Shown here: positions 1-64,000 of the stretch, in pieces
Numbering within the stretch: the first letter of the stretch is position 1
Layout: every line of letters begins with the position of its first letter
Assembly (NCBI GenBank): GCA_008632985.1
Contig: QPGO01000262.1
Coordinates: forward strand, 1 to 64,000
Length of the DNA stretch: 64,000 bases
Source of the DNA: Psammoneis japonica
Lineage: Eukaryota
Direction: 5' to 3'
Notes under the pieces: model-generated
What the model saw: only the letters and a program-made list of their open reading frames with translations
Database searches by the model: none
What the model was told of the DNA's origin: nothing
Translations under genes and position numbers: made by a program

Positions 1-399
1 TCTGTGGTGCAGCCCCAGCAGCCTGGTTCTCAAAATCTTTTGCGTGCTTTTCAAGGCAGACATCCCTCATGATCTTGGTTCTCTGGATGCCGAGAAATGG
101 AAATCACAGTGGGCCGCTCCAAAAAACACAAGCACATGAACACACAGATCTGTCTTTTTTACATGGATTTTTTTTAGCTGTCCACCTGGGCTGCCAATCT
201 TGATCTTTGTCAGAGCTTGAAAGGGCAAATGGAATCCTGCATTTTTTCATTCAATGCCCAACGATGCCACCATGACATTCAGCACCCATGACGGCTCAAG
301 TTTTGTCACCTTGTGGCAACAAGAAGAGCCTTTGTAGAACGGGAGCAATGCATGTGATCATGAGGGTGTTGTCTCAGCATCATGAAGCACTTGTGATTG

Positions 400-1450
400 G
401 CTTGTGTTTGATTTTAGACACAGCAAAACCATGCAGCAGATTTTGCAAACAGCGGCAATGGCGGCCCTGTTGTTGCAGGAAAAGGGACAGGTGACCTTTC
501 CATTGAATCCTCCACATTTGTTTTAGCCACGTGAGGTTCCATCATCGCGCTCGCCTTGGCTCTGGAGGCCTTGCAGCTTGCATTTGTGATGACACAACAA
601 CAGTGCAATTTTTTGCATGACAAACAATGCACTGTGTTCTTCACATGAGTTGCCACAGCTCATCTCATCTTTTGCACTGTGGATCATTGCTCAATCAACA
701 TTGTCAACTGCACTGAGCGGCGCGATGATTGGTTGATGAGAAGTTGCCACAAAAGGGATTCCAAAGCACCGCTGCGTTTCACGCCCATTTTTGTTATTGA
801 GATTCCTTCTTGTTTGTGTCACAAGGCAAAAAATCTGGCAGACGTGCCTTCGCATCTTCCAGATTTGTGCAAAAAAGACACAAATCCATGTGCTCATGAC
901 CCGATGATTCCGTGCAACACAAATTTGTGTTTTCATGTTTTCTGGAGTGACCCAGCATCAGCAGAGCCACAATGAAAAGAGCTGGCAAACAACGCCACCT
1001 TCAATGAACTTGCCTTGCACATTGTGTGGCTTGCGTTGCATGGGCAGCAACAAATGGCACAACACACTGCTTCCTTTCAATGCGGTGAAGCTGATGTCAT
1101 TCTTTCAACATGCTTGCTGGTTTTGCTCATGGTCTCTGTTCAACCATTTGCTTGTCAACCCATCTTTTCAATGGCACCAGGCACCCACTCCTTTGAATCT
1201 TTCATGCTTCCATGATGCTCAGCTGTGTCCTTGCCCATGTCTCTGATCCAACACAACCTTGCTGTGCCCTCTTTCAGCAGACCCTTGACAACTTCCCCAC
1301 AGCAAGGTCCTCCAGTGATTGTCTCTTTGCCTTCATCCAGCGAGCTTGTTTGCCACAATCCACTGACATGAGTTGTGCATTTGGGTTCTTGATGGCTTTC
1401 CAACTGGCCTCTCTGGCTTCTGTGTTGGGATTTCATGGCTTGCCAATTGG
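400..1450 (-). pseudogene. Highly degraded LTR-retrotransposon (Ty3/gypsy-like) reverse transcriptase remnant
   Basis: Minus-strand peptide scraps resemble gypsy RT (CHLLLPMQRKPHNVQGKF ~ YxYLRLPMG; FAQIWKMRRHV..IIAPLS ~ YRDMWxRRSHILAPL). Frames are broken and the DNA is TpA-depleted. Confidence 0.3.
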
Positions 1451-2039
1451 GGTGTGCTTGCTGGTCTCACCAACCCCCAAACTCACTGCATGGATTGCAA
1501 ACACAGCCATTTTCTTCACTGCTGCAGACAATGGCAACATTTTCATGTGTTGCTCACTGCATCTTCATGGGTTCTGCAGACTTGGCGCCCTTCCAGCCTC
1601 TTGTCTTGTGCCTCACTGTGAGTCTAGAAGGCAGCGGACATTCAGGGGATTGGGGTTGGCAACTGAAGGCCTTCATGTGAAGGGCATCAACAATGATGGG
1701 AGCAATGCACATTTTTGCAAGATGAGTCACAGTGCAAAGGATGAATCTCTGCTTTCTGTTGCTGGGGTGGACATGTTGGTGACTCTGAACAAGACAAAAA
1801 CTGCATGCATGGGTGACTTTAGAGAGCAGCTGCTTTGGTCCAGGGCACTGCCACCACCTCAGCAGGACTGTGCACTGATGACATGACACAGCAACACTGC
1901 CAAATGGGAGCAACAACCACACACAAATGCATCCAATGTGCAGCACACACACAAACATGTGTGCTCATGAGTTGCTGCTGTGACAGCAGCCAGGAAAACA
2001 GGGAACAAATCTGCGTGTGTGACTGTGTCCATTTGTCCA

Positions 2040-2136
2040 CCTTTGGCAAGTTTTGCAAGTTTGTCAACTTTGGCAATTTTGGCAAGTTTGGTGACTTTGG
2101 TGACTTTGGCAAGTTTGCTGAGTTTGGCGAATTGGC
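2040..2136 (+). repeat. Short array of the 9-bp satellite TTTGG(CA/TG/CG)A(C/G)
   Basis: About 10 tandem units such as tttggcaag, tttgtcaac and tttggtgac; same unit as the arrays at 3.5 kb and 13.2 kb. Confidence 0.9.
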
Positions 2137-2155
2137 AAGCAATGGGAGCATCTCA

Positions 2156-3383
2156 ATGTTTGTCAAGGAACAGATTGCTGGTGGCAACATGGACACTTCA
2201 AATTGGTCAGGAACTTGGGAGGAATGGGCAAAAAAGGTGGCAAAAAGGCAAATTAACAATCGCAGAAACACGGTGTGTTCGGCTGATGGGGCAGAGGCAA
2301 TGGCCCGCAAGCCAAGTGACCAATGTGTGTGGTTCGAGAGTTGTGCGCATCTCACAAGAAGATGACGGTGATGCTTCATCCATGTGGGCGTTGTCACTGA
2401 CAAAGAGGGAAAGGAAAAAGAAAAGAAACTCAAGGCGGCAGTCAGGAGGAAAAAGCAAGGCAGGAAAAAGTCAAGCCGGAACAAGAATGAAGAGAATGAC
2501 ATCCCGTTTGTGCCGACATGGGATCCGTTTAGCCTGGACACCATCACCGGCAGCAAACAAAGGAACAAGCAGGCATGCAAGTGGTTCTGTGATCACATCC
2601 TGCCTCAAACCATTCAAAAGCAGGCACGGAGCAGCACCATCAAAACTGGGGACGCACAGGTCTCACAGTTGTTTGCGGTCAGTGACAAAGCTTTGGCGCT
2701 GTTGGCCATGGAGAATTGTTGGCAGGTGTGGGCATGCAGGAACAAGGAGGAGGCGGTGGAAGAATTGGGTGAGGAAATGGAGCCCGAAGAAACAAGGCCT
2801 GCCCCTCAGCACATGAAGCCAAAGAAACAATGAGTGTCTTGGGGAGACGACGGAATCAATCGGTTCAACGATTTGTGCCAAGAGGTGACGAAAGATGGAG
2901 ACTCCAAGGAGGGAAAGGAGTTTGAAAAGCGACACGCAGAGATCAAGAAAAGTGAGCACGAGAAGTCTAGAGAAGCAAAAAAGAAGAAGAAGAAAGCACC
3001 GACCGGTGATGCGGAGAAGGTGAAGGCAATGAACAGCCCAATGGCGGAGAGCCGCAGGGACGACAACAGCAATGACAATGAGCAGGAGCAAGGTGCAAAA
3101 GGCAAAACGAATGACGGAGGAGACGAGTCCGATGGAGACGAGTCTGATGATGATTGTTGGCTCAGTTTGAGAGAGTTGCAGCAAGAAAATGTGTGCACAG
3201 TCAACACAGCACTCGGTCATTGCACTGCAGATGCAACAAGGGATTGACTTGGCCGATGAAATGCTTTTCTTGTTTAAAATGATGTTTGCGAAAATTGACA
3301 AACCAAGGATTGTGCGGCAATGCAATCATGCACTGGCATGTGGCAACAAGGCAGAGGCAGAAACATTGATGTGGACACAGTGA
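2156..3383 (+). pseudogene. Disrupted transposon-associated hypothetical gene, copy A (SDxALALLxMENxW...WxDDGIxRFNxL motif)
   Basis: ORF pieces 2384-2833 and 2834-3247 are in frame across one TGA. Motifs WSGTWEEWAKK, ACKWFCDHIL, SDKALALLAMENCW and GINRFNDL match copy B on the opposite strand. Confidence 0.55.
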
Positions 3384-3542
3384 AAAATGGCACACATGAT
3401 TCTTGACAAGTCATTGAAACATTGGTGCCAAACTTGCAACTGGAGGTTGGCCTGTCATCACACGACAACAATTTTTTGCAACATTTCGACAAATTGTCAT
3501 CGTGCAAATCTGCACATTTTTGACATTTCGTGCACTCTGATG

Positions 3543-4400
3543 AACTTTGGCAACTTTGGCAACTTTGGTGAGTTTGGCAACTTTGGCGAGTTTGTCAACT
3601 TTGGCAAGTTTGGTGAGTTTGGCAACTTTGGTGAGTTTGGCGAGTTTGGTGACTTTGGCAAGTTTGGCAACTTTGGCAAGTTTGGCAACTTTGGCAACTT
3701 TGGTGAGTTTGGCGAGTTTGGCAACTTTGGTGAGTTTGGCAAGCTTGACAACTTTGGCAAGTTTGGTGAGTTTGGCGAGTTTGGCAACTTTGGTGAGTTT
3801 GGCGAGTTTGGCGACTTTGGCAAGTTTGGCAACTTTGGCAAGTTTGGTGAGTTTGGCAAGCTTGACAACTTTGGCAAGTTTGGTGACTTTGGCAACTTTG
3901 GCAAGTTTGGCGAGTTTGGCAACTTTGGCAACTTTGGCGTGTTTGACAACTTTGGTGACTTTGGCAACTTTGGCAACTTTGGTGACTTTGGCAAATTTGG
4001 CAACTTTGGCGAGTTTGGCAACTTTGGCGAGTTTGGCAACTTTGGCAAGTTTGGTGAGTTTTGCGAGTTTGGCAAGTTTGGTGAGTTTGGCGAGTTTGAC
4101 ATTTTTGGCAACTTTGGCAAGTTTGGCGAGTTTGGCAACTTTGGCGACTTTGGCAAGTTTGACAACTTTGGCAAGTTTGGTGACTTTGGTGACTTTGGCA
4201 AGTTTGCTGACTTTGGCAAGTTTGGCAACTTCGGCAAGTTTGGCAACTTTGGCGAGTTTGGCAACTTTGGCAAGTTTGGCAACTTTGGCAAGTTTGGTGA
4301 GTTTGGCGAGTTTGTGGCAACTTTGGTGAGTTTGGCGAGTTTGACATTTTTGGCAAGTTTGGTGACTTTGGTGAGTTTGGCAACTTTGGCAAGTTTGGCA
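3543..4400 (+). repeat. 9-bp tandem satellite array (~860 bp)
   Basis: Continuous tttggcaac/tttggcaag/tttggtgag/tttggcgag/tttggtgac units. The FGN/FGK and LAT/LAS ORFs are translations of the repeat. Confidence 0.97.
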
Positions 4401-4878
4401 AGGCATCAGAGCGCGAAACACAGTGATCCTGACCACCCTTCTTGCAGGTGATTTTTGACACCATTGCAGGCACAAATGCAACAGTTTCATGTTGAGTGAG
4501 TTGTGTAGAACGTGATTTTTTATCATGTGTCACAGCATTGCATTTTTCACCATGGGACCCCTCCTTTGCCTGTGGGACCCCTCCCTTGGCTGTCAGAATT
4601 CTGTCACTTTTTACCTTTTGAAAGCAATGTTCACAACGTTTTGGTCAACAACAATTTAGTGCCAATCGTTGCGTTGCATTGGTTGAGAGAACCTTCCATT
4701 GCATGCGCTGGTTCTGTTGCATGCACTGGTTGTCAAACGAAAGGTTGGATCATAAAACAATGATCCCTTTGGTGCTTTGTCAAACCTCACAACTGTCAAC
4801 ATTGAAGCCCACTACATTGCTTGTCCTCTTTCCATTGTCACACCAACAAAAGCCTCCGCTGCCTTTTCGTGCCGCAGC

Positions 4879-6116
4879 TCACTCACCATCTGCATCTACA
4901 CTCGTGTCGCTTTCCGCATCACTGTCCTCCTCCCCTTCATCACTGTCCTCGTCTCCTCTGTTCTCGTCCATTGCCTCTTCCTCCTTCTCCTTGTCGTCAC
5001 TTGAAAGCTCTGTCGTTGCCTGTGTTCTTGCCTCCTCCACCTGCTTTTTCTTTCTTTTTGATCCCTTGCCTCTTTCGTCACTCTTCCTTTTCTTGCCTTT
5101 GCTGTGCCATGTGTCGAACTGAATGCCCTCCTCACTCAACCTGTCTTTCTTTGCTGCCGCAAGCAGTTTGTTGAATCGCTCAATCCCTGCATCTTTCCAC
5201 GAGTCTCATTGCCTTGACAGGTCCGTGCACTTGGGTGTTGGTTCCGACTCTTCCTCATCTTCTTCGTCCGAACCCCCCCCCTGCTGCAACAGTCTTGTCA
5301 TGACGTGCCTTGTGCTCCCAACTCTTCCAGCAGTTTTCCAATGTCAACAGCGCTGGAGCCTCGTCGCTCGCTGCAGCCAGACCGGTTGCCTTTGTCTCAC
5401 CCGACTCCACCTTCCTTCTCCATGTGGCGGTGCTCTTTGTGAATTTCAGGATGTTTTCGTAGAACCAAGCACATGCTTCTTTGTTCTTGCGCTTGTCCTC
5501 CACAATCGTTGTCACAGTCTCCTCCCCCCAAGTCGCCAGGAACGGCTCTTCCTCTTCCGTGCGATCGTTCTTCTTCCTCTTCTTGCTCTTCTTCCCACCT
5601 CTGCCCTTTGCTGCTGGCTTCTGACTGCGCATCTCCTCTGCTTCATTCTCTGTCAACACAACTTCAACAAATGAAGGTGCAGTTGTGTCAAGTGCAGCTG
5701 CACTCAACATGCCGTGCACCACAAAACACTTGCCAGCCGTTGCATTGTTCTTGATCGCCTGAGTGACCGTGCTCCTTTTCGCATTGATTGCGTGCATGAC
5801 GCACTTCTTTGCTCAGTCTTCCCACGCTCCCGCCCAGTCTCGCTTGCTGTGATTTCCTCCGGCTGTCTTTTTCCTGATGAGCCGCGACACTTTGCCGCTG
5901 CTTGCCATGTCCGCCTTGACAAGGAATTTTGCCTTTGGGAAAAGTTCCTTCCACGCCACCTCTTCTGCCTCTCTCTTTATAGACTGGTGATCCCCAGTGG
6001 CTCCCACCCGCACCAACGCTGCGGCCAGCCTTGGGCTTGTTGGCTGATCTCCAGCCACCCCCGCAGTTCCTTTCTTCTTCTTCCTTGCCATTGTCGCCAA
6101 TTGTGGGTGGCTCCAT
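4879..6116 (-). pseudogene. Disrupted transposon-associated hypothetical gene, copy B (paralog of 2156-3383)
   Basis: Motifs DWAGAWED, ACAWFYENIL, SDEAPALLTLENCW and AGIERFNKL occur across frameshifted pieces, followed by an acidic C-terminal tail. Confidence 0.55.
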
Positions 6117-7089
6117 GCCTTGTGTCCCAGTTGTTTTTGCCGTTGGAAAATTTTCAAACCTCTCTTTAATGCCAAAAATCTTGTGGTTGCCATCAATGAC
6201 TCCTTTTTCTCAAATGCAACACAATTGAGAATTGACCAAATCTTTTGATGTGCACGCAATTTGTCCATTTTGCCACTCCTTGCAATCTTGTGAAAATTTT
6301 GAATCATTGCGAATTCCAGTTCAAACCTCTCTTTTGCTGCAATTTCGAAATCCACTTCCACAGTGTAAATTGCTTGCAAAAGCACTTTGTTCAAAACATC
6401 ATTGTGAAACGTGTGCCTGCAAAAGTTGTTTTTGCTGCAATGAACAAACCCCTCACCTGCTTTGACGTTGTTCCGGTTTGCTGTTGGGGCCCAAGCACAT
6501 CCATCCTTTTGGTGCCAAATCGTTTTCTCTGGTCCAATTCGTCATCACCCTCTAACTTCGTAACTCTCAACTTGATGTGTCGCCCGATGTCGGAATGGTC
6601 AGTCATGTGGGTGAAAGCCCTCGTCTCCGCTCTGACCATTCTCACGAATTCATTAACTTCAACGCGACAACGTCTCTCCACCCAATGCTTTTCCTTTCTC
6701 CTGCTTTGAAATTTCTCCCGCTCACCATCCTCCTTCCGGATGATGTCCAGCATCCATTCATTGACTGTCCATGGAGATGACCTGAAGAACTCCATTTGCT
6801 CACAGAACCAAAGTCTTTCATGGTTGTCTCGCACGATGTCACACTGGAGCCACTTCGCCAGTTTTGGTGCATCGCAAACAATTCCCTTCTTGTCCATTGC
6901 AAGTCCGCATGTGCCTCCCCTTGCCAATGTTTCTCCCAACGGTCCGCAAGTGCCTGTCTCGTCCATGCCATGGGTCGGCATGCTGACACTCGAATGCAGC
7001 AAGCTTTCTCTGGCACAGAAAGCAAAAACAATGTCAGGTTCACCTGGTCCTGCTCCATTTCTTTCAAAAGAAGTGGAGGGAATGCGTTG

Positions 7090-7601
7090 GAGCAGGAGGT
7101 GACCTCACCGTCAACCTTGTTTGCAAAACCAAATTCCGCCACAAGAGCGGGAAAGACACTCACCACGCACACCCAGACTGCAACAGCGAAGGACCGGTTC
7201 ACGACTGGGCGAATGTTAACTTTGGCACAACTGGGGGGGAATTGTGCTTCCCGTCAAGACTTCGCTGTTTCTTCCAAAGGGAAAGCGACGGTGACTTGTG
7301 TGCGGTCGTTCACTCTTGCACGTGCCAGCCTGACAAGTGTGCCATGGTTGAACGAATGCAACACACCGACCTGGTCAGTCGCTGGCAATTGGACCAAGTG
7401 AAGAACAACAACTTGTCCTCTGCTGAACAAACAGTGCACTCACCCAAGCTTTTCTTGGTGCCCATCGACGCTGTTGGCGACAAATTGTTGGTGTGTGAGG
7501 AGCAACCCGGCATTGCTGAGACACACGACAGGACAAAGCATGTTTGGGTGGTTCAAGACCGCAGAAACACATGGGGAGAGCTGTTTCACAAAAGCAGGTG
7601 A
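7090..7601 (+). pseudogene. C-terminal fragment of a Plavaka-like transposase-associated protein
   Basis: Reads THHAHPDCNSEGPVHDWANVNF...CFPSRLRCFF, matching the (F/Y)RAHPxY...GPWYDWAxVxF...PAxxxxF motif I recall from Plavaka-type proteins once H/C are read back as Y. Confidence 0.5.
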
Positions 7602-7637
7602 AAAGCATGTGAGCATCCGACAACAGCAGCAGAAAAC

Positions 7638-10600
7638 TTAATTGGGGCAACAAGGACAACAGAGACAACGTTCACTCACCTGCTTTGGCAATCTACTCAC
7701 AAATCCGACTGGGAACCAGTGTGGCAAATAACTCCCAGGCCATTTCCTCAACTCATCCCTGAAATCAGGAATTCTCCTCTCGAAGGACAGGAGTGGGAAC
7801 GGCTCCTTCGGGTTGCAATTTCCACACTCTCGTAGGAACTCTAGGACTGAATCAGCTTCTTCATGTGGCAGCGTTTCCCGAATTTCCTGTTCTGTGACTC
7901 CCAAATGCAATGCTTCCTGGTCAGATGGTTTTCCCAGCCAATCCACACGGTGCTCCTCCACAATCTCCTGGGAAGCCTGGCAGAGCGTCACTGTTTCACA
8001 TGCCATGTCCTGTGTCATGGCCTGCACCAGTGCGCACTCCAAAATGTCATCCAAATTGTGCATGGTTTGGGCCAGTGACCAAATGGTGCACGGGATTATG
8101 ACGCGGCACCTCTGGAGCTTTGGATGAAACAACGTTTCCATCACATCCCTCAGGTTTTTGCCAAAGAAGCGATTTCCGAGTGTTGACTGCAGCCACTCCC
8201 CTTTTTGCATCCAGCGGCAGTCCATGCAGATCTGAACAAAGCCACTTTTCTTAAAATCAATCACTGCTCCAAACCGCGTCTTGACCCTTTGGGCAAAATT
8301 CTTGGCGGACATGTTGCAATTCAAGTGACAAGCGGGGCTGCCATCCTGTGGGGACACAGTGCATGCACGAACATTTGAGTTCATAAAGAGATCCTGAACG
8401 ACTTGACACCTTGCCTCATCTCTTCTTTGCTGAGTGGATCGGACAGCCTCCACGCCATGGTCCGAACATGTCTCATCTAATGTCAGGTTTCCAGCCATGA
8501 CGGGCCTCGTCATGCAAAGCCACAGGACATTTGCACCTCCGTCAGGAGGAGTCACACTGCGGACCAAGATTTGTGAAAAACATGACACCAAACAATTGCA
8601 GGAGTTCTTCGGCTGTTGACAGACTTGCTCAAAAATGGCATTCACACATTTGTCCATGTCAAAATCTTGCACTTGTAAAAGGACTGGTGGCTCGGGTTGA
8701 TCGTACGCGGTTGCGTTGCTTGTGTCATCTTCATCGGATTCTTGATCCTGCGACTGAAGGATGACAGAATCTGCCGTGACAATTGGAACGCGGCAGTCAG
8801 AATCAGGACACGAGCAGTCCTCTGACAACACAGACTCCTCCAAAGACAATGAGCTGAGTTCATTGTCTGCGGCGAGTCAAGACTCCTCTGAATCCAATGA
8901 ACTTAGTTCTTTCTCCGCGTCAAATCGACAATCCTCCAAAGACAATGAGCTAAGTTCATTGTTTGTGGCGAGTCTAGACTCCTCCAATGACAATGAGCTA
9001 AGTTCATTGTCTGCAGGTGGTCCATCAACAGCAGAGAAAACACTGGCACCGTCTGATTGCACGGCTGATTCACACACAAATGTGCGCGATTCAGCACTGT
9101 CTTGTGATTGGCAAAGGTTGGGGTCGTCATCAACACACTCCAAAATTTCACACTCGGTTGACCCATGTGGCTTGCGGAGATGCTGCCCAGAGGGAGAGAA
9201 GGCAAACAGGTCTTGTCCTGAACAGGGTCCTTGGAAAACACAACCAAAAATGTGGGTGCAGCGATTGTCTGAATTCTCACAAAGTTTGTGCTCGGTTCCA
9301 TTCCAACTGTGCTCTTCGGTTCCTGTTTCGGATGACATCCTTTGGTGCATGAGCGGCCTTTCTTCCAGTTGAATGTGCCCCAGTTGTGCAGCAGCTCCCG
9401 AATTGAAGACAGGACAGACAATGTCATTGAGTCTTGGATGGTCTTTCACTGCGACACCTGCCAGCACCAGACATTGCAGCACCAACATGAGACGAATCTC
9501 ACTGAAATCTGCTCCCCGGTCTGCCCAAGCATCACATGCTGCCTTGCACCGTTGTTCCATTAAGTTGGGACAGAACTCATTGGTGTTGACATTGTTGTTT
9601 ATCCAGAGAAGCACAGCATGGATTTCTTCCACCATTGCATCAATTGGGTCATTCGCGGTTCCGACGCAACAAGGGTCTAGAAATGCATCGCAAAATTTCT
9701 GGTGCATCAAATTGGCAGGGCTGATCCTGCCCACCTGTGGGTCACCGCATGGCACCCCAAATGTGTTCTGCAAGCAATTGGCAAAGTTGACAAACGGGTC
9801 AGCACCTTCGCAACAAAGGTTGGGAAGATGCTTGTCCCCCACGCAGTAAAATCGGTGATGTCCGGTGGGACAACCAGCATGGATCGCCAAATGAATGACT
9901 CGTTTTGGGTTGGGACCCAATCGGCACACAATGTTCTTGAAATGGCAGATCACTGTGACTGGGGCAGATGGGTGGAAGTCCCCAACTGGGAAAGTTGGGA
10001 ACTTGAGTCGATCCATGCACACCTCGACACATGAAGAGTCGCCACCTCCACCAATGAGAACATTGTCCCATGGCCTGTTGTTGTCAAGGGAAAGATGCTT
10101 GAATGCAATGCTGGAAAGCAACACATCGGGGTGGGTGGGACCATCATGCTGCAAGTCCAAGTCTTTAAGTGCAAAATCAAGCTGAGCTTGATTGTGGTGC
10201 ATGCGAGTGAGCATGGGCTTCATGTCGCACTGGTCGTCGTGGTGTTCACCAATGGTCCTTCTGCTGTTGGCAACAACCTTGAAGGACCAGACATCGCCAA
10301 AGGCATCCATGACAAAGAAGCAACCGGCAGCTGTCTTCCTGTGTCAACGCCAGGTGCAGTTTTTATTGTCACAGTGACCATCACAGACTTGACCCCGGGA
10401 AATGCACAATCCCTGCATGGTGACGTCCTCACGTTTGAAGAAGAGACAGCCCATTTTGTTGCCCAACTTTTGCGAGTGTTCCTCGTGCCGAAGTGACCAG
10501 TCAAATGGTGGTGGATTGCTCAGTTTTTTCAGCTCTGCCTCATTTTCGCAAAGCTGAATCGAGCCAAGGATGTCGGCTGCCATCGCCTTGATTTTGGAGG

Positions 10601-12649
10601 TCTCGTTGGTGTCAAAGTTGTCATCGGACTCAAAGACATCAAGTCCACAAGCAGCCTTTGGTTTGGCCAGTTTGGCAGAACCAGGCATCTTGGGGTGATG
10701 CGCTCTCCCAGCACAACCGAACTTTGTCCTGCGTGCTTCGCCGTTTTGAACTGCAGCCGGTCCGTCACGTGTCAAATCGGACTCTCCCTTCAACAAAATA
10801 AATGGAAGAAGGGTGGGAATGCACACACGAAGGCACCCGAAGTGCCCCTTGCACAGAGAGTTGGCCTGACGGGCAACGGAGAGTTCCTTGGAGAAGTGAT
10901 CAAGGTCAGGAGGGTGCTTGGTTCGAACACGAGATGCGGTGGCGGAATCACACAATGGCACACTGTTTGAGAACGTGCGCCAGTTTTCCCGCAAGTTGTC
11001 CGCCAGGCAAAAGTTGGCGGCAGAATGATGAAGCACCCGATCAGTGTTGGTGGCTTTGTCAATGATGTGCAGGTGTGACAAATGAGAAGAAACTTCCTCG
11101 GTGGTGACGGGTCGACACTTGGATGGGTCAAAGCGATTGCGGAGTGTGGACAGGTCCAGCCACGACATGTCGTTGGGGTCACTGGGAGGAGACGTAACCG
11201 TGGGAGGATTAGCTGAAACAGAAGGAGGAGAGGAATGAGGTTTGGACAAAGGACCTTTGGAGGTAGAAGCAGGTTTTAGGTTTTCCACAATTTCTGAGAG
11301 TGACGGAAGGTCGGCGGTGAGAGTCCGGTGTGCCTCCCTGGATGACGGAACATTGCCAGAAAGTGATGGAGGGGCTTGTTTGTTGCGAGATGCAGGCTTG
11401 GCCTTCTTGTTGGGAACGGTCAAGGAAGGCTCTGGTGGGTCGTGAACAATCATGGGGTGTGAGAAGAGACATTGAGACGACAGACACAGGTGGAAAGGCA
11501 GAAGGCGGGAGGTGGGGGGGGGTTCTTGCCATCGTACAAACAGGTGCCATCCTTGCGGGTCCTCCCAATTTTGCGCTTGGTTTTGGAGTTGTAGATTCAT
11601 TTGTCATCGTCTTCCAAGCAGTCGGCCCTCTGACCACGCATTCTGCAATGGAGCATTGTGAGCTGCTTGCTGCACCCAGGTCGGACACCAATTTGCTCCT
11701 TGGGACAACGCTTCCCAAATTCGTGGTTCAACATGGAATTGATTTTTTCTTCACAAGCCTCACGGCGTGCAAGGGAATCGCCTTGCATTGTCACCGTGTT
11801 CTTTGTGTCACCGGTTGAGTCATCAAGGAACCCCTTGATCTTGTCCGCCTGGGCACCAGGATCGTCAGCATCGCACACAACCAGAAAGCTGTTGACAAAG
11901 AGGCACCATTCCTTTTGGGTTTTGACGTGATGGAAAATCTTCAAGAACCAATGGTCCATGTCCTTGGGCTTGCACTGAACGTGGTGCATGACAATGTCAG
12001 TGACAAAACAGGCACTGTGGAGGTCTTGGGCTTGATCGTTGATCAAACTTTGGAGACTTTTGCACCGTAAAAATTGGAAACAAGGCTTGCCGGATAAAGG
12101 ATTGTTTGGGTCGTCTCCGGCAATGATCGTGTGAACAAATTCTACCATCGCCTGGATGTTGTGGTGAAGAAGCGTGCGGTTGTGCTGTTCTTTTTCTGTC
12201 TCTCCGGATGTTTTGGAGAAACACAGAGCCTCCTCAAGATTTTCATGTCGTGGGACATGTTCGCCTTTCGCACAGCGGGATTTCTCAGTGGACCAACCAC
12301 GAGTCATGATGTGAGACCAAATGTCGGGACAGCCAAGGGTTTTCCTTGCAACATCGTTGGTGCGGATGACTTCGGCAACATGAGGAACACGGCGCAACTT
12401 CAGCTTGTGACAAAGGAAGGGAAGAGCAAGGAATTCTGGAGAGGGGGTCCAATTCATCGACTCCAAAAACTTCTTTTTCGAGGCACGCGTTGCAACCGTG
12501 CTTTTGAGCTTGGGTTGGAACAATTCGAATCCGAAGCCATTGGTGAAACATTCCATTTCATCAAAATTTAAGTCCTCGGTGATTTGGAAAGAAGGGTCAG
12601 GGTCGACCTTGTTGTCAGACGGGGTAAAGTCGTTAGACGCCATGGCCAA
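7638..12649 (-). pseudogene. ~5-kb (~1650 codon) disrupted gene of unknown function, probably transposon cargo
   Basis: ORFs 10344-11600, 8877-10310 and 7638-8849 are in one frame separated by single stops; 11597-12649 is one frameshift upstream. Only about 3 Tyr in total. Confidence 0.55.
8833..9016. repeat. Four 48-bp tandem units with a palindromic core
   Basis: Units start at 8833, 8881, 8929 and 8977. The core gacaatgagct(g/a)agttcattgtc reads DNELSSL on both strands. Confidence 0.85.
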
Positions 12650-12683
12650 CAGTCAGTTGCCGATTCACGTAGAATGCACAGGA

Positions 12684-12742
12684 TTCACAACAGCACACCC
12701 TCTCGTCAAAAGCATTTTGGGGAGAGGGTGTGCTGTTGTGAA
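12684..12742. repeat. Perfect 21-bp inverted repeat (hairpin) upstream of the 5-kb gene
   Basis: ttcacaacagcacaccctctc (12684-12704) pairs with gagagggtgtgctgttgtgaa (12722-12742). Confidence 0.9.
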
Positions 12743-13200
12743 ATGGGTGGAGAACTGCGCATGTAGAAAAGGCACCAAAATGCAGGCAGGGGCCCATTGA
12801 CTGGACAACTGGAGCGTGCAGGTGGAAATGATGAGACAGTGTTCCTCTGGGTGGCTGCGTGGCTGACTGGGGCGAGGGAGAAATGCCATTGTCTGTGGCG
12901 ATGCAAGGCTGCGGTGAAGCTGTTGAAAAGCACTGTCAAAGTTGACGATTCCACAAATGTGTGAAAAATTGACAAAACAAAAAGCGCCACTCAACAATGA
13001 AGGGCTTGTTGAAATTCTTTGGCAACTTAAAAGCAAAATAAAATGGCAACAATTGCCAAGATGAAATGGCAATGATGAGTGTCAATTGACTGTCAAAAAA
13101 CAAATGAGCTGTCACTGATTTTTGCACACAATTGTCAAAACAAATGTTCCAAATTTTCCAAAGGAAAGTGAGCAACACTGTGTTGCAGCCTCTGATGACT

Positions 13201-15052
13201 CAAGTTTGGCAACTTTGGCGACTTTGGTGAGTTTGACCACTTTGGCAAGTTTGGTGACTTTGGTGACTTTGGCAAGTTTGGCGACTTTGGCAAGTTTGGC
13301 AGCTTTGGCAAGTTTGTCAACTTTGGCGAATTTGGCAACTTTGGCAAGTTTAGCAACTTTGGCAAGTTTGGAGAGACTGGCGAGTTTAACAACTTTGGCA
13401 AGTTTGGTGAGTTTGGCGAGTTTGGCAACTTTGGTGAGTTTGGTGACTTTGGCGAGTTTGGCAACTTTGGCAAGTTTGGCAAGCTTTGGTGAGTTTGGCA
13501 AGTTTGGTGAGTTTGGCGAGTTTGACAACTTTGGCAAGTTTGGCAACTTTGGCGAGTTTGGCAACTTTGGCGAGTTTGGCGAGTTTTGCAACTTTGGCAA
13601 CTTTGGTGACTTTGGCAACTTTGGTGACTTTGGCAAGTTTGGCAACTTTGGTGAGTTTGGCAACTTTGGCGAGTTTGGCAACTTTTGCAAGTTTGGTGAG
13701 TTTGGCGAGTTTGACATTTTTGGCAACTTTGGCAAGTTTGGCGAGTTTGGCAACTTTGGCTGCTTTGGTGAGTTTGACAACTTTGGCAAGTTTGGTGACT
13801 TTGGCAAGTTTGGTGATTTTGGCAAGTTTGGCAAGTTTGGCAGCTTTGGCAAGTTTGTCAACTTTGGCAAGTTTGGCAACTTTGGCAAGTTTAGCAACTT
13901 TGGCAAGTTTGGTGAGTTTGACAACTTTGGCAAGTTTGGTGAGTTTGGCGAGTTTGGCAACTTTGGTGACTTTGGTGACTTTGGCAAGTTTGGCAACTTT
14001 GGCGAGTTTGGCAACTTTGGCAAGTTTGGTGAGTTTGGCGTGTTTGGCAACTTTGGTGAGTTTGGCGAGTTTGACAACTTTGGCAAGTTTGGCGAGTTTG
14101 GCGAGTTTGGCAACTTTGGCGAGTTTGACAACTTTGGTGACTTTGGCAACTTTGGTGACTTTGGCAAGTTTGGCAACTTTGGCAAATTTGGCAACTTTGG
14201 CGAGTTTGGCAACTTTGGTGAGTTTGGCAACTTTTGCAAGTTTGGTGAGTTTGGCGAGTTTGGCAACTTTGGTGAGTTTGGCGAGTTTGACATTTTTGGC
14301 AACTTTGGCAAGTTTGGCGAGTTTGGCAACTTTGGCGACTTTGGTGAGTTTGACAACTTTGGCAAGTTTGGTGACTTTGGTGACTTTGGCAAGTTTGGTG
14401 ACTTTGGCAAGTTTGGCAAGTTTGGCAAGTTTGTCAACTTTGGTGAGTTTGTCAACTTTGGCAAGTTTGTCAACTTTGGCAAGTTTGGTGAGTTTGGCGA
14501 GTTTGGCAACTTTGGCAAGTTTGGCGAGTTTGACATTTTTGGCAACTTTGGTGAGTTTGGCGAGTTTGACATTTTTGGCAAGTTTGGTGACTTTGGTGAG
14601 TTTGGCAACTTTGGCAAGTTTGGCAAGTTTGGCAACTTTGGCGAGTTTGACAACTTTGGTGACTTTGGCAACTTTGGCAACTTTGGCAACTTTGGTGACT
14701 TTGGCAACTTTGGCAACTTTGGCGAGTTTGGCAACTTTGGCAACTTTGGCAAGTTTGGTGAGTTTGGCGAGTTTGGCAACTTTGGTGAGTTTGGCGAGTT
14801 TGACATTTTTGGCAACTTTGGCAAGTTTGGCGAAGTTGGCAACTTTGGCGACTTTGGCGAGTTTGACAACTTTGGCAAGTTTGGCGACTTTGGTGACTTT
14901 GGCAAGTTTGGTGACTTTGGCAACTTTGGCGAGTTTGTCAACTTTGGTGAGTTTGTCAACTTTGGCAAGTTTGGTGAGTTTGGCGAGTTTTGCAAGTTTG
15001 GTGAGTTTGGCAAGTTTGGTGGCTTTGGTGACTCATTTTTCAAGTTTGGCAA
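13201..15052 (+). repeat. 9-bp tandem satellite array (~1.85 kb)
   Basis: Same unit and orientation as 3543-4400, with recurring sub-blocks marked by the variants tttgacatt, tttgtcaac and ttttgcaag. Confidence 0.97.
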
Positions 15053-16688
15053 GTTGAGCAAGGCATGCACAGCCAGCTGCAGTTGATGCCAAAGAACTGG
15101 AAGATCTTCCACAAGCATTTCTGGGTCATCAAGATCCCATTTCACATCTGTGGCACAAATCTGAAATGACGGATTTGTCATGCACAAGCTGTCCCAAGTG
15201 CGGTGGGGTCTGCACAGGGGCCAGCGATGACTTGGAGAATGGTTGACAGCACACCAGCCATGCGGCAGCTCTTGTCAGAAAAGGATGCTTCTGGCAAAGG
15301 AGCAGCTGAGAGACATGGACAAAATGAGGCAGGTTGGGATTGATTGTGCCAACATGTCATCCGCTGGCCCATTCTTTTTGCCAGCCAAGTTGCCGCTTGG
15401 GAATTGATGCCAACACCCCCACAAGGCAAAGTGCAGACCAAATGCACAAATGCCATTGTCATTGAGGAGAGCTGGCAGTGCCCAGATTGCACCAACCAGA
15501 GCTGACCACATTGTCAACTCGGTGTTGAGGTGGATCAAATTTTTGGGGGCACCACGGGGAAAAAGGCAGGCCAACAGTTCCAGATCCATGGATTTGCCAA
15601 CAGATTTCATGAAAGTGACCATGCCGGCAAACAGGAGGAGGGCAACAACAAAACTGAGAGCATTGTCAGAAACCTGTTCTTGGGACCACGAGAACAAGGT
15701 CAAACCTCAGCTTGCAATGGGGCTCCACAGTGCAAGGAACCAAAGTTGAAATTCCCGGCAGCAAACGCCACCAAGTTTTTTTGCATCACCAATTCCTTGG
15801 CAGTGCGGATCACATGGGACAATGGCCTCAATCTTCATCACAAAAGGGTGTGCAGTGCTTTTGGCACAGCCCAAAAGACAGAAAATGGACAAGCAAAATT
15901 CAAGAGACACTGCCGTCTTGAGATGCAGATGATCGCATCCGGACAATCTGTTGTCATGAGCACATTCTCCAAAAAGCCTTTTGGTCTGTGGGGCTGGTGC
16001 AAAAGCTTTGGGCCATTGATGAGAGCTCATTCGGAGAAACCAAAAATCACAGAGCAAAATTTAATCTCGCAATTTCCACTTTTTGCACTTTGTTCTGCTT
16101 TTGTTTGTGCTTGCACTTCGAGCACAGTGCATTGCGCACACACACCACAGAAGGTGAAAATGTGGAAAATGAAAGTTTCAACTGACGCACCTTTGCAAAT
16201 TCTTCTGTGAGCAGGAACAAATCACATCAGCTCTGCTGGATTTGATTTCTGAGCAGAAGAAGCTCAACCCAAGCAGCATCTCAAGATGGAACACTGTTTT
16301 TTTGTCTGCAAGACAAGAGGATTTGTTCTGATGCCATCCATTCCAAGCAACTCAGGATCAAGGACTCTGCAAGTGCACAGCATTGTTGAAACATCTACAC
16401 CAAGTCATGGCTGGATGGAGTTTCAGATCAAGAGTCAATCAGGTCCAAGAAACACATCTGGTGTGCAAGGAGAGACCATTGGAGAGTTTTTTTAGACCAA
16501 ATCGACGAGCCTTGAGTCCAAGAGCAAGAAGGAACTGTTGAAAAGTGCCCTCAACTCATGTCTTCCAAGGAAATGCACTTCAGAATCAGAGTTGTTGTTT
16601 TCAAGATGATCTGAACAAACCAGAGCAGCTTGACAACAAGAAAGCCTCTGCTGAACCCAAGAGGTCAATGATGAGCATCTGTGTGGCC

Positions 16689-16948
16689 GGCCTGTTCCAG
16701 CTCCAGGTGCTCTGCTTTTCATCATGCGAGAGGCCGATTTTCTGCACAGTTCAGCGCAATTGACTCCTTCAATTTTGATCTTTTCAAAAATTGAAAGGTG
16801 AGTGTGCACCCAAAAATGCATGTGGAGTGTACACTTGCCCTTTGATTTGGCAAAAAACGGATTTGGAAAAAGTCAATTGCGCCAAATGCACAAATTTCCA
16901 AATGATGGGAATCGAACCCGCGCGGAGCACCTGGAGCTGGAACAGGCC
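16689..16948. mobile_element. 260-bp MITE, family 1, copy 1 (TIR GGCCTGTTCCAGCTCCAGGTGCTC, TSD GGCC)
   Basis: 24-bp TIRs at both ends and 4-bp direct flanks ggcc. A second, inverted copy lies at 48977-49236. Confidence 0.9.
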
Positions 16949-17310
16949 GGCCCTTCAATCGATTCCAAGTTGAGTCCAGCGGGAAGCCGACTGTCCAAAA
17001 TGCTGGGCTGTTGGAGCATGGTGCCATTGATGAGCTGATTGAGCTCTGGAACATTTGGAGGTCGTCAAAGACGTCCACAACACAAAAAATGTCAAATCAG
17101 ACTCTGACAGCAAGGTTGGCTCCAAAACCAAAATGGCTCCAAGTTTGGTTCCGAAAATGGTCTCCCACATGGCACCTGAACAATCCAAAGTGAACGAAAG
17201 GTGCCATCTTTGAAAAAGAACACCCACATCATGGATTGAAGTCATTCTGCAAAAAAACCAGCAAAAGAGTGCATGGGTGGCTCTGAAAGAGACCCAAAAA
17301 TGTGATGCTC

Positions 17311-17699
17311 GATGGGCTCCAGTCCTGGGTGGGACTTTTTGTGACATTTGCCCTGCAGAATTCTGCGTGCAAGCTCTGCAGTTTGTACTCTGGTTGATGG
17401 ACACACTCATCTTCGACATGAAAAAAACGGCCAAGTTTGTGGCACATCTGTCCCTGTTCGCACTCGAAGTTTTGGACAATGCGCCTGCCCTGCGCCATTC
17501 TTAAGACACTCGAGAATGGCGTAGAAGAAAAAAATGTCAAAAGTTGTTCAATGGACAGCCTGACAATTGCACTGTAAAATCATGCAAAATTTCGCCAAAA
17601 TGACGCAGAAATGTGCGTGCGCGACATACGACGCGATTCAAAGAACTGTCGATGTCACAGTTCAGTGGTGCGAGGTCCCAGCTAGACCTGGAACGCGTC
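17311..17699. mobile_element. ~390-bp MITE, family 2 (GAC...GTC ends, TSD GCTC)
   Basis: gctc|gatgggctccagtcctgggtggga ... tcccagctagacctggaacgcgtc|gctc; homologous to 22643-23038 and 60812-61208. Confidence 0.8.
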
Positions 17700-19269
17700 G
17701 CTCTAACAGCAATCGCACTCGGTCACGTGGCGACAGCAGGGGTGCCTCTGTGAAAGAGGAGTTGAATGCCACAGCGACTGGGCAGTTCACAATGACATTT
17801 AAAATGAGTTCCTTGGCAAAGGAATGTAAAAACAAAGAGCAAAAATTGTGACTCCAAAATGCTCAGTGAACAAAACCATCAATTTGGAAAAATTGATCCG
17901 ATCAATTCCGGTCAAAGATTCACACCGCTCGAGGGGTGCAACGCATTGCAGGACATCTGGAAACCCAGAAAAAGCATCACAGCATGTCACACCAGTCCCA
18001 CTGTTGCTGTTTGCACAGATGCTTCTCTGAGAAAAGCAAAAAACAATCTTCAACACCGTTCTTTTTTTGACAAAGAACATCGTCAACCGCAACTTTGCGC
18101 AAATTCATGTGGAAGTTGAGAAATGAGAAATCCACCAACAAAACTTGGGGAACCAAGAGCAACTCTTCACAACTGACAGTTGCTGTTCAGCGCAATTCTC
18201 TTTGCCTGAATTTGACAATCACACGATGACATTGACAACAGCAAACATTGACAACACCCAATCTTTTTCAAGCCCACATGATGTGATCACATGAGACTCA
18301 ACTCAATGTCCAGTCTTGCAACAACATTGGACTGTGCAAATGAAGAAATCAAACAGAAAAGCAGCTCCACCTGTGAAGAATGCCGGTGTGCTCTTCAGCG
18401 CCAATGTTTTCCGGCTGAAAACCAATCACATTGAAAAATGTGATGCCATGAACAGAGTTGATGATGGGGCCAAAATGGTCCTTGACTCACATTGTCATGC
18501 CATCGACTCCAATCAAGTGACAGCTGCAGCAATGCATCTGACCCAAAAGAGTGCAACCAACTCAATCTTCTTCTTGAGAGGTTTGAAATTCTTCTGAAAA
18601 GTTCCTCAGACAAATGAACGGGAAGAACCAGCGGATCTCCTGACCATGAAAAATCCGACGGAATTCCACCATGCATGAGAACCTTTTCCTGTCACAGTCT
18701 TTGGAGGCATCCAACCAAAAGGAATTTGACCTGTCATGAGAGATTGAAGTCCCAAAAATGAAACTGCTCTGAACAAGTCACTCTGAGACTCATTGTCCAA
18801 AGAAAAAGGGACAAGTTTGACCTCATCTGACACTCAGAAGTGCGGCAAAAGGTTTGCACACGTGGTGCATCCTCTGCCCAATGTTTGGGATCACTGTTGA
18901 AGCAAAAAACACTTCATGTGTGCAATCTGTTTGATTCAAACATGGAACGCCACCATGTCAAATCAAAAAAGCACACATCATGCTCACACAAAAATGGCGC
19001 CATGGGGAGAAAATGAGTGCTGTGGACCTCTGATGAGAATCTGCAGAGCCCCAGTTGTTTTCACACACAACACATGAGCGAACTCATGACAGGTTTGGAG
19101 TTGTCAGAATGACTGCAAATGGTCGTTCATGCCTGACAAAAAGTGACTTCAAAATGTCACCTGTGCAAGCAACACTTGAAATGGCATTCACACGACCAGA
19201 GCAGTTGCTTTGAAGGTCAGCAACAAAAGTCCTTCACTGCTCAACTTGAAACAAACTGTCAAGACTTCC

Positions 19270-20720
19270 ATGCTCAATGGCACACATCCAATTGCAAAGA
19301 AAATGGAGGCGATTCAGGCAACTGCAATGCCAAGCATCTTGTCGACATGCATTGCTGTTGTCAAGACATGCAGTCTCAACAATGTCCTGTGCATCACAAG
19401 CCAAGTCCACCTCACAAAGGTCAAACGGCAAAAGGACAAGTGTGGAAAAAAAGACTCCAAAAATGTGGAGCACATCACATCAAAAACCACATTGTTGTCA
19501 CACCCAAATTTCAACATTCCCTTTGAGACATGTGCCAATGCAAATGATTCTCAATGGTTGGGGAACAGTTGCAACACAATGGAAAAAGAACTTCTGTCCA
19601 CAGTGGAAACACTTGAAAAATTCCGGAACATGCTGTTTGGCCAACAGATTGATGTGTGCATGGACCACAAGACACAACGGACAAAGCAATGCATTGGTGA
19701 CTTACAATGGAAAAATGCAGTCCCGAAATGATGTGCATTGAGGGCAAGGCAAACGTTGTCAGAGACACAATCAGCCAACTGCCATGGAAAATTGAACCCC
19801 ATGACAATGTCCTGCCGTCAAAATGGGACAAAGACATTTCCCTCCAAATTGTCGGACACAACATGTCACACGAAGACTGTTCTTGGAGGCAAGCGAGATT
19901 GAAAAAAATGTTCATGTCATGAGGAAAACATTGTCTTGAGAAAGGACGATTGGGAAAAAACAGTGACAGATTGGTGCGCGATTGTGGCGCCCACTTCACA
20001 CTGGCAAAAAAGACAAGAATCTCACAACACCCACATGATTGCAATGTGCAATGTGCAAGGCAAGACACAAATGATGTTGTCATGTCTGCACATGAGATGT
20101 GCCAAAGATTCAGAAACAAAACACACACAAGAAAAATGGATGAAAGCAGTGCCTTCGGAATGACAAAATGACGCTGGTGTGTCAAAAAGAAACATCCAAA
20201 CAACGACCAAAATCCAACTGAAAGATGGTTGAAGTGCAAAAAAAAAAACATGATGGAATTCACGACCATCACATGATCAACCATCAAGACAAAATGGTTG
20301 TGTCCTTGACCATCGTCAATTGCTTGTGAAATGTGGCAGTGCAGCAGAGCAGCATGGCACACAAAGTGAGCCCGCCAAGTGCACAAAATGCACAAGCAAG
20401 TGAGTGCCACAATCAAGAGCATGCATCAAGTGCTGGACAAGATGCCGTGTGCAATCGATGTCATGAAAGACACAGCAGGACAATTGGTCCTTGTGCCCAC
20501 ATGAACAAAACAACGTCAGAGAGAGTGCTTGCTGCGATGCTGCATGTGTGCACATGGAGCGAGAAACAAACAACAACACTCTCAAAAGACATTTGGAAAT
20601 TGGAGCAGCCCTGCATGTGCTGGCATGTGCAAACAACAACAGCCATTGCTGGTGGCACAATGCAGTTGACTTGGAGACATTGTTCACCATGTCAATGTCC
20701 GTCGAACAACTCCACTTGAC
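19270..20720 (+). pseudogene. Degraded Ty3/gypsy pol (RT end, RNase H, integrase C-terminus)
   Basis: LLSHPNFNIPFETCANAND...MEKELLSTVETLEKFRNMLFGQQIDVCMDHK, then CSPEMMCIEGKANVVRDTISQLP, then KLEQPC. Confidence 0.8.
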
Positions 20721-20741
20721 GAGTGACTCTAATGTGCAATT

Positions 20742-21090
20742 GGGGAGGCGAGCGCAGCATGCAACTGTCATGCGCACGTGCAATTGTGCGCAACATTGTT
20801 TGTGTGTCAATTGCACCACAGTTGTGGATGCGTGCAAAGAACAGAACAACCACACAGAGTTGATCGGAAGTCAAAAATTGCAAACACAATTGATCGACAA
20901 TGTTGACATCTTGCGTGTCAATGGCAGTCACATCCACACAATCTGTTGTCACAAGCACATTTGCCAACAGGCTTTTTGAAGTGCAAAAGCTTCAGGCCAT
21001 TGAGAACTCATTCAGAGAAACCAAAAATCACAGAGCAAAATTTGGTCTCACAATTTCCACTTTTTGCACTTTGTTCTGCTTTTGTTCATG
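20742..21090 (+). mobile_element. Polypurine tract and 3' LTR-like segment of a gypsy element
   Basis: ggggaggcgag follows the integrase end. The downstream sequence recurs inverted at ~62990-63365 and partly at ~16005-16125. Confidence 0.6.
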
Positions 21091-22642
21091 CTCATGCTTC
21101 AAGCACAGAGTGCAGCTGCTGACAGCATGCCAGAAAATGGGTTGTCTGTGTCCAGGGGGGCGCGCTTTGCAGGTCAAATGCATGCAGCACATTGCCCAGT
21201 GCTTGGTGCATGCATTCAATGACTGCATTTGCTCGTGGATTTTGTGCAGCTGTGGCTTGCATTTTGTGCCATGGTTCTCTCCAACCATGACTCTGAGCTG
21301 GTTTTCTGAGTTGGTGTCCAGCAAACTCACTTCCACTGTCACACGCAATTGACTTGCACAATTTTTGCGTGGTCTCTGACTTACAATCAAGCAATGGGAA
21401 TCATTGAAAAATGTTGCAAGAGTCACAATTGGCATTTCACACAGGGAAAAATGCCAAATCGTGTGGAAGTGTGTGTGCAATGTCGTGTGAGAGGGTGACT
21501 GGAGCCAGCAACTTTTCGGGAACTCAACTGAAATGTTGTCTGACCAAGGGTGTTTTGATTTGCATGGTGAAGAGCAGCACCTTTGGTCAGATGACATTCC
21601 AGCTGATTTCCCAAGAAGTTGACACTCGAGCGCGGATGGGCAGACAGACTGGCAGCAATTGTTTCTGGTGCTCTTCCACACAATTTCTGCACAATGACTC
21701 TGAGGGCCACAATGGCTCCTGTTGTTTCTCCACCAAAAGCACAGACTTGCACAAATTTGAGTCTTTTGCAACACTGACAAGATTTGCGTCAGTGCTGCAA
21801 TGTCGTTGTTTTTGTGCAATGCATGTTTTTTGTTGCAACAAACGAGCCAAAACACAGCTGTTGATTTTTGGCAAAATCATTGCCGCCATTTTGATGTCAA
21901 CACAAATGTTTTTTCCATGATGCCATCTGCCAGCACATCTTTCACCTGCTGACAAATCTCTGTGTGAAGTGCACTTGCATGCAATCAGCATTGAGCCCAC
22001 TGAGAGAGTTCATGATGCATGTCCCGTGAGGGCTTGTGCGCCAACCAAAAACCAATTGAATGTTCACACTGCAGACACCTGCAAAAAACACATTCACTTG
22101 AGCATTTTGCATGCAAATGCTTTTGATCCAGGTTTGTTGCTGGCACTGCAGGCACCTGCAAAAAACACACTCGCTTGAGCATTTTGCACGCAAATGCTGC
22201 GCGCACAAGAGACACATGATTTGTGCTCAAAATTGGTTGTCGTTTTGTGCGTCACCTGGGACTTGAACATGTCTGGCCAAGGACATCTGCCCAGCCACAT
22301 CTGTTCCAATGATCCAGCAACAGCTGCGGATTTGCTTTTTGCTGGGATCTCCACAACTTCAAACCATCCTGTTGCTGGATCAGCCATTGTCAAACATTTC
22401 AGGGCTGGGAGTCTCTTCTTTCCCTTGCCATGCATCTTGTGTGGCCCAACAAGATCCACACACAGTCGTCCCCACGGCACTGCTTCTGCACACTTGGGAA
22501 GCAAATGCCCACATTTCTTCTGTCTCTTTTTGAACTCTTGGCATGCCTCACATTTGGACAATTTTCTTCTGTTTTCACACAAGGCAGACCACCACAAGTG
22601 TTGTGAGATTGCTTCTTCAGCTCCATTTGTGCCTTTGGTGGT

Positions 22643-23038
22643 GACGCGTTCCAGCCCCAGGTGGGAGCTCGCAGTGCTGACGTGTGACACAAATCATTTT
22701 TATCATCCGTCACATGTTTTGCACGTGCATTTCTATGTGTGACATTAAAAAAAAATTGTCCAGACTCGCTGTCTTGCGAAGCCCCAGACGTTTTACACAA
22801 CAAATTTACAGAAACAACAACAAGCCAGTTGCATTCTTCAACATCTGAAGAATGTAACTGGCCAAGTAAAAAATGATGTGCTTCAATCATGGGCGAGTTT
22901 GTGCGTTCGCAAAATTGCCTCATTTTCTGTTGGCGATCATTGACATTTTAATTGCCGCACAATTTTACTGCGGAGCTCGCACGTAGAAGTCTACGGGCCC
23001 AATGTCACACGGATTCCCACCTGTGTCTGGAACACGTC
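22643..23038. mobile_element. 396-bp MITE, family 2 (TSD TGGT), inserted in the gypsy integrase region
   Basis: tggt|gacgcgttccagccccaggtggga ... tcccacctgtgtctggaacacgtc|tggt. Confidence 0.88.
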
Positions 23039-23146
23039 TGGTGGATTTCTTCACTCTCATTTTCGCGTGAATTTGCACAAAATTGTGGTTGACAATGATC
23101 CGCCATCAAGAAGAACGTGTGGAGGCTCATTCTTTGCTTTGCCTGG

Positions 23147-23631
23147 GGCGTTTTCTGGCTGCACCTGAACCAAAATGTGAAGAAAAATGACATTTGCACA
23201 ATTTTTGCACGGTCTCTGACTTGCGAATGAGCTTTCACCACAAAAGGCACAGATTTGTTCAAATTTTGATGTTTTGCAACACTGACAAGACTCGTGTCAG
23301 TGTTGCAACATCATTGTTTTTGTGCAGTCAATGTTTTTTCATTGCGATGAATGAGTTGCAACACAACGGACAATTTTTGCCAAAACCTTTGAGGATTTGC
23401 ACACTGTCAATGTTCAAAAGTCAGCACAAAACATTTCTGTGTGCATTTTGCAGCAGCGGCCCACCTGCACAAAATTCTCTGCAATGTGAGTTCTGACACA
23501 TGCTTGCATTGAACACAAAAGCCAGAGTGCGCAGTCATTTTTATGAGCAGCCTCAATGCAGCACAAAGCTTGTGCAAATCATGTTCAAAAGGGGCTGTCA
23601 TTTTGTGCATCACCTGGGACTGGAACATGTC
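23147..23631. mobile_element. MITE, family 3 (related TIR; end cacctgggactggaacatgtc)
   Basis: Internal sequence is homologous to 62276-62851 and 21353-22273; flanks ctgg/ctga. Confidence 0.6.
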
Positions 23632-25449
23632 CTGAAGAGGCGCTCATGCAAGCAACAACTGCTGGACTGGCACAAATTGCTTTGATCCTTTTTCTGGGCT
23701 TTCCAACGTCCAGCAGTGCGCAAGACTCCTTGAGCGGTGCCAGTCATTCTTCAGAATTGCTGCACGTCATTTTTTGAACTGACAACTCTTTTTGCTGAGA
23801 CTGTCAGAATCACATCCCCTGCTCTTGCACTGTGCACTGTTGTTTGAAAAACTTGTCTTGAGTGTTTTTTGAAGTGTCTGAAGAGCCATGGCATTCAACT
23901 CTTCTTTGAGAGCAGCGCTGTCATTGTTGCGATGCAATCACATGTGATTGCCATTCAAACAATGCCGTTTTGGATCACATTTGCAATTTTCATGGCGTTC
24001 TTTTGATGCCAGATTGGCGGCCAATTTTGGGACCATGGTTTGACCCATCTTTGGCTTTTGATCCAGGTTTGTTGCTGGCATCAGCCTTGCCATGAGTGGA
24101 GTCCAAGGCATCCTCAGCAACCTCCAGATGCTCCAAAAACTTGACCAACTTGTTGAAGGCATGCTTCAAAATTTTGAAACCTTGAAGGGTCAACTGGCAC
24201 TGCCATTTGCAAGGTGCAAGGTTGTGGAGGACATCCTTGAGCTCATCCTCCTTGATGCTCTGATCTTCTTCAAAAGGAGGGCAGAGCTTGAGGTCTTCAT
24301 TGACTTCTCAGACCCAAGCAGCAATTTCCCTGATCTTCGTGCTCTCTGGTTTCTTGAGATCATGCCACAGATGATGCTTTTGAATCTGAGGTGCATTTTT
24401 TTTTGGAAGACATGTCTCAATTGCAAGGCACTGTTGACAATTTTTGAAGGCTGTGGTTCTCAGGTTTGCAAGCACCCTTTTTTCCAACAAATGCCTGAGT
24501 TTGTGCAAGTCAAGAGCATGTCACAATGAAGCAAGTTTGGCGCAAATCATCAGTCAGTTGACAGCTGTTGAGTGCTCCATTTGTTGTTCGCAACCAACTG
24601 GCCAAGAACTGGTTGGTTGGCTGGTGTTTTTGAATGACTGATTTGGTGCAATGCAGTGCTGCAGCTCAGCTTCAATCCGGGCATTGCTCCCATGCTCTTT
24701 CTTGGAATCTTGGCTGCATCCAGCCCCACGTGCACCCTCTTCTGCTGCCAATGGAGCAGCCCACCATGAATTGCTTGAGTTGTCTCATGCACTGTCTCTC
24801 AATGCAGCCAGCTCCTTGTTGGCCATTGGTTGTTGGGTTGTTCCCTGTGACTTTTGAGCTCACAACTTGTGACTTCTGTCAAGAAAGTGCACAGTTGTTC
24901 CCTTGTTTTCTGCTCTTCTCAAACCTTCTTGAGATGTCATTGTTGCACTTTTCTTGTTTGGCTTCTCCCTTGCTTGTTCCTTGAACTCCTCTTCTGCCAT
25001 TTTTTGTGTGGCCCTTTGTTCTGTTGGTTCTTGGGGGGGTCTTTCTCCAACAGATCTGCTCCACATGCAGCCCCAGGTGATGCACACAACAACAACCCAC
25101 TTGTTTAAGTGCAAACTGTGTGTCATTTGTGTTTGGGTCATTTCTCACAGAAACAGCTCACACAGATGAGCTTTTGTGTGTGTCCAGAGCATGGGCAGTC
25201 ATTGAGCATTTGTTTTCAACAGCACTCAAGCCCCCATGGGGCACCCACCATCAATTTCTCAGTGGGCTCAGCGCTGGTTGTGAGACAGCACATTGGGCAC
25301 AATGAATCTTGTGCCAGCAGAGCCCCTTCAGGAAAACACCACAAGTGAGCATTTTGTGCTCACATGCAAAATTTTGATGCGCGCAAATCTTCGACATTTT
25401 TGTTGAAAATGATCCACTGTGTTGAGACTCATTTGTCACTTGTCACAAT

Positions 25450-27200
25450 GAAAAAATTGTTGGCACAAAAACAATGACATTGTGACAATGGCACACTTCT
25501 TGCCAGTGTTGCAAAGTGCAGAGATTTGTGCACAAATCTGCAACCTTGGTGGTGAAAACTTGGCTGCAACTCAGAGACCATGGAGAAGTCATGCAAGTGG
25601 TGTCATTTTTGTGCATGGTTTGGTTCCTCATGTGCAGCTGGAGCATGCCAACAGAGTGAAAGCACTTGGGAGAGCTGTGTTGCCCTCGTGCTCTGCAACA
25701 ACCAGGGAGGGCATGAAGGTTTCACCACGCACAAGTCTTCCTTTTCTGGTTGGGTGACCTTGGTCATTGAGCTCAATGCTGCAATCTGACAGCAAATTGC
25801 TGCAGTTGTTGTTGCTGCTCTTGTGCGCTGTGCGCCACACACCAAAGTTGTTCTTCAGGCAGAGCATGTGCGAAAATGTTTCTGCACATGACACGTGCAT
25901 CCTCTTGTTTTCAGAAAGGCTCTTTTCCAACAAGCTTCTCTCACAACAGGTCGACACACACAACATCAGATTCACCAACCGTTCTTTGAGTTGCTCTGGC
26001 GACAGCAGCACACAACTGCTCTTGTCGCACAGCAAGTGCTGCATTCATCAACGCAAACATCAGCTTGCGTGATGCCAGCACTGTGTCAAATTGACAACAG
26101 AAAGCACTTGCGACTCTTTTGGCAATTTCTGTCTTGCTGTTCCTGACAAGAATTGGATCTCTTTGCTGCCAGCCACTCCTCCTGGCCCAACCTGCCTTGT
26201 TTTGTTTTCATCCACAGGAGTTGCGGCATGTCTTCTGCTGCGCCTCTGGCAGCTCTGCAAGCACACCATCCATCGTCGTTGGTCTGCAGTTCTGGGCAAA
26301 GTTTGGCACAGCATGCTTGTTTTCTCAAACTGCCTTGCACCAAACATGAGCCTTTTTGTCATTGGCCACCCACTTGCTTGGATTTGGTTGTTTGCCTCTG
26401 AACAACAGCTGCCATGTTCCCCTTTTTTGTGGTGCTTTTCCCCGCTGTTTGCCCACAATGATTGCTCTTGTGCATGGTCTTGCAAGGTTGACTCCCCTTT
26501 TTGTGCTTCTTGTGATCTCTGACAAACAGCTGGTCATCTGGCATCTTCAATGTCACACTTTGACAAGCTTGCTTCAAAAAAGCTCAGCCACAACTTTCAA
26601 ATGCATCAAGGACTGCAGGTGCACATGACAGCAGCACGTGATGCCCTTTTCCAGGCCTCATCACAGTTCTTGTTTGTCCTTCCATTGGCCAGTTGGTTTT
26701 CATGTCAGCACGTGACACTCGCCAATTTTAAACAAATCAGCACACTTCACCAGCAACAAATTCCTGCCAGCTCACATGAACAGCAGCTTGCCGCTGCACT
26801 TTGCTCTTGTTGTGCACAACACGCCATTGCGTCATGGGCATGCTGACGTGTTGACGGCACTCTCATGAGTCGGGCATGCTGTCCCATGCAACAGCATTGA
26901 CCCTTGGCCACCGCTAGGTGGAAGATTGTTGGAACATCATTGGGGTGCGAGGTGGTTTTCAGAGGGCCGCAGACAGAGCATTTGATGGCGCCACAGCCAT
27001 CTGTCCCCAACAAGCGTGCAGTGTTGCCATTGTCATTGGGGGACAGCTCTGCCTTGGCCAAGAAGAAGCCTCTCTTGAGCCAGCTGCACTCTGCAACAGT
27101 TCTGGTGCGACCCAAGGCTTTCACAATTCGCTGCTGCTCCTCACCCTCCTTCAGCCATGTCTCAGAAAGAAGAACTTCAATGTTTCCATGTCTCTTCTGC
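25450..27200 (-). pseudogene. Very degraded transposase-like remnant, possibly Plavaka-like
   Basis: Only weak motif scraps (GQCCCMGQHARLMRV; LMFGARQF); TpA-depleted. Confidence 0.25.
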
Positions 27201-27750
27201 ATCTAAAGCTGGCGGGCAACCTGTGAAAGAAGGCACACACACCAAGCATGATGCACTCCACAGGTGGTTTTCAGCCTGCTTGCCCACTCTCTTTCTGACA
27301 ATGAGCACAAAATCTCAAAATCATGCGGCAAAGGAGAACACATGGGGAACGACATTGTTTTTGAGAAAAAAGCAATTGTGTTCTGTGCTCTTGTCGAAAA
27401 TTTTAAAAATGTGCTGGCAAGAGAGCTCTTGTGGGAGGGAGACGCACGGGAGGAACAATAAAAAACGTCTGTTGTGTGTTACAAAGTCCTCGGAACTAAA
27501 CAACGCATTCATGTATCGAAAGAAATCTTGTGTGTGGCTCAGGACACTAAAGAATGATGGCAGCCTAAACTAACTGCTGGCGTATATCAACTACGTTCCC
27601 TAAAGTACGTTGTACTCTCATAAATGACAGCGGTTTGGCGAGAGTCAACATGAAGAGACTATATTGAATTTTCTAAAGTGACCTCAATCCGAGGAAGGGC
27701 TAACTCGAGCACTCCAACGTAAGAAGGCCGACTCCCATCCGAGGAAGGGC

Positions 27751-28380
27751 TTACTGGAGTTCTCCAATAATGGGAAGTTCAACTCCCATACCAATTTCAC
27801 CGAGTTTCTCGTGGACCATGAGTCCGAGGATGCCCATCTGAGCAGCACGGCCGTTGTTGAGCTCGATGGCGCGCTTCGAGAGCTTGGTCTCCTCATCAAA
27901 GCTGTCCCATCCGAAGTCAAGGGCACCGTTGCGGAAGTCACCAACGAACTCGTTTCCGGTTCCCTCAATATCCTTCATGACGAAAAGTTCAAGGGCACCA
28001 ACGAACGCAACAATCTGAAGAAGTCCAGCAGACGGGATGGCGTCAGGGCCGATGACAGCAGCGATACCGTTGGGGTAGGAGTCGAAAGAGTGGCCAGAGT
28101 AGTCAATGTCTCCCGAAAGGTGGATTCCGGCACGGGTAGTGATTTGACCAAGGAAGGCAAGCTGACAGATACGTCCGTGCTTGATCTCGACGTAGCGGAG
28201 ACGGTCGAAACGTTCCTGGTCGGCTCCATCAAGCATGCCAAGAGGATCCCAGCAGCCAAGAGGAGGCTGAGCACCAAGCTCGCTCTCGAAGGCCTTGAGG
28301 GCGGTCGAGGACGACTTCTGGGAGGCCGGGGCGAAAGCGGCGGCGGTGGCAAGGAGGGATGCAAAGACGGCGGACTTCAT
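27751..28380 (-). CDS. Lhcf: Fucoxanthin-chlorophyll a/c binding light-harvesting protein (FCP), copy 1
   Basis: 209 aa with AAAFAP presequence, DPLG, RLRYVEIKHGRI and ELNNGRAAQ motifs. Confidence 0.97.
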   Translation of the reverse strand: MKSAVFASLLATAAAFAPASQKSSSTALKAFESELGAQPPLGCWDPLGMLDGADQERFDRLRYVEIKHGRICQLAFLGQITTRAGIHLSGDIDYSGHSFDSYPNGIAAVIGPDAIPSAGLLQIVAFVGALELFVMKDIEGTGNEFVGDFRNGALDFGWDSFDEETKLSKRAIELNNGRAAQMGILGLMVHEKLGEIGMGVELPIIGELQ

Positions 28381-28892
28381 TTTGACTATGCGTTCTCAAC
28401 AGGTGACAGAAGAAAAAGTGAGAAGAGTGGGAACTGCGGATTCTCAAACGGCGGCACGATGGAAAGATTTCTTCAATCTCCGGGTTCGAGCTGACGTGAA
28501 CACTGCACAGAAATTCGAACTACAAGGGCAATAGACTCATCATTTCTTCTTCAATTTGCTGACGTGGGATACGTTCATCGGAAGCAATATCACTTAGGCC
28601 CGGCCCCTATTCAACTGGATCCCGTACAGATAGATACACAGTAATAACACTACTACTGAGCTCGATTACCCTTCATTCACGAGAGCGCAGGAATGGGCCC
28701 GAGCATTCTTCAAAAGGGGATACGGCGAACAAAAGCTACGTAGGGCAAGGAAAGAACTATGAGTGCTGAATCCAAAGGCGGTATTGTGTGAATAGAGGAT
28801 TTGGAGAGATAACATGAAAAGTCTATAGTGAATTTCCTAAAGCAAACTCAATCCGCACCAGTCACGAATACAATTCCAACCGAGGAAACTGC

Positions 28893-29003
28893 TTACTGGA
28901 GTTCTCCAATGATGGGAAGTTCAACTCCCATGCCGATCTCGCCAAGTTTCTCGTGGACCATGAGTCCGAGGATACCCATCTGCGCGGCACGGCCGTTGTT
29001 GAG

Positions 29004-29039
<36 letters not shown>

Positions 29040-29522
29040 AAAGCTGTCCCATCCGAAGTCAAGGGCACCGTTGCGGAAGTCACCAACGAACTCGTTTCCG
29101 GTTCCCTCAATATCCTTCATGACGAAAAGTTCAAGGGCACCAACGAACGCAACAATCTGAAGAAGTCCAGCAGACGGGATGGCGTCAGGGCCGATGACAG
29201 CAGCGATACCGTTGGGGTAGGAGTCGAACGAGTGGCCAGAGTAGTCAATGTCTCCCGAAAGGTGGATTCCGGCACGGGTTGTGATTTGGCCAAGGAAGGC
29301 AAGCTGACAGATACGTCCGTGCTTGATCTCGACGTAACGGAGACGGTCGAAACGTTCCTGGTCAGCTCCATCAAGCATGCCAAGAGGATCCCAGCAGCCA
29401 AGAGGAGGCTGAGCACCAAGCTCGCTCTCGAAGGCCTTGAGGGCGGTCGAGGACGACTTCTGGGAGGCCGGGGCGAAAGCGGCGGCGGTGGCAAGGAGGG
29501 ATGCAAAGACGGCAGACTTCAT
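28893..29522 (-). CDS. Lhcf: Fucoxanthin-chlorophyll a/c binding protein, copy 2 (identical protein)
   Basis: From the ATG at 29522 the 209-aa product is identical to copy 1, with only synonymous differences. The ORF-track extension to 29801 is not supported. Confidence 0.97.
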
Positions 29523-29691
29523 GTTTAGAAATTGGTTTGATGGAAATTGTGAGAGATGTGAAAGGCGGAAGTGTTTGGAGGATCTTCCTCTGATTTTCTC
29601 TACGTACTGAATCCAGTAGGATTCTACACGGCTAATTTTTTCTCGTTGAACCGTGCAGAAGCACGCGATCTTTTTTGGAACCCGAAGAAAC

Positions 29692-29707
29692 TGACGTCGA
29701 GCACGTG
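29692..29707. promoter_or_regulatory. TGACGT / G-box (CACGTG) cluster in the Lhcf2-DUF866 divergent promoter
   Basis: tgacgtcgagcacgtg. TGACGTG also occurs twice upstream of Lhcf copy 1 (~28492 and ~28560). Confidence 0.4.
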
Positions 29708-29800
29708 CGGTGCACCCACCTTGCTTTTGACGGATCCTCTTCAATGGTGTCTCTGGCCCAATAATCGCTTCTCTCGCCTCATCATCAAGGATACGCTTCA

Positions 29801-30316
29801 ATGGTGGTCTACGTCCTTTATGTTAAAGCTGACCTCGAAGGCGTTGACTCTTTAGAGCTTAAGTCTGATGCAAACTTGTGTATTTCAGTCCGAAACCCCT
29901 TAGATCATGACCAGGTGCGAGAAAAAGTTGTGGTGGACACCAGCTCGCTTGAGCCGAAAGAACACGCCAAGCACGAACATCACGCAGAGACTCCATGCCA
30001 CTTTGCTTTGAAATGGGATCATGGGGATCCAGCCAGATCTACCATTCAGGTTTTATCACTGGAGACTAAATTGAAGAGTGGTCCTCCATTGAGACCAATC
30101 AAAAGCGAAGACAGTGGAAAATTTGTTCCAATGGCCGCTTTTGACTGTCAGGGCATCGAGCCATACGCATTTCACCCTATGGGACAGGATTTTGTTGTTA
30201 CAAATACTGCCGGGAAAGTATTTGAGAATGTTGATTTATCAGAAGGCGATTGGTCTGAATTCGATTTAGGTACGGGATCTACATCGGTTACGAATCTGCA
30301 AGGGAAGTTCGAGTAG
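29801..30316 (+). CDS. DUF866 / UPF0587 (CZIB/C1orf123-like) protein
   Basis: N-terminus MVVYVLYVKADLEGV and C-terminal motifs FDCQGIEPYAFHP and VDLSEGDWSEFD. Confidence 0.85.
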   Translation: MVVYVLYVKADLEGVDSLELKSDANLCISVRNPLDHDQVREKVVVDTSSLEPKEHAKHEHHAETPCHFALKWDHGDPARSTIQVLSLETKLKSGPPLRPIKSEDSGKFVPMAAFDCQGIEPYAFHPMGQDFVVTNTAGKVFENVDLSEGDWSEFDLGTGSTSVTNLQGKFE

Positions 30317-30511
30317 AGGCGATTTGGTCGACCTGGGCCATGACATGTTCCCTGCCATATGTCTATGTTTCTTACTTTCCTGGCAAGGAAGGTTGTAATA
30401 TCATTCGCCGAGTCTACAAGGCCAATTTCTTACAGCGAGACAAGAAGATAAACTACTATAGAGTCGGTACCGACCGTAGGGTAGAAAGTGGAAAGAGCAA
30501 GACTCTATCGT

Positions 30512-33500
30512 CTACATGCCCAAGATGTCTGCAGCCGTAAAGCGAGACTTAAGCTTGGATTGTTTCACCTTTTTATGCGTCTGTCCCATTAGGCGGATGT
30601 TTGCAGCTGGCACATTACTTGACGAATTGCTTTCAGCCTTGGGAGTTCCTTCAGCACTGTCGTGTGTCCGCGCTTCCTGTGCATTGGGTGATGCAACGAC
30701 CTCGTCCTTGGAACTGGACGTTATACCTGCAGTGTTGACTGCCGCCACAGTCGGCGTGTCCAGAGGTTGCGTAGCTTCCGCGTCGGAAGAGCCTTCTCCA
30801 ACTCTTTTCTGGTCTGACTGCCGTAGTATGTGGTGTGCTTCTGCGTTCTCCTCCTTCACAGCAACGGTATGCATACAAGCCGTCGCGGTCGATACTTGAC
30901 CAAGATTCTCGGGGGCGATTTCCCGTTTGACAGGCTTCCGTTGCGGCATTGAGTTCGTATCGATAGGCTGCGTCTCCCCGTTGTAACGGTAGTCGTCAGA
31001 GTCCTCGGCAATCGTAGGAAGCTGCCTCGCACCCATGGCTGGAATTTGGGAGGAAGAAAGAATGGGCTCTGGATTCATGCTCAGTGTGGCGAGAGGAACC
31101 TGATAGGTGGAAGCATGCATATCCGGCGGCCCATCAACCACGCTGGATGATTCATCGTCATCATCCTCGTCTTCGATGGCTTCAAGATCAGCATGCTCCA
31201 TTACGTTATGAACGACTTGACTCACCCCGCCCATTTCTTCTTCAAACCCATCATCGCCTTCTTGTAGAGCCGCCTCGCCACGATCTCCTCGCAGGAAATC
31301 CTCGTGATTGATGGCTTCCCTATTCTCGACAACCTGTATAATATCTACCTCCTGCTCGCCATCCGAGGGGCTGGCATTCCCAACAGGTGAAGGATCGTCG
31401 TCATCGGGTGCAGCTGCTGCCTTTTCGAATGTTTCGTCCAGCTCGGGCTCACCGATATTCTCAACATCTTCTTCAGTCATGGAAGAGATTGCATTTGATA
31501 GATCGCGAGTGTCATGCATGTCGACCTTATTTCTTGTGGAGCCATTCTTCGATACCGTCGTCTTCCAGATTTCTTGCATAAAGCTGCCATCCTTGTACTT
31601 GAGAAGGTTCTCAATGCCAAACAATTCTCCTTTACGGCTTGAGTCTCCGGCAACACCTCGAAACAGTCTTGCAGCATTTGGAGCCTGCTTTTCTGCCATT
31701 GCAGCGTCTCCCAATGTTTCTTGCTTGAGCTGTACCTTGTAAATTTGGCGGATATACATTAGTTCTTCCACCGTACCTCTAGAGACAAGCCGGATCACTT
31801 GGACATCACGCTTCTGGCCAATTCTGTAGGCTCTATCTTGTGCTTGTTCGTCCAAACTAGGATTCCAATTTACGTCGAAAACCACAACGACATTGGCGGC
31901 AGTGATATTGAGACCTAATCCACAAGCCTTGGTCGACAGCAAGAAAAGAAAGATCGTCTTGTCCTTTTGAAACTTCTCCACGATCCCTTGGCGTTTCGAA
32001 GTCGCCGTCCCTCCATCAATCCGCAGAAAACTGTACCCCTCCGCCTTGGCATAGTTTTCAATCAGGCCCAACGTTTTCGTCGAATACGAGAAAATGAGGA
32101 CTCTGTCGTTCTTGTTGCTACAGACTTTCAGTAGCTCTTCCAGAACTGCCATCTTACCCGACAAGCTCTTGTGGTCGTCCATTATACTGTCCTCACGAAT
32201 GTAAGATCCGCCCGGAAGGGACTCAAGGACATCAGGTGGCAAGGCAACCTTTGCAAACTCCAGTTCCTTGGTTAGTTTCAATCTCTCTTTAGATCCCTCT
32301 TCGGAGAACACGGGGTTGCGATCCAACTGGAGAAGCGCCGCATGAGAGCACACCTTGTACAGCTTTTGAAGAGCTGGGAGCAATGTGCAATAAGGACAGT
32401 GTTTGCAAGGCGCAAGGTCATCGTGATAGGCTGCCCACAGTGCGGCCTGGGGATGGTGCGGTGGTAAGCTAGTGTCTCTGATGGGATTCTTTGGAAACGG
32501 GAGACAGCAGTCTTTCCTTTGAACAATCCTCTCGCGATTTATTTTTAGAAACATTTTTCGCTCCCTGTCGTTCCTCAATCGCTTGTACTCACGAAACAGA
32601 TTCTGATTCACGCCGCATTCGCACGGACCCCTCGCGTCTCGAAGCGTCGTAAAGTCGGGCAACGTCATGATGTGCTGGTAAATTCGCTTCTGGATCGGCG
32701 ACAACTTGCAAAAGACAATCTTTTCGTCCTTCATGGGCAATTCCTTTTTGAGTTCCTGTACACTCTCCTTCTTTCGCTCCAAAAGCATTGGCTTGAGCTT
32801 TTCTTGAAGTTGCTCCTTTCGTTCTTCGCCCCTCGCAATCGCGTCTGGTGTTGCCGTCTTTGTTCTGATAAAAAACGCAAGCGTAAGGCGAGATTGATAC
32901 TCGGGGTAGCTACACGTAAAAGAAACAACGTTCATGCTTACCTTCCGAGCTTGATGGGGTCAGCAATGTAGTTCCGAAACGTTTTCCAATCGTCGAGGAA
33001 TCCAGGCTGTACAAGATTGACAAGATTATAAAGCTCCTGGTGTTCATTCGGCATGATGGTTCCGCTCAGCCCAATCATGAGGCACTTGTGCTCTGCTTTC
33101 AAATCTTGCAAACGCTGGTGCCCAATGGTTTTGTAGTTCTGTGCAAAAACAAAGTGGGAGTAAAAGATGAGAGTTTGACTTGTATATTCGAAGCAACCAA
33201 ACAACAAAACACAATCCTTTCCATATAACACGCTCACCTTGTAATTATGAAACTCATCAACAATGACAAGTCTCCACGGGATACGCAGAAGCGATCGAAA
33301 ATGCTCAACTCGTTGAAATAGGCCAGATCCCGTAATCATGACTTCATCCATTCCATTCTCAATACTCGCCAGCGCCTGCTCACGCTTTCTGGAATCCTGG
33401 AAATTGACAACACCAAAATGCCCCCCACGTTTTGAATTCATTCAACCAATTATCCACGACACTGGGAGGAACGATAATCAAGATTGGTCCAAACAATTGT

Positions 33501-35149
33501 TGCTCGTCGTCATTTGGCTGCGACGGTTCTAAAGTAGAAGTTTCGTTTGTCTCTTGCTGTCCATACAGTAATTTCTGTTCCAACGCCACGCGACGCTCCT
33601 TGAGTTTGGATTCCAAATGACGTCGTCGTTGTCGCAGCTTGACCAAATCCCGTCCCGTCCCCATTTTCCCCAGCAAAGCCGACAGCAGTGCCAAAATCTG
33701 AATCGTTTTGCCCAAGCCCATGTCGTCTCCCAAAATACAACCCTGTCGTCTAGCAAAGGCTTGATACATGAATTGGACTCCCTCGCGTTGATAGGCTTTG
33801 ATGCAACTATTCACGGCCGGTGGTACTTGATGCTGAGTTGTCATGGCTGCATTGGCATTGGTGGACTCGGTTGGTTGATTCTCGTTATCCACATCCTCTT
33901 CATCGTCACTACGTTCATCTTTCGTCAAAATCAGAGGACAAAAATGCTCTTGAGACGGCTGAAACTTTGGATTCTCCAAGTCGGGAATGAGTGCTTCGAG
34001 TTCGACGGATTCTTCTTCTTCTTCTGGTTGTGCCCTGTACAAATCTTGTTGTCGTGGTTCGTTGTTGGACGACGACTTGCGCTTTTTGCGCTTGCGACGT
34101 TGCTCCATGTAATCCTCCACCGCATCGTGAGAGGGGTGTCGCTTCTTTTCCGCAGTACCACTACATCGTTGGATTCCTTTTTCGATTTCCTTTTGGCCCT
34201 TGGTTTCTTATCACTCTCTTCTTCTTGATCTTCCTCTGAATCGCTCCACAAGTTTCTGCTGCCATGGAGGAGGATCGTGTGGATGCAAGTGGTTGTTGAG
34301 CCGCAGCAGCAGCCGTTTGTTCCATGAGTTCCCGTTCGAGTATGATTGGATTCTTTATACTGCGTCTTTGTCTTGAATTCTTCCGCTGTGGAGACGAAGC
34401 ATCACTCATACCACCATTGCCACTACGATTGTCGTCATTGTCACTGTCGTATCGATGAGTAGCTGATTTGTTCTTTTTGTTTCTGGATGCAGGAGCCACC
34501 ATACCAAAATCAATCTCGGCATCCGAATCATCATCCTGCAACGACGCAACCAATGGTTTCTTGATCACAATAAGAGGCGTTGGCTTGTCATTTTCTAGGT
34601 TACTTTCTTCTTCTTGACAATGACCGGAACCGTAGTAAAATCGGGTTCGGCATCGGAATCATCCTCTGTTTGCTCATTGAGCTTTTTCTTGATGATAATC
34701 TTGTTGTTGTTGTTATCATGGCTGTGCTTTTTCTTCGTTTCAGGAGACGGACGTTTCCACGAAGGAACGGGTGGTGATATTGTAGAGAGAGACGAGGCCT
34801 GAGAGGGCTCTTCTTCGTCACGTGCTGTTGGAATGTAAATTTGTTTGCCTGAATGGGGATTATTATTACCGAGAGGAGGCCACTGCTTTTTTCGGGGAGT
34901 CGTTGTTGTTGTTGTTGTATGTTGTCACTTTCAAGGAGAGGGTGGATTCGTTTTCAGCAATACAGGCGCTTGTTTTTTACTACTAGCCACGGGCGGATTC
35001 TTTTTGACCGGTGCTATGGTTGAAACACTCTCTTTCTTCTTCTCAGCTACCGGTACGAGCCGCAATTTCGCCTTTCGCTCTTCCTCTCGCTTGAGTTGTC
35101 GTTGTCGCTTTCGACGCCATTTTTCCAATGCAAGTCCTGAACTCATATT
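30512..35149 (-). CDS. SNF2-family helicase, ERCC6L2/Rad26-like (multi-exon, several apparent frameshifts)
   Basis: Motifs LGDDMGLGKTIQ, DEFH, LSGT, LLSTKACGLGLN, QAQDRAYRIGQ and GELFGIENLL. Introns at about 33139-33237 and about 32866-32941. Frame breaks occur, e.g. at the C6 run 33421-33426. Confidence 0.85.
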
Positions 35150-35597
35150 CAAGTAGTAAGTAGGTCAATCTCTATATTGTCATGTTGTACAATAAGGTAA
35201 GCAACGGCTGTTCAACACATCGAATTGCTCATGGTTTGTTCGTTTTGATTGCGAGCTCTTTTCGAATTCCCGACTCAATCAACATGGGAATGAGGAATCT
35301 TGTCCGTAGCTTTTTTGTGAATGTCCGTAGCAAAACGGAATCTGTCCGTACCTAGCTTTTTTATTTTTTGTGTTACGGACAAGAAAAAATAGTCACGGAC
35401 AAAGTTCCTCATTCCAGATTCCTATTTTCAGACAAACGACATTATGACGCGCGGTCACGTCACAGACAGAAAAGTCTTATTATCAAGCGACGTCATGAGG
35501 ACGTCACACACAAAAGATACGCGGTGGTTGAAGTCGTTGTCCGATCACCGATCACACACAATCTCCACAATCAAACGCCATCAAACCGCATCACACC

Positions 35598-36669
35598 ATG
35601 AGCAGATTGAAAATAATGGCGTCGCTTTCCTTGAGTATTGTTACATCATGCATCGTCTTGTTGATATCACCCGTATCCGCATTTGTTATTCCCAATACTT
35701 CTCGTCGTTTGAATAATAATCGTCCATCCACAGTACAACTCTATTCGTCTGTTTCCGACACGGACGATTTATTAACGGATCAACGTGCCCACGCATGGGA
35801 AGTCTTTCAAAAGTACCACGCCGAAGGCAAAATTGCATCGCATTTGTTACTCGAAGTGTTGAGGGACTTGGATATCGAAGCCAATGAGGACGATGTAAAG
35901 GCTTTATTCAGGTACTTGGATCAAGACGACAATGGCGAAATTACCTTTGATGAGTTCCTTCCGTGGTATTCCGATGCCGTCGATGCCGCCAGTGAAGTGG
36001 CGGATAGTTTTCAATCTCTAATAATTGGTCGTCGGACTGTAGAACAATTCGATCAAACACCCGTCAGTAACGATATTTTGAAACGTGCCGTCCAGTGTGC
36101 CATTGCGGCACCGAATCGCAGCATGAGTGAACCGTGGCGTTTCATTACGGTCGGACCACAAACGATTGCACAATTTGCCAAACTCAATGCCAAGGTACGT
36201 CAAAATATGGAAACCGATACAGGAACGAGTAGTGTTTACGATTGGACGACGATACCGGGATGGTGTGTCGTTACCAACAAGATTACACCCAACGATGAGG
36301 ATGCCGAATTGGATGATTACAAGTCCACGTGTTGTGCCATTCAAAATTTTATGCTCAGCATGTGGAGTGAAGGCGTCGGAACCAAATGGACGAGTGGACC
36401 GGTTCAAAAGACACAGGAATTCGCCGACTTGTGTGGTGTCGACACGACCAAGGAAAAAGTGATTGGTAAGTGGGGAATACGATTGATAAGAATATTTATT
36501 GATACGATTGCATTGCATGGCTGATCAATCCGACGTTTGTTCCCATACGACCCACCACATGTCACGCCCAGGTTGTATTTGGTATGGATTCGCCACTGGG
36601 GGTAGTCAATACGCCGACCCGAGGCGTCGAAAAAAGACAGTCGATGATGTCTTGACGTTTTTGCCGTGA
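35598..36669 (+). CDS. Plastid-targeted EF-hand plus nitroreductase-family protein
   Basis: Signal peptide ending VSA-FVIP, EF-hand DQDDNGEITFDEF, and nitroreductase motifs RRTV..F, APN...EPWRF and QNFML..W.EG.GTKW. Intron 36466-36571; stop at 36667-36669. Confidence 0.88.
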
Positions 36670-36774
36670 ATAAGAATAATCTCAAAATAATAATAGGATG
36701 GGTTTGTTTTGCTACTGTTTTGTACTGTAGTTGTGAAAATAATAGTAGTGATAGTAATTGTTTTGTTGTGGTGG

Positions 36775-37864
36775 TTATACACGCTGCTTCTTTGCTACTG
36801 GAGATCCGTCGGCAATGTCGTTGTTGTCTTGCTCGTTATCACTCCAATCATCCTTCTCATTGTTCGATCCACCCTGTTCGTCTTCGGATTCCGACGACGA
36901 TTCCTTGTCCCAGTCCTGGTAAATGATGAGAGAGCAATAGGCGCATAATATAAGAATACTATTCAAGAACTACAAAACACTACTGCATACAGAAAGACCA
37001 CGACCAACAATCACCATATATTACCTTGAGTTTGGAATTCATCATGTAATCATCCGAAAAGGCATTCCACTTTTTCGTCTTGGTGGTGTCAGATGCGTTG
37101 GCTATCGTTGTTTCGTTTGTAGTAGCCTTGTTTTCAACTTGAGGTTGCTGTTGATTGGCTGCTTTGGTTTTGATCATGTCGAGAAAGCCGTGCTTGGTCA
37201 GTTTGGGTGTTGTTGCTGACGACTTTGTAGCAGTACTAGTACTAGCACTAGCAGTTTCACTCTTTTGTTGTTGTTGTTGCTGCTGTTGATGTTGTGCAAT
37301 GGCGTTGAACAGTGCCACAACACCCCGCGTTGCGACACGACGATAAAGCCGTTCCTCTTGCAACTCTTGGACCAAATTGCTGCTTTTGCTTTCGACATTC
37401 ATAGTGGTGGCTACCGATAGCGGTACATGTAGAGCTTGCAAATTGCGTTGACGATTCAATTTACGTTTTTGATCTTGTTCTCGTTTCAATTCTTTTTCCT
37501 TTTTCAATTGGCGTTGCAGAGGAGTGGTTGTTTTGGATAAAACGACAGTGCTCATGCTGTTTGATTTATTCGATGAATGCACAGGAGCACCCAAGATTCG
37601 AGCCATGGCACCCGCCATTCCCAACGACTGTTTCTTACTTGTCATTGTGTCGTCGAATTCATCCTCTTCATCGATTGATTCGTCGTCACTTTCGTTGTTG
37701 CTATCTGATTTATCTTGTTGTTTTTGTTCCGACTCGCTCTCTTCTTGATCTTCTTTCTCACTTTCGCTTTCTTCTTCACTGGAACCCGCAAATCGATCCA
37801 GATCCTCTGGTTCAACCGCTTGAGGCTTTTGCTTTTTATTCTTCTTCTTGTGAGAAAGCGCCAT
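36775..37864 (-). CDS. RRP15: Ribosome biogenesis protein RRP15
   Basis: RRVATRGVVALFNAI motif, acidic N-terminus and FLDMIK. Intron 36916-37024, then DWDKE... Confidence 0.88.
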
Positions 37865-39379
37865 GGTGGAAAGGTATCTTCCTCTTACTGTCTCTCGTTT
37901 CTTGGTTTTTGTTGCACAAAAAACAGAAAAAATGAGTGGCGGACGTGCAGATCGGTGTCACTTTGTCTGTTCACATCGGTTTCCCGCCAATTTCACTTTC
38001 CTCCTCAATGTTCATTTCAGAATGAAGTGTCTGTGCACGGACACTCAAACGCATCGAAAACAAGCCCTTCGGGGGGCACTGACCACGGCAAGTGTGCTGC
38101 CAAAGTTGCTGCTTTTGCACCGTCAATGCCCTTCACTGTGACAACGAGTCCTGCACAATGCAGCAGACAGTTTTTGTCCAAAATGTTGAAGGTTCTCGCA
38201 CATCTGGCGCTTGCCTCGTCAGAGCAAAACACTTGCTTGCAGTGTTGAAGTGCTCCAGCCCCAGGTGGGGGCTTGCAGTGCTGGCATGCAACACAGCTGT
38301 TCTTTGACATCCACTGTGTGTTTTGCACGCACATTTCTGCACGCGATGCAGCACCCCAGATGCTGGCGGAGAAATCAGCGCAACTTTGGGCCCACACAGA
38401 TTCTGTGTGTGAGCTCTGCAGCAAAATTGCCAGGTGATGAACGCGCCAATGATTGCCAACAGAAAAGGCGCAACTTTGCAAATGCACAAACTCATCCATG
38501 ATTGGAGTGCTCAATCTGCAACACAAATGACCTGCATGAGCTGTGCCGCAAAGGAGGTTGGCAGCTGTTCGCAGAAAAACAAAAGACCTCGCAGTGCCTC
38601 GCACCATGAAAATCTGGCTCAAAAAAGTTCCTGAGCACTGTGGTTTTTGCAACACAACATCAACAAGTGCTTTTGCATGTGTGGTGCAGAAGAGAGAGAG
38701 CATGTTGCAGACACAACTTTGTCACCTTTGCCAATTTTGCGCAAGCTTTGGCAACTTTGGCACCTTTGCTGACTTTGTGCAAACTTTGACAACTTTGTCA
38801 ATTTTTCTGACTTTGTCAAATCTTGTCAAGTTCAGCAACTTGGGTCTGCGGGAAATTGCCATTTTTGCCACCTGCGTGTCAAAATTGATGAGAGTCGCAC
38901 CTGCCAGCACAAAATCTGTCAGACAAGACAAATTTGTTGCCGACACCACCTCGCAGAAAAGACATTTTTAGACACAACTTTTGATGCAAAAAACTGTGTG
39001 AGACAAAAAAACTGTGCAAAGACTCAGATGTGTGCTGGCAAAAATGTCCCAATTTTTGCATTGTGCGGGAATCTGCCAGGCCTTTGCATGCAAAAGAACC
39101 CGCGCGCACATCTCACAAATGTGTGACACAACTTTCAAAATGCACATCCGGGCAACATTTTTTTGGAAGTCTTGCAGAAATTCTAAAAATGCCCGGATGT
39201 GCACTTTCGAAACTGTGGCACAACTTTGATTTGTGTGAAAAGTTGTGTCAAAGTTGTGTCAAAAATGTGCAAGCTCATCATGCAGAAAAAGTGTGCATGC
39301 CGCTGGCATTGCAAACGGTCAAAACCCACAGAGATTCTCTGTTTTTTGCTCAAAAACATGATTTCCTGCAGACCCTTTG

Positions 39380-39820
39380 TCAAGTTTTGCACCCAAAGTT
39401 GGTGTGCCAAGTTTTGCTCCAACGTTGGCATGCTGAGTTTTGCCCCAAAGTTGGCATGCCGAGTTTCACCCCAAAGTTGGCGTGCCAAGTTTGCCAAAAG
39501 GTTGTGGTCTGAGTTTGGCTCCAAAGTTGGTGCAACAAGTTTTGCAGCAAAGTTGGCATGCCAAGTTGGCATGCCAAGTTTGGCTTCAAAGTTGGGCATG
39601 CCAAGTTTCGTGTTGTGCACCAAAGCTGTTGTGCCGAGCTTTGCTCCAAAGTTGACATGCCGAGTTTTGCTTCAAAGCTGGCATTTGTCAAGTTTGGCAG
39701 CTTTGTCAACTCTTCTGACTGTGGCAACTTTGTTGGCTGTGGTGACTTTGTTGACTTTCTTGACTTTGTTGACTCTGGCAAACTTGGCAAGTTTGGTGAC
39801 TTCCTCAACTTTGCTGACTT
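39380..39820. repeat. Degenerate ~28-bp (ccaaagttggcatgccaagttttg) and 9-bp tandem arrays
   Basis: Repeated ccaaagttggcatgcc blocks at 39392-39680, followed by degenerate tttggcaac/tttgttgac units. Similar degenerate units occur at 38745-38830. Confidence 0.7.
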
Positions 39821-41633
39821 GGGGCCTCAGCACACGCAGGAGTCCTTGTGAGGAGTGCAGCAGGGGACACATCAAAAAGGAGACAATTGCGCAAATGCAC
39901 AGACTCGCCCATGGTTGAAGCACGTCATTTTTTGCTGAGCCTGCGGTGCTTTTCAAACATTGAGGAATGCACCCAGAACACAGTTGTCAACATTTCTGCA
40001 CGAATTTTCCAACCATCAACTTTTTCTGGTTTTGGCAAAGTCCAATGTCAACAGAAGGTGAGTTCCCACAAATCCACTTGGTCCCAGCCCATTGCATGAA
40101 GCGACCTCTGTTGCAATTTTTTTGTCCTTTTCAAGAGACTTCTGTGCAAATTTCACCCTTTCAATTTTTGCTTTCTTCATTTTGATGGGATGTTGATGGG
40201 GCAAGATTTGTGTGCCCCACTTGTGGAGAAATCTCCTGAGCACCATGTGACAGCTCCCTTTTGGCTCAGTTCAAGAATGACTGCACAGAGGAGCAAGCAT
40301 CAGCCCCCCTCTTCCAGCGACTCTGAAGACTGTGATGGTGATGAAGAAGAGGCCACTTCTTCTGATCAATCACAGCGCAGCACAGGGAAAACATGGTTGC
40401 CTCTGGCAGCGACTCTCTCTCTTTGTGGATGATGCGCAGAATGTTCAAAGCCACCAGACAGCTGCGCTTGTGTCAGCGCTTGCACATGCAGCCACAAACA
40501 ATCAAAACATTTGAGCTCAGGGGCACAATTTTGAATCCATGACACTTTTTTCAAGTCAAGAGAAAATGCAAAAAACAACAAGCAAGTGTCGCCATGATGG
40601 CTCAGAGACAGACCAATCTGAGTGAGCAGATGGCCGGCAATCAAAAGGCTGGCAGAGACATCATCAAGGTGAGAGATCACATCAAAGAAGATGTTTTTCT
40701 GAGGCTCGGTCTACAGGTGAACCGCGCCGGATCGGATCGACGGATCGGATCGCGTCAGAATTCCGTCAGTCGACAGGTGGAACCGGATCGGATCGCGGAT
40801 CGGATTCGACATTTTGATGAGTCGCAAAACGACATAAGTTTCAAGATTCCAAACTCCCAAGAACAACAAAAAAGCGCTGACAACAGCGAACAGCAAGAAG
40901 TGTGGCCATGATGCTTCACATCTTGTCATAACGTGACGATATGACGACAGAACCATACTGTTATTACTGCTATACATACATATGAGACCGCATCATTGAG
41001 AATCGTTGTCACTCAGTGTTCGCAGCAACGCTAAGGAAGAAAAAGCTATCACTTTTGTAATTAGGAAACTAATGCAAATGTTTTCGTATTGAAATTTCGA
41101 ATTAAATAATAAATACTTGTTATTTTGCTTATTCAATGTTTCTCCAACAAATCTATACGGCATTATCGGTTTGACAAGCTATTCTATTGCCATGCGACCT
41201 TTCTCATCGTCATTTCGAGCATGGGAAGACTTTGACTATAATGCTCAGAATGTTCCTTGCCCTTATGGCTGAATCTTATGCCGTTCTGTGTCATAATCGT
41301 GTGATGTTGTGCCATTGTCGTGATGACGGCACGGAATCTTCAAAAATTGGATCCGACATCCGATCCGGATTTTCGGATCGGACCACCCCTGTGGTAGGGG
41401 AGAATATGGTGATGTCATGGTTACGTGGCAGTTTATATCTCATTCATTATATTTTTGTATAAATGTCCTCACATTTATTTGTGCATTTGCACACAAATGC
41501 CAACAGTGACAGGAAAAAATCCTGAACCACATTCTCCCCTAAAACTCCAACCACCAAAAACCGAGGGGTCGGAAGCGCACTTTTGGGAGCTCTTTTTCTC
41601 CGCACAAAAAACACGCGTTTTGACAACTCGACC

Positions 41634-43612
41634 ATGACGACCTCCCGTTCTTCGTCCCCTGCACCTGACCACTCCTCCGTCCACACATGTGCCGAACCGC
41701 CTTCTTCTCCCGTTTCTGCTGACATGCATGGCATGTTTCCTTCTAGCGGGATGCATCAAATTTTGGGTGACCAACATGCTGCTGCTGCACATGATGTTCA
41801 CACGGATGCTGCCGCTTCTGGCCAAATTGACGGCACCTTTTCCGACGACGCTGCCTCCGTGTCCATCTTGCGGGTCTCTCTTGATGTCTTCCAAAAGGCT
41901 CCGCATGCTTGGCAGAGCGACACATCACGCCGTGCACTTCAAACAGGTCCCACTCGTCCCGCGCAACCTTTGTTGCTTGTCCGCCCCACTGGTGGTGGAA
42001 AGTCCCTTGTGCGAGACATTGTTGGTGTTTGCCTCAAGGGTGTCATCCTTACGATCATTCCCTTGTTGTCCTTGGGCTCGGATCAATGCCGTAAAATCAT
42101 GAACCGTGCCATGCAACATCCATCACACGGTCCTGTTGCTTCCTTCCATTTGGGTGAAGCACTCCAAAATCCATTGTGCATGCAGGCGTTTTGTTCTTTG
42201 ATGCAACGTTTGCCAGTGGCGGTTCGTGGGACGATGTTCCTTTTTTGTTCGCCTCAGTTGCTTGTGTCTGATGAGCGGCTTGTGAATCTCATTCTGAGAT
42301 TTGCATCCAACGGATTGCTGCGGCTCCTGGCCTTGGATGAAATTCATCTGTTTGTGAGTTTCGGGCTTTCTTGTCGGGTGGAGTTTCAACAACTTCGCAA
42401 CATCTTTTTCCGTCACATTCAGCGGTGTCCCATTCCATTCCTCCTGATGACGGCGACCTGCACTGTGCGTGCCGTCTCGTCCATGGAGGGTTTGATTGGA
42501 TTCAAAATTCAAGACTGCTGTTGGCCACCTCCCTGGCACATGATGCACAGGAATGTTTCGTTCCTTGTTTCTTGCAGTGACCGCCCATTCACGGTGACAT
42601 CCAATGTGCTGGCTCCGTTGCTGGGTGCTGCAACTGACGCGACCAAATGTGTTGTGTGCTCCAACCGCCACACAAAAATTGAATCCTTCCAAACAAATCT
42701 TGAGATGTGGCTGGATCGCAGCGATGCATGCCATTTGTTGGACGTCATTTCGCTGGTTGGTGCGCTCACCAAGGAACAAAAGGCTCACCACATTTCAACA
42801 TTCATTGAAACAGATACATCCGCACCGGACGCTCCCTGTCGACCTCGGTTTCTTTGTGCTGCAAGTGGTGCTTCCAATGCCGGCATCGATTCTCAACACA
42901 TTGCCGGTGTTTTCCGAATCGATTTCCCTCCGTCCATCATTGACATGAATCAAGAGAAAGGCCGAGCTGGACGCAGTGCGGCTTTGTCTGGTTGCTTCTA
43001 CCAAGCTTTCATTTCTCTTGAAACTTTTCTTCATTTGTTCCTTCGCATCACAGACCCGGCAGAAAAAAGGTCTCGCGCGAAGCACGGCAAAACGAGCTTC
43101 ATGACTTGATGCAGGTTCTCCGTCTGCTTGTTTTGCCCGTTTGTTGCCATCAAGCGTCCTGGGAGGTGCTGCATTCTCATCCGACGTGTGCAAGGATGGT
43201 CGACCCCCGTTTTTTGAATCCGTGTGGAGCCTGCACCTGTTGTCACGGAAAACACTTGGATCTCTGTCCCGCTTTGAATCGTCCGGGCGTTGTGTCCATG
43301 CCATTTAATGTGTTCGTGCATGGCGAACATGCAACCCGGAACCTGCGCCTTGTGGATGCGGTTGTCGATGCTGTTTGCCGGTTCCCCGGCGCACCAGCTT
43401 TGTTGTTCCGAAGCTCTGTGGCAAAGGTGGAGCCCAAGGTGGTCAAGCAAACCATCTTGGTTCTCATTGCGGCTGGCGTGCTTGTTTGCGAGCCCGCTGA
43501 GGACGAATCCGACAAGCATTGCATGACGTTAGCCCTTGCATTGGTTGCACCCGGCGCTGCAGAATTTGCAATGCATCACGATTCGTTTTGGGATTACATC
43601 CGCACCAAATAA
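41634..43612 (+). pseudogene. RecQ-like SF2 helicase of the AcademH element (one frameshift near 43065)
   Basis: Motifs PHAWQ, VRPTGGGKSL, IIPLLSLGSDQ, DEIH, MTAT, GIDS and QEKGRAGR. A Cys-rich Zn region follows the frameshift (PVCCH..PCGACTCC). Confidence 0.85.
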
Positions 43613-43659
43613 GAACAGTGGCAGTGTCACCTGCAACAGTTGTGAGTGATTGACAAACA

Positions 43660-46600
43660 TTGTCACACAAGCGATCGCAGACGATCAAATGCTTCTTGTG
43701 GCATTGCATCAACTTCTTCACCGGTGTTTTCACGAAACAAGGGATCCTTCAATGATTCCCAAAGTCTTTCCTCACGTGCTTTTGCCCGATGTCATGTCTG
43801 TTGTAAATTTTTCTTTTCCATTTTTTCTTTGCCTGCTTCGAAGACGTTCTTGAATCCAAGGACGTTCACCGCGGCCTGTGTCATTTTGCCTGTGTTGCGA
43901 TTGCCCACTTTTACATCAACCGTCTCCGACACAAACACAGACGCACCTTGTTCCACTTCATCTTCCGTCTCCTCCTCCGTTTCCTCCGCCTCATCATCAT
44001 GAAGCGCGCCAATCATCATGGGATCCATTGTCACCAATGCACCAGGCTCATTGACATCATCATCCGATGTGTGGCTTGCTTGTGCCAGCCCCTCGAGCTC
44101 TTCCGCCATTGAAGCCGCAGCTCCTTCCACACGTGTCTCGTCCTCGTTCCCGTCATTGTCGTGTGTCGCATCCGCCACCGACGACAGCAGCATCTCTTCC
44201 TCCGTCCGACAGTCTTCTAGCCAACGTTCCATCCTTTCGTCTTCTGTCTCCGCGTTCAATTCGGTCGTGAGGTTGGGCAATTCCTTCCAAAACAAATCCC
44301 GGCTGTATCTGCGTCCAGGGATTTCTGCTGTGGCTTGTGTCAAATGAAGCAACTCGGCCACCAACTGCTTCTCAAGCACTCGGCTTGGCACTGACGTGGC
44401 CTTCTTTCGGTTGTCGCTGTCACGCTTGGGGTCGTTGTCCTGCAGGTCCACGCATTTGCGCTCAAACGTCTCGCTGTCTGCCAGCCCAGCGTGTTCATTG
44501 GACGAGAACTGGATGCACTTGGCAATCATCGCTACATTGCCAGAGTGCGTCTTCCAACCTTCGATTGTGTTCTGGAAATTCATCTTGTGGCAATGCCGTT
44601 GCATCAACTCCATCAATCCATCCAGGGCCCAGCATGCCATGGGGTTGCCGGACCGGTCTGTGCCCTCGTAAAGAGGGTGGGCGCGGTTTGCTCGCATCAT
44701 TTGCAACACTTCAAAAGGTGGCTTGCCACACAACTGTTCAATGGTTTCGACGCCAATGTCAAAATAGTGCGTCTTGCCTGCTGCCAAGAAGACAGGATTG
44801 AACGAGTTGTGCAGCCACTCGATCATGACGGCATCGCCACACCTCACCGACGCCTGGAACAAACGACAACAGTGAATCAGTTTTGCATGTTGCAGCACCA
44901 TGCAAAACACTTCATCGGCAGTCGTCGATGTGGCTCTGTCCACCCACGCCATGTGTCGCTCGGATGCAAACAAAGCACATTCGCTGGGTCCTTGTAATGC
45001 GATCCACTGATTGCACAATTCGTTGTCATTCAACAGCACAGTGCAAAAGGTGTTTGTGAGTTGACGTTCTGCTTCGGCGCCCAACATCATGGCCATTGCA
45101 GCGGCTTGTTGGTGGCACTTTGTCACGTCTGTTCCACGGATCCGCTTCCACCCCAGTGCAGCTTGGAACGGCTGCAGCAATGACCCGCAGCACAGAGCAC
45201 AAATGGCACCCAAAAAATGGAAGCCGCCTCCATGCAGATCACCTGCAGAGTTGATGACCTGCCCCATCGCCTTTTCCAACACGCCAGCGGCAACATGCCG
45301 GTCCACGCAGCTGTGCGCCGAGGCCTGCATCAATTCCCGGAAGGACTTGACTCGCATCTGAGACAGTCCATCACCCACCACCATCAACCAACGTGTCCGG
45401 CAGTCGTCAGCAAGGGCCAGGTCTTGCACAGCCTCGCCCGAAACACCACGGGAAGACGTCGCCTCAATGATGTTGAACAGTTGCAAAAGGCCCAATGCCA
45501 CCTTACCCGTGCCCTTGTCAGTGGTTTCGTCCTCACAAGAGACAGCAGGAATCATGACGGAAACCCGTTTTGGCATGCCCCGCCAAATCTGCGCAGCACG
45601 ACGTTGGAAATTTCGACAAGACTGGCAGAACCCCCGAGGCACGCGATTCGGAGACAGCCTGATTGTGACGTTCAGGGATTTCATGGCGTCTACACCAGTC
45701 GCATTCTGAAAGGCAAAGACGGTGTCTCGGTCACGAGGAATGTAGTGGCACTGTGTGTGAGCCATGGACGCCAAGCGAACAACACTCGAGCACCGAGAGA
45801 CACGAGTGCCTGTGGAATCCACACTGTCAAAGAATGCGTCAAAGCACTGGACGTCGATGATGCGGGCATTGTTGGCCAGCGTTGGTTCAACAGTGTCATG
45901 GGCCGGCATCCCGAATGGCAATGGTGTCGATTGATCGATGCAGGTGACAACAGTCGGAGGCGACAGGGCCGTGGGGCAAGCGTCAAATCGAGGTGGCACG
46001 CGCGGCTTTACAAACATGCGAGACGTAGTTTTGGTCACCGCGGCGGATTTACCCTGGCGTTGACATTCAAGGCTACCAACGATCTGAAACCAAAGAGTCG
46101 CCAAGGCAAAGTGCGTAAAGCAAGTGCTCAAAGGGCAATGGTCACTGCCACACAGTGTGTCACTTGCCTGAGAATTGTCAAAAATGGCAATTCCAAAGTT
46201 GCCGGAATCCTTCAGGGTCTCATTGGTTTCCAAAAGGACCGTGGCGCAGTTGGCAAAGGGACGCATCTTGCGCAAAAGAGTGCTCTGATGTGCCAACTGG
46301 CCAAAGCAAACAGACATCTTGGAACGAGACGCAGAATCAAAAGAGCCACAGGAAGCAGCAGCGTTGCAGCATGCCCACCATGTAAATGCTTTGGGGTTCC
46401 GGATGCACATGATCGACATGAAGACGCAAAAAACAAATTGATCCCAGACAGGAAGCAAGTGTTGCACGTGAGAGTGTTCTTTGCGAGCCTTGCAGCTCAA
46501 CAATGAGCTGAGAACAATGTGATGCCGCGGCATCATTTCACGAAACCGCTTTGCCATGTCGGTCAGGGCAACTTGAGACAGAATGGGAGAAGTTGATTTG

Positions 46601-47964
46601 ATGAATCGACTGGAACAGGAATGCATGGCATCCTCACACTCCGTCTCTACAAAATCACAAAAGGACTTCAATGCTTGGTCATCTGAATCAATGGTGAAGA
46701 GTCGCCCAATCCAGTCAGTCGAAATTTTGCCAGACTTGCAGTGCACCAGTTGAGCGTCCTTTTCGTTTTTAAGCAAAACCATGTCATGCTCACAACAAAG
46801 AACATGAACCACGTGGCCATCCCCGCACAGCTCCTGCAGATGTCGGTTCATCATGGCGGCGCGACGCTTTGTGTCCTTCATTTTCTTCAATTGCGTTGCA
46901 ACGTTGCCCGTGCGAGGGGATGCCGCCCACAACTGGAATGTGGTTACATTGTGGAACACATCCGAATGCTTTAACTCACATGAAGGAGCATCAGGGAGAG
47001 CGGCAGGCACAGCACCAATGCCGCCACCGCCGGCGGAAGTGCACAGATGGGAAACTTCGGATGGCGTCAAATCAGGTTTGATGAGTTTCTCCCGTGATGG
47101 ATTGGAACACACCGTCATTTCAACACTGCAGAAAAAGCTGTTGTACATCCGAACCGCCGAAGAATGGCACTTTGCATGGACGGACCGGAGGAGTGGTTGC
47201 CACGTTAAATGGAAGGTGGGATGCGATGGCGATGCAAGCACAACGAATTTGGTTCCAACTTGTAGCCTGATGACATCTTCCAGCATTGAACGCCGATGGC
47301 CGGAAGAAAGAACAGATGGCACAGTGTCCCACGGTGTGCCCGGGAAGTGGCGGCGGCGCTTGTCATTGCGAAGACGTCTTGGTTTCTGCAATTCCGATTC
47401 CGTGTTGCAGGAACGAGCAGGAAGCTTCCTGTCACCAGCAGAGGAGCTTGACGGTCGCCGCTTTTCATCAGATGGGTCAAGCTGAATGTCAAAGTTGTGC
47501 ATGGCCTCCTTGACAGCATGCAAGGCATTGGGCGGAGAGAAGGAAGTGGCCGAGCAATCTGCATCAATGACAGGATCACGGAGAAAAGCAAGCATCGTAT
47601 CTTTGAACAACTGAACCTTGACGTCGGTTTGTTGCTTTTGTTTTTTGACCTGTTTTCGGAGCTGCACCCCAGACCGTTTGAGAGAAGGCTCATCTGCACC
47701 TTCCACAACACGACGATGCGAACGAGAATCCAGTTTCTCCAGGGACGCAATGACAGGAGTAGACCAATCACGGTGCTGTGTTTGTGTTTCAGGCACAGGA
47801 TCCGGCGAACAGAAGCCCAAATCCTCCGGATGGCAAATCGGCTGTGTTTGGGTAACGACAGCGGGTGCAACGGTGCCGGCCAATGCAGGAGGGACTGCCG
47901 CATCAGATGTGGCAGGCGGGGATGCGTCAGGTGGTGTGGGGGACAAAGAACGGGAGGTCGTCAT
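43660..47964 (-). pseudogene. Academ-type (DUF6589-like) DDE transposase
   Basis: Motifs IAIFDNSQ, VVGDGLSQMR, GDLHGGGFH, FLAAGKTHY and ALDGLMELMQ. There is an in-frame 84-bp relic intron at 46084-46167 and a premature TGA at 43792. Confidence 0.78.
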
Positions 47965-48195
47965 GGTCGAGTTGTCAAAACGCGTGTTTTTTGTGCGAAG
48001 AAAAAGAGCTGCCAAAAGTGCGCTTCCGACCCCTCGGTTTTTGGTGGTTGGAGTTTTGGGGGAGCTGTGGAACAGGAATTTTTACTTGTGGAACACACAC
48101 ATTCGTGTGGATGTTAAGATTGAAACTCAACGCACGGCGAAGCCGTGCGCGCACAACCACGCACACACACACACAGCTCCCCCACCACAGGGGTG

Positions 48196-48247
48196 GGATC
48201 GGACGGTCTTCGGAGCAAAGTGTTTTGCTCCGAAGACCGTCCGATCC
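48196..48247. repeat. Perfect 24-bp hairpin in the Harbinger-type element at the AcademH insertion site
   Basis: ggatcggacggtcttcggagcaaa-gtgt-tttgctccgaagaccgtccgatcc. Confidence 0.92.
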
Positions 48248-48976
48248 GAGATGGCGGATCAGTCCCACGAAGGCCACGGATCGACTTTTTGACTCGATGG
48301 ACTGACATTTTAATGGGTCATGAAGGAGTCGATCCGGCGATCCAATCTGGCTCGGTTCACCTGTAGATCGAGCCTGAGCACTGCACTCATGCTTGGTGCA
48401 AAACATCTGGGCAAAGAAGCAGGCACACTGCACAAAGACAAGTTTTGCTGCAAGCTTCGCTGGGAAATTGATGCTGAGCAAGATGCCAAGCCAACACCAG
48501 CAGCAGCCATTTCTGATGACACAGGGGCATGACAAGATGAAAGAGCAACTCTCAGCCCTGACAGATGTTCAAACATGCTGAGAGCATTGCTCCAACAAGG
48601 GGCTCATCAAAAAGGGGGCCATCACAAAGAAGAGAAAGTTTGCAAAATGACTCAAGCACTTTGTGCCAATTGACTCAAGCCCAGCAAAAGAAGGCACAGA
48701 AGATGATGCAGGATGCCAAAGAAAAGCAGGGGAATGAGTTGCCAAGATCCAACAAGTTCTTTGAGGAGCCAGCCATGGAAAATCACATGACACATCACAA
48801 CCAAGTCCCACGGAGAACAAGCTGGGGAAGGACTTGCTGATTTGGGTGACAAGCGAGACAACATGGTGAGCTGCCCCAAAGACAAAAACCCATGAGTGGA
48901 ATTTTTTTTTGTTCAATGCAAGGATTCTTCCATTGCAGAAGCTGTGCTTTAGAAGGCCACTGTCAAATTGAGCATT

Positions 48977-49236
48977 GGCCTGTTCCAGCTCCAGGTGCTC
49001 CGCGCGGGTTCGATTCCCATCATTTGGAAATTTGTGCACCCAGCGCAATTGACTTTTTCCAAATCCAATTTTTGCCAAATCGAAGGGTGGGTGTGCACTT
49101 TACATGCATTTTCGGGTGTGCACTCACCTTTCGATTTTCGAAATGATCAAAATTGAAGGAGTCAATTGCGCTAAACTGCGCAGAAAATCGGCCTCTCGCG
49201 TGATGAAAAGCAGAGCACCTGGAGCTGGAACAGGCC
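48977..49236. mobile_element. 260-bp MITE, family 1, copy 2 (TSD CATT)
   Basis: catt|ggcctgttccagctccaggtgctc ... gagcacctggagctggaacaggcc|catt; inverted homolog of 16689-16948. Confidence 0.9.
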
Positions 49237-51280
49237 CATTTTGTGTGTGCACAAACTTCTTAAATTTTGCCATGCTGGCTGGGTTGGCAAGATCTTGATT
49301 TGCAAATTTGGGCATTTGTTTGCAAACTCGGGCATTTGTTGGTTGGCAAATCACACCCATTTGTGCCAAACAGAGGTGACTTGTGCCAAACAGAACTGCG
49401 ATTGCATCACAAACAAATTGCCTGTTTGTGCTCACACACATTGGGGTAGACTGGGGTCTGGTTGTCTGTGGGTTGCAGGGCTCAGCACAGATTGGGAGAC
49501 CCTGATGTGCAAGATCCCACCCAGAGCTTGAGCACATCTGAGGATTGCCAAATTCATTGCAGCCAATTGCCAAATTGCACTGCGAGATGAGAGATCATTT
49601 TTCTGATGAGTGATTTGTGGTCACACTCACACGCAACAATTTTCTTGCAAGTGAGCTGGCTTGTTGGCAACACACAAACAGCGTTTTGTGTTGAAATGCG
49701 TGCATGGGCACAAGTTCTTGCTCTGAATGGAACAAACAAAACATTCATCGACAAAGAAGTTTCAGAAGATGTGGGAAGAAATTAAACTCAGCCCGCACAG
49801 CAGCAGCAACTTTGAAAACCCTTTTTGCCGTTTTTTTTTACAAAAACAGCTGAAGCACTTGCACCAGTCGATGACCGTCGATGACCACATGGAGGAAACA
49901 CACACTTCAGTGAAAAAAACTTGCTCCAAGAGGCCAGTTGCAAGCAAGGTGAAGCCCAGCCAATGTTCATTGACAGGTTTGTCTTCTTGTGCTGTTGATG
50001 ACACAGACTGCACAAAACACTGCTTTGTCTCATGTGTGCTCCATGCGCGCACAAAAAATTTTTGCACTGGCAGCTCCCCATGCTTCCTCTCTCACACACT
50101 TCTGCACCTTCCATGTGCTGGGGCATTAAGAAATTTGCCACAAGTGGCAAGTCAGCAAGCGCAACCGTCTTTTTCTGCCTCTTCCTTTTTTGCCACCTTT
50201 TTTTGAGGAACTTCTGCCACCCTGCTTTTGCCCCAGCATCTCCTTGGCACTTTTTGCTGCTGGCACAACTTGTGAAATTAATGGCAGCATCACAAGAAAT
50301 TTCTTCTGATGGTTGCGGATGGCATTGTTGGGTTTGCCACTCAGCGCACTCTTCCTCGTGATTGACTGTGCATGGCAGTGTTTCTTTTTGCACGCTGTCA
50401 GCCATGACACCTTTGCGTGCCACTTGACATGTTGACCTTTGTGCCAGGAATTTGATCTTTGAAAAAGCTCTTTGCCAGCTGCCCCTTCAACTTTTCTTCA
50501 GCAAGACTGGCACCTTGCACTTGCTCCCCTCTGTTTCAACACTGGGCCGGAACTCTGGGGCTGAGTGGCTGGCTCTGTGGGCTGTCAGATGTCGCACTCT
50601 TCTTTTTCTTTGCTGCTTCTTCAGCCGTGGGCTTCAGAGCCACAGCGAGGCAATGATTTGTGTTGTGGTGGTGGCTCTTTTCTGAAAATGAATGAGATGA
50701 AGAAGATCGTTTTTGCAACAAGTTGCAATTGATTCACTTTGATCCGAAGCGATTCTTTCTGACCATTGGTTGCTGAAATGTGTTGTGAATGGACGATCCC
50801 AAAAGCTGGGTGGGTTTTATGGAGAGGCTCGCGGTTCCATTGCTGCATTTCCACTCGCATTCAAATGCCAGCAAGTTGAGAAAGATCGGCGGCCCATCAC
50901 TGGCACAGCACGATTTGCCAGAGATTGGACCATTCTTTGGAACTGATTCCTTGGCCATTCCCTTTCGATACGAGCAATCTGAAACTCACTCTAAGCAAGC
51001 TCGGTAGTTACTATGTGAGATCCCCTGATGGAATCAATACATTGTTCGGAAAGAGAGGAGGCAGTGTCCAACTCAAGGACCTGAAAGTCTATCATGGAGT
51101 CTATGAGGAAGGAGAGTTCATCCCATTCACGGATACCGAGCCCTTTACTTTGTGTACTATAAGTTAGTGTTGTCGTACTAATGAGTTAAGCAAGCTTTTT
51201 CTTCACTGCCTGCGTCCGAAGGCAGTCCCTTATTGGCTGTTGCAAAAGTATTTTAACATACCGGTGCGAAGGCGACCCTC

Positions 51281-51781
51281 TCATAATTCAATGGTTTCGT
51301 CCAAAATTTCTTCTCCTGGTTTCCCGTTTGCCGCACCTAAATCTGCCTCGGGTTTCAAGGCATCCTCGCCTCCATTGAGGCCCTCCTTCACCTTTGGCCG
51401 TGTGTCGATGTTCATAAAATCTGGAGTTCCACCTTGATTCACGTTATTCGAATCAGCTGGATTCACGACAGGTTTCGGCGGAATAGTTCGAACCCACTGC
51501 ACGAAGAAAATGAAAAACAGAAGAACCGCGCCTCCTACATACGGAAGGAGTTTGAGACATTGCTGAAAATAAAAGGGAAATAAACATGAGAGATTCACAT
51601 ATAGGCACAATCTCAAGGCGTTTCAATTTCGATTCTGATCCGTATTGATAATTGATACACACACCTCTCTTGCTTCTTCTTGCTCCCGAAGTCGGGCGCG
51701 CCTTTCTTCCTTAGTTTCGTTTCGGTGCCATCCGTGCACCTTCTTTGCGTCTCTGCTCTTGTATTGCTTTGACTTCGGCAT
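51281..51781 (-). CDS. SMCO4/DUF4519-like small single-pass membrane coiled-coil protein (2 exons, 132 aa)
   Basis: Exon 1 (51781-51665) reads MPKSKQYK...ETKEERRARLREQEEARE. A GT..AG intron spans 51664-51563. Exon 2 reads QCLKLLPYVGGAVLLFFIFFVQWVRT. Confidence 0.7.
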
Positions 51782-52026
51782 TGTATCTAGAGTAGAGATA
51801 AGATTCAGATTGACAGAGTGACTTTAAGCGATCCAAAGATGATGTCCATTGCGCCGAGGACATTGCGGTCTTTTTTATGCTTCTTCTCATCAACTTCTCA
51901 ACAACTCTTCTGCGAGGTCTGTCAGGTGTACGGAAAGGAGGCATACGCCATGATACCTTACATAACACCTGCCGTAATCATTTTGACACCTCATTTGCAA
52001 TCAATCCCCATCAACCGAAAACGGCA

Positions 52027-52560
52027 ATGACAAGCTTTACCTTTATTTCAATCGTCATGATGGTGATGAGATCCGTCTTGCAAGTTGACAGTTGGACTCC
52101 ACCAAAAACACGCCGCGAGGCCTTGCAATCGTCCGCTTATTTGTTGTGGCTGTCGTCACCACTTGTTGTGAAACCCACTCGAGCGACGGCTGAAAACGAC
52201 GAGACGATTCCACCACAACAACAAAAGGAGGACGCGTCTGTCTTTTTAGGAAGCTACTCAGATCCCAACCATCCAGAGGGTTATCGTATCGTTGAAATGA
52301 CAGGCACAGGCTTTGGTGGCTTTCAGCTTGCCAAGGTTCGTGGCAAAGATACCGTTTCCCAAGAAGCAGAGTATGAATTACCCGCCATGATTTTTGATTG
52401 TCCCGGAAATCGTGCTGGACTTGCTCGTGCGTCGTCTGGAAGAATGTGTATTACCATTGACTTTACACCAAAGGGTGGTCCGAAGGACTTTACGGGGTAT
52501 TGGGATTCCAGTGGAATACGATTCATACTCGATGACAACTTTTGGCCCAAGCAAAACTAA
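52027..52560 (+). CDS. Conserved algal hypothetical protein, probably plastid/thylakoid-lumen targeted
   Basis: Signal peptide, twin-Arg-like TRREAL segment, YSDPNHP and IDFTPKGGP motifs, and normal codon composition. Confidence 0.75.
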   Translation: MTSFTFISIVMMVMRSVLQVDSWTPPKTRREALQSSAYLLWLSSPLVVKPTRATAENDETIPPQQQKEDASVFLGSYSDPNHPEGYRIVEMTGTGFGGFQLAKVRGKDTVSQEAEYELPAMIFDCPGNRAGLARASSGRMCITIDFTPKGGPKDFTGYWDSSGIRFILDDNFWPKQN

Positions 52561-53047
52561 GTTATAGCGAGCGTGTAAACTGGCGTTTGTTGTGTCCTTG
52601 ACAAGCAAGAGGTCGTTTTGATTGAAGACATGCGGGTATGATGATGGATAACTTTCTTATTTGTTAGGAAAAAGCCCTACCGGTATCCTCACATTTTACT
52701 TATTGGTCCTTTAGATTTGCACCGCGAAAAGTACTTATTAGGTCCCGTTTATACTGTACTCCAAAACGTTGTTACTTTGTTCACTATCACAAAGTCATAC
52801 CCAAGCACGGTGGTCGATTGCTCAATCAATACATGCTACTGTCAGAGCTTGTTCAACCGCGCGTTTACGACATTTTTTGAAGTGTGCGATCGAACAGCCG
52901 CTATAGTCTTGATGTACGATCAACCTTGTGTTGACTGTTCCGTCGGTCATCATCGATAGATCATCCAAGGAGCAAAGGATAGAAAAAGAGAGAGAAAAAG
53001 AAAGCAAACGTATCATTCCATGATTTACTTTAGTCATATACTGTCGT

Positions 53048-56000
53048 TCAAAGTGCCTTCACCCGAATCCTCTTTACAACCCGTCCTTTGGTGTCCAAGA
53101 CCAGCTTGAAAATATTGGGTTCATCTGAAACATCACTCAGAGGGACTACTTCTGACCTAGCGCTACTGGGTGGAGGCGGGGGTACTTCAATGGTTCCTTC
53201 TCTTGAAACAAAGAGCGTTTCTTTACCAGTCCGGTAAAACACCATTACCTTCAACAAGGAATGCACTCCTTGCTTTGCAGCTGCCTTTGGACTAGCAAAG
53301 TCCCCAACTACCTGCGAACGAAGAAACATTCCTGGCTGATTCAAGGGAGAGCGTTTCGATCGGAAAACTAGGGAACCAGATCGTTTCTTCTTGGAGACAA
53401 TTGTCACGAGCACCGGATCCTCAACGTGTACGAATTTTGCATTGGATTCGTCATTTCTTGCAAGACCCGAAATGGCAAGGATCTCTTCACGTTCGTAGCT
53501 TGCTTTTCCATAATTCTGGTAGTCGTGGTTCTTGCAATAGTTGAGCAGATAATCCGGGGAAGGATCAAAAATCTTGCAGTAGCTCGGAAGAGTTTTCGTC
53601 AACGCCAAATACGTGCAGCAACTGAACCTTTCGTTTACCGCTCCAACTGGAAAGCTAAGATCATACATGAAGGACTTACCCGCGACAAAGTAGCCCATGT
53701 TTCCGCAACCCGGGAAGCATTTGACTCTATCGTATCCTTCGGGCTGGTTCTCTCTTCCCATAAGGTCGGACCATTTGTCGCACGATTTGCTAGCACAATT
53801 TGCAGCCGAGTCGTGACCACGTCCATAAGGGTACTCATCCGCCAATTCAAATAGCGAGTGACCAAGCTCATGCACCGCAATTAAAGGGGCTTCAGGATTT
53901 GTAGTCACAGCAGCAATGTTGGCATTGGTGTAGCCAGCACCCGCATACTGTTCCGAGTGATGAATCACAATCGTTTGAAGATTGGGACCAATTGGGAAGC
54001 ATTTGCTAGCCAATGTGTGGGTACGATGGTTGTCGCAGCTACAGATTGAATTGGAAAAAGTAAGGTGAGACCGAAGTAAAGGTCACGGTTGTCGTGGAGA
54101 TTTGGCGGGCTCAAAAAAAAATATAGTCTTACCATAACAATCGATCAATTCCTTGACAATTTGAATCACAAAACGATGAGCCTAACTCAAACGGATCAAC
54201 CATGAATACATTGAGCACATCAATGTCGTCTGCAAACATGCTGTAGTTTTGCATAACCTTATACGTCTTGTTGACCTGTTCTTGCCAAGCTTTGTGACCG
54301 ATGGAGTCGAAAGCCGAGGGAACAAACACAATGTTGATTCTGTCTTTGTGAAAGGGAGTACCAAACTTGTGCTTGATTGGAAAGCACGCAGATGATGCCA
54401 TACACACGCCGCTCCTGCATGTTGATGACTTGCACTCGGAATTGCTCGAGCAAGGTTTACCATTATCAATTGATGTGACATTTGCTACTACCGTGCTCTC
54501 CAACCCCCCTCCACCACCGCGCTGTCGATCGGGTTTGGTTTCCAGCTTTGCGGAAAAATCAGTTGGTAGCTTTGATGGGGGCGTTGTTGGGTTTTGTGTT
54601 GGAGAAGATGTAGGTGGTGAAGTTACGGGATGGGCTGTCGGACCTAGAGTTTGAGCAGTAGGTCGAGAAGTTGGACGACTCGTCGGTGACATTGTCGGGC
54701 TCGTTGTAGGTGGTGAAGTTGGTTTCATAGTAGGCTGCATGCTAGGTTTCATTGTAGGCTCAGCCGTAGGAACTAGCGTTGGATACAACGTCGGGGTACG
54801 AGTAGGCCCCATTGTAGGCCCCGCCGTTGGATACTTTGTAACACGTCTCTCTTTCGACAAGAACAAATGATTGAGCGCCCTACCAGAACCATCCCCTGTG
54901 TTGCTTGTCATTCGGTAAGCCTTGTCCCAAGAAAGAGTATCCCCATCCCAACGACAAAAGTTGGCGTTCTTCTTCATGTCTTGAAGGGATAACATGATGT
55001 CATTCCCATTCCTAAAAGAAGCCAATCGTATTGTTTTTGGATGGCCTTCAAGTGTTGGGCCGTCGTTCTCGCTTGACCACCCGTTGAACTTAGACCAAGT
55101 TCTATATTTCAAATCCTTCACGCTTGCTGTTACCTTCAGGGACAACCATGGGGTTTTCAACTGCGCGCCCGCGGACTTTTTCTTCGTATACGCTGCAATA
55201 GCCTGCCCTGATGTACCTTCAAATTGGACGGCAAGCTCGTCGAGAGGTTGTTCATCTACATCTGTGCTCGCAATTTGGACCGAATCCCATATATCAATGT
55301 CTCCATCCCAGACAGCCAACCAAAAGGCATTTGGACTCTTTGATGTGACTCCTAACGCGATGAGGTTGCTCGTACGATCGGAGCTCAAGCTGATTTGCAT
55401 CACGTTGCCTGTGATGTCTTTGGGATGTACAAGAGATTGATCATATACATCACTCCAGTCAGTTCCGTCCCAAATGCAAAATGCTGGTGACAATGAATCC
55501 TTTTGCCGAAGACAACTATCGCTCTTCCACTGTGCTGCTCGTAAGCAATGTCGATCGCGTTTTCATCCCCATCTTTGTCATTGTTCAATTTGAATTCCGT
55601 TTGCCAATCGTCCCCATCCCACACCATACAGTAGGTGGAAGACCCCTTTGCAGAAATAACGAGGATCATTTCATTTGACCTGGGATTAGAAGCCAGGAGT
55701 AGTCGAGTGTTCGTGCCGCTGGTCACAGGAGAATCAAAGCTTGACTGAGGGCCCCATGAAGTGCCGCTCCACTTTCGATAGTAAATAGTGTCTTCCCAGC
55801 CGACACTCCATATCAACATTGCGTTTCCACTTTGAGACTCGTATGCAACATCGAATCCATCGAGAAAGCTATCATCTACATAAATGTCGAGGGGTGAGAA
55901 AGGGACATTGCTCCAAACACCTCCCGAGTACATTTGAGCGATGACTTGGTTTTCTTCGGATGATCCAACGACAAGTGCTTCTTCACGAGTTGGTGAATAT

Positions 56001-56191
56001 GCACCCTGAATAGTGTGCCATGTACCAGCTGAGAATTTCATAGAACCAGAATCGGAGAATTTGTCACCGTCCCAAATAGAATATCCAGGCGCCTTTGCGC
56101 TTTTCGCAAATATGGCTATTCCTTCGTCAAAGTCCACGGCCATTGCCGAGGCAACGAGCGAAGCAAAAAAGACCAAGAGCATGCTGCGCAT
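53048..56191 (-). CDS. Secreted multidomain protein with Pro/Thr linker and M64-like zinc metallopeptidase domain
   Basis: Signal peptide, repeated W(D/S)GxxW beta segments, PT repeats and HELGHSLFELADEY. Intron 54039-54132; one frameshift at the T4 run near 55501. Confidence 0.75.
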
Positions 56192-56802
56192 CAACCACAA
56201 GTCGCAGGAACAATGCCGAAATATGTTCACAAGTTTGGTAGTTTTGATCGCCATACAATGTTCCTTGATTGTTTTTAGAGTGCCATACATGCAATGTGAG
56301 CAATTTGGCCCGTCGTTAGTGACCAAAACCGGATCTGTTGATGATTTAACCCTCGCAAGTCATTGGAATTGAAACTTTTAGGACGAAAGAACGTCCCAAA
56401 TGTCTCTGTTTGATGACTTCTTATTCTCCGACATTCAGACTGTACCACTTACTTAGGGCCCTAGTACCGTACTGGGCGGGGTGGTAGGACTGGCAGCGTA
56501 CTGTATGTACCCTCTCTACTGTACTACTCTCCAGCTAGCTAGCTCTACAGTAGAACCGTAGAGAGTGGATAGTGTGTCAGGTCGACCTTCGCTTGTATGT
56601 ACCACATGGACGTGTGCAAGACAAATTCTGGCAGCGAAGATGACAGTGACTCTTCCATGCTGTACACTTACGTAGAACAAGGGATCATTGCATCATGACA
56701 TGACTCAATTCTCTATGATCTTTATTTATGCCCTCTGTTCTTTCATTTGGGTGTCTATGACCATAACACATGACCTTTTTGCATGACATGACTGGTTGTG
56801 AC

Positions 56803-59800
56803 CAGAGGTGCATAAATCGTCTGTTGTCGCCCGCGTGCAACGCACGAACGACAAAACGATGAGGTGGCTCACGCGCGTAGATCGTCCACTGAAGATTTGT
56901 CACGATGTGCTGTACCTGAGAGAAATTTTGTGGGGCGAAAAACGATTCGCTCGCCAAAAACACACACAACAACACGATACATCAACAGCACTTCAGACAG
57001 CTCTCTTTGGAAAGCAGAGCAGTAACACCTCGACCCAATGCTTCCTTTTTCATTTACATTGTCTTCTTCATTTATGATGGCAAGCAAAGTTCAGCGGCAC
57101 TGTGGGTGATGGAGAAAATGTGCAATTTAGACTTGCAGCCTCAGTGTTTTTTTCTTTGCGTTTGCCGTCAGGTGTTTCGGCATTGGCGTCTCTCCGGATG
57201 CAATTTCCCCGGCAATCATGCGTTCTCAGCATCAGACATGTCCCACATGACAACATGTCAAAAGGGTCCGGCAGCATCACAACTGTGAGTTGATCGCTCC
57301 GAATGGGTTTGGTTGCGTGTCTAATTTTGGTGATGCAAAACGGTGCGCAATTTACACGAGCTTGTGTTTTTCCTGTTTTTACAGTTTGTGGTTGGGACAG
57401 ATGTCAAAGCAATGCTCTCATCTAATCCATCATCTGTTTGTTGTGCCATTGCCACAGGAAATGTCTGTCAGTTGATCGCATCTGAATTGGGTTGGCTGCA
57501 AGCATTGTTTTGGCGAAGCAAGACAATGGTGCACAGTTTTCATGCGCTCGCATTGGCTGCTGCATGGTTCACGGCTTGGATTGCTGCATGTCGAACATGT
57601 GCTCTCACGGACTCCATTGTCTGTGTCTTGTGCCAATGTCGCAGGAGACACAAATCAATTCGCATCCAATCTGAATTGATTTGCTTGCATCCATTTTTTG
57701 GAGAATCAAAACGGCACGCATTTCTCATGAACACGCATTCTCCGCATTGTGCAGTTTGTGGTTTGGACAGCTGCATGTCGAACAAACACTCTCATGGACT
57801 CTTTTGTCCATTTCTTGTGCCAATGCCACAGGAATTGTCAATGGACTTAGTTGACGCTTCACGGGCTGTCGTGCATGCATGCGTGACAGAGCACATCGGG
57901 GTCCACAGTTTTGCACAGTCATTGTGGATGAGCTGGGCATGAACAGAAAGGCAAGATTCAACTGTGAACCATTGTCTGTTGCTCTCCTTCATCTGTTGTT
58001 TTGGTGGTTCAAAGCGGTGCGCATTCCCATGAGCTGGTGTGTTCCGCTTTGCAAGTTTGGTTTCTGTGACTGCATGTCAAAGCAATGCTCTCATGGACTG
58101 TGTTGTCTGTTTCTTGTGCCATTGCCACAGGAACCATCTGTTTCTCGTAACATCACCACAGGAACTGTCTGTCAGTTTGTCAAATCCGAATTGATTTGGA
58201 TGCATCTGTTGTTCGGGAGATTTAAGATGGCACAACTTGTCACACACCCACGTTCTCCGCTTTGTGCAGTTCATGGCTTGGACAGCAACATGTCGAAGAA
58301 ATGTTCTCACGAATTCCATTGTCTGCTGCTTGTGCCTTGGCCATGGGAATGTCAACGGACCTTTTGGCTTGATGGGCTGTTGTGCGTGCATTCGTGGTGT
58401 TGCGTCGGTGTCCGCAGTTTTGTGTCAACATTGTGGATGAGCCAGGTGTGGCAATGTTTGGACAGCCAGATCTTGAAGCAATGTCACCAATGAGGAACGC
58501 AGTCAAATCTATGAACTGTCCCTTCCATTGTCTGATGCAGTGCAAGGATCAGCTTAGATCCTGTCTAGATCTCCCCTTTCGATGGGCAGAACTCGGAACA
58601 GTCTGCTGGTGGGTTCAGTTCTCATGTTGTGCTTTCGTGTTGAATGTTCTGCTTCTCTGGAAATGACGCTTGCCTCTCAAACTCTTGCTGTTCTGTGTGC
58701 AAGAAGCGAGAGGTCGGGTGCCTTGCATGTGCTGATGCACGTCCGTGGTTTTACACAAGACGAGCTAGAGCACAAGACAAGATTGTTCAAGAACTGGACT
58801 TGACCGCAACGATTCTTTCTTGCTTTGGTTTTGACCAGCATGACATTGTGCTTTCAATGCGACCAGAACAGCAACGCATTCCAATCACGGCTGTCGCAGG
58901 TGTGAAAATGGTGGAGTCCGGCAAGCTCACGGTTCGCAGCCGCAAAGAAGGCGACCTTGCTTCATTCAGCATCTGTGCTTGTGATTGCCTTCAGCAATGG
59001 CTTGATGGTCAGAATCCCAGAAGCAACCCAGTTTTGAGCAATGGCATTGTTGGGTTTCCCTTTTCTCAAACGCAAAACAATGGGCCGGGTGTGCAGACAC
59101 GGCAGAGTCGTCAAGCATTCTCACTTCATTGCAGCACAGTCCATTCCACTGGAAATCTGTTTCTTCTAGGTTCTCAAGGCCAGAAGCAGAAGTGGGAATG
59201 GAGATCACAGTTTCATTGAAATGCTCCCAGTGCCACGTAAAGGATCCAACTCGACATGAGCTCCGTCCTTGGCAGCATGACACATGGACTTGCAATTGCA
59301 TTCCTCTCCATCAACTTCAGGTGAAAATGGAGCCTTGCAATGACCATTTCACCTTTTCCTTTGAAGCCCTGTCCAACCAAGTGAACAAACAATGCTCTCA
59401 AAGCAATGGTCGATCCCTTTTTCCCGCATGGAACTCTGCAACAAGCCAACAGCGGATGCGCAGTCTTGGTGGCGATTCAGCACTGAGCAATCTCTTTGCA
59501 ATGGCATTCGGAATCACTCCAATGCCATTGGCACAGATCACATGCCAGCAACTGTGACCTTGGCATGTTGCATTGAGTGTGTGATGTCAGCACAAGTGAT
59601 TGTGTTGTCGGTTGTGGCAGAACATGAACGCAAACTTGTCGGTTGTTGTGCGTTGCGTCGCGGTGAATTTCTGGTCATTTCGGATTTCGCCCCACAAAAA
59701 TTCTCTCAGGCACAGCACATCGTGACAGGCAGAAGCACCAGCGTGATCCACCTCATCGTTTTGTCGTTCGTGTGCGCGCTGAGTGTGCGAGTGTGCGTGT

Positions 59801-59832
59801 GCGAACGACAACAGACGATTTGTGCACCTCTG
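56803..59832. mobile_element. hAT-type element (3030 bp; 8-bp TSD GTTGTGAC; TIR CAGAGGTGCA(T/C)AAATCG...) with degraded interior
   Basis: TSD at 56795-56802 and 59833-59840, and a ~140-bp imperfect TIR. About five ~190-bp degenerate internal repeats lie at 57400-58450. Confidence 0.8.
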
Positions 59833-60811
59833 GTTGTGACGTGACCTGGGCTAAATGAATGATGTCATGCAAAAGGGTTGAGGGCCGAAGGCCCTCAATT
59901 GTGTCAAAGTGGGAGAGGAAGAGAGGAGGAGAAAAGAAAGGAGAAAAGAGAGAAGGAAGGAGTCAGAGTCGATGGCACATTTTTGGTCAATGCCACAACT
60001 CATCTGCAGCTTTCTGCACTTTCAGGCCAGCCACACTTTTGGTTTGGAAAAACATGCTCTCTGCAACAATCCCTTCACATGAGCTGAGAGCAAGGCTCAG
60101 CGACTGCTCTGCACAAATCCAAAAGGGAAGGCCATCCACAGATTGAGGGCGAGGGGCAAGGTGCCGTGCCTGTTTGGAGTGTTTGTCATCAAAAAAGCTC
60201 TCAACAGGTGTGCTCTTGATGCTGCCAGTTTTGCACACTCTCTGGGTGCTTGCTCTGGAGATTTCTTTCAAGCATGTTGTGCAGCCAGTTTTTGGGACTT
60301 GTGCACTTGCATTCTTTTCTGCCCTCTTTTGCTTCGTGCAGCAGCGCCCAGATGCAGAGCAAGTCAACTCTGTGTTCAAAACTTCTGAAAAGACTGTGTC
60401 TGAGCAATGCATCCAGGCAGGTGCAATGGCTTGCCCCAATGTGTGGATGAGCATTGTGCTCATTTGTCTGTCTCCAACACTCTTGAGTCTGTCTTTCTCT
60501 TTGTGCGGGCAGCTCTCTGTCAAAGATTTCTGGGCAGACAAACAATTTCCAAGTTGGCATGAATCATGAATTCTTTGCTGCCTCAACCATTTCAGCTTCT
60601 GTCCATGATGGGTCAGGGGGTGTTGGAGCATGCTTGAGCAACTGTCAGCTGTGCAGCACACTCATCTGTTGCCCAGGTGTGCTTTTTTCTCAGGTCGTTT
60701 TCTGATTTTAAGCACATTCTGTAATTTCCAAAAAAGCCCTCCCCTTCTTTTGATTGCTTTTGTGGGCACCACAAAAGGTGTGTCACCTTCATCAATGCAA
60801 GGCAGCTGGCT

Positions 60812-61208
60812 GACGGGTTCCAGTCCCAGGTGGGACTCCGTGTGACATTGGGACCGCAGAATTCTACGTGCGAGCTCCGCAGCACATTTGCACTGCAATG
60901 AAAATGTGAATGATCGCCAACAGAAAAAGAGGCAATTTTACGAACATGTCTCCTCCTTCACACTTGCAGCACATCATTGATGGTTTGCCCGGGTGCGTTC
61001 TTCAGACATTGAAGAACACACCCAGCGCATTTTTGTTTTCACAAATGTTGAAAACAGAAAGCCTTTGGCTTTGCAAAACAGGGAGTGTGAAACAATTTTG
61101 TAGAATTTCACATGTAGAAATGTGCGCGCGCGACACACGACGCGATCCAAAAAACTGTTGATGTCACAGTGCAGCAGTGCGAGGTCCCACCTAGAGCTGG
61201 AACGCGTC
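60812..61208. mobile_element. 397-bp MITE, family 2 (TSD GGCT)
   Basis: ggct|gacgggttccagtcccaggtggga ... tcccacctagagctggaacgcgtc|ggct. Confidence 0.88.
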
Positions 61209-62275
61209 GGCTGCATTCCATCAGTGTCCCAAGGCATGCTTGAGCTGCTGGGGGTGAGCTCTGCCTGTTTCCAATTTCAGTGCCTGCCCATCACATCTGA
61301 GCACACAGCACCAGATGATGGCTGTGGTGGCAACTGTGATTGATTCACAACTGGATGTTTTGCTTGAAGAACGCAGTCCTCGAGGGTTGGGAAGCCATGG
61401 CAGACGGGAAAAAACTGCAACAGTGGTGAAGAGGTCCTCTTTCGTCTTCAAGTTTTTTCTCAATGCACAAAGATTGATTGTCCGTCACGAGGAATTTCAT
61501 CTTGTGTGGAAATCTGCGACACGACACACCGGAAAATCACACAAGGGGAAAAATTCAATGCTGGAGGCTGCAACATGCTGCATGCAGAAAATGTGGTGTG
61601 CGTGTTGCAGGCACACCACAGGCTGCGAGACGCTCTGTGGAGCCTCCTGGTGTGTTGCATTGCAGCGCATCGAAGGCATGCAAGAAAGCTGCGATGCGCT
61701 CACGCAGCCCAAGTGAGTCTTTTTTCGACAGCACTTCAACATGATCCCACTTGTTTTCCCGTGTCCTTGCAATGTTCCCCCTTTGTCGGTCTCTGTCATT
61801 GAATGGCACATTCTCACCCAAGCTTTGACAGCAGACATGAAAAACTTTTCTCTTTCTCTTCAGCTCTCCAGCAGTGACAGGCCCCAACCCCTGCAACACC
61901 TGGGATGGCACTGACAACCTTGGTCTTGTCGACCCCGCAGTCGAGGGCATTTGATTTGTGCAGCTGGGTGTTTTCTCGGTTCAGCAATGGCAAGTGTGTG
62001 CTCATGAAATGTTCAACAACAGCTGTTTCCACTCACACAGTCAATGTTCCTTCTGCTGCTGTGCAGCCGGACAAGAGTGCAGCCTCATGTGACAAGCAAG
62101 CACTCGTGAAATGTTCAACAACAACTGCCTCCATTGATGTGGTCAACATTTTTTCTGCTGTGCAGCCAGGCAAGAGTGCAGCCTCATTTGTGCTCATGCC
62201 CATGTCTTGAGCAAAGCACACCCCACTTTTCCTTGTCCAAAACTTTGCAGCCATGTGCAAAGTTTCGCTTTTTTT

Positions 62276-62851
62276 GATGTGTTCCAGCCATGCGCAAACC
62301 AAAGCAAGCAGAAAAACAACACTTGCACAATTTTCACATGGCCTCTAACTTGCAAACAAGCTTTCACTGCCAAAATTGCAGATTTGTCCAAATTTCAATG
62401 TTTTGCAACACTGACAAGACTCACGTCAGTGCTGCAGTGTGTGGTTGTTTGTGTGCGGCCAATGTTTTTTTCATTGCGACAAATGAGTTGCAACACAACG
62501 GATGACTTTTGCCAAAATTTTTGAGAACTCATGTGCTGTTGCTGCTCACAGGCTAACACTGGACATTTTTGTGTGCATTTTGTGGTGGTGGTGTGCTTGC
62601 ACAAAAATTTCTGCAAGATGAGCAATGGCGCACAGTTGGCATCATTTCCACAGGATGATTTTGTGACAAATGTTCTCTGTGAAGACTTGAGCACCCATGA
62701 AAAAATCGCTCATGTGTTCATTCTCCCATCAAACAGAAAAGCCAGAATGGGCAAGCTTTTTTGTGAACAGCCCAAATGTGCAAACCTCATGTGATTTGTG
62801 CTCAAATCAGGTTGTTGTTTTCTTGTGCATCACCTGGGACTGGAGCACGTC
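62276..62851. mobile_element. 576-bp MITE, family 3 (TSD TTTT)
   Basis: tttt|gatgtgttccagcc ... cacctgggactggagcacgtc|tttt; interior homologous to 23147-23631. Confidence 0.75.
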
Positions 62852-62989
62852 TTTTCTCCAAAATTTTTGCTGTCTTCCTTTCATGTGTCCCTTTGCTTGT
62901 TGCAAGAACACCCATGCTGCATTTCTTCATTTGCTTTCAACTTGCAGCCTTGATTCTTGCCCATTGCTTGCGTGTGCACCATGCTTGAA

Positions 62990-64000
62990 GAATGAGCACA
63001 AACAAAAGCAGAGCAAAGCACAAAAAGTGAGAATTGTGAGATTGGATTTTGCTCAATCATTTTGGGATTCTCTGAACAGGCTCTCAATGGCCCAAAGCTT
63101 TTGTGCCAGTCCTGCAGACCAAGAGGCCTTTCAGAGAATGTGCTCGTGACAACAGATTGTCTGGGCACGATTGCCATTGACACACAAGATGTCAACATCG
63201 TCAAGCAATTGCACCTGCAATTTTCGACATCCAATCAACTCTGTTTGATCATTCTGTCCATTGCACAAACCCACGATTGACGTGCGATTGAACACAATGC
63301 AATGTTTGAGTCCACACATGCACACATGAAATGTGTGTGACAGTGCATGCTGCGTTCACCTCCCCAATTGCACATTGGAGTCATTTGCCAAACGGCGCAA
63401 TGCAACGGACATTGACAGCATCAATGATGTCACCATGTTTGATCTGTGCTGTGCCACCAGTGTGCGCCGTTGTCATCACACATGGTCCAACATGGGGCTG
63501 CTCTAATTTCTGCAAGTCTTTCTCAAGTGGCATCTTCTCTCCTGCTCTGTGTGCGCTGGATTGGTTTCCAGTCTGTGATGTGTTGGACGTCAAATGTCAT
63601 GTCTCTGTCAAAGACCAACTGTCCTGGTGCAGCTTGCATCACAGCATGATGCATGGATCGCACTGCAAATGCCACTGCTGACAATGTTCCAGCGAAAGGA
63701 TCCTCAGCATCCAGAGGTGCATGTTGCAAATCAAATGCACGGATCACATTTCCCAGCACTTGATGCACCCATTCAACAACTGTGTTTGCTTTTGGATTTT
63801 GTGCAGTTGTTGGGGCTTGACTTTGATGCCATGATCATCTTGCACCACATCTTTAAATTGGTGCCCAATGAACTCACTTCCACGGTCGCATGCAATTGAC
63901 AATGGCCAAGGATGCCTGCTCAGCCATGTCCATTCTAACAGCCCAGCTGCAGTTGTGGATTCCTTGCTTGGAATTTCCACAACTTCAAACCATCCGGTTG
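62990..64000 (-). mobile_element. Ty3/gypsy integrase C-terminal half, PPT and LTR-like segment (runs off the window end)
   Basis: WLSRHPWPLSIACDRGSEFIGH, MHQVLGNVIRAFDL, APGQLVFDRDM and KLEQPHVGPC. PPT ggggaggtgaa at ~63355-63365. Confidence 0.85.

Follow-up and report, generated by a model that had tools for sequence, protein, structure and literature searches.

The window, i.e., the whole 64,000-nucleotide stretch of Psammoneis japonica DNA analysed here, consists of islands of host genes alternating with blocks in which TpA is nearly absent. All composition results refer to this single 64-kb window. Its features are the following (strand given where one applies; O/E, observed over expected):

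1..27204: TA-poor block 1 (TpA O/E 0.05, CpG O/E 0.46), degenerate transposon relics and satellites
3543..4402: first array of a 9-bp satellite (TTTGGCAAS), within TA-poor block 1
7641..12652, minus strand: chain of four long ORFs, ~1670 codons, with two in-frame stops, one frameshift and 3 Tyr
13201..15062: second array of the 9-bp satellite TTTGGCAAS
19180-19728, plus strand: weak RT_RNaseH Pfam match of the Ty3/gypsy type, in block 1
27404..37886: gene island (TpA O/E 0.54, CpG 1.02, i.e., normal)
37890..40822: TA-poor block 2 (O/E ~0.05), high-copy repeats
40835..41540: patch of normal TpA (O/E 0.65), located in the RecQ/DUF6589 element (left terminal repeat)
41546..50965: TA-poor block 3 (TpA O/E 0.09, CpG O/E 0.76)
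41583..43106, plus strand: RecQ-like helicase ORF, 508 aa, 1 Tyr
43795..48015, minus strand: DUF6589-family ORF, 1407 aa, 5 Tyr
50969..57423: gene island (TpA O/E 0.60), containing a peptidase M64-like gene
57425..64000: TA-poor block 4 (O/E 0.06), relics of transposons whose paralogues lie in parts of block 1
63747-63998, minus strand: weak integrase (rve) Pfam match, in block 4

TpA-poor blocks and gene islands

Based on Pfam matches, the islands carry host genes. The TA-poor blocks carry transposon relics and satellites, and the depletion is confined to them. The island at 27404..37886 encodes two FCP proteins, a CXXC zinc-binding protein, an SNF2 helicase, a nitroreductase/EF-hand protein and Rrp15p. 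An earlier, sequence-only reading had taken the host for a diatom, which is supported by the FCP protein of the window: every one of its best named relatives is a diatom (Odontella, Helicotheca, Minutocellus, Extubocellulus, Triceratium and Pseudo-nitzschia; 74-86% identity).

In 1-kb windows, TpA O/E amounts to 0.00-0.16 in the TA-poor blocks versus 0.37-0.73 in the gene islands. A two-state HMM assigned 1-27403, 37466-40822, 41546-50965 and 57133-63999 to the TA-poor state (TA O/E 0.05, 0.05, 0.09 and 0.06), and 27404-37462, 40835-41540 and 50969-57128 to the normal state (0.54, 0.65 and 0.60). Almost identical edges were obtained from the lists of TA positions (about 27204/27404, 37886/38969, 40712/40835, 41540/41744, 50818/50969 and 57423/57848), bearing out the near-absence of TpA first noticed in these regions. 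The transition between both states is sharp, within 100-200 bp. Together, the TA-poor blocks, satellites included, cover 46 of the 64 kb. Expressed per T, TA occurs 176 times in 12,377 in these blocks and 675 times in 4,705 in the normal ones (Fisher odds ratio 0.086, p ~1e-229).

The RecQ/DUF6589 element resembles DNA transposons of the TIR type. The ORF chain at 7641..12652 is probably a dead transposon protein; a homologue search with it gave none. The gypsy-type motifs HPNF (19501, plus), VCMDH (19654, plus), RCPWP (22288, minus) and RHPWP (63917, minus) are present, within or close to the weak RT_RNaseH and rve matches. The tyrosine counts listed above for the transposon ORFs are exact and uphold the scarcity first described; host proteins of the window contain 1.0-4.7% Tyr. 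As stop triplets, TAA occurs 151 times, TAG 92 times and TGA 2069 times, TAA and TAG stops having been removed.

Nature, direction and timing of the change

The change is restricted to TpA. Its frequency falls from 39.9 to 4.0 per kb in the TA-poor blocks (-35.9), without any decrease of AA and TT (AA 82.0 versus 74.2 per kb) and without a rise of AG. The gain of TG+CA (+62.6 per kb) roughly equals the combined loss of 58.3 from TA (-35.9) and CG (-22.4), as expected if the outcome is TpG or CpA depending on the strand. The trinucleotides gaining most are GCA, TGC, CAC, CAG, ACA and GTG. GC content in the blocks is raised by 1.4 points (3.6 - 2.2). CpG is also depleted there (O/E 0.46-0.76) and explains 22 of the 63 TG/CA gained per kb. 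CpG decay alone was rejected as the cause, TpA loss being the larger term and one that CpG decay cannot produce. Between 42001 and 48000, CpG O/E is still 0.78-0.97 at a TpA O/E of 0.06-0.16, and 17 of 19 conserved Arg columns of the 1407-aa ORF are kept. The TpA process is thus much faster than CpG decay.

The ancestral state was inferred directly for one transposon family, that of the DUF6589 ORF, from a set of 151 sequences (the best 150 of 520 phmmer matches plus P0001). Tyr makes up at least 50% of the residues in 16 columns; there, the 1407-aa ORF has Cys (TGY) nine times, His (CAY) five times, Trp once and Tyr once. Only 1/16 of the Tyr columns is kept, against 200/240 of the other conserved columns (Fisher p 2.4e-10). 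P0001, the only full-length homologue, has 44 Tyr that align with this ORF, and opposite them stand 10 Cys, 7 His and 1 Tyr, among others. Median Tyr content is 3.57% in the homologues versus 0.5% in this ORF, and among the best 150 of 520 matches a single homologue of the 132 with at least 150 aa falls below 1%. Related metagenome loci all have normal TpA (15/15, O/E 0.53-0.71), so the TA-poverty is not built into the transposon family. As read from these homologues, the direction is from TA to TG or CA, by A:T to G:C transitions; differences between paralogues are mostly transitions as well. The comparison with unmutated relatives proposed in the earlier reading therefore turned out in its favour, conserved Tyr now being mainly Cys or His and none of the 15 relatives TA-poor.

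Paralogous copies carry the same signature. Four alignments, spanning 1488 columns with 216 transitions, contain 75 adjacent double transitions; 46 of these exchange CA and TG, and none TA and CG. Among 40 differences listed for paralogous contigs (1043 further ones exist), 16 make up eight TG/CA pairs. When the terminal repeats of one element are aligned, TA in the left arm faces TG four times and CA once, while no TA of the right arm is found opposite TG or CA of the left. On the evidence of these aligned copies, the action follows copy divergence.

TG (4390) and CA (4449) are equally frequent, Cys and His stand at 9:5, and the succession of TG and CA, examined by runs tests in six blocks, gave z from -1.25 to +1.61. 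Such equal and unclustered changes indicate that both strands are affected site by site, without processivity. Homologues, mass balance, paired TG/CA differences, unmutated relatives and strand symmetry all support the core of the original proposal, a directional TA to TG/CA process on either strand.

The neighbouring bases matter too. Read along the strand that carries the changed A, the preference is TAT > TAC > TAG >> TAA, and TTAA is spared. Relative to normal blocks, survival is 0 for ATAT (0 versus 43), 0.014 for ATAC, 0.021 for ATAG, 0.037 for GTAC, 0.054 for ATAA, 0.11 for CTAC, 0.17 for GTAA, 0.23 for CTAG, 0.25 for CTAA and 1.2 for TTAA. A second baseline yields the identical order, both baselines being host genes or distant relatives rather than true ancestors. 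The fitted per-strand escape by 3' neighbour is 0.06 for T, 0.21-0.27 for C, 0.37-0.40 for G and 0.5-0.9 for A.

A candidate mutator, its targets and its alternatives

It is likely that a DNA-level mutator, selective for silenced mobile and satellite DNA of Psammoneis japonica, converts TpA to TpG/CpA. It would turn T:A pairs at 5'-TA-3' into C:G, giving TA to TG or TA to CA by strand, and would act after insertion, on each copy independently, on both strands and nearly to saturation. Transposon proteins would be ruined for good by missense changes (Tyr to Cys/His etc.), with no new stop codons. Dinucleotide specificity, strand symmetry, neighbour hierarchy and confinement to blocks are established at the level of the DNA sequence; the process itself would be enzymatic and, judging from its outcome, may serve genome defence.

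The earlier description of the process as repeat-restricted holds insofar as it is confined to transposon and satellite blocks, but multiplicity probably does not define the target. The spared patch at 40835..41540, formed by ~200 bp of the arm and a 538-bp insert that lies within a hairpin loop (40807-41344), is very high-copy in contigs from accurate reads of one public run (X1), and X2 contigs cover it. Block 2 bins reach summed X1 depths of ~200-1500 versus ~54 at single copy. Conversely, the ~1.7 kb at 49210-50965 are TA-poor yet now single-copy in read contigs, and an FCP tandem duplicate (650 bp, 96.5% identity) has normal TpA. At present-day copy numbers, the spared high-copy patch, the TA-poor single-copy DNA and the intact duplicate together argue against copy number or homology as the cue; the target is more likely to be a state of chromatin or silencing.

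The leading guess for the chemistry, a tentative one, is that a deaminase of the TadA/ADAT2 type acts on DNA and deaminates adenine to inosine. In their tRNA substrate, A34 follows the invariant U33, which amounts to a 5'-U/T-A preference, and inosine is read as G; both this preference and the A-to-G readout of TadA/ADAT2 and TadA-derived adenine base editors match the diatom signature. TadA/ADAT2 enzymes are not known to act naturally on the chromosomal DNA of an alga. A preprint on another alga (bioRxiv 10.64898/2026.01.13.699255) cites amphioxus and trypanosomes as cases in which ADAT2 acts on DNA.

The main rival, which we hold to be rather unlikely, is that thymine in TpA is modified in silenced DNA (e.g., to 5-hydroxymethyluracil by a TET/JBP-type dioxygenase) and converted to C by mispairing or error-prone repair. 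Because A to G on one strand equals T to C on the other, all data here look alike under adenine deamination and thymine modification, both of which the earlier reading had allowed. Dinoflagellates are reported to use 5hmU as a silencing mark on transposons, with T in TA and TC preferentially replaced according to older work (PMC11572971). The genome-wide Breviolum map has no strong 5hmU sequence preference (PMC11071213). Moreover, TC has not been turned into CC in the diatom blocks, where CC goes from 51.8 to 47.7 per kb.

Patch repair of methylated DNA by a Pol-eta-like polymerase, making A-to-G errors at WA motifs, appears improbable. Pol eta leaves a WA-to-WG signature, familiar from the second phase of antibody somatic hypermutation, and the CpG loss in the same blocks makes methylation-linked lesions plausible. 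However, the undepleted AA and unraised AG mean that the 5' T is strictly required, and TpA is nearly gone at 42001-48000, where CpG loss is slight.

A basecalling or assembly artefact, in which repeats would contain a modified TpA base that is misread as G and left unpolished, is very improbable. Polishing does fail in repeats, and the assembly platform is not on record. The X1 contigs (depth ~54-61) nevertheless carry the TA-poor sequence too, differing from the window at five positions in 49210-50247, three in 39537-40465 and seven in 48374-49002. These 3-7 differences per 0.6-1 kb compare with ~36 per kb expected under the artefact and make it unlikely, although X1 is probably the assembly's own sample and so not an independent confirmation. 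The alternative TG/CA states in paralogous contigs, and the 1407-codon ORF, which remains open and homologous with codon-consistent changes, also speak against misreading.

ADAR-like A-to-I hyperediting of transposon RNA, fixed via reverse transcription, is just as hard to credit. ADARs favour a 5' U (bioRxiv 10.64898/2026.01.13.699255), and retroelements are among the relics here, but the strand symmetry and lack of clustering described above largely refute it. In addition, the RecQ/DUF6589 element resembles a DNA transposon, satellites and non-coding DNA are affected equally, and the TG/CA alternatives arose after copying. Least credible is the absence of any mutator, with elements TA-poor by origin or selection (horizontal transfer, codon bias) plus CpG decay or GC-biased gene conversion: CpG decay does supply its share of the TG/CA excess, but the same-family relatives have normal TpA, the conserved Tyr were replaced to the detriment of the protein, the TA-poverty, with its sharp edges, extends to satellites, non-coding DNA and unrelated families, and the undepleted AA/TT contradict a general AT-to-GC conversion.

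Relation to known hypermutation systems

RIP of ascomycetes changes C to T mainly at CpA, thereby creating TpA and stop codons, and is triggered by duplication; it depends on a cytosine methyltransferase of the RID/Dim-2 type and operates before meiosis. The diatom process resembles it in that irreversible, dinucleotide-specific transitions ruin mobile DNA per copy after duplication, in distinct blocks beside normal genes. In contrast, it destroys TpA, raises GC and removes TAA/TAG, and the 650-bp tandem duplicate is intact at its present-day copy number. AT-rich blocks with an excess of TpA, typical of RIP, are not found; TpA is down ten-fold and GC up. Deamination of 5mC also gives TpG/CpA and also operates in the diatom blocks, but it cannot remove TpA and is the slower process here; diatom transposons are described as methylated in one study (PMC9998398). 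The sequence-only reading was hence right that neither CpG decay nor RIP explains the signature. APOBEC3 and ADAR of animals likewise provide deaminase-based, context-specific hypermutation against mobile or foreign nucleic acids. They act on one strand of cDNA or RNA in a clustered, asymmetric manner, whereas in the diatom both strands of resident DNA are changed without clustering.

The closest likeness is found in Bigelowiella natans, for which Mettrop et al. describe TpA to TpG/CpA hypermutation of integrated NCLDV and virophage DNA (bioRxiv 10.64898/2026.01.13.699255). In mutation-accumulation lines, two viral inserts acquired 231 mutations, of which 230 were A to G or T to C, all at TpA, and a DNA adenine deaminase is proposed. 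According to this preprint, both cases share TpA to TpG/CpA transitions only, on both strands and in foreign DNA only, and long-term low TpA with high CpA+TpG, TpA-poor CDS in B. natans being enriched for reverse transcriptase and DDE transposase. The lineages differ, B. natans being a chlorarachniophyte (rhizarian) and Psammoneis japonica a diatom (stramenopile). The footprint in B. natans is a mild one, with a TpA rho of 0.45 in the NCLDV insert and cluster cut-offs at <=0.43 and >=1.52, compared with 0.05-0.09, near saturation, here. Mutation-accumulation rates were measured directly in B. natans; the diatom signature is read from sequence comparison. The accessible preprint text reports no trinucleotide preference, unlike the diatom hierarchy with its spared TTAA, and CpG decay alongside TpA loss is a further difference of the diatom blocks.

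Our literature search for TpA hypermutation in diatoms found no report, and the word "diatom" does not occur in the available text of the B. natans preprint. The process, of which the earlier reading knew no description in diatoms, is, as far as this search shows, new for diatoms but not in general, one of the same kind having been described in 2026 in B. natans (10.64898/2026.01.13.699255). A hypermutation that erases TpA is the mirror image of fungal RIP, and its sole earlier report known so far is that 2026 preprint on an unrelated alga.

TpA depletion and the gene islands

The window contains 867 TpA dinucleotides, with an observed/expected ratio (O/E) of 0.20, and the O/E of CpA and TpG reaches 1.57 and 1.47. 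A two-state HMM, applied to the base that comes after each T, divides it into four TA-poor blocks (TpA O/E 0.05-0.09) and three normal blocks (0.54-0.65).

TpA blocks called by the HMM
1-27403, TA-poor block 1
27404-37462, normal block
37466-40822, TA-poor block 2
40835-41540, normal block
41546-50965, TA-poor block 3
50969-57128, normal block
57133-63999, TA-poor block 4

The blocks and the lists of TA positions confirm the depletion that the sequence-only reading had described. The switches are abrupt: in the lists, position 27204 is followed by 27404, 27459 and 27480, and 50818 by 50969, 50992 and 51005. At ~37890 and ~57425, the edges proposed earlier fit these lists better than those of the HMM. 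With these two edges, the TA-poor blocks have 176 TA for 12,377 T and the normal blocks 675 TA for 4,705 T (odds ratio 0.086, p ~1e-229).

The TA-poor stretches are closely reproduced by the contigs (word depth ~54-61) of the sole public DNA read run listed for the window (two small companions are listed beside it, and no RNA run), called X1, which probably derives from the source sample of the assembly and is thus not independent of it.

Differences between X1 contigs and the window
49210-50247, 5 differences
39537-40465, 3 differences
48374-49002, 7 differences
50219-53129, 11 differences (2911-base contig running from TA-poor DNA into a gene island)

A misread modified base would be expected to leave ~36 differences per kb. 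A basecalling artefact of the long reads is unlikely and was rejected, as the accurate-read contigs agree with the TA-poor sequence.

The Pfam matches in the normal blocks are host genes: two fucoxanthin chlorophyll a/c proteins (FCP), a CXXC zinc-binding protein, an SNF2 helicase, a nitroreductase/EF-hand protein, Rrp15p and an M64-like peptidase. The best named relatives of the FCP protein are from diatoms without exception. The FCP genes form a tandem pair (27735-28383 and 28876-29525) with normal TpA and 96.5% identity over 650 bp, their 22 differences including 8 CA/CG and 3 TA/TG; this pair was the sole match listed when the window, with its satellites removed, was compared to itself by tblastx. 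In the second gene island, the 102 bases at 51563-51664 are skipped by a contig of a second set, X2, and read through by an X1 DNA contig. They are probably an intron of an unannotated gene, and X2 behaves like cDNA on account of this skip. Rfam and tRNA scans of the window gave no matches.

The TA-poor blocks are almost empty of Pfam matches. A first scan, on the 125 window ORFs of at least 140 aa, gave three weak transposon-type matches there (two of them RNase H models that hit the same ORF, the third Helicase_C), and a second scan, on 134 shorter ORFs, added one weak integrase (rve) match. The collagen-like matches of the first scan are in reality satellite: translated arrays of a 9-bp repeat mimic collagen and His-rich repeats in Pfam.

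Satellite arrays (unit TTTGGCAAS, also scored as periods 18 and 27)
3543-4402, array 1
13201-15062, array 2

A DUF6589 element and the direction of change

A transposon-like element of ~7.7 kb, bounded by terminal inverted repeats of ~430 bp, was delimited in the window. The two repeats have the start codon and the first 23 codons in common, which gives the element two convergent genes with a shared N-terminus and upstream region. Read contigs connect 40703 straight to 48428, a junction that may represent the empty site.

The RecQ/DUF6589 element
40699-48378, transposon-like element
41583-43106, plus strand, RecQ-like gene
48015-43795, minus strand, 1407-aa DUF6589-family gene

One full-length homologue of the 1407-aa ORF was found in an index of 5.8 billion proteins. 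This protein, P0001, is a Pfam DUF6589 member with 31% identity (E 7e-162); at its 44 aligned Tyr, the ORF has 1 Tyr kept, 10 Cys and 7 His. A phmmer search, run exhaustively with residues 480-1280 of the ORF, returned 520 relatives. Among the best 150 of these 520, the median Tyr content is 3.57%, compared with 0.5% in the ORF, and 1 of the 132 relatives of at least 150 aa has less than 1%. In alignment columns with at least 10 homologues and a residue shared by half of them or more, the 16 Tyr columns read TGY (Cys) in 9 cases, CAY (His) in 5, and TGG and TAT once each. Columns dominated by other residues are kept in 200 of 240 cases (Fisher p 2.4e-10 against the Tyr columns), including Trp 8/8, Asp 12/12, Gln 10/10, Gly 22/24 and Arg 17/19. 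The ORF thus descends from an ancestor with an ordinary set of Tyr codons; nearly all were lost, through exactly the two single transitions that abolish TA, and the remaining protein is little altered. The DUF6589 family is not TA-poor by nature, as judged from the metagenome loci encoding relatives (28-40% identity), all 15 of which have a TpA O/E of 0.53-0.71; a protein that is TA-poor by design was rejected on the basis of these relatives with normal TpA. The Tyr counts of the sequence-only reading proved exact: 5 in 1407 codons, 1 in the 508 codons of the RecQ-like ORF, and 3 in the ~1670 codons of a second chain. The alignment of the RecQ-like ORF with BLM/RecQ is weak. At the gypsy motif positions, the search for ancestral Tyr through PDB relatives gave, for the RNase H piece, a chance match only.

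The second chain (7641-12652, minus strand) consists of four ORFs with two in-frame stops and one frameshift. No homologue of its uninterrupted ORF (8880-10343, minus strand) was found among proteins of near length, and the ESM Atlas gave no usable match for this second transposon family. The chain is too long for chance at the local stop density, and is probably a hypermutated transposon protein that would be new to the databases searched.

The mass balance points in the same direction. Relative to the normal blocks, the TA-poor blocks have lost 35.9 TA and 22.4 CG per kb and gained 62.6 TG+CA. Among trinucleotides, the largest increases are those of GCA and TGC (roughly two-fold), followed by CAC, CAG, ACA, GTG and CTG, which are the products expected from GTA, TAC, TAG, ATA and CTA. 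The TA conversions likewise account for a drop in ApT and a rise in GpC; AA and TT are not depleted, and both Pol-eta-like mutagenesis at WA sites and GC-biased conversion were rejected on this ground. If the ancestral composition was close to that of the normal blocks, the rise in GC content of 1.4 points is the sum of +3.6 expected from TA conversions and -2.2 from CpG decay.

CpG O/E in the TA-poor blocks is 0.46-0.76. Its loss is context-dependent, with ACGA, TCGA and ACGT at 0.36-0.50 of the gene-island level, and GCGC is without loss, at 1.57-fold above that level. At 42001-48000, CpG O/E is 0.78-0.97 against a TpA O/E of 0.06-0.16. The TpA process is faster than CpG decay, since CpG is still high in this interval and the conserved Arg codons of the 1407-aa ORF are kept.

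An ancestral TA resolved separately in two copies would become TG in one and CA in the other half the time, leaving an adjacent double difference. In four paralogue pairs of the window (1488 aligned columns, 216 transitions), CA<->TG makes up 46 of the 75 adjacent double transitions, TA<->CG is absent and the other classes count 4-10 each. Public-run contigs compared with the window at 85% likeness or more differ by A>G 182, G>A 234, C>T 217 and T>C 165 times, and by each transversion 28-49 times; among the 40 best-supported differences (there are 1043 more), 16 make up eight TG<->CA pairs. CpG decay yields the same double difference, so these pairs show the timing, with each copy hit separately once copying was over, and not the ancestral dinucleotide; the larger share is assigned to TA by the homologue test and the mass balance. 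The terminal repeats of the RecQ/DUF6589 element, homologous throughout, provide an internal control: over 41383-41545 (95 identities, 30 transitions, 13 transversions), a left-arm TA faces TG four times and CA once in the right arm, and the reverse case does not occur.

Strands, neighbouring bases and targets

In six non-satellite TA-poor segments, TG and CA are nearly equal (4390 and 4449), and they follow one another at random along the sequence (runs test z between -1.25 and +1.61 over six blocks). Together with the Cys:His ratio of 9:5, this shows that both strands are hit site by site, without long one-strand tracts. RNA editing was rejected because the outcomes are strand-symmetric.

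The surviving TAs are a non-random sample.

TA survival by NTAN class, with reverse complements pooled and the normal blocks as reference
ATAT, 0 (0 vs 43)
ATAC, 0.014
ATAG, 0.021
GTAC, 0.037
ATAA, 0.054
CTAC, 0.11
GTAA, 0.17
CTAG, 0.23
CTAA, 0.25
TTAA, 1.2 (31 vs 10)

Against a second baseline, 70 kb of unmutated relatives, the order is unchanged and TTAA stands at 0.27. These data are fitted by a model of independent escape on the two strands, governed by the nucleotide on the 3' side of the changed A, with an escape of 0.06 for T, 0.21-0.27 for C, 0.37-0.40 for G and 0.5-0.9 for A. Read on the opposite strand, the preferred 5' neighbours of a changed T rank A>G>C>>T.

The targeting of repeats suggested by the sequence-only reading holds as a confinement to mobile and satellite DNA; it seems not to extend to copy number as such. 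A 0.7-kb patch within the left terminal repeat (40835-41540) has normal TpA although its summed depth in X1 is 1700-3000 (54 for single copy). X2 contigs cover this patch as well, and they match no TA-poor part of 36000-55999. Conversely, 49210-50965 is TA-poor, yet single-copy in X1, and the near-identical FCP genes are untouched. Copy number as such is therefore probably not the target; a better fit would be the chromatin or silencing state of the DNA, or the age of the insertion together with activity in episodes.

The patch corresponds to a 538-bp insert, which looks internally palindromic, in a hairpin loop (40807-41545 region), and the next ~200 bp; both share the normal TpA, very high copy number in X1 and coverage by cDNA-like contigs. 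The hairpin of the other arm is a perfect 24-nt palindrome (48196-48247). The patch could represent either a repeat that is young and expressed or a stretch of DNA that is protected and transcribed.

Chemistry, known parallels and consequences

The hypermutation first proposed from the bare sequence is supported by the Tyr columns of the homologues, the mass balance, the comparison of copies and the strand symmetry. The sequence data show a transition process that works on DNA, is specific to TpA, hits both strands and stays within mobile and satellite DNA. The leading model for its chemistry is adenine deamination to inosine of the TadA/ADAT2 type. The natural substrate of these enzymes, A34, comes after U33. 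Adenine deamination is also proposed in a bioRxiv preprint on Bigelowiella, with reference to ADAT2 activity on DNA in amphioxus and trypanosomes (10.64898/2026.01.13.699255). The main rival is a modification of thymine in place of adenine. In dinoflagellates, 5hmU marks and silences transposons, older work having reported a TA/TC preference (PMC11572971); however, a 5hmU map of Breviolum has no strong sequence preference (PMC11071213), and TC is not converted to CC in the TA-poor blocks, where CC drops from 51.8 to 47.7 per kb.

According to the same preprint, of the 231 mutations that fell in two integrated viral regions of B. natans mutation-accumulation lines, 230 are A->G/T->C, all at TpA, at rates ~1000-fold over background; the long-term footprint is mild (TpA rho 0.45, NCLDV insert), and reverse transcriptase and DDE domains are enriched in TpA-poor CDS (10.64898/2026.01.13.699255). 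The process is of the same kind, but the footprint in the Psammoneis window is far more complete, at saturation on ordinary transposons. Having just been described in a rhizarian alga, the process is not categorically new. The words "diatom", "stramenopile" and "trinucleotide" are absent from that preprint (10.64898/2026.01.13.699255), and what is added here is a signature of neighbouring bases and a clear order of the TpA process with respect to CpG decay. Searches on TpA, TpG and CpA in transposons returned only fungal cases of repeat-induced point mutation (RIP). No diatom report of TpA hypermutation was found in the mostly non-subscription literature searched, and a genome paper may mention it; as far as could be found, this is the first case in a diatom.

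The process creates no new stop codons, save TAA -> TGA, and inactivates by missense, such as Tyr->Cys/His. With TAA and TAG destroyed, TGA is nearly the sole remaining stop (151 TAA, 92 TAG and 2069 TGA on both strands), which leaves long overlapping false ORFs in several frames and on both strands; examples in the TA-poor blocks lie at 3384-4644, 13115-15274 and 45184-46503. The mutated transposon proteins are mostly under Pfam detection. Gene and repeat annotation of such genomes will be misled by false ORFs and lost Pfam signatures.

The saturated footprint gives the order TAT>TAC>TAG>>TAA, with TTAA immune, which a candidate enzyme must reproduce, making the enzyme search testable. If nature has an enzyme for A:T to G:C editing of chromosomal DNA, it would be of importance for the biology of mutagenesis and for base-editing technology. 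It can be proposed, tentatively, that an enzyme that naturally deaminates adenine in DNA, in effect a eukaryotic "adenine base editor", might be an ancient defence common to diatoms and chlorarachniophytes, guided to silenced transposon, satellite and viral DNA, deaminating A in 5'-T-A-B-3' on either strand and driving TpA to extinction. If true, this shared defence would mirror fungal RIP in its chemistry and might occur widely in the SAR supergroup. The Psammoneis case itself would carry a defence principle known from one 2026 rhizarian preprint to the diatoms, a major and genetically tractable group.

What the first reader, a model, noticed from the sequence alone, without database searches (positions are those of the whole stretch)
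300..27450. Surviving TpA sites are biased to TAGA/TCTA and TTAA contexts
By eye, the rare TAs left in depleted DNA are mostly in GTAGA/TCTAC, TCTAG and TTAA contexts. Examples: tgtagaac ~335, tctagaag ~1623, tctagag ~2967, gtagaac ~4505 and ~5460, tctagaa ~9678, cgtagaat ~12669, tgtagaaa ~12763, gtagaag ~17521 and ~22983; also ~42997, ~44217, ~60863 and ~61113; TTAA at ~2253, 6167, 6653 and 7217. A flanking-base preference is what an enzyme would leave, and it gives a signature for identifying the agent.
Basis: seen in the sequence. Interest (0 to 1): 0.7.

Follow-up and report, generated by a model that had tools for sequence, protein, structure and literature searches.

The report
Fingerprint of a diatom TA-erasing mutator
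In this diatom's transposons almost every TA step has been mutated to TG or CA, and which TAs survive depends on the neighbouring bases and on the TA's position on the DNA helix relative to the nucleosome pattern, a fingerprint that narrows the search for the unknown mutating enzyme.

Summary
The bias is real. In the depleted DNA of the finding range, 45 of 88 surviving TAs are TAGA/TCTA or TTAA, against 72 of 631 in genic DNA. Copies of a Plavaka-like DNA transposon and of a young copia family show TA to TG/CA change after insertion, equally on both strands. The rule is graded, not a fixed motif: ATAT and RATAY go fastest, TTAA, TAAA and TAGA slowest. It transfers between families. Flank effects are nearly mirror-symmetric, with a strand-specific preference for a pyrimidine 3' of the A. 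Hits show no same-strand runs. TAs in phase with AA/TT steps at a 10.1-10.2 bp period are lost faster, which points to nucleosomal duplex DNA. Best reading: a host enzyme, probably an adenine deaminase, works site by site in silenced chromatin. The enzyme and the attacked base (A or T) are not identified. The core process matches TpA hypermutation in Bigelowiella natans (2026 preprint), and this scan noted it before on many other pieces of this genome. I found the flank rule and the helical phase in neither.

The parts
1..22700 (.). TA-depleted block of transposon and satellite DNA (85 TA, 3.7 per kb)
   Evidence: two-state segmentation; CA/TG enriched and CG partly depleted
23003..27403 (.). 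TA-depleted block (5 TA, 1.1 per kb) that ends sharply at the gene-rich region
   Evidence: contigs of run X1 cover 24416-27832 in pieces with 5-10 other letters each
4402..13096 (.). internally deleted copy of a Plavaka-like DNA transposon; 51 of 369 inferred ancestral TA sites kept, 178 to TG, 140 to CA
   Evidence: copies; states; homologue P0124 carries PF18759; no Pfam hit for the mutated ORFs themselves
3400..4400 (.). 9-bp tandem repeat; TA-free
13200..15040 (.). second array of the same 9-bp repeat; three units keep a TA (13351, 13387, 13892)
22701..23002 (.).
27404..37465 (.). TA-normal host gene region used as control (fucoxanthin-chlorophyll protein, CXXC zinc-binding protein, SNF2 helicase, nitroreductase/EF-hand, part of Rrp15)
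37466..40928 (.). TA-depleted block
41546..50968 (.). TA-depleted block with a helicase ORF (41526-43109 +) and a DUF6589-like ORF (43792-48081 -), Tyr 0.2-0.3%
   Evidence: (DUF6589 E 0.04, below cut-off)
50969..57132 (.). TA-normal host gene region used as control (peptidase M64, PT-repeat ORF)
57133..64000 (.). TA-depleted block; continues for at least 10 kb past the window
   Evidence: L114

Best explanation
A host process converts A:T to G:C at TpA steps in transposon chromatin after insertion. It works on chromosomal, nucleosome-wrapped duplex DNA, one site at a time, on either strand, inside sharply bounded patches. SHOWN by copy comparison: direction, strand symmetry, TpA specificity, independence of neighbouring hits, and the rate rule. 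Written on the strand whose A becomes G: +1 T or C fast, G slower, A slowest; A at -2 fast; A at +2 or T at -3 slow; an abutting CpG slow; G at +5 or C at -6 slow. Also SHOWN: TAs in phase with distal AA/TT steps at 10.1-10.2 bp are lost faster. Survivors are the sites slow on both strands, hence TTAA, TAAA, TAGA and CTAG. INFERRED: the phase reflects nucleosome rotational setting, with faster loss where the minor groove faces the histones, either because TA is unstacked there or because the lesion is repaired less well there. INFERRED, weakest step: the chemistry is adenine deamination to hypoxanthine by a zinc deaminase of the TadA/ADAT fold recruited to silenced chromatin.
For: Plavaka family, 15 copies, 506 inferred TA sites: 998 TA, 2,591 TG, 2,653 CA, 3 CG. 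Other transitions run at 0.07-1% per copy and CpG loss at 15-30%. Outgroup Tyr aligns to Cys 259, His 215 and Tyr 36 times of 1,098; Trp is kept 378 of 632. Retention by context: TTAA 45%, TAAA 41%, TAGA 36%, CTAG 29%, RATAY 1%, ATAT 0.3%. Copia family, 8 more diverged copies against 11 young ones: 375 of 2,396 TA strand-sites changed, against AA 24 of 3,795 and CG 51 of 2,844 (my sums). The Plavaka model transferred with one slope gains 70.5 log-likelihood; the maximum in 200 context shuffles is 9.5. A natural TA-rich against depleted pair agrees (8 of 123 kept, p 0.001; direction right in 72 of 109). Upstream and downstream effects mirror each other (+2 A 0.53 / -3 T 0.46; +5 G 0.79 / -6 C 0.81). 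In Plavaka the symmetric model beats one-sided models in cross-validation. Strand-choice correlation between neighbours is about 0.01, and none of 8 copia copies shows same-strand runs. Phase: 884 unique survivors sit -0.22 SD off the AA/TT lattice (z -6.5), while all other dinucleotides are within 0.04 SD and genic TA is at -0.007. Hazard is x1.19 per SD in Plavaka (0 of 150 permutations) and x1.31 in copia (p 0.007). CpG loss has the opposite phase (r -0.11, p 0.005). For adenine chemistry: low-level A>G at non-TA sites prefers a 3' pyrimidine (AAY 1.6% vs AAR 0.3%, GAY 0.8 vs 0.25, CAY 0.6 vs 0.25; repeated in copia) while G>A does not. TadA-derived editors are best at TAY (PMC10879117). 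AAG removes inosine less well where the base is buried on the nucleosome (PMC10281986).
Against: No enzyme is identified. The deaminases found look like the ordinary set, with one ADAT2. A base-pair change cannot show whether A or T is attacked. TadA editors prefer a 5' T by only 25-52% in their central window and are worst after A (PMC8989541), whereas here TA exceeds AA about 25-fold or more and AA is not the slowest context. Amphioxus ADAT2 targets TCG and GAA and prefers hairpin loops (PMC10354150); hairpin features add little here. In copia the symmetric and downstream-only models fit equally (786.9 vs 786.2). CpG protection is weaker in copia (x0.86 and x0.46), absent in the youngest copies, and not clearly tied to whether that CpG survives (p 0.2). 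The protective G/C at +5/-6 runs against the long-range phase, and the 70-100 bp bin shows no phase (z 0.1). No nucleosome or methylation map was available. The context model explains 40% of between-site variance.
Confidence: 0.55

Rival explanations
1. Same targeting and chromatin setting, but the thymine is attacked (oxidation or amination, for example by a base-flipping enzyme of the C5-methyltransferase or dioxygenase type). The motif then reads R-T*-A-T-Y, the formal reverse of RIP at YpA.
For: The data are symmetric in the base pair, so this fits every count equally. Mirror-symmetric flanks suit a duplex-binding, base-flipping protein. The genome has 29 PF00145 matches, several full length. 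Diatoms carry RID-related DNMT4 of unknown function (PMC9998398). Thymines in TA steps at nucleosome pressure points are unstacked (PMC3401446).
Against: No TET/JBP match (the control had no match over cut-off, so this is weak). T-to-C amination of DNA has no precedent that I know of (recalled). CpG loss has the opposite helical phase. The PF00145 matches were not typed.
Confidence: 0.17
2. An error-prone polymerase (Pol eta or iota type) inserts G opposite T at TA steps during replication or repair of heterochromatin, and the mismatch escapes repair.
For: TA to TG is a Pol eta hot spot (PMC7884765). AA is the second-fastest context in Plavaka (0.96% vs GA 0.5%, CA 0.4%). Five Y-family loci are present. 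Hits are distributive.
Against: AA is also a Pol eta hot spot (near-parity with TA is recalled), but here TA exceeds AA 25-fold in copia and about 95-fold in Plavaka. Transversions and indels are scarce. A nucleosome phase and mirror-symmetric flanks are not expected from a polymerase active site (inference).
Confidence: 0.13
3. A DNA mark at or beside TpA (for example N6-methyladenine) either precedes the mutation or protects fixed words such as TTAA, CTAG and TCTAGA.
For: Palindromic words are among the best survivors (TCTAGA 8-fold enriched; kept in 27 of 27 cells at 2 sites). The symmetric site-level rate suits a two-step mark-then-mutate scheme.
Against: Survival is graded and predicted by additive single-base effects. 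GTAC and ATAT are palindromes yet are lost (12% and 0.3% kept). Non-palindromic TAAA survives as well as the palindromes. No MT-A70 match (no positive control, inconclusive).
Confidence: 0.08
4. RNA- or cDNA-stage editing (ADAR or APOBEC style) during element replication.
For: ADAR favours U before the edited A (stated in the Bigelowiella preprint). Two A_deamin loci exist.
Against: Both strands are hit equally (55 TG and 57 CA in L180). A DNA transposon and a satellite are hit. There are no processive runs. Young copia copies are largely intact. The helical phase points to chromatin.
Confidence: 0.02
5. The context bias is compositional, selective or an assembly artefact, not a property of a mutator.
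For: Genic DNA avoids TAA and TAG, which inflates the contrast with genes (TTAA 9 of 631). Ancestral TA sites in Plavaka are inferred, and sites resolved one way in every copy are missed.
Against: The bias holds against TG/CA flanks of the same DNA and in the copia family, where intact copies give the starting state. Tyr codons in frame are kept 0.45 against 0.50 and 0.45 out of frame. Contigs of run X1 carry the same depleted sequence (possibly the source sample).
Confidence: 0.02

Closest known systems
TpA hypermutation of integrated viral DNA in Bigelowiella natans (bioRxiv 10.64898/2026.01.13.699255)
   Same: A:T to G:C transitions at TpA giving TpG and CpA; confined to foreign or mobile DNA; uneven between lines there and between copies here; adenine deaminase proposed, not shown.
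   Different: Another lineage (diatom). Here about half of a 200-kb sample is depleted; there, two regions and 124 clusters. That main text has no flank, context, trinucleotide, nucleosome or periodicity analysis. Its supplements were closed, so a shared motif is untested.
TadA-derived adenine base editors (ABE7.10, ABE8e, ABE8.20) and amphioxus ADAT2/3
   Same: A to G; T preferred 5'; TAY best; a following A lowers and a following C raises editing (PMC10879117, PMC8989541).
   Different: TpA exclusivity is far stronger here. A preceding A is not the worst. Flanks are mirror-symmetric and the target appears to be nucleosomal duplex. BjADAT2 targets TCG and GAA and hairpin loops.
Repeat-induced point mutation (RIP; RID/DNMT4) of ascomycetes
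   Same: Dense transitions at one YpA step, confined to repeats, sharp edges.
   Different: Opposite direction (TA lost, CA/TG gained). No same-strand runs here (strand-coordinated RIP is recalled). Homology dependence and a sexual-stage link are untested.
DNA polymerase eta WA hot spots
   Same: TA to TG; AA second in Plavaka.
   Different: AA is 25 to 95 times slower than TA here.
CpG decay of DNMT5-methylated diatom transposons (PMC9998398)
   Same: Acts on the same elements and gives the same products, TG and CA.
   Different: About 8 times slower in Plavaka, opposite helical phase, not tightly coupled per copy (rho 0.55, p 0.16, 8 copies).

Membership tests
B. natans-type TpA hypermutation | A:T to G:C transitions almost only at TpA | tested here: met
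   375 of 2,396 TA strand-sites vs 24 of 3,795 AA, 29 of 3,813 CA, 14 of 4,061 GA (sums)
B. natans-type TpA hypermutation | confined to foreign or mobile DNA, host genes spared | tested here: met
B. natans-type TpA hypermutation | not constitutive; uneven between lines or copies | tested here: met
   13 to 112 of about 300 strand-sites lost in copies with 12-27 background changes; patches within copies
B. natans-type TpA hypermutation | de novo rate about 1000 times background in mutation-accumulation lines | not testable with these tools
   only copy divergence and 43 TA/TG-CA differences among 383 mismatches between two contigs
B. natans-type TpA hypermutation | same flank rule and same enzyme | not testable with these tools
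   the mutation list is in a closed bioRxiv supplement; no enzyme is known in either organism
TadA/ADAT-type DNA adenine deaminase | 5' T and 3' pyrimidine preferred (TAY) | tested here: met
   against PMC10879117
TadA/ADAT-type DNA adenine deaminase | preceding A is the worst context; 5' T preference modest | tested here: not met
   AA is second in Plavaka and level with CA in copia; TA at least 25-fold over AA against PMC8989541
TadA/ADAT-type DNA adenine deaminase | hairpin-loop or single-strand substrate preferred | tested here: inconclusive
   any-loop feature x0.99 (226 strand-sites); anticodon-like loop x1.48 on 17 strand-sites only
TadA/ADAT-type DNA adenine deaminase | a candidate gene with HxE, PCxxC and the Asn at the TadA D108 place | tested here: inconclusive
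   ADAT2 on L036 has them, but that Asn is in all known eukaryotic ADAT2 (PMC10354150)
TadA/ADAT-type DNA adenine deaminase | inosine as product | not testable with these tools
   needs chemistry
RIP (RID/DNMT4) | C to T at CpA | tested here: not met
   direction is TA to TG/CA by outgroup Tyr and by young copies
RIP (RID/DNMT4) | strand-coordinated runs of mutation (recalled) | tested here: not met
RIP (RID/DNMT4) | RID-type methyltransferase gene; homology- and sex-dependence | not tested
   29 PF00145 matches were not typed
ADAR/APOBEC retroelement editing | strand-asymmetric, processive, needs an RNA or cDNA stage | tested here: not met
Pol eta WA mutagenesis | AA a hot spot of the same order as TA (ratio recalled) | tested here: not met
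Fixed-word protective methylation (TTAA, CTAG) | all-or-none survival of one word | tested here: not met
   graded retention 45% to 0.3%; additive model transfers

The most novel reading that the evidence does not exclude
Diatoms, and perhaps chlorarachniophytes, have a dedicated genome-defence enzyme that is guided to silenced transposon chromatin and deaminates adenine (or converts thymine) at TpA directly in nucleosomal double-stranded DNA, favouring steps whose minor groove faces the histones. It would be a natural double-strand adenine editor that has rewritten about half of this genome and wears down the elements' own nucleosome-positioning signal.
Probability: 0.35. Interest if true: 0.9.

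Novelty: new variant of a known kind. Interest (0 to 1): 0.72.

Why it matters
TpA-specific A:T to G:C hypermutation has one description that I found, in an unrelated alga, with no enzyme. A quantitative fingerprint (flank weights over 12 bp, mirror symmetry, no processivity, nucleosome phase) lets anyone test whether the two lineages share one machine and score candidate enzymes in a reporter assay. It also rules out RNA-stage editing and simple protective methylation. A natural enzyme that edits adenine in duplex chromatin would be of direct interest for base editing. About half of the sampled genome carries the scar, which affects repeat dating and gene prediction, because two of three stop codons and the Tyr codons disappear.

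Tried and rejected
Hairpin-loop targeting: little or no effect. Reading-frame selection: none. Same-strand clustering: none. Spacing between pairs of survivors modulo 10 was flat, and single-base GC profiles beyond +5 showed nothing; the phase appeared only with dinucleotide profiles. An in-phase period of about 11 bp fits the long range (z +5.1) but fails at 8-30 bp (z 0.7-1.6 against -3.4), so I prefer anti-phase 10.1-10.2. The likeness of survivors to the nucleosome-optimal TTTAA and CTAGA elements (PMC3401446) was considered as protection at minor-in sites and dropped: those classes are neutral or anti-phase, not in phase. Pfam did not name the Plavaka ORFs. MT-A70 and TET/JBP searches found nothing but lacked good positive controls. 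The 470-bp family L043-L069, the pair L040/L041 and the other copia groups were not modelled; they entered only the pooled survivor set. No RNA holder listed. Run X2 covers the gene bins and has no cover in most depleted bins; not used as evidence. PMC11334849 did not state ADAR neighbour preferences in the passages shown, so ADAR's 3' preference is not used. The 5' halves of the copia copies and the methyltransferase genes were not read, which leaves open where mutated patches begin and which methyltransferase types are present.
Full report
Setting. The window is diatom nuclear DNA: the gene at 28893-29531 has fucoxanthin-chlorophyll proteins of diatoms as its named relatives. It lies on a 91-Mb, 597-contig assembly. 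TpA falls from about 40 per kb in gene regions to 1-5 per kb in five sharply bounded blocks, with CA and TG raised. In 20 stretches of 10 kb from other contigs, 99.7 of 200 kb is depleted.

Observation. All quoted motifs are present. In 300-27403, leaving out the TA-normal island 22701-23002, 45 of 88 TAs are TAGA/TCTA or TTAA. The comparison values are 72 of 631 in genic DNA and 17% of TG/CA sites in the same depleted DNA. ATAT is absent (0 of 179 in the window; 0 of 387 elsewhere). Genic DNA is a biased baseline because it avoids stop codons, so the TG/CA baseline is the fairer one, and the bias survives it.

Direction and spectrum. Window 4402-13096 is a copy of a Plavaka-like DNA transposon; the family call rests on a homologue with PF18759. 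I aligned 17 close copies out of the 77 and 59 matches listed. Two pairs share history, so final numbers use 15 copies. At 506 inferred TA sites the states are 998 TA, 2,591 TG, 2,653 CA and 3 CG. CpG is kept at 70-85% and other transitions run at 1% or less. Tyr in three outside homologues aligns mostly to Cys or His (474 of 1,098) and rarely to Tyr (36), which fixes the direction. A second, independent family is a young copia element: 11 copies at 98-99.5% identity keep about 45 TA per kb. Against them, eight more diverged copies (two of the 11 plus six others) changed 375 of 2,396 TA strand-sites, against 24 of 3,795 AA, 29 of 3,813 CA, 14 of 4,061 GA and 51 of 2,844 CG (my sums). Both strands are hit equally, and in-frame Tyr codons are not spared.

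The flank rule. A competing-hazard model uses the direction of each loss to separate upstream from downstream effects. On the strand whose A becomes G the relative rates are: +1 T 1.99, C 1.91, G 0.65, A 0.41; -2 A 1.73, T 0.60; +2 A 0.53; -3 T 0.46; +3 T 0.69, G 1.40; +5 G 0.79; -6 C 0.81. A CpG directly after or before the TA gives x0.41 and x0.18 (433 sites, site bootstrap). Observed retention is TTAA 45%, TAAA 41%, TAGA 36%, CTAG 29%, GTAC 12%, RATAY 1%, ATAT 0.3% (16 copies). The copia family gives nearly the same weights (-2 A 1.74, T 0.70; +1 C 2.1, T 1.6, G 0.75, A 0.40). The Plavaka model moved across with one slope gains 70.5 log-likelihood units against at most 9.5 in 200 shuffles. 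A third pair, one TA-rich and one depleted copy, agrees. In the window outside the modelled element, 93 of 125 survivors fall in the slowest quartile of genic contexts. Against: the CpG effect is weaker in copia and absent in the youngest copies, and the model explains 40% of between-site variance.

How the agent works. First, upstream effects mirror the complements of downstream effects (r 0.71 over 12 pairs; closer with CpG terms). In Plavaka a 9-parameter symmetric model beats upstream-only and downstream-only models in cross-validation (5672 against 6049 and 5915); in copia symmetric and downstream-only tie. On top lies a strand-specific liking for a pyrimidine at +1. It reappears faintly at AA, GA and CA (AAY 1.6% against AAR 0.3%; counted per copy, not per event), while G>A shows no such bias. 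Second, neighbouring hits choose strands independently (r about 0.01; no runs in 8 of 8 copia copies), so the process is distributive. Third, it is patchy. Copies with similar background divergence lost 13 to 112 of about 300 strand-sites, and hits stop abruptly within a copy. The spared part has somewhat slower contexts (median 2.7 against 4.3), but 0 of 32 lost in three copies is too few for that alone. Between two near-identical contigs, 43 of 383 mismatches are TA against TG/CA, 12 of them within 460 bp at a block edge; whether these contigs are alleles is not shown.

Helical phase. After masking tandem repeats and later copies, the AA/TT and W/S dinucleotide profile 8-79 bp from 884 survivors oscillates in anti-phase, with best period 10.1-10.2 bp (z -6.2; AA/TT alone -7.6). 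In a smaller set the power was 8.6 times that of context-matched nulls (p 0.002 over all periods 7-14) and 0.5 times around genic TA. The shift is specific to TA: -0.22 SD against 0.04 or less for every other step, and -0.007 for genic TA. It shows in the finding range alone (85 sites, z -2.2). Where ancestral sites are known, hazard rises x1.19 per SD in Plavaka and x1.31 in copia. The period was chosen on the survivor set, which shares one Plavaka copy; one search excluded that copy and still gave r 0.17, p 0.005. The effect is centred on the TA step, strongest for survivors in fast contexts, and opposite in sign for CpG loss. It reaches about 160 bp with a gap at 70-100 bp. AA/TT peaks where the minor groove faces the histones (PMC4081404), so TAs are lost faster minor-in. 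There TA steps are unstacked (PMC3401446) and glycosylase access to inosine is lower (PMC10281986). The nucleosome reading is inference; no nucleosome map was available, and the +5/-6 effect runs the other way.

Candidates. The genome holds dCMP deaminase, a TadA-like gene, one ADAT2, three other deaminase-fold genes, one further weak match and two A_deamin loci. It also holds 29 PF00145 matches and five Y-family polymerase loci. MT-A70 and TET/JBP gave no match, without good controls. None stands out. The TAY preference matches TadA-derived editors, but the TpA exclusivity, the rank of AA and the duplex symmetry do not, and amphioxus ADAT2 has other targets. I put the targeted, nucleosomal, distributive process at about 0.85 and adenine deamination within it at about 0.6-0.65.

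Prior knowledge. The Bigelowiella natans preprint reports TpA to TpG/CpA hypermutation of integrated viruses and proposes ADAT2. I read parts 1-3 of 5 (abstract to conclusion) and searched the main text for flank, context, trinucleotide, nucleosome and periodic, with no hits. Its supplements were closed and may bear on the motif. Four searches for a diatom report found none; the library lacks most subscription papers. For PMC8989541, PMC10879117, PMC10354150, PMC7884765, PMC9998398, PMC3401446, PMC10281986, PMC4081404 and PMC11334849 I saw matched passages only. RIP strand coordination and the Pol eta TA:AA ratio are recalled. Earlier notes of this scan describe the TA erasure on many other pieces of this genome; word searches for the flank rule and for the phase returned none.

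Verdict. It works like B. natans TpA hypermutation and meets the features I could test, but shared machinery is unproven. It is not RIP and not ADAR/APOBEC editing. The new content is the fingerprint: a graded, mirror-symmetric flank rule and a nucleosome-scale phase.

Noticed in passing
L178, L179, L182, L162, L181 against L154:1-3371: TA loss inside single copia copies is patchy: dense on both strands in the interior, then an abrupt stop near position 2330 in three copies and near 1200 in one, though their hits are independent.
   Followed up: partly
G000:C41:511657-512115 (L142) against C317: Twelve TAs kept on one contig are lost on its near-identical partner at the edge of a depleted block, so the edge has moved recently.
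   Followed up: partly
window 41526-43109 (+) and 43792-48081 (-): A helicase ORF and a DUF6589-like ORF converge and begin with nearly the same 38 residues, which suggests long terminal inverted repeats of one element.
   Followed up: no
window 3400-4400 and 13200-15040: The same 9-bp tandem repeat flanks both ends of the Plavaka-like element; its unit variants differ by the TA and CG products.
   Followed up: partly
window 40929-41545 and 22701-23002: Short TA-rich islands inside depleted DNA; the first is high-copy by contig depth yet keeps 68 TA per kb.
   Followed up: no
G000: 29 matches to the C5 DNA methyltransferase family, several full length and some with stops; more than the few types reported for model diatoms.
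   Followed up: no
pooled depleted DNA: AA and AT steps are slightly anti-phase with their own lattice in depleted DNA, as if erasure of in-phase TAs had worn down the nucleosome signal.
   Followed up: no
L031/L034 (G000:C41:505477-506590): Two dCMP deaminase domains lie in tandem.
   Followed up: no
L035:313-1785 (-): A deaminase-fold domain is fused to a 2OG-Fe(II) oxygenase in one open frame.
   Followed up: no
window 26380: Run X1 reads an A here, giving a TA in the slow TAGA context where the window has TG; it is the only such case among 24 listed differences in 24678-27035.
   Followed up: partly

What the first reader, a model, noticed from the sequence alone, without database searches (positions are those of the whole stretch)
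41384..48195. Paired TIRs record the mutation direction and show it happened in place
Within AcademH the left TIR has ggTAgggg (~41395) and cccCTAaaac (~41540) where the right TIR reads ggTGgggg and cccCCAaaac. The hAT element shows the same pattern: left gcaTAaatc (~56813) and ctgTAcct (~56913) versus right gcaCAaatc and ctgTGcct. MITE2 copies differ likewise (gacaTAcgac 17627 vs gacaCAcgac ~61136). In both TIR pairs the TA-retaining copy is the one next to unmutated DNA. This suggests post-insertion, position-dependent change rather than an intrinsically TA-poor element.
Basis: seen in the sequence. Interest (0 to 1): 0.8.

Follow-up and report, generated by a model that had tools for sequence, protein, structure and literature searches.

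The report
TpA-erasing hypermutation of silenced transposons
In this diatom-like alga the transposon-rich DNA has had nearly every TA step rewritten to TG or CA where it lies, a repeat-disabling mutation process that resembles the RIP defence of fungi but runs with the opposite chemistry.

Summary
All five motif pairs exist. Every TA in the cleanly aligned left inverted repeats of the AcademH (2 of 2) and hAT (2 of 2) elements is TG or CA in the right repeat, never the reverse (pooled Fisher p=0.0008, five sites).

The pairs alone cannot give a direction. Other evidence does.
- At 21 columns where homologues conserve tyrosine (TAY), the AcademH proteins have Cys or His (TGY/CAY) at 18.
- All 72 related metagenomic loci have normal TA content.
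- About 46 kb of the window has TA obs/exp 0.06, against 0.55 in gene blocks and 0.75 in non-coding DNA inside them.
- Loss depends on context: ATAT 0, GTAC 0.035, TTAA 1.1. This fits A>G at 5'-TAY-3' on either strand.
- Between dispersed repeat copies, CA<>TG double differences number 134, against 23 or fewer for any other class, so copies mutated independently.
- Both elements keep intact target duplications (9 bp and 8 bp), and the boundary of the depleted domain lies inside each.
- CpG in AcademH is nearly intact, so the process is fast.

Best reading: a region-directed TpA>TpG/CpA hypermutation acting in place. The enzyme is unknown. No whole genome was available. Nine literature searches found no report of it.

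The parts
41384..48195 (.). AcademH-type DNA transposon, one insertion. TA obs/exp of its interior is 0.11 while CG obs/exp is 0.88.
   Evidence: TIRs; 9-bp TSD; composition
41375..41383 (.). Left copy of the 9-bp target-site duplication GGATCGGAC. The right copy is at 48196-48204.
41384..41402 (+). Left terminal inverted repeat. It keeps the TA at 41395. Its partner at 48177-48195 reads TG.
41511..41665 (+). Left inner inverted repeat, with promoter/5' leader and start codon. It keeps the TA at 41540 and the CG at 41653-41654. Its partner at 47933-48086 reads CA and TG there.
41634..43109 (+). RecQ-like SF2 helicase ORF, 491 aa with 1 Tyr. Conserved Tyr columns read H, C, C, H, Y.
43792..47964 (-). 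Putative transposase ORF, 1390 aa with 5 Tyr. The 16 conserved Tyr columns read C8, H6, W1, Y1.
40929..41540 (.). TA-normal island that straddles the left end of AcademH. TA obs/exp is 0.82 in 40929-41294 and 0.50 in 41295-41540.
40699..41383 (.). Left part of an outer foldback/MITE-like element into whose central hairpin AcademH inserted. The right part is 48196-48378, and the arms 40699-40747 and 48378-48330 are 88% alike.
   Evidence: a contig joins 40698 to 48374
56803..59832 (.). Non-autonomous hAT-like element with a perfect 8-bp TSD GTTGTGAC (56795-56802 and 59833-59840). TA density falls from its left end inwards.
17607..17700 (+). End of a MITE copy ('MITE2') that keeps the TA at 17627. 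The copy at 61116-61209 reads CA there.
27404..37886 (.). TA-normal host-gene block: two FCP/LHC genes, CXXC zinc-binding, SNF2 ATPase, nitroreductase/EF-hand and Rrp15p.
50969..57128 (.). TA-normal host-gene block with M64 peptidase-like and PT-repeat ORFs. It runs about 330 bp into the hAT element.
1..27203 (.). TA-depleted, CpG-poor, CA/TG-rich repeat domain. Pfam finds only an RT_RNaseH remnant at 19180-19728.
41541..50968 (.). TA-depleted domain that covers the rest of AcademH and the older repeats to its right.
57424..64000 (.). TA-depleted domain that covers most of the hAT element and the repeats to its right.
37887..40928 (.). TA-depleted domain between the gene block and the island. 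TA obs/exp is 0.00 and CG is 0.27 in 40000-40698.

Best explanation
Repeat-rich, gene-free stretches of this chromosome have undergone a fast, sequence-specific mutation that turns the TpA step into TpG or CpA (an A:T to G:C transition). It fits best as A to G at 5'-T-A-Y-3' acting independently on either strand. It acts on DNA where it lies, after insertion. It stops at sharp or short graded borders next to expressed host genes. These borders do not respect element ends.

The AcademH and hAT elements are victims. Each is a single insertion whose left end projects into spared DNA and keeps its TAs, while the rest has lost about 80-90% of them.

Because TA>TG/CA never makes a new in-frame stop, and removes TAA/TAG, the ruined ORFs stay open but are riddled with Tyr>Cys/His changes. 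The effect is permanent inactivation of transposons, as in fungal RIP, but with the opposite base change.

Shown here: the composition, the context rule, the direction, the independence between copies, and the position of the borders.

Inferred, not shown: that the targeting follows chromatin state (silent against expressed), and that a dedicated enzyme does it. Two candidates are a DNA-acting adenine deaminase of the tRNA-deaminase type and oxidation of thymine at TpA followed by mispairing. No candidate gene was seen.
For: Composition:
- TA obs/exp is 0.06 in about 46.4 kb against 0.55 in about 17.6 kb of gene blocks (184 against 682 TAs).
- CA/TG rises from 1.19/1.13 to 1.72/1.60.
- This is not a coding effect. 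Non-coding DNA inside the gene blocks has TA 0.75.

Context rule. Survival, depleted against normal:
- TTAA 1.1
- CTAA/TTAG 0.27-0.29
- CTAG 0.22
- GTAA/TTAC 0.14-0.20
- GTAG/CTAC 0.11-0.12
- ATAA/TTAT 0.05-0.06
- GTAC 0.035
- ATAG/CTAT, ATAC/GTAT 0.02
- ATAT 0
These values are multiplicative, with per-strand survival of about 0.06 (T), 0.2 (C), 0.45 (G) and 1 (A) for the base 3' of the A. In the AcademH interior, 31 of 40 residual TAs are GTAA/TTAC, CTAC/GTAG or TTAA.

Direction:
- Helicase: 5 conserved-Tyr columns read H2, C2, Y1.
- Transposase: 16 such columns read C8, H6, W1, Y1.
- Tyr content is 0.19% and 0.42%, against 2.46% and 3.75% in the homologues.
- The two window proteins have the lowest Tyr content of 233 proteins.
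- 72 of 72 related metagenomic loci have TA obs/exp 0.47-0.99.

After insertion and independently in each copy:
- The TSDs are intact and the borders lie inside both elements.
- TA differences between arms are 2:0 in AcademH and 2:0 in hAT. CpG differences are 1:0 in AcademH and 2:0 in the outer element. All six (TA and CpG) are kept on the left.
- In the MITE pair 48977-49236 / 16689-16948, each copy retains TAs the other has lost.
- Adjacent double transitions in 32 repeat pairs: CA<>TG 134, against 23, 17, 13, 8, 8, 5 and 0 for the other seven classes.
- Contigs of other family copies differ from the window by 383 transitions out of 447 changes. Of the 31 events shown, 8 are TG<>CA doubles and 3 are TA<>TG/CA.

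Speed: the AcademH interior has CG obs/exp 0.88 while TA is 0.11. Arm mismatches outside Y-R steps are 2 of 152.

Real letters: short contigs of a public run reproduce the TA-poor interior, for example 315 nt with 0 differences.
Against: - No whole genome is held. 'Repeat-rich domains genome-wide' is extrapolated from one 64-kb window.
- The TIR evidence is five sites.
- CA<>TG doubles can also arise from an ancestral CpG. CpG<>TpG/CpA differences are common: 139 singles and 15 of 31 events. So only part of the 134 doubles can be credited to TA. My rough split, about 80 from TA and about 30 from CG, is a model estimate, not a count.
- The TA-normal segment 40929-41294 next to AcademH is itself part of a repeated element (summed contig depth 1200-1580, against 40-260 in the AcademH interior) and has been at this locus at least as long as AcademH. 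Why it is spared is not explained. This fits equally a young, unmutated host element that received an already mutated AcademH.
- A 650-bp tandem FCP gene duplication at 96.5% identity is untouched, so homology alone is not the trigger.
- The context model predicted the outcome (TG or CA) at only 18 of 25 informative sites.
- The run that confirms the letters is probably the sample the assembly came from, so it is not independent.
- No enzyme candidate was found.
Confidence: 0.68

Rival explanations
1. The same TpA-erasing process exists, but these particular copies were mutated at an earlier locus and then moved here (mobilised in trans). On this reading the left/right asymmetry of the repeats was carried along, and its match to the flanking DNA is coincidence.
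For: AcademH sits inside an outer element whose 365-bp core (40929-41294) is TA-normal, with obs/exp 0.82. That outer element must have been at this locus at least as long as AcademH. The ends of AcademH are high-copy (summed depth 2260-4510 against 40-260 inside), so short derivatives were mobilised in trans. Two elements with the right orientation have a chance probability of 0.25.
Against: The hAT element shows a graded fall of TA from the TA-normal flank inwards: 0.94, then 0.26, then 0.08. CpG differences between the arms of AcademH and of the outer element point the same way as the TA differences, 3:0. This needs position-dependent change at this locus anyway. Reciprocal TA retention and the excess of CA<>TG doubles show that copies do mutate independently after separation.
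Confidence: 0.12
2. There is no dedicated mutator. The loss is a slow, passive context bias in methylated, untranscribed DNA (for example poor repair of a lesion or base modification at TpA) that accumulates with age like CpG decay.
For: TA-poor blocks are also CpG-poor (0.53 against 0.98). Among the 46 TA-poor 1-kb windows, the two depletions correlate (r=0.62). The depleted blocks are the gene-free ones.
Against: In AcademH about 80-90% of TAs are gone while CpG is about 90% intact and the arms differ at only 2 of 152 positions outside Y-R steps. So the TA change is far faster than CpG decay and than background. The 1-kb windows with 0 TA, the sharp borders and the strict trinucleotide rule with TTAA fully spared look enzymatic.
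Confidence: 0.15
3. It is a sequencing or assembly artefact. A base modification at TpA in silent DNA is misread as C or G, so the TAs are still there.
For: Modified bases are known to cause systematic miscalls in some long-read base callers (recalled, not tested here). The only run found is from the same sample.
Against: k-mer contigs of that run reproduce the TA-poor letters and show fixed alternative states in paralogous copies. A strand-specific miscall would give mixed TA/CA/TG/CG calls and would create CG, yet TA<>CG doubles are 0 and CG is depleted. The outcome follows codon-level logic at 18 of 21 Tyr columns.
Confidence: 0.03
4. The direction is the reverse: a RIP-type CpA>TpA change in the TA-rich parts. 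Or the elements and repeats are intrinsically TA-poor through selection or foreign origin.
For: A TA/TG or TA/CA mismatch in a pair is symmetrical. RIP produces exactly these mismatches (established knowledge of RIP; review listings).
Against: Invariant Tyr codons of homologues are TGY/CAY here. Relatives elsewhere are TA-normal in 72 of 72 loci. The TA-rich parts are ordinary host genes and their spacers, with typical TA obs/exp 0.49-0.75. Depletion covers unrelated repeats, satellite arrays and spacers alike.
Confidence: 0.02

Closest known systems
Repeat-induced point mutation (RIP) of Neurospora and other fungi
   Same: Dense, dinucleotide-specific transitions confined to repeat/transposon DNA. 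They are made in the chromosome after insertion, differ between copies, leave sharp compositional domains, and kill the elements permanently.
   Different: The base change is the opposite: A:T>G:C at TpA here, against C:G>T:A at CpA in RIP. TA is destroyed here, whereas RIP creates it. No stop codons are made here, whereas RIP makes many. The host is a fucoxanthin alga, not a fungus. A 650-bp, 96.5%-identical linked gene duplication is untouched, so triggering by duplication is not shown. The stage of the life cycle and the enzyme are unknown.
CpG decay of methylated transposons (5-methylcytosine deamination)
   Same: It yields the same products (TpG/CpA) in the same silent domains, and it is also present here (CG obs/exp 0.53).
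   Different: It cannot remove TpA. It is much slower here: AcademH is about 90% CpG-intact but 80-90% TpA-depleted.
Editing-type hypermutation of mobile elements (ADAR A>G on RNA, APOBEC3 C>U on cDNA)
   Same: A strand-wise deaminase-like signature with a neighbour-base rule. A>G with a 5' T/U resembles the ADAR preference (recalled).
   Different: The victims include cut-and-paste DNA transposons with intact TSDs, MITEs and spacers, which have no RNA or cDNA stage. The 3' preference T>C>G>>A is not the one recalled for ADARs. Both strands are hit.
Thymine modification at TpA (base J in kinetoplastids, 5-hydroxymethyluracil in dinoflagellates)
   Same: These are enzymes that pick T before A in silent or repetitive DNA (recalled). 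They are a possible chemical route to T>C.
   Different: Those marks are epigenetic and are not known to erase the site. No such base or enzyme was tested here. The paper passages read did not mention a TpA preference.

Membership tests
RIP (fungal repeat-induced point mutation) | C:G to T:A transitions | tested here: not met
   The direction is A:T to G:C. 18 of 21 conserved Tyr (TAY) columns are TGY/CAY.
RIP (fungal repeat-induced point mutation) | CpA preferred as target, so that TpA accumulates | tested here: not met
   TpA is lost (obs/exp 0.06) and CpA/TpG accumulate (1.72/1.60).
RIP (fungal repeat-induced point mutation) | Triggered by sequence duplication | tested here: inconclusive
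   The depleted DNA is repeat-rich. However, the FCP gene duplicate (650 bp, 96.5%) is untouched, and parts of repeated elements are spared. No genome is held to count copies.
RIP (fungal repeat-induced point mutation) | Premeiotic, dependent on a RID-type DNMT | not testable with these tools
   No genome and no experiments. DNMT4 relatives of RID exist in many diatoms with unknown function (PMC9998398, passages read).
AcademH DNA transposons | Target-site duplication of 9 or 10 bp | tested here: met
   The 9-bp repeat GGATCGGAC abuts both ends. The criterion comes from a passage of PMC10045372.
AcademH DNA transposons | Encodes a helicase beside the transposase | tested here: met
   ORF 41634-43109 has 93 homologues, many named RecQ-type SF2 helicase. 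The Pfam Helicase_C match is weak, E=2e-4, below the curated cut-off.
AcademH DNA transposons | Academ-type DDE transposase | tested here: inconclusive
   The 1390-aa ORF has 600 homologues but no Pfam family. No Academ reference was available, and the founding paper is not held.
hAT DNA transposons | 8-bp target-site duplication and short terminal inverted repeats | tested here: met
   GTTGTGAC is on both sides. The 29-nt termini have 1 mismatch.
hAT DNA transposons | hAT transposase (dimerisation domain) | tested here: not met
   Pfam matches none of the ORFs scanned in 57334-59841, which were those of 135 aa or more. The element is probably non-autonomous or too decayed.
CpG decay of methylated DNA | Loss of CpG to TpG/CpA only | tested here: not met
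   CpG loss is present (0.53), but the main loss is at TpA and is uncoupled from CpG in AcademH (TA 0.11, CG 0.88).

The most novel reading that the evidence does not exclude
This alga has a dedicated genome-defence mutator that edits duplex DNA at TpA in silenced chromatin. The enzyme would be either a DNA-acting adenine deaminase of the tRNA-deaminase (TadA/ADAT) fold, whose natural substrate already has a U before the A, or a thymine-oxidising enzyme whose product pairs with G. It would rewrite TAY to TGY on either strand within a few generations of silencing.

That would be the first natural A:T>G:C repeat-directed hypermutation system, and the first RIP-like defence outside fungi. It has an unusual property: it removes TAA/TAG, TATA-like promoter elements and Tyr codons without ever creating a stop codon.
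Probability: 0.35. Interest if true: 0.95.

Novelty: new variant of a known kind. Interest (0 to 1): 0.85.

Why it matters
In-chromosome hypermutation of repeats is textbook only for fungi, as C>T. An A:T>G:C counterpart in a diatom-like alga would have several consequences.
- It would show that this defence strategy evolved more than once, with different chemistry.
- It points to a natural enzyme activity on DNA (A>G or T>C at TpA) that is so far known only from engineered base editors.
- It gives a time-stamp for transposon silencing that is much faster than CpG decay.
- It explains why the gene-free DNA of this genome is full of long, stop-free ORFs that would mislead gene finders.
- It gives a simple genome-wide read-out (TA obs/exp and Tyr>Cys/His) to map silent domains and their borders.

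Tried and rejected
- Earlier notes of this scan: nothing on this genome, its relatives or this phenomenon.
- Pfam scans of ORFs outside AcademH (114 ORFs of 135 aa or more across the window; 71 ORFs, 66 of them 70-134 aa, from 17-27 kb) gave only one RT_RNaseH remnant in TA-poor DNA. The Tyr test could therefore not be repeated on a second family.
- The long ORF 8880-10343 (-) has no homologues and is probably spurious, because stops are rare.
- The unalignable segment between the outer and inner repeats (41403-41510 against 48087-48176) was aligned with transitions tolerated. This gave only z=2.4 against shuffles, and I make no claim from it.
- tRNA and Rfam scans of the window and of the island found nothing.
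- The 9-bp satellite arrays contain no TA in their consensus and are uninformative.
- Sequencing runs: no RNA holder is listed, so nothing can be said on expression. Run X3 did not cover the stretch, and X2 covers only 40904-41340.
- Only 40 of 447 differing places were shown. The state of other family copies at 41395 and 41540 could therefore not be read.
- Literature: nine searches found no report of TpA>TpG/CpA hypermutation in diatoms or elsewhere. I saw listings and abstracts only, plus passages of PMC9998398, PMC6313786, PMC10799480, PMC10045372 and PMC4504042.
- The AcademH founding paper is not held.
- The share of all mismatches that fall at Y-R steps (432 of 1086 in 31 repeat pairs) is not clearly above the share of such positions. 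I do not use that measure.

Full report
**What the window is.** No genome is held for it. It carries ordinary nuclear genes. There are two tandem fucoxanthin-chlorophyll a/c protein genes (Pfam Chloroa_b-bind; best solved relatives are FCP chains, E=1.8e-87). There are also a CXXC zinc-binding protein, an SNF2 ATPase, a nitroreductase/EF-hand protein, Rrp15p and an M64-like peptidase. It is therefore from a fucoxanthin-containing, diatom-like alga. I did not try to name it.

**The composition.** Per-kilobase dinucleotide statistics split the window into two states.
- The gene blocks (27404-37886 and 50969-57128) and a small island (40929-41540) have TA obs/exp 0.4-0.7, CG about 1 and CA/TG about 1.0-1.3.
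- Everything else, about 46 kb, has TA 0.00-0.16, CG 0.1-0.97 and CA/TG 1.4-2.2.
- Pooled: TA is 0.55 against 0.06 (682 against 184 TAs), CG is 0.98 against 0.53, CA is 1.19 against 1.72, and TG is 1.13 against 1.60.
- This is not a coding effect. Spacers inside the gene blocks have TA 0.75 and coding ORFs 0.49.
- Borders are sharp at 27204/27404, 37886 and 50969, and graded over about 600 bp at 56803-57423.
- Pfam finds only one RT_RNaseH remnant in the depleted DNA.

**The observation.**
- In gap-free blocks, AcademH has 152 aligned nt and 7 mismatches. Both left-arm TAs are TG/CA on the right, and the right arm has no TA (p=0.010).
- The hAT element has 105 nt and 5 mismatches, with 2 of 2 TAs converted and none on the right (p=0.011).
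- MITE2 is not significant (p=0.50). The pooled value is p=0.0008.
- The element limits are right. A 9-bp direct repeat GGATCGGAC abuts 41384-48195, and GTTGTGAC abuts 56803-59832.
- A 9-10 bp duplication is the stated AcademH trait (passage of PMC10045372).

**Direction.** A pair cannot polarise a difference, so I used outgroups.
- The element has a helicase ORF (41634-43109, with 93 homologues) and a 1390-aa ORF (47964-43792, with 600 homologues at E<=1e-3).
- At columns where homologues conserve Tyr, the helicase has H, C, C, H, Y (5 columns at 60% or more Tyr among 50 homologues). The codons are CAT, TGC, TGC, CAC and TAC.
- The large protein has C8, H6, W1, Y1 (16 columns at 50% or more Tyr among 37 homologues).
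- So 18 of 21 Tyr codons became exactly what TA>TG or TA>CA gives.
- Tyr content is 0.19% and 0.42%, against 2.46% and 3.75% in the homologues. The two window proteins are the lowest of 233 proteins.
- Seventy-two of 72 related loci fetched from metagenomes have TA obs/exp 0.47-0.99, against 0.11 in the element interior.
- The family is therefore not intrinsically TA-poor, and the change ran from TA to TG/CA.

**A context rule.** Survival of TA (depleted against normal, scaled for length) is as follows:

| Context | Survival |
|---|---|
| TTAA | 1.1 |
| CTAA/TTAG | 0.27-0.29 |
| CTAG | 0.22 |
| GTAA/TTAC | 0.14-0.20 |
| GTAG/CTAC | 0.11-0.12 |
| ATAA/TTAT | 0.05-0.06 |
| GTAC | 0.035 |
| ATAG/CTAT and ATAC/GTAT | about 0.02 |
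| ATAT | 0 |

- These values are close to products of per-strand survivals of about 0.06, 0.2, 0.45 and 1 for T, C, G and A at the position 3' of the A. That is A>G at 5'-TAY-3' on either strand. Equivalently it is T>C at 5'-RTA-3'.
- Trinucleotides agree. ATA/TAT is x0.03, GTA/TAC x0.08, CTA/TAG x0.13 and TAA/TTA x0.22. GCA/TGC is x1.95.
- In the AcademH interior, 31 of 40 residual TAs are GTAA/TTAC, CTAC/GTAG or TTAA.
- Tyr>His sites are preceded by a purine in 6 of 8 cases, and Tyr>Cys sites in 3 of 10.
- The favoured outcome was seen at 18 of 25 informative sites in repeat pairs. This is modest support.

**In place and independent.**
1. Both elements are single insertions with intact duplications, yet the border of the depleted state lies inside them. 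AcademH keeps 11 TAs in its first 157 bp and then about one per 170 bp. The hAT element falls from 0.26 in its first 458 bp to 0.08, next to a flank at 0.94.
2. CpG differences between arms point the same way. CG is kept on the left at 41653 in AcademH, and at 2 sites in the arms of the outer element, with none the other way.
3. Two 91.5%-identical MITE copies (48977-49236 and 16689-16948) each keep TAs that the other has lost.
4. In 32 non-tandem repeat pairs (5977 columns), adjacent double transitions are CA<>TG 134, AC<>GT 23, AT<>GC 17, CC<>TT 13, AA<>GG 8, AG<>GA 8, CT<>TC 5 and TA<>CG 0. Copies have therefore resolved one ancestral Y-R step to TG in one copy and CA in the other. An ancestral CpG gives the same doubles, and CpG differences are frequent (139 singles). 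Only part of the excess belongs to TA, and my split is a rough model.
5. Contigs of a public run (X1, probably the assembly's own sample) place 743 pieces of other family copies on the region. Of 447 differing places, 383 are transitions. The 40 rows shown make 31 events: 15 CG<>TG/CA, 8 TG<>CA doubles, 3 TA<>TG/CA and 5 others.

**Speed.** The AcademH interior has lost about 80% of its TAs by composition. It has lost 18 of 21 by the Tyr test. It keeps CG obs/exp 0.88. The arms differ at only 2 of 152 positions outside Y-R steps. The TA change is therefore much faster than CpG decay or background substitution. This argues for an active process rather than slow bias.

**What does not fit neatly.**
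- AcademH sits in the central hairpin of an outer foldback-like element (40699-41383 plus 48196-48378).
- The core of that element (40929-41294) is TA-normal although it is repeated (summed depth 1200-1580, against 40-260 in the AcademH interior) and has been here at least as long as AcademH.
- Either this 0.6-kb island is protected, which I infer but cannot show, or AcademH arrived already mutated.
- I rate the second reading at about 0.12, because the hAT gradient and the CpG asymmetry need position-dependent change anyway.
- The FCP gene duplicate (650 bp, 96.5%) is untouched, so duplication alone is not the trigger.

**Artefact.** The letters are reproduced by k-mer contigs of the run, for example 315 nt with 0 differences. 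A strand-specific miscall would create CG and leave mixed calls, which is not seen. Because the run is probably not independent, I leave 0.03 on this rival.

**Comparison with known systems.**
- It works like fungal RIP: in-chromosome, dinucleotide-specific, repeat-domain hypermutation.
- It fails RIP's defining chemistry, C>T at CpA.
- It is not CpG decay, because TA is lost while CpG is intact.
- It is not RNA or cDNA editing, because the victims include cut-and-paste elements with TSDs, MITEs and spacers.
- Possible chemistries are inference only: adenine deamination by a tRNA-deaminase-like enzyme, or thymine oxidation at TpA.
- Nine literature searches found no report. PMC9998398 (passages) notes RID-related DNMT4 genes in many diatoms, with unknown function.

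**Verdict.** The finding is a window onto a TpA-erasing, RIP-like hypermutation that appears to be undescribed. Confidence that it is a real, post-insertion, region-directed process is about 0.7. That it is a dedicated enzyme system is about 0.35.

Noticed in passing
41511-41665 and 47933-48086: The inverted repeats of AcademH include the leader and the first codons. Both inward-facing ORFs start inside the repeats with the same peptide (MTTSRSSSP and MTTSRSLSP, ATGs at 41634 and 47964). Each end therefore carries its own copy of one promoter and start.
   Followed up: partly
40699-41383 and 48196-48378: AcademH is nested in the central 24-bp-stem hairpin (48196-48247) of an outer element of about 870 bp, which is foldback/MITE-like and has GATCGG-type subterminal repeats. 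One contig of run X1 joins 40698 directly to 48374 (depth 62.5, 5 shared letters CTGAG). A form lacking both elements therefore exists in the sample, as an allele or a paralogue.
   Followed up: partly
40904-41340: This TA-normal core of the outer element is the only part of the 8.2-kb stretch held by run X2 (depth 44-150). Its summed depth in X1 is 1200-1580. What it is, and why it is spared, is unexplained. It has no tRNA, Rfam or Pfam match.
   Followed up: partly
1-27203, 37887-40928, 41541-50968, 57424-64000: Because TAA and TAG are almost gone, the depleted DNA is full of long stop-free ORFs in all six frames. Of the 182 ORFs of 110 aa or more, 144 lie there, nearly all with 0% Tyr. This is a trap for gene finders. 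The two AcademH ORFs both end in TGA.
   Followed up: yes
27735-28383 and 28876-29525: This is a tandem pair of FCP/LHC genes, 96.5% identical over 650 bp, with normal TA content. Eleven of its 22 mismatches are CG<>CA or TA<>TG.
   Followed up: partly
3543-4402, 13201-15019 (also 2019-2139, 38714-38845, 39679-39823): These are arrays of a 9-bp unit (CAAGTTTGG / CAACTTTGG, periods 18 and 27). They are T/G-rich on the + strand and have no TA in the consensus.
   Followed up: no
41322-41869 and 47624-48171: Summed contig depth at the AcademH ends is 2260-4510, against 40-260 in the interior. There are also joints that skip or invert the interior (41378>48242; 41383/48238 on opposite strands; 46459>46784). 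These suggest many short non-autonomous derivatives of the family.
   Followed up: no
proteins P0010, P0231, P0113: A few metagenomic homologues of the AcademH proteins are also Tyr-poor (0.8-1.1%) and Cys+His-rich (4.9-7.0%). They may be partly hit by the same process in other organisms.
   Followed up: no
30515-34207 (-): An SNF2-family ATPase gene, split over at least three ORFs and so presumably containing introns, lies in the TA-normal block. A link to the phenomenon was neither shown nor sought.
   Followed up: no
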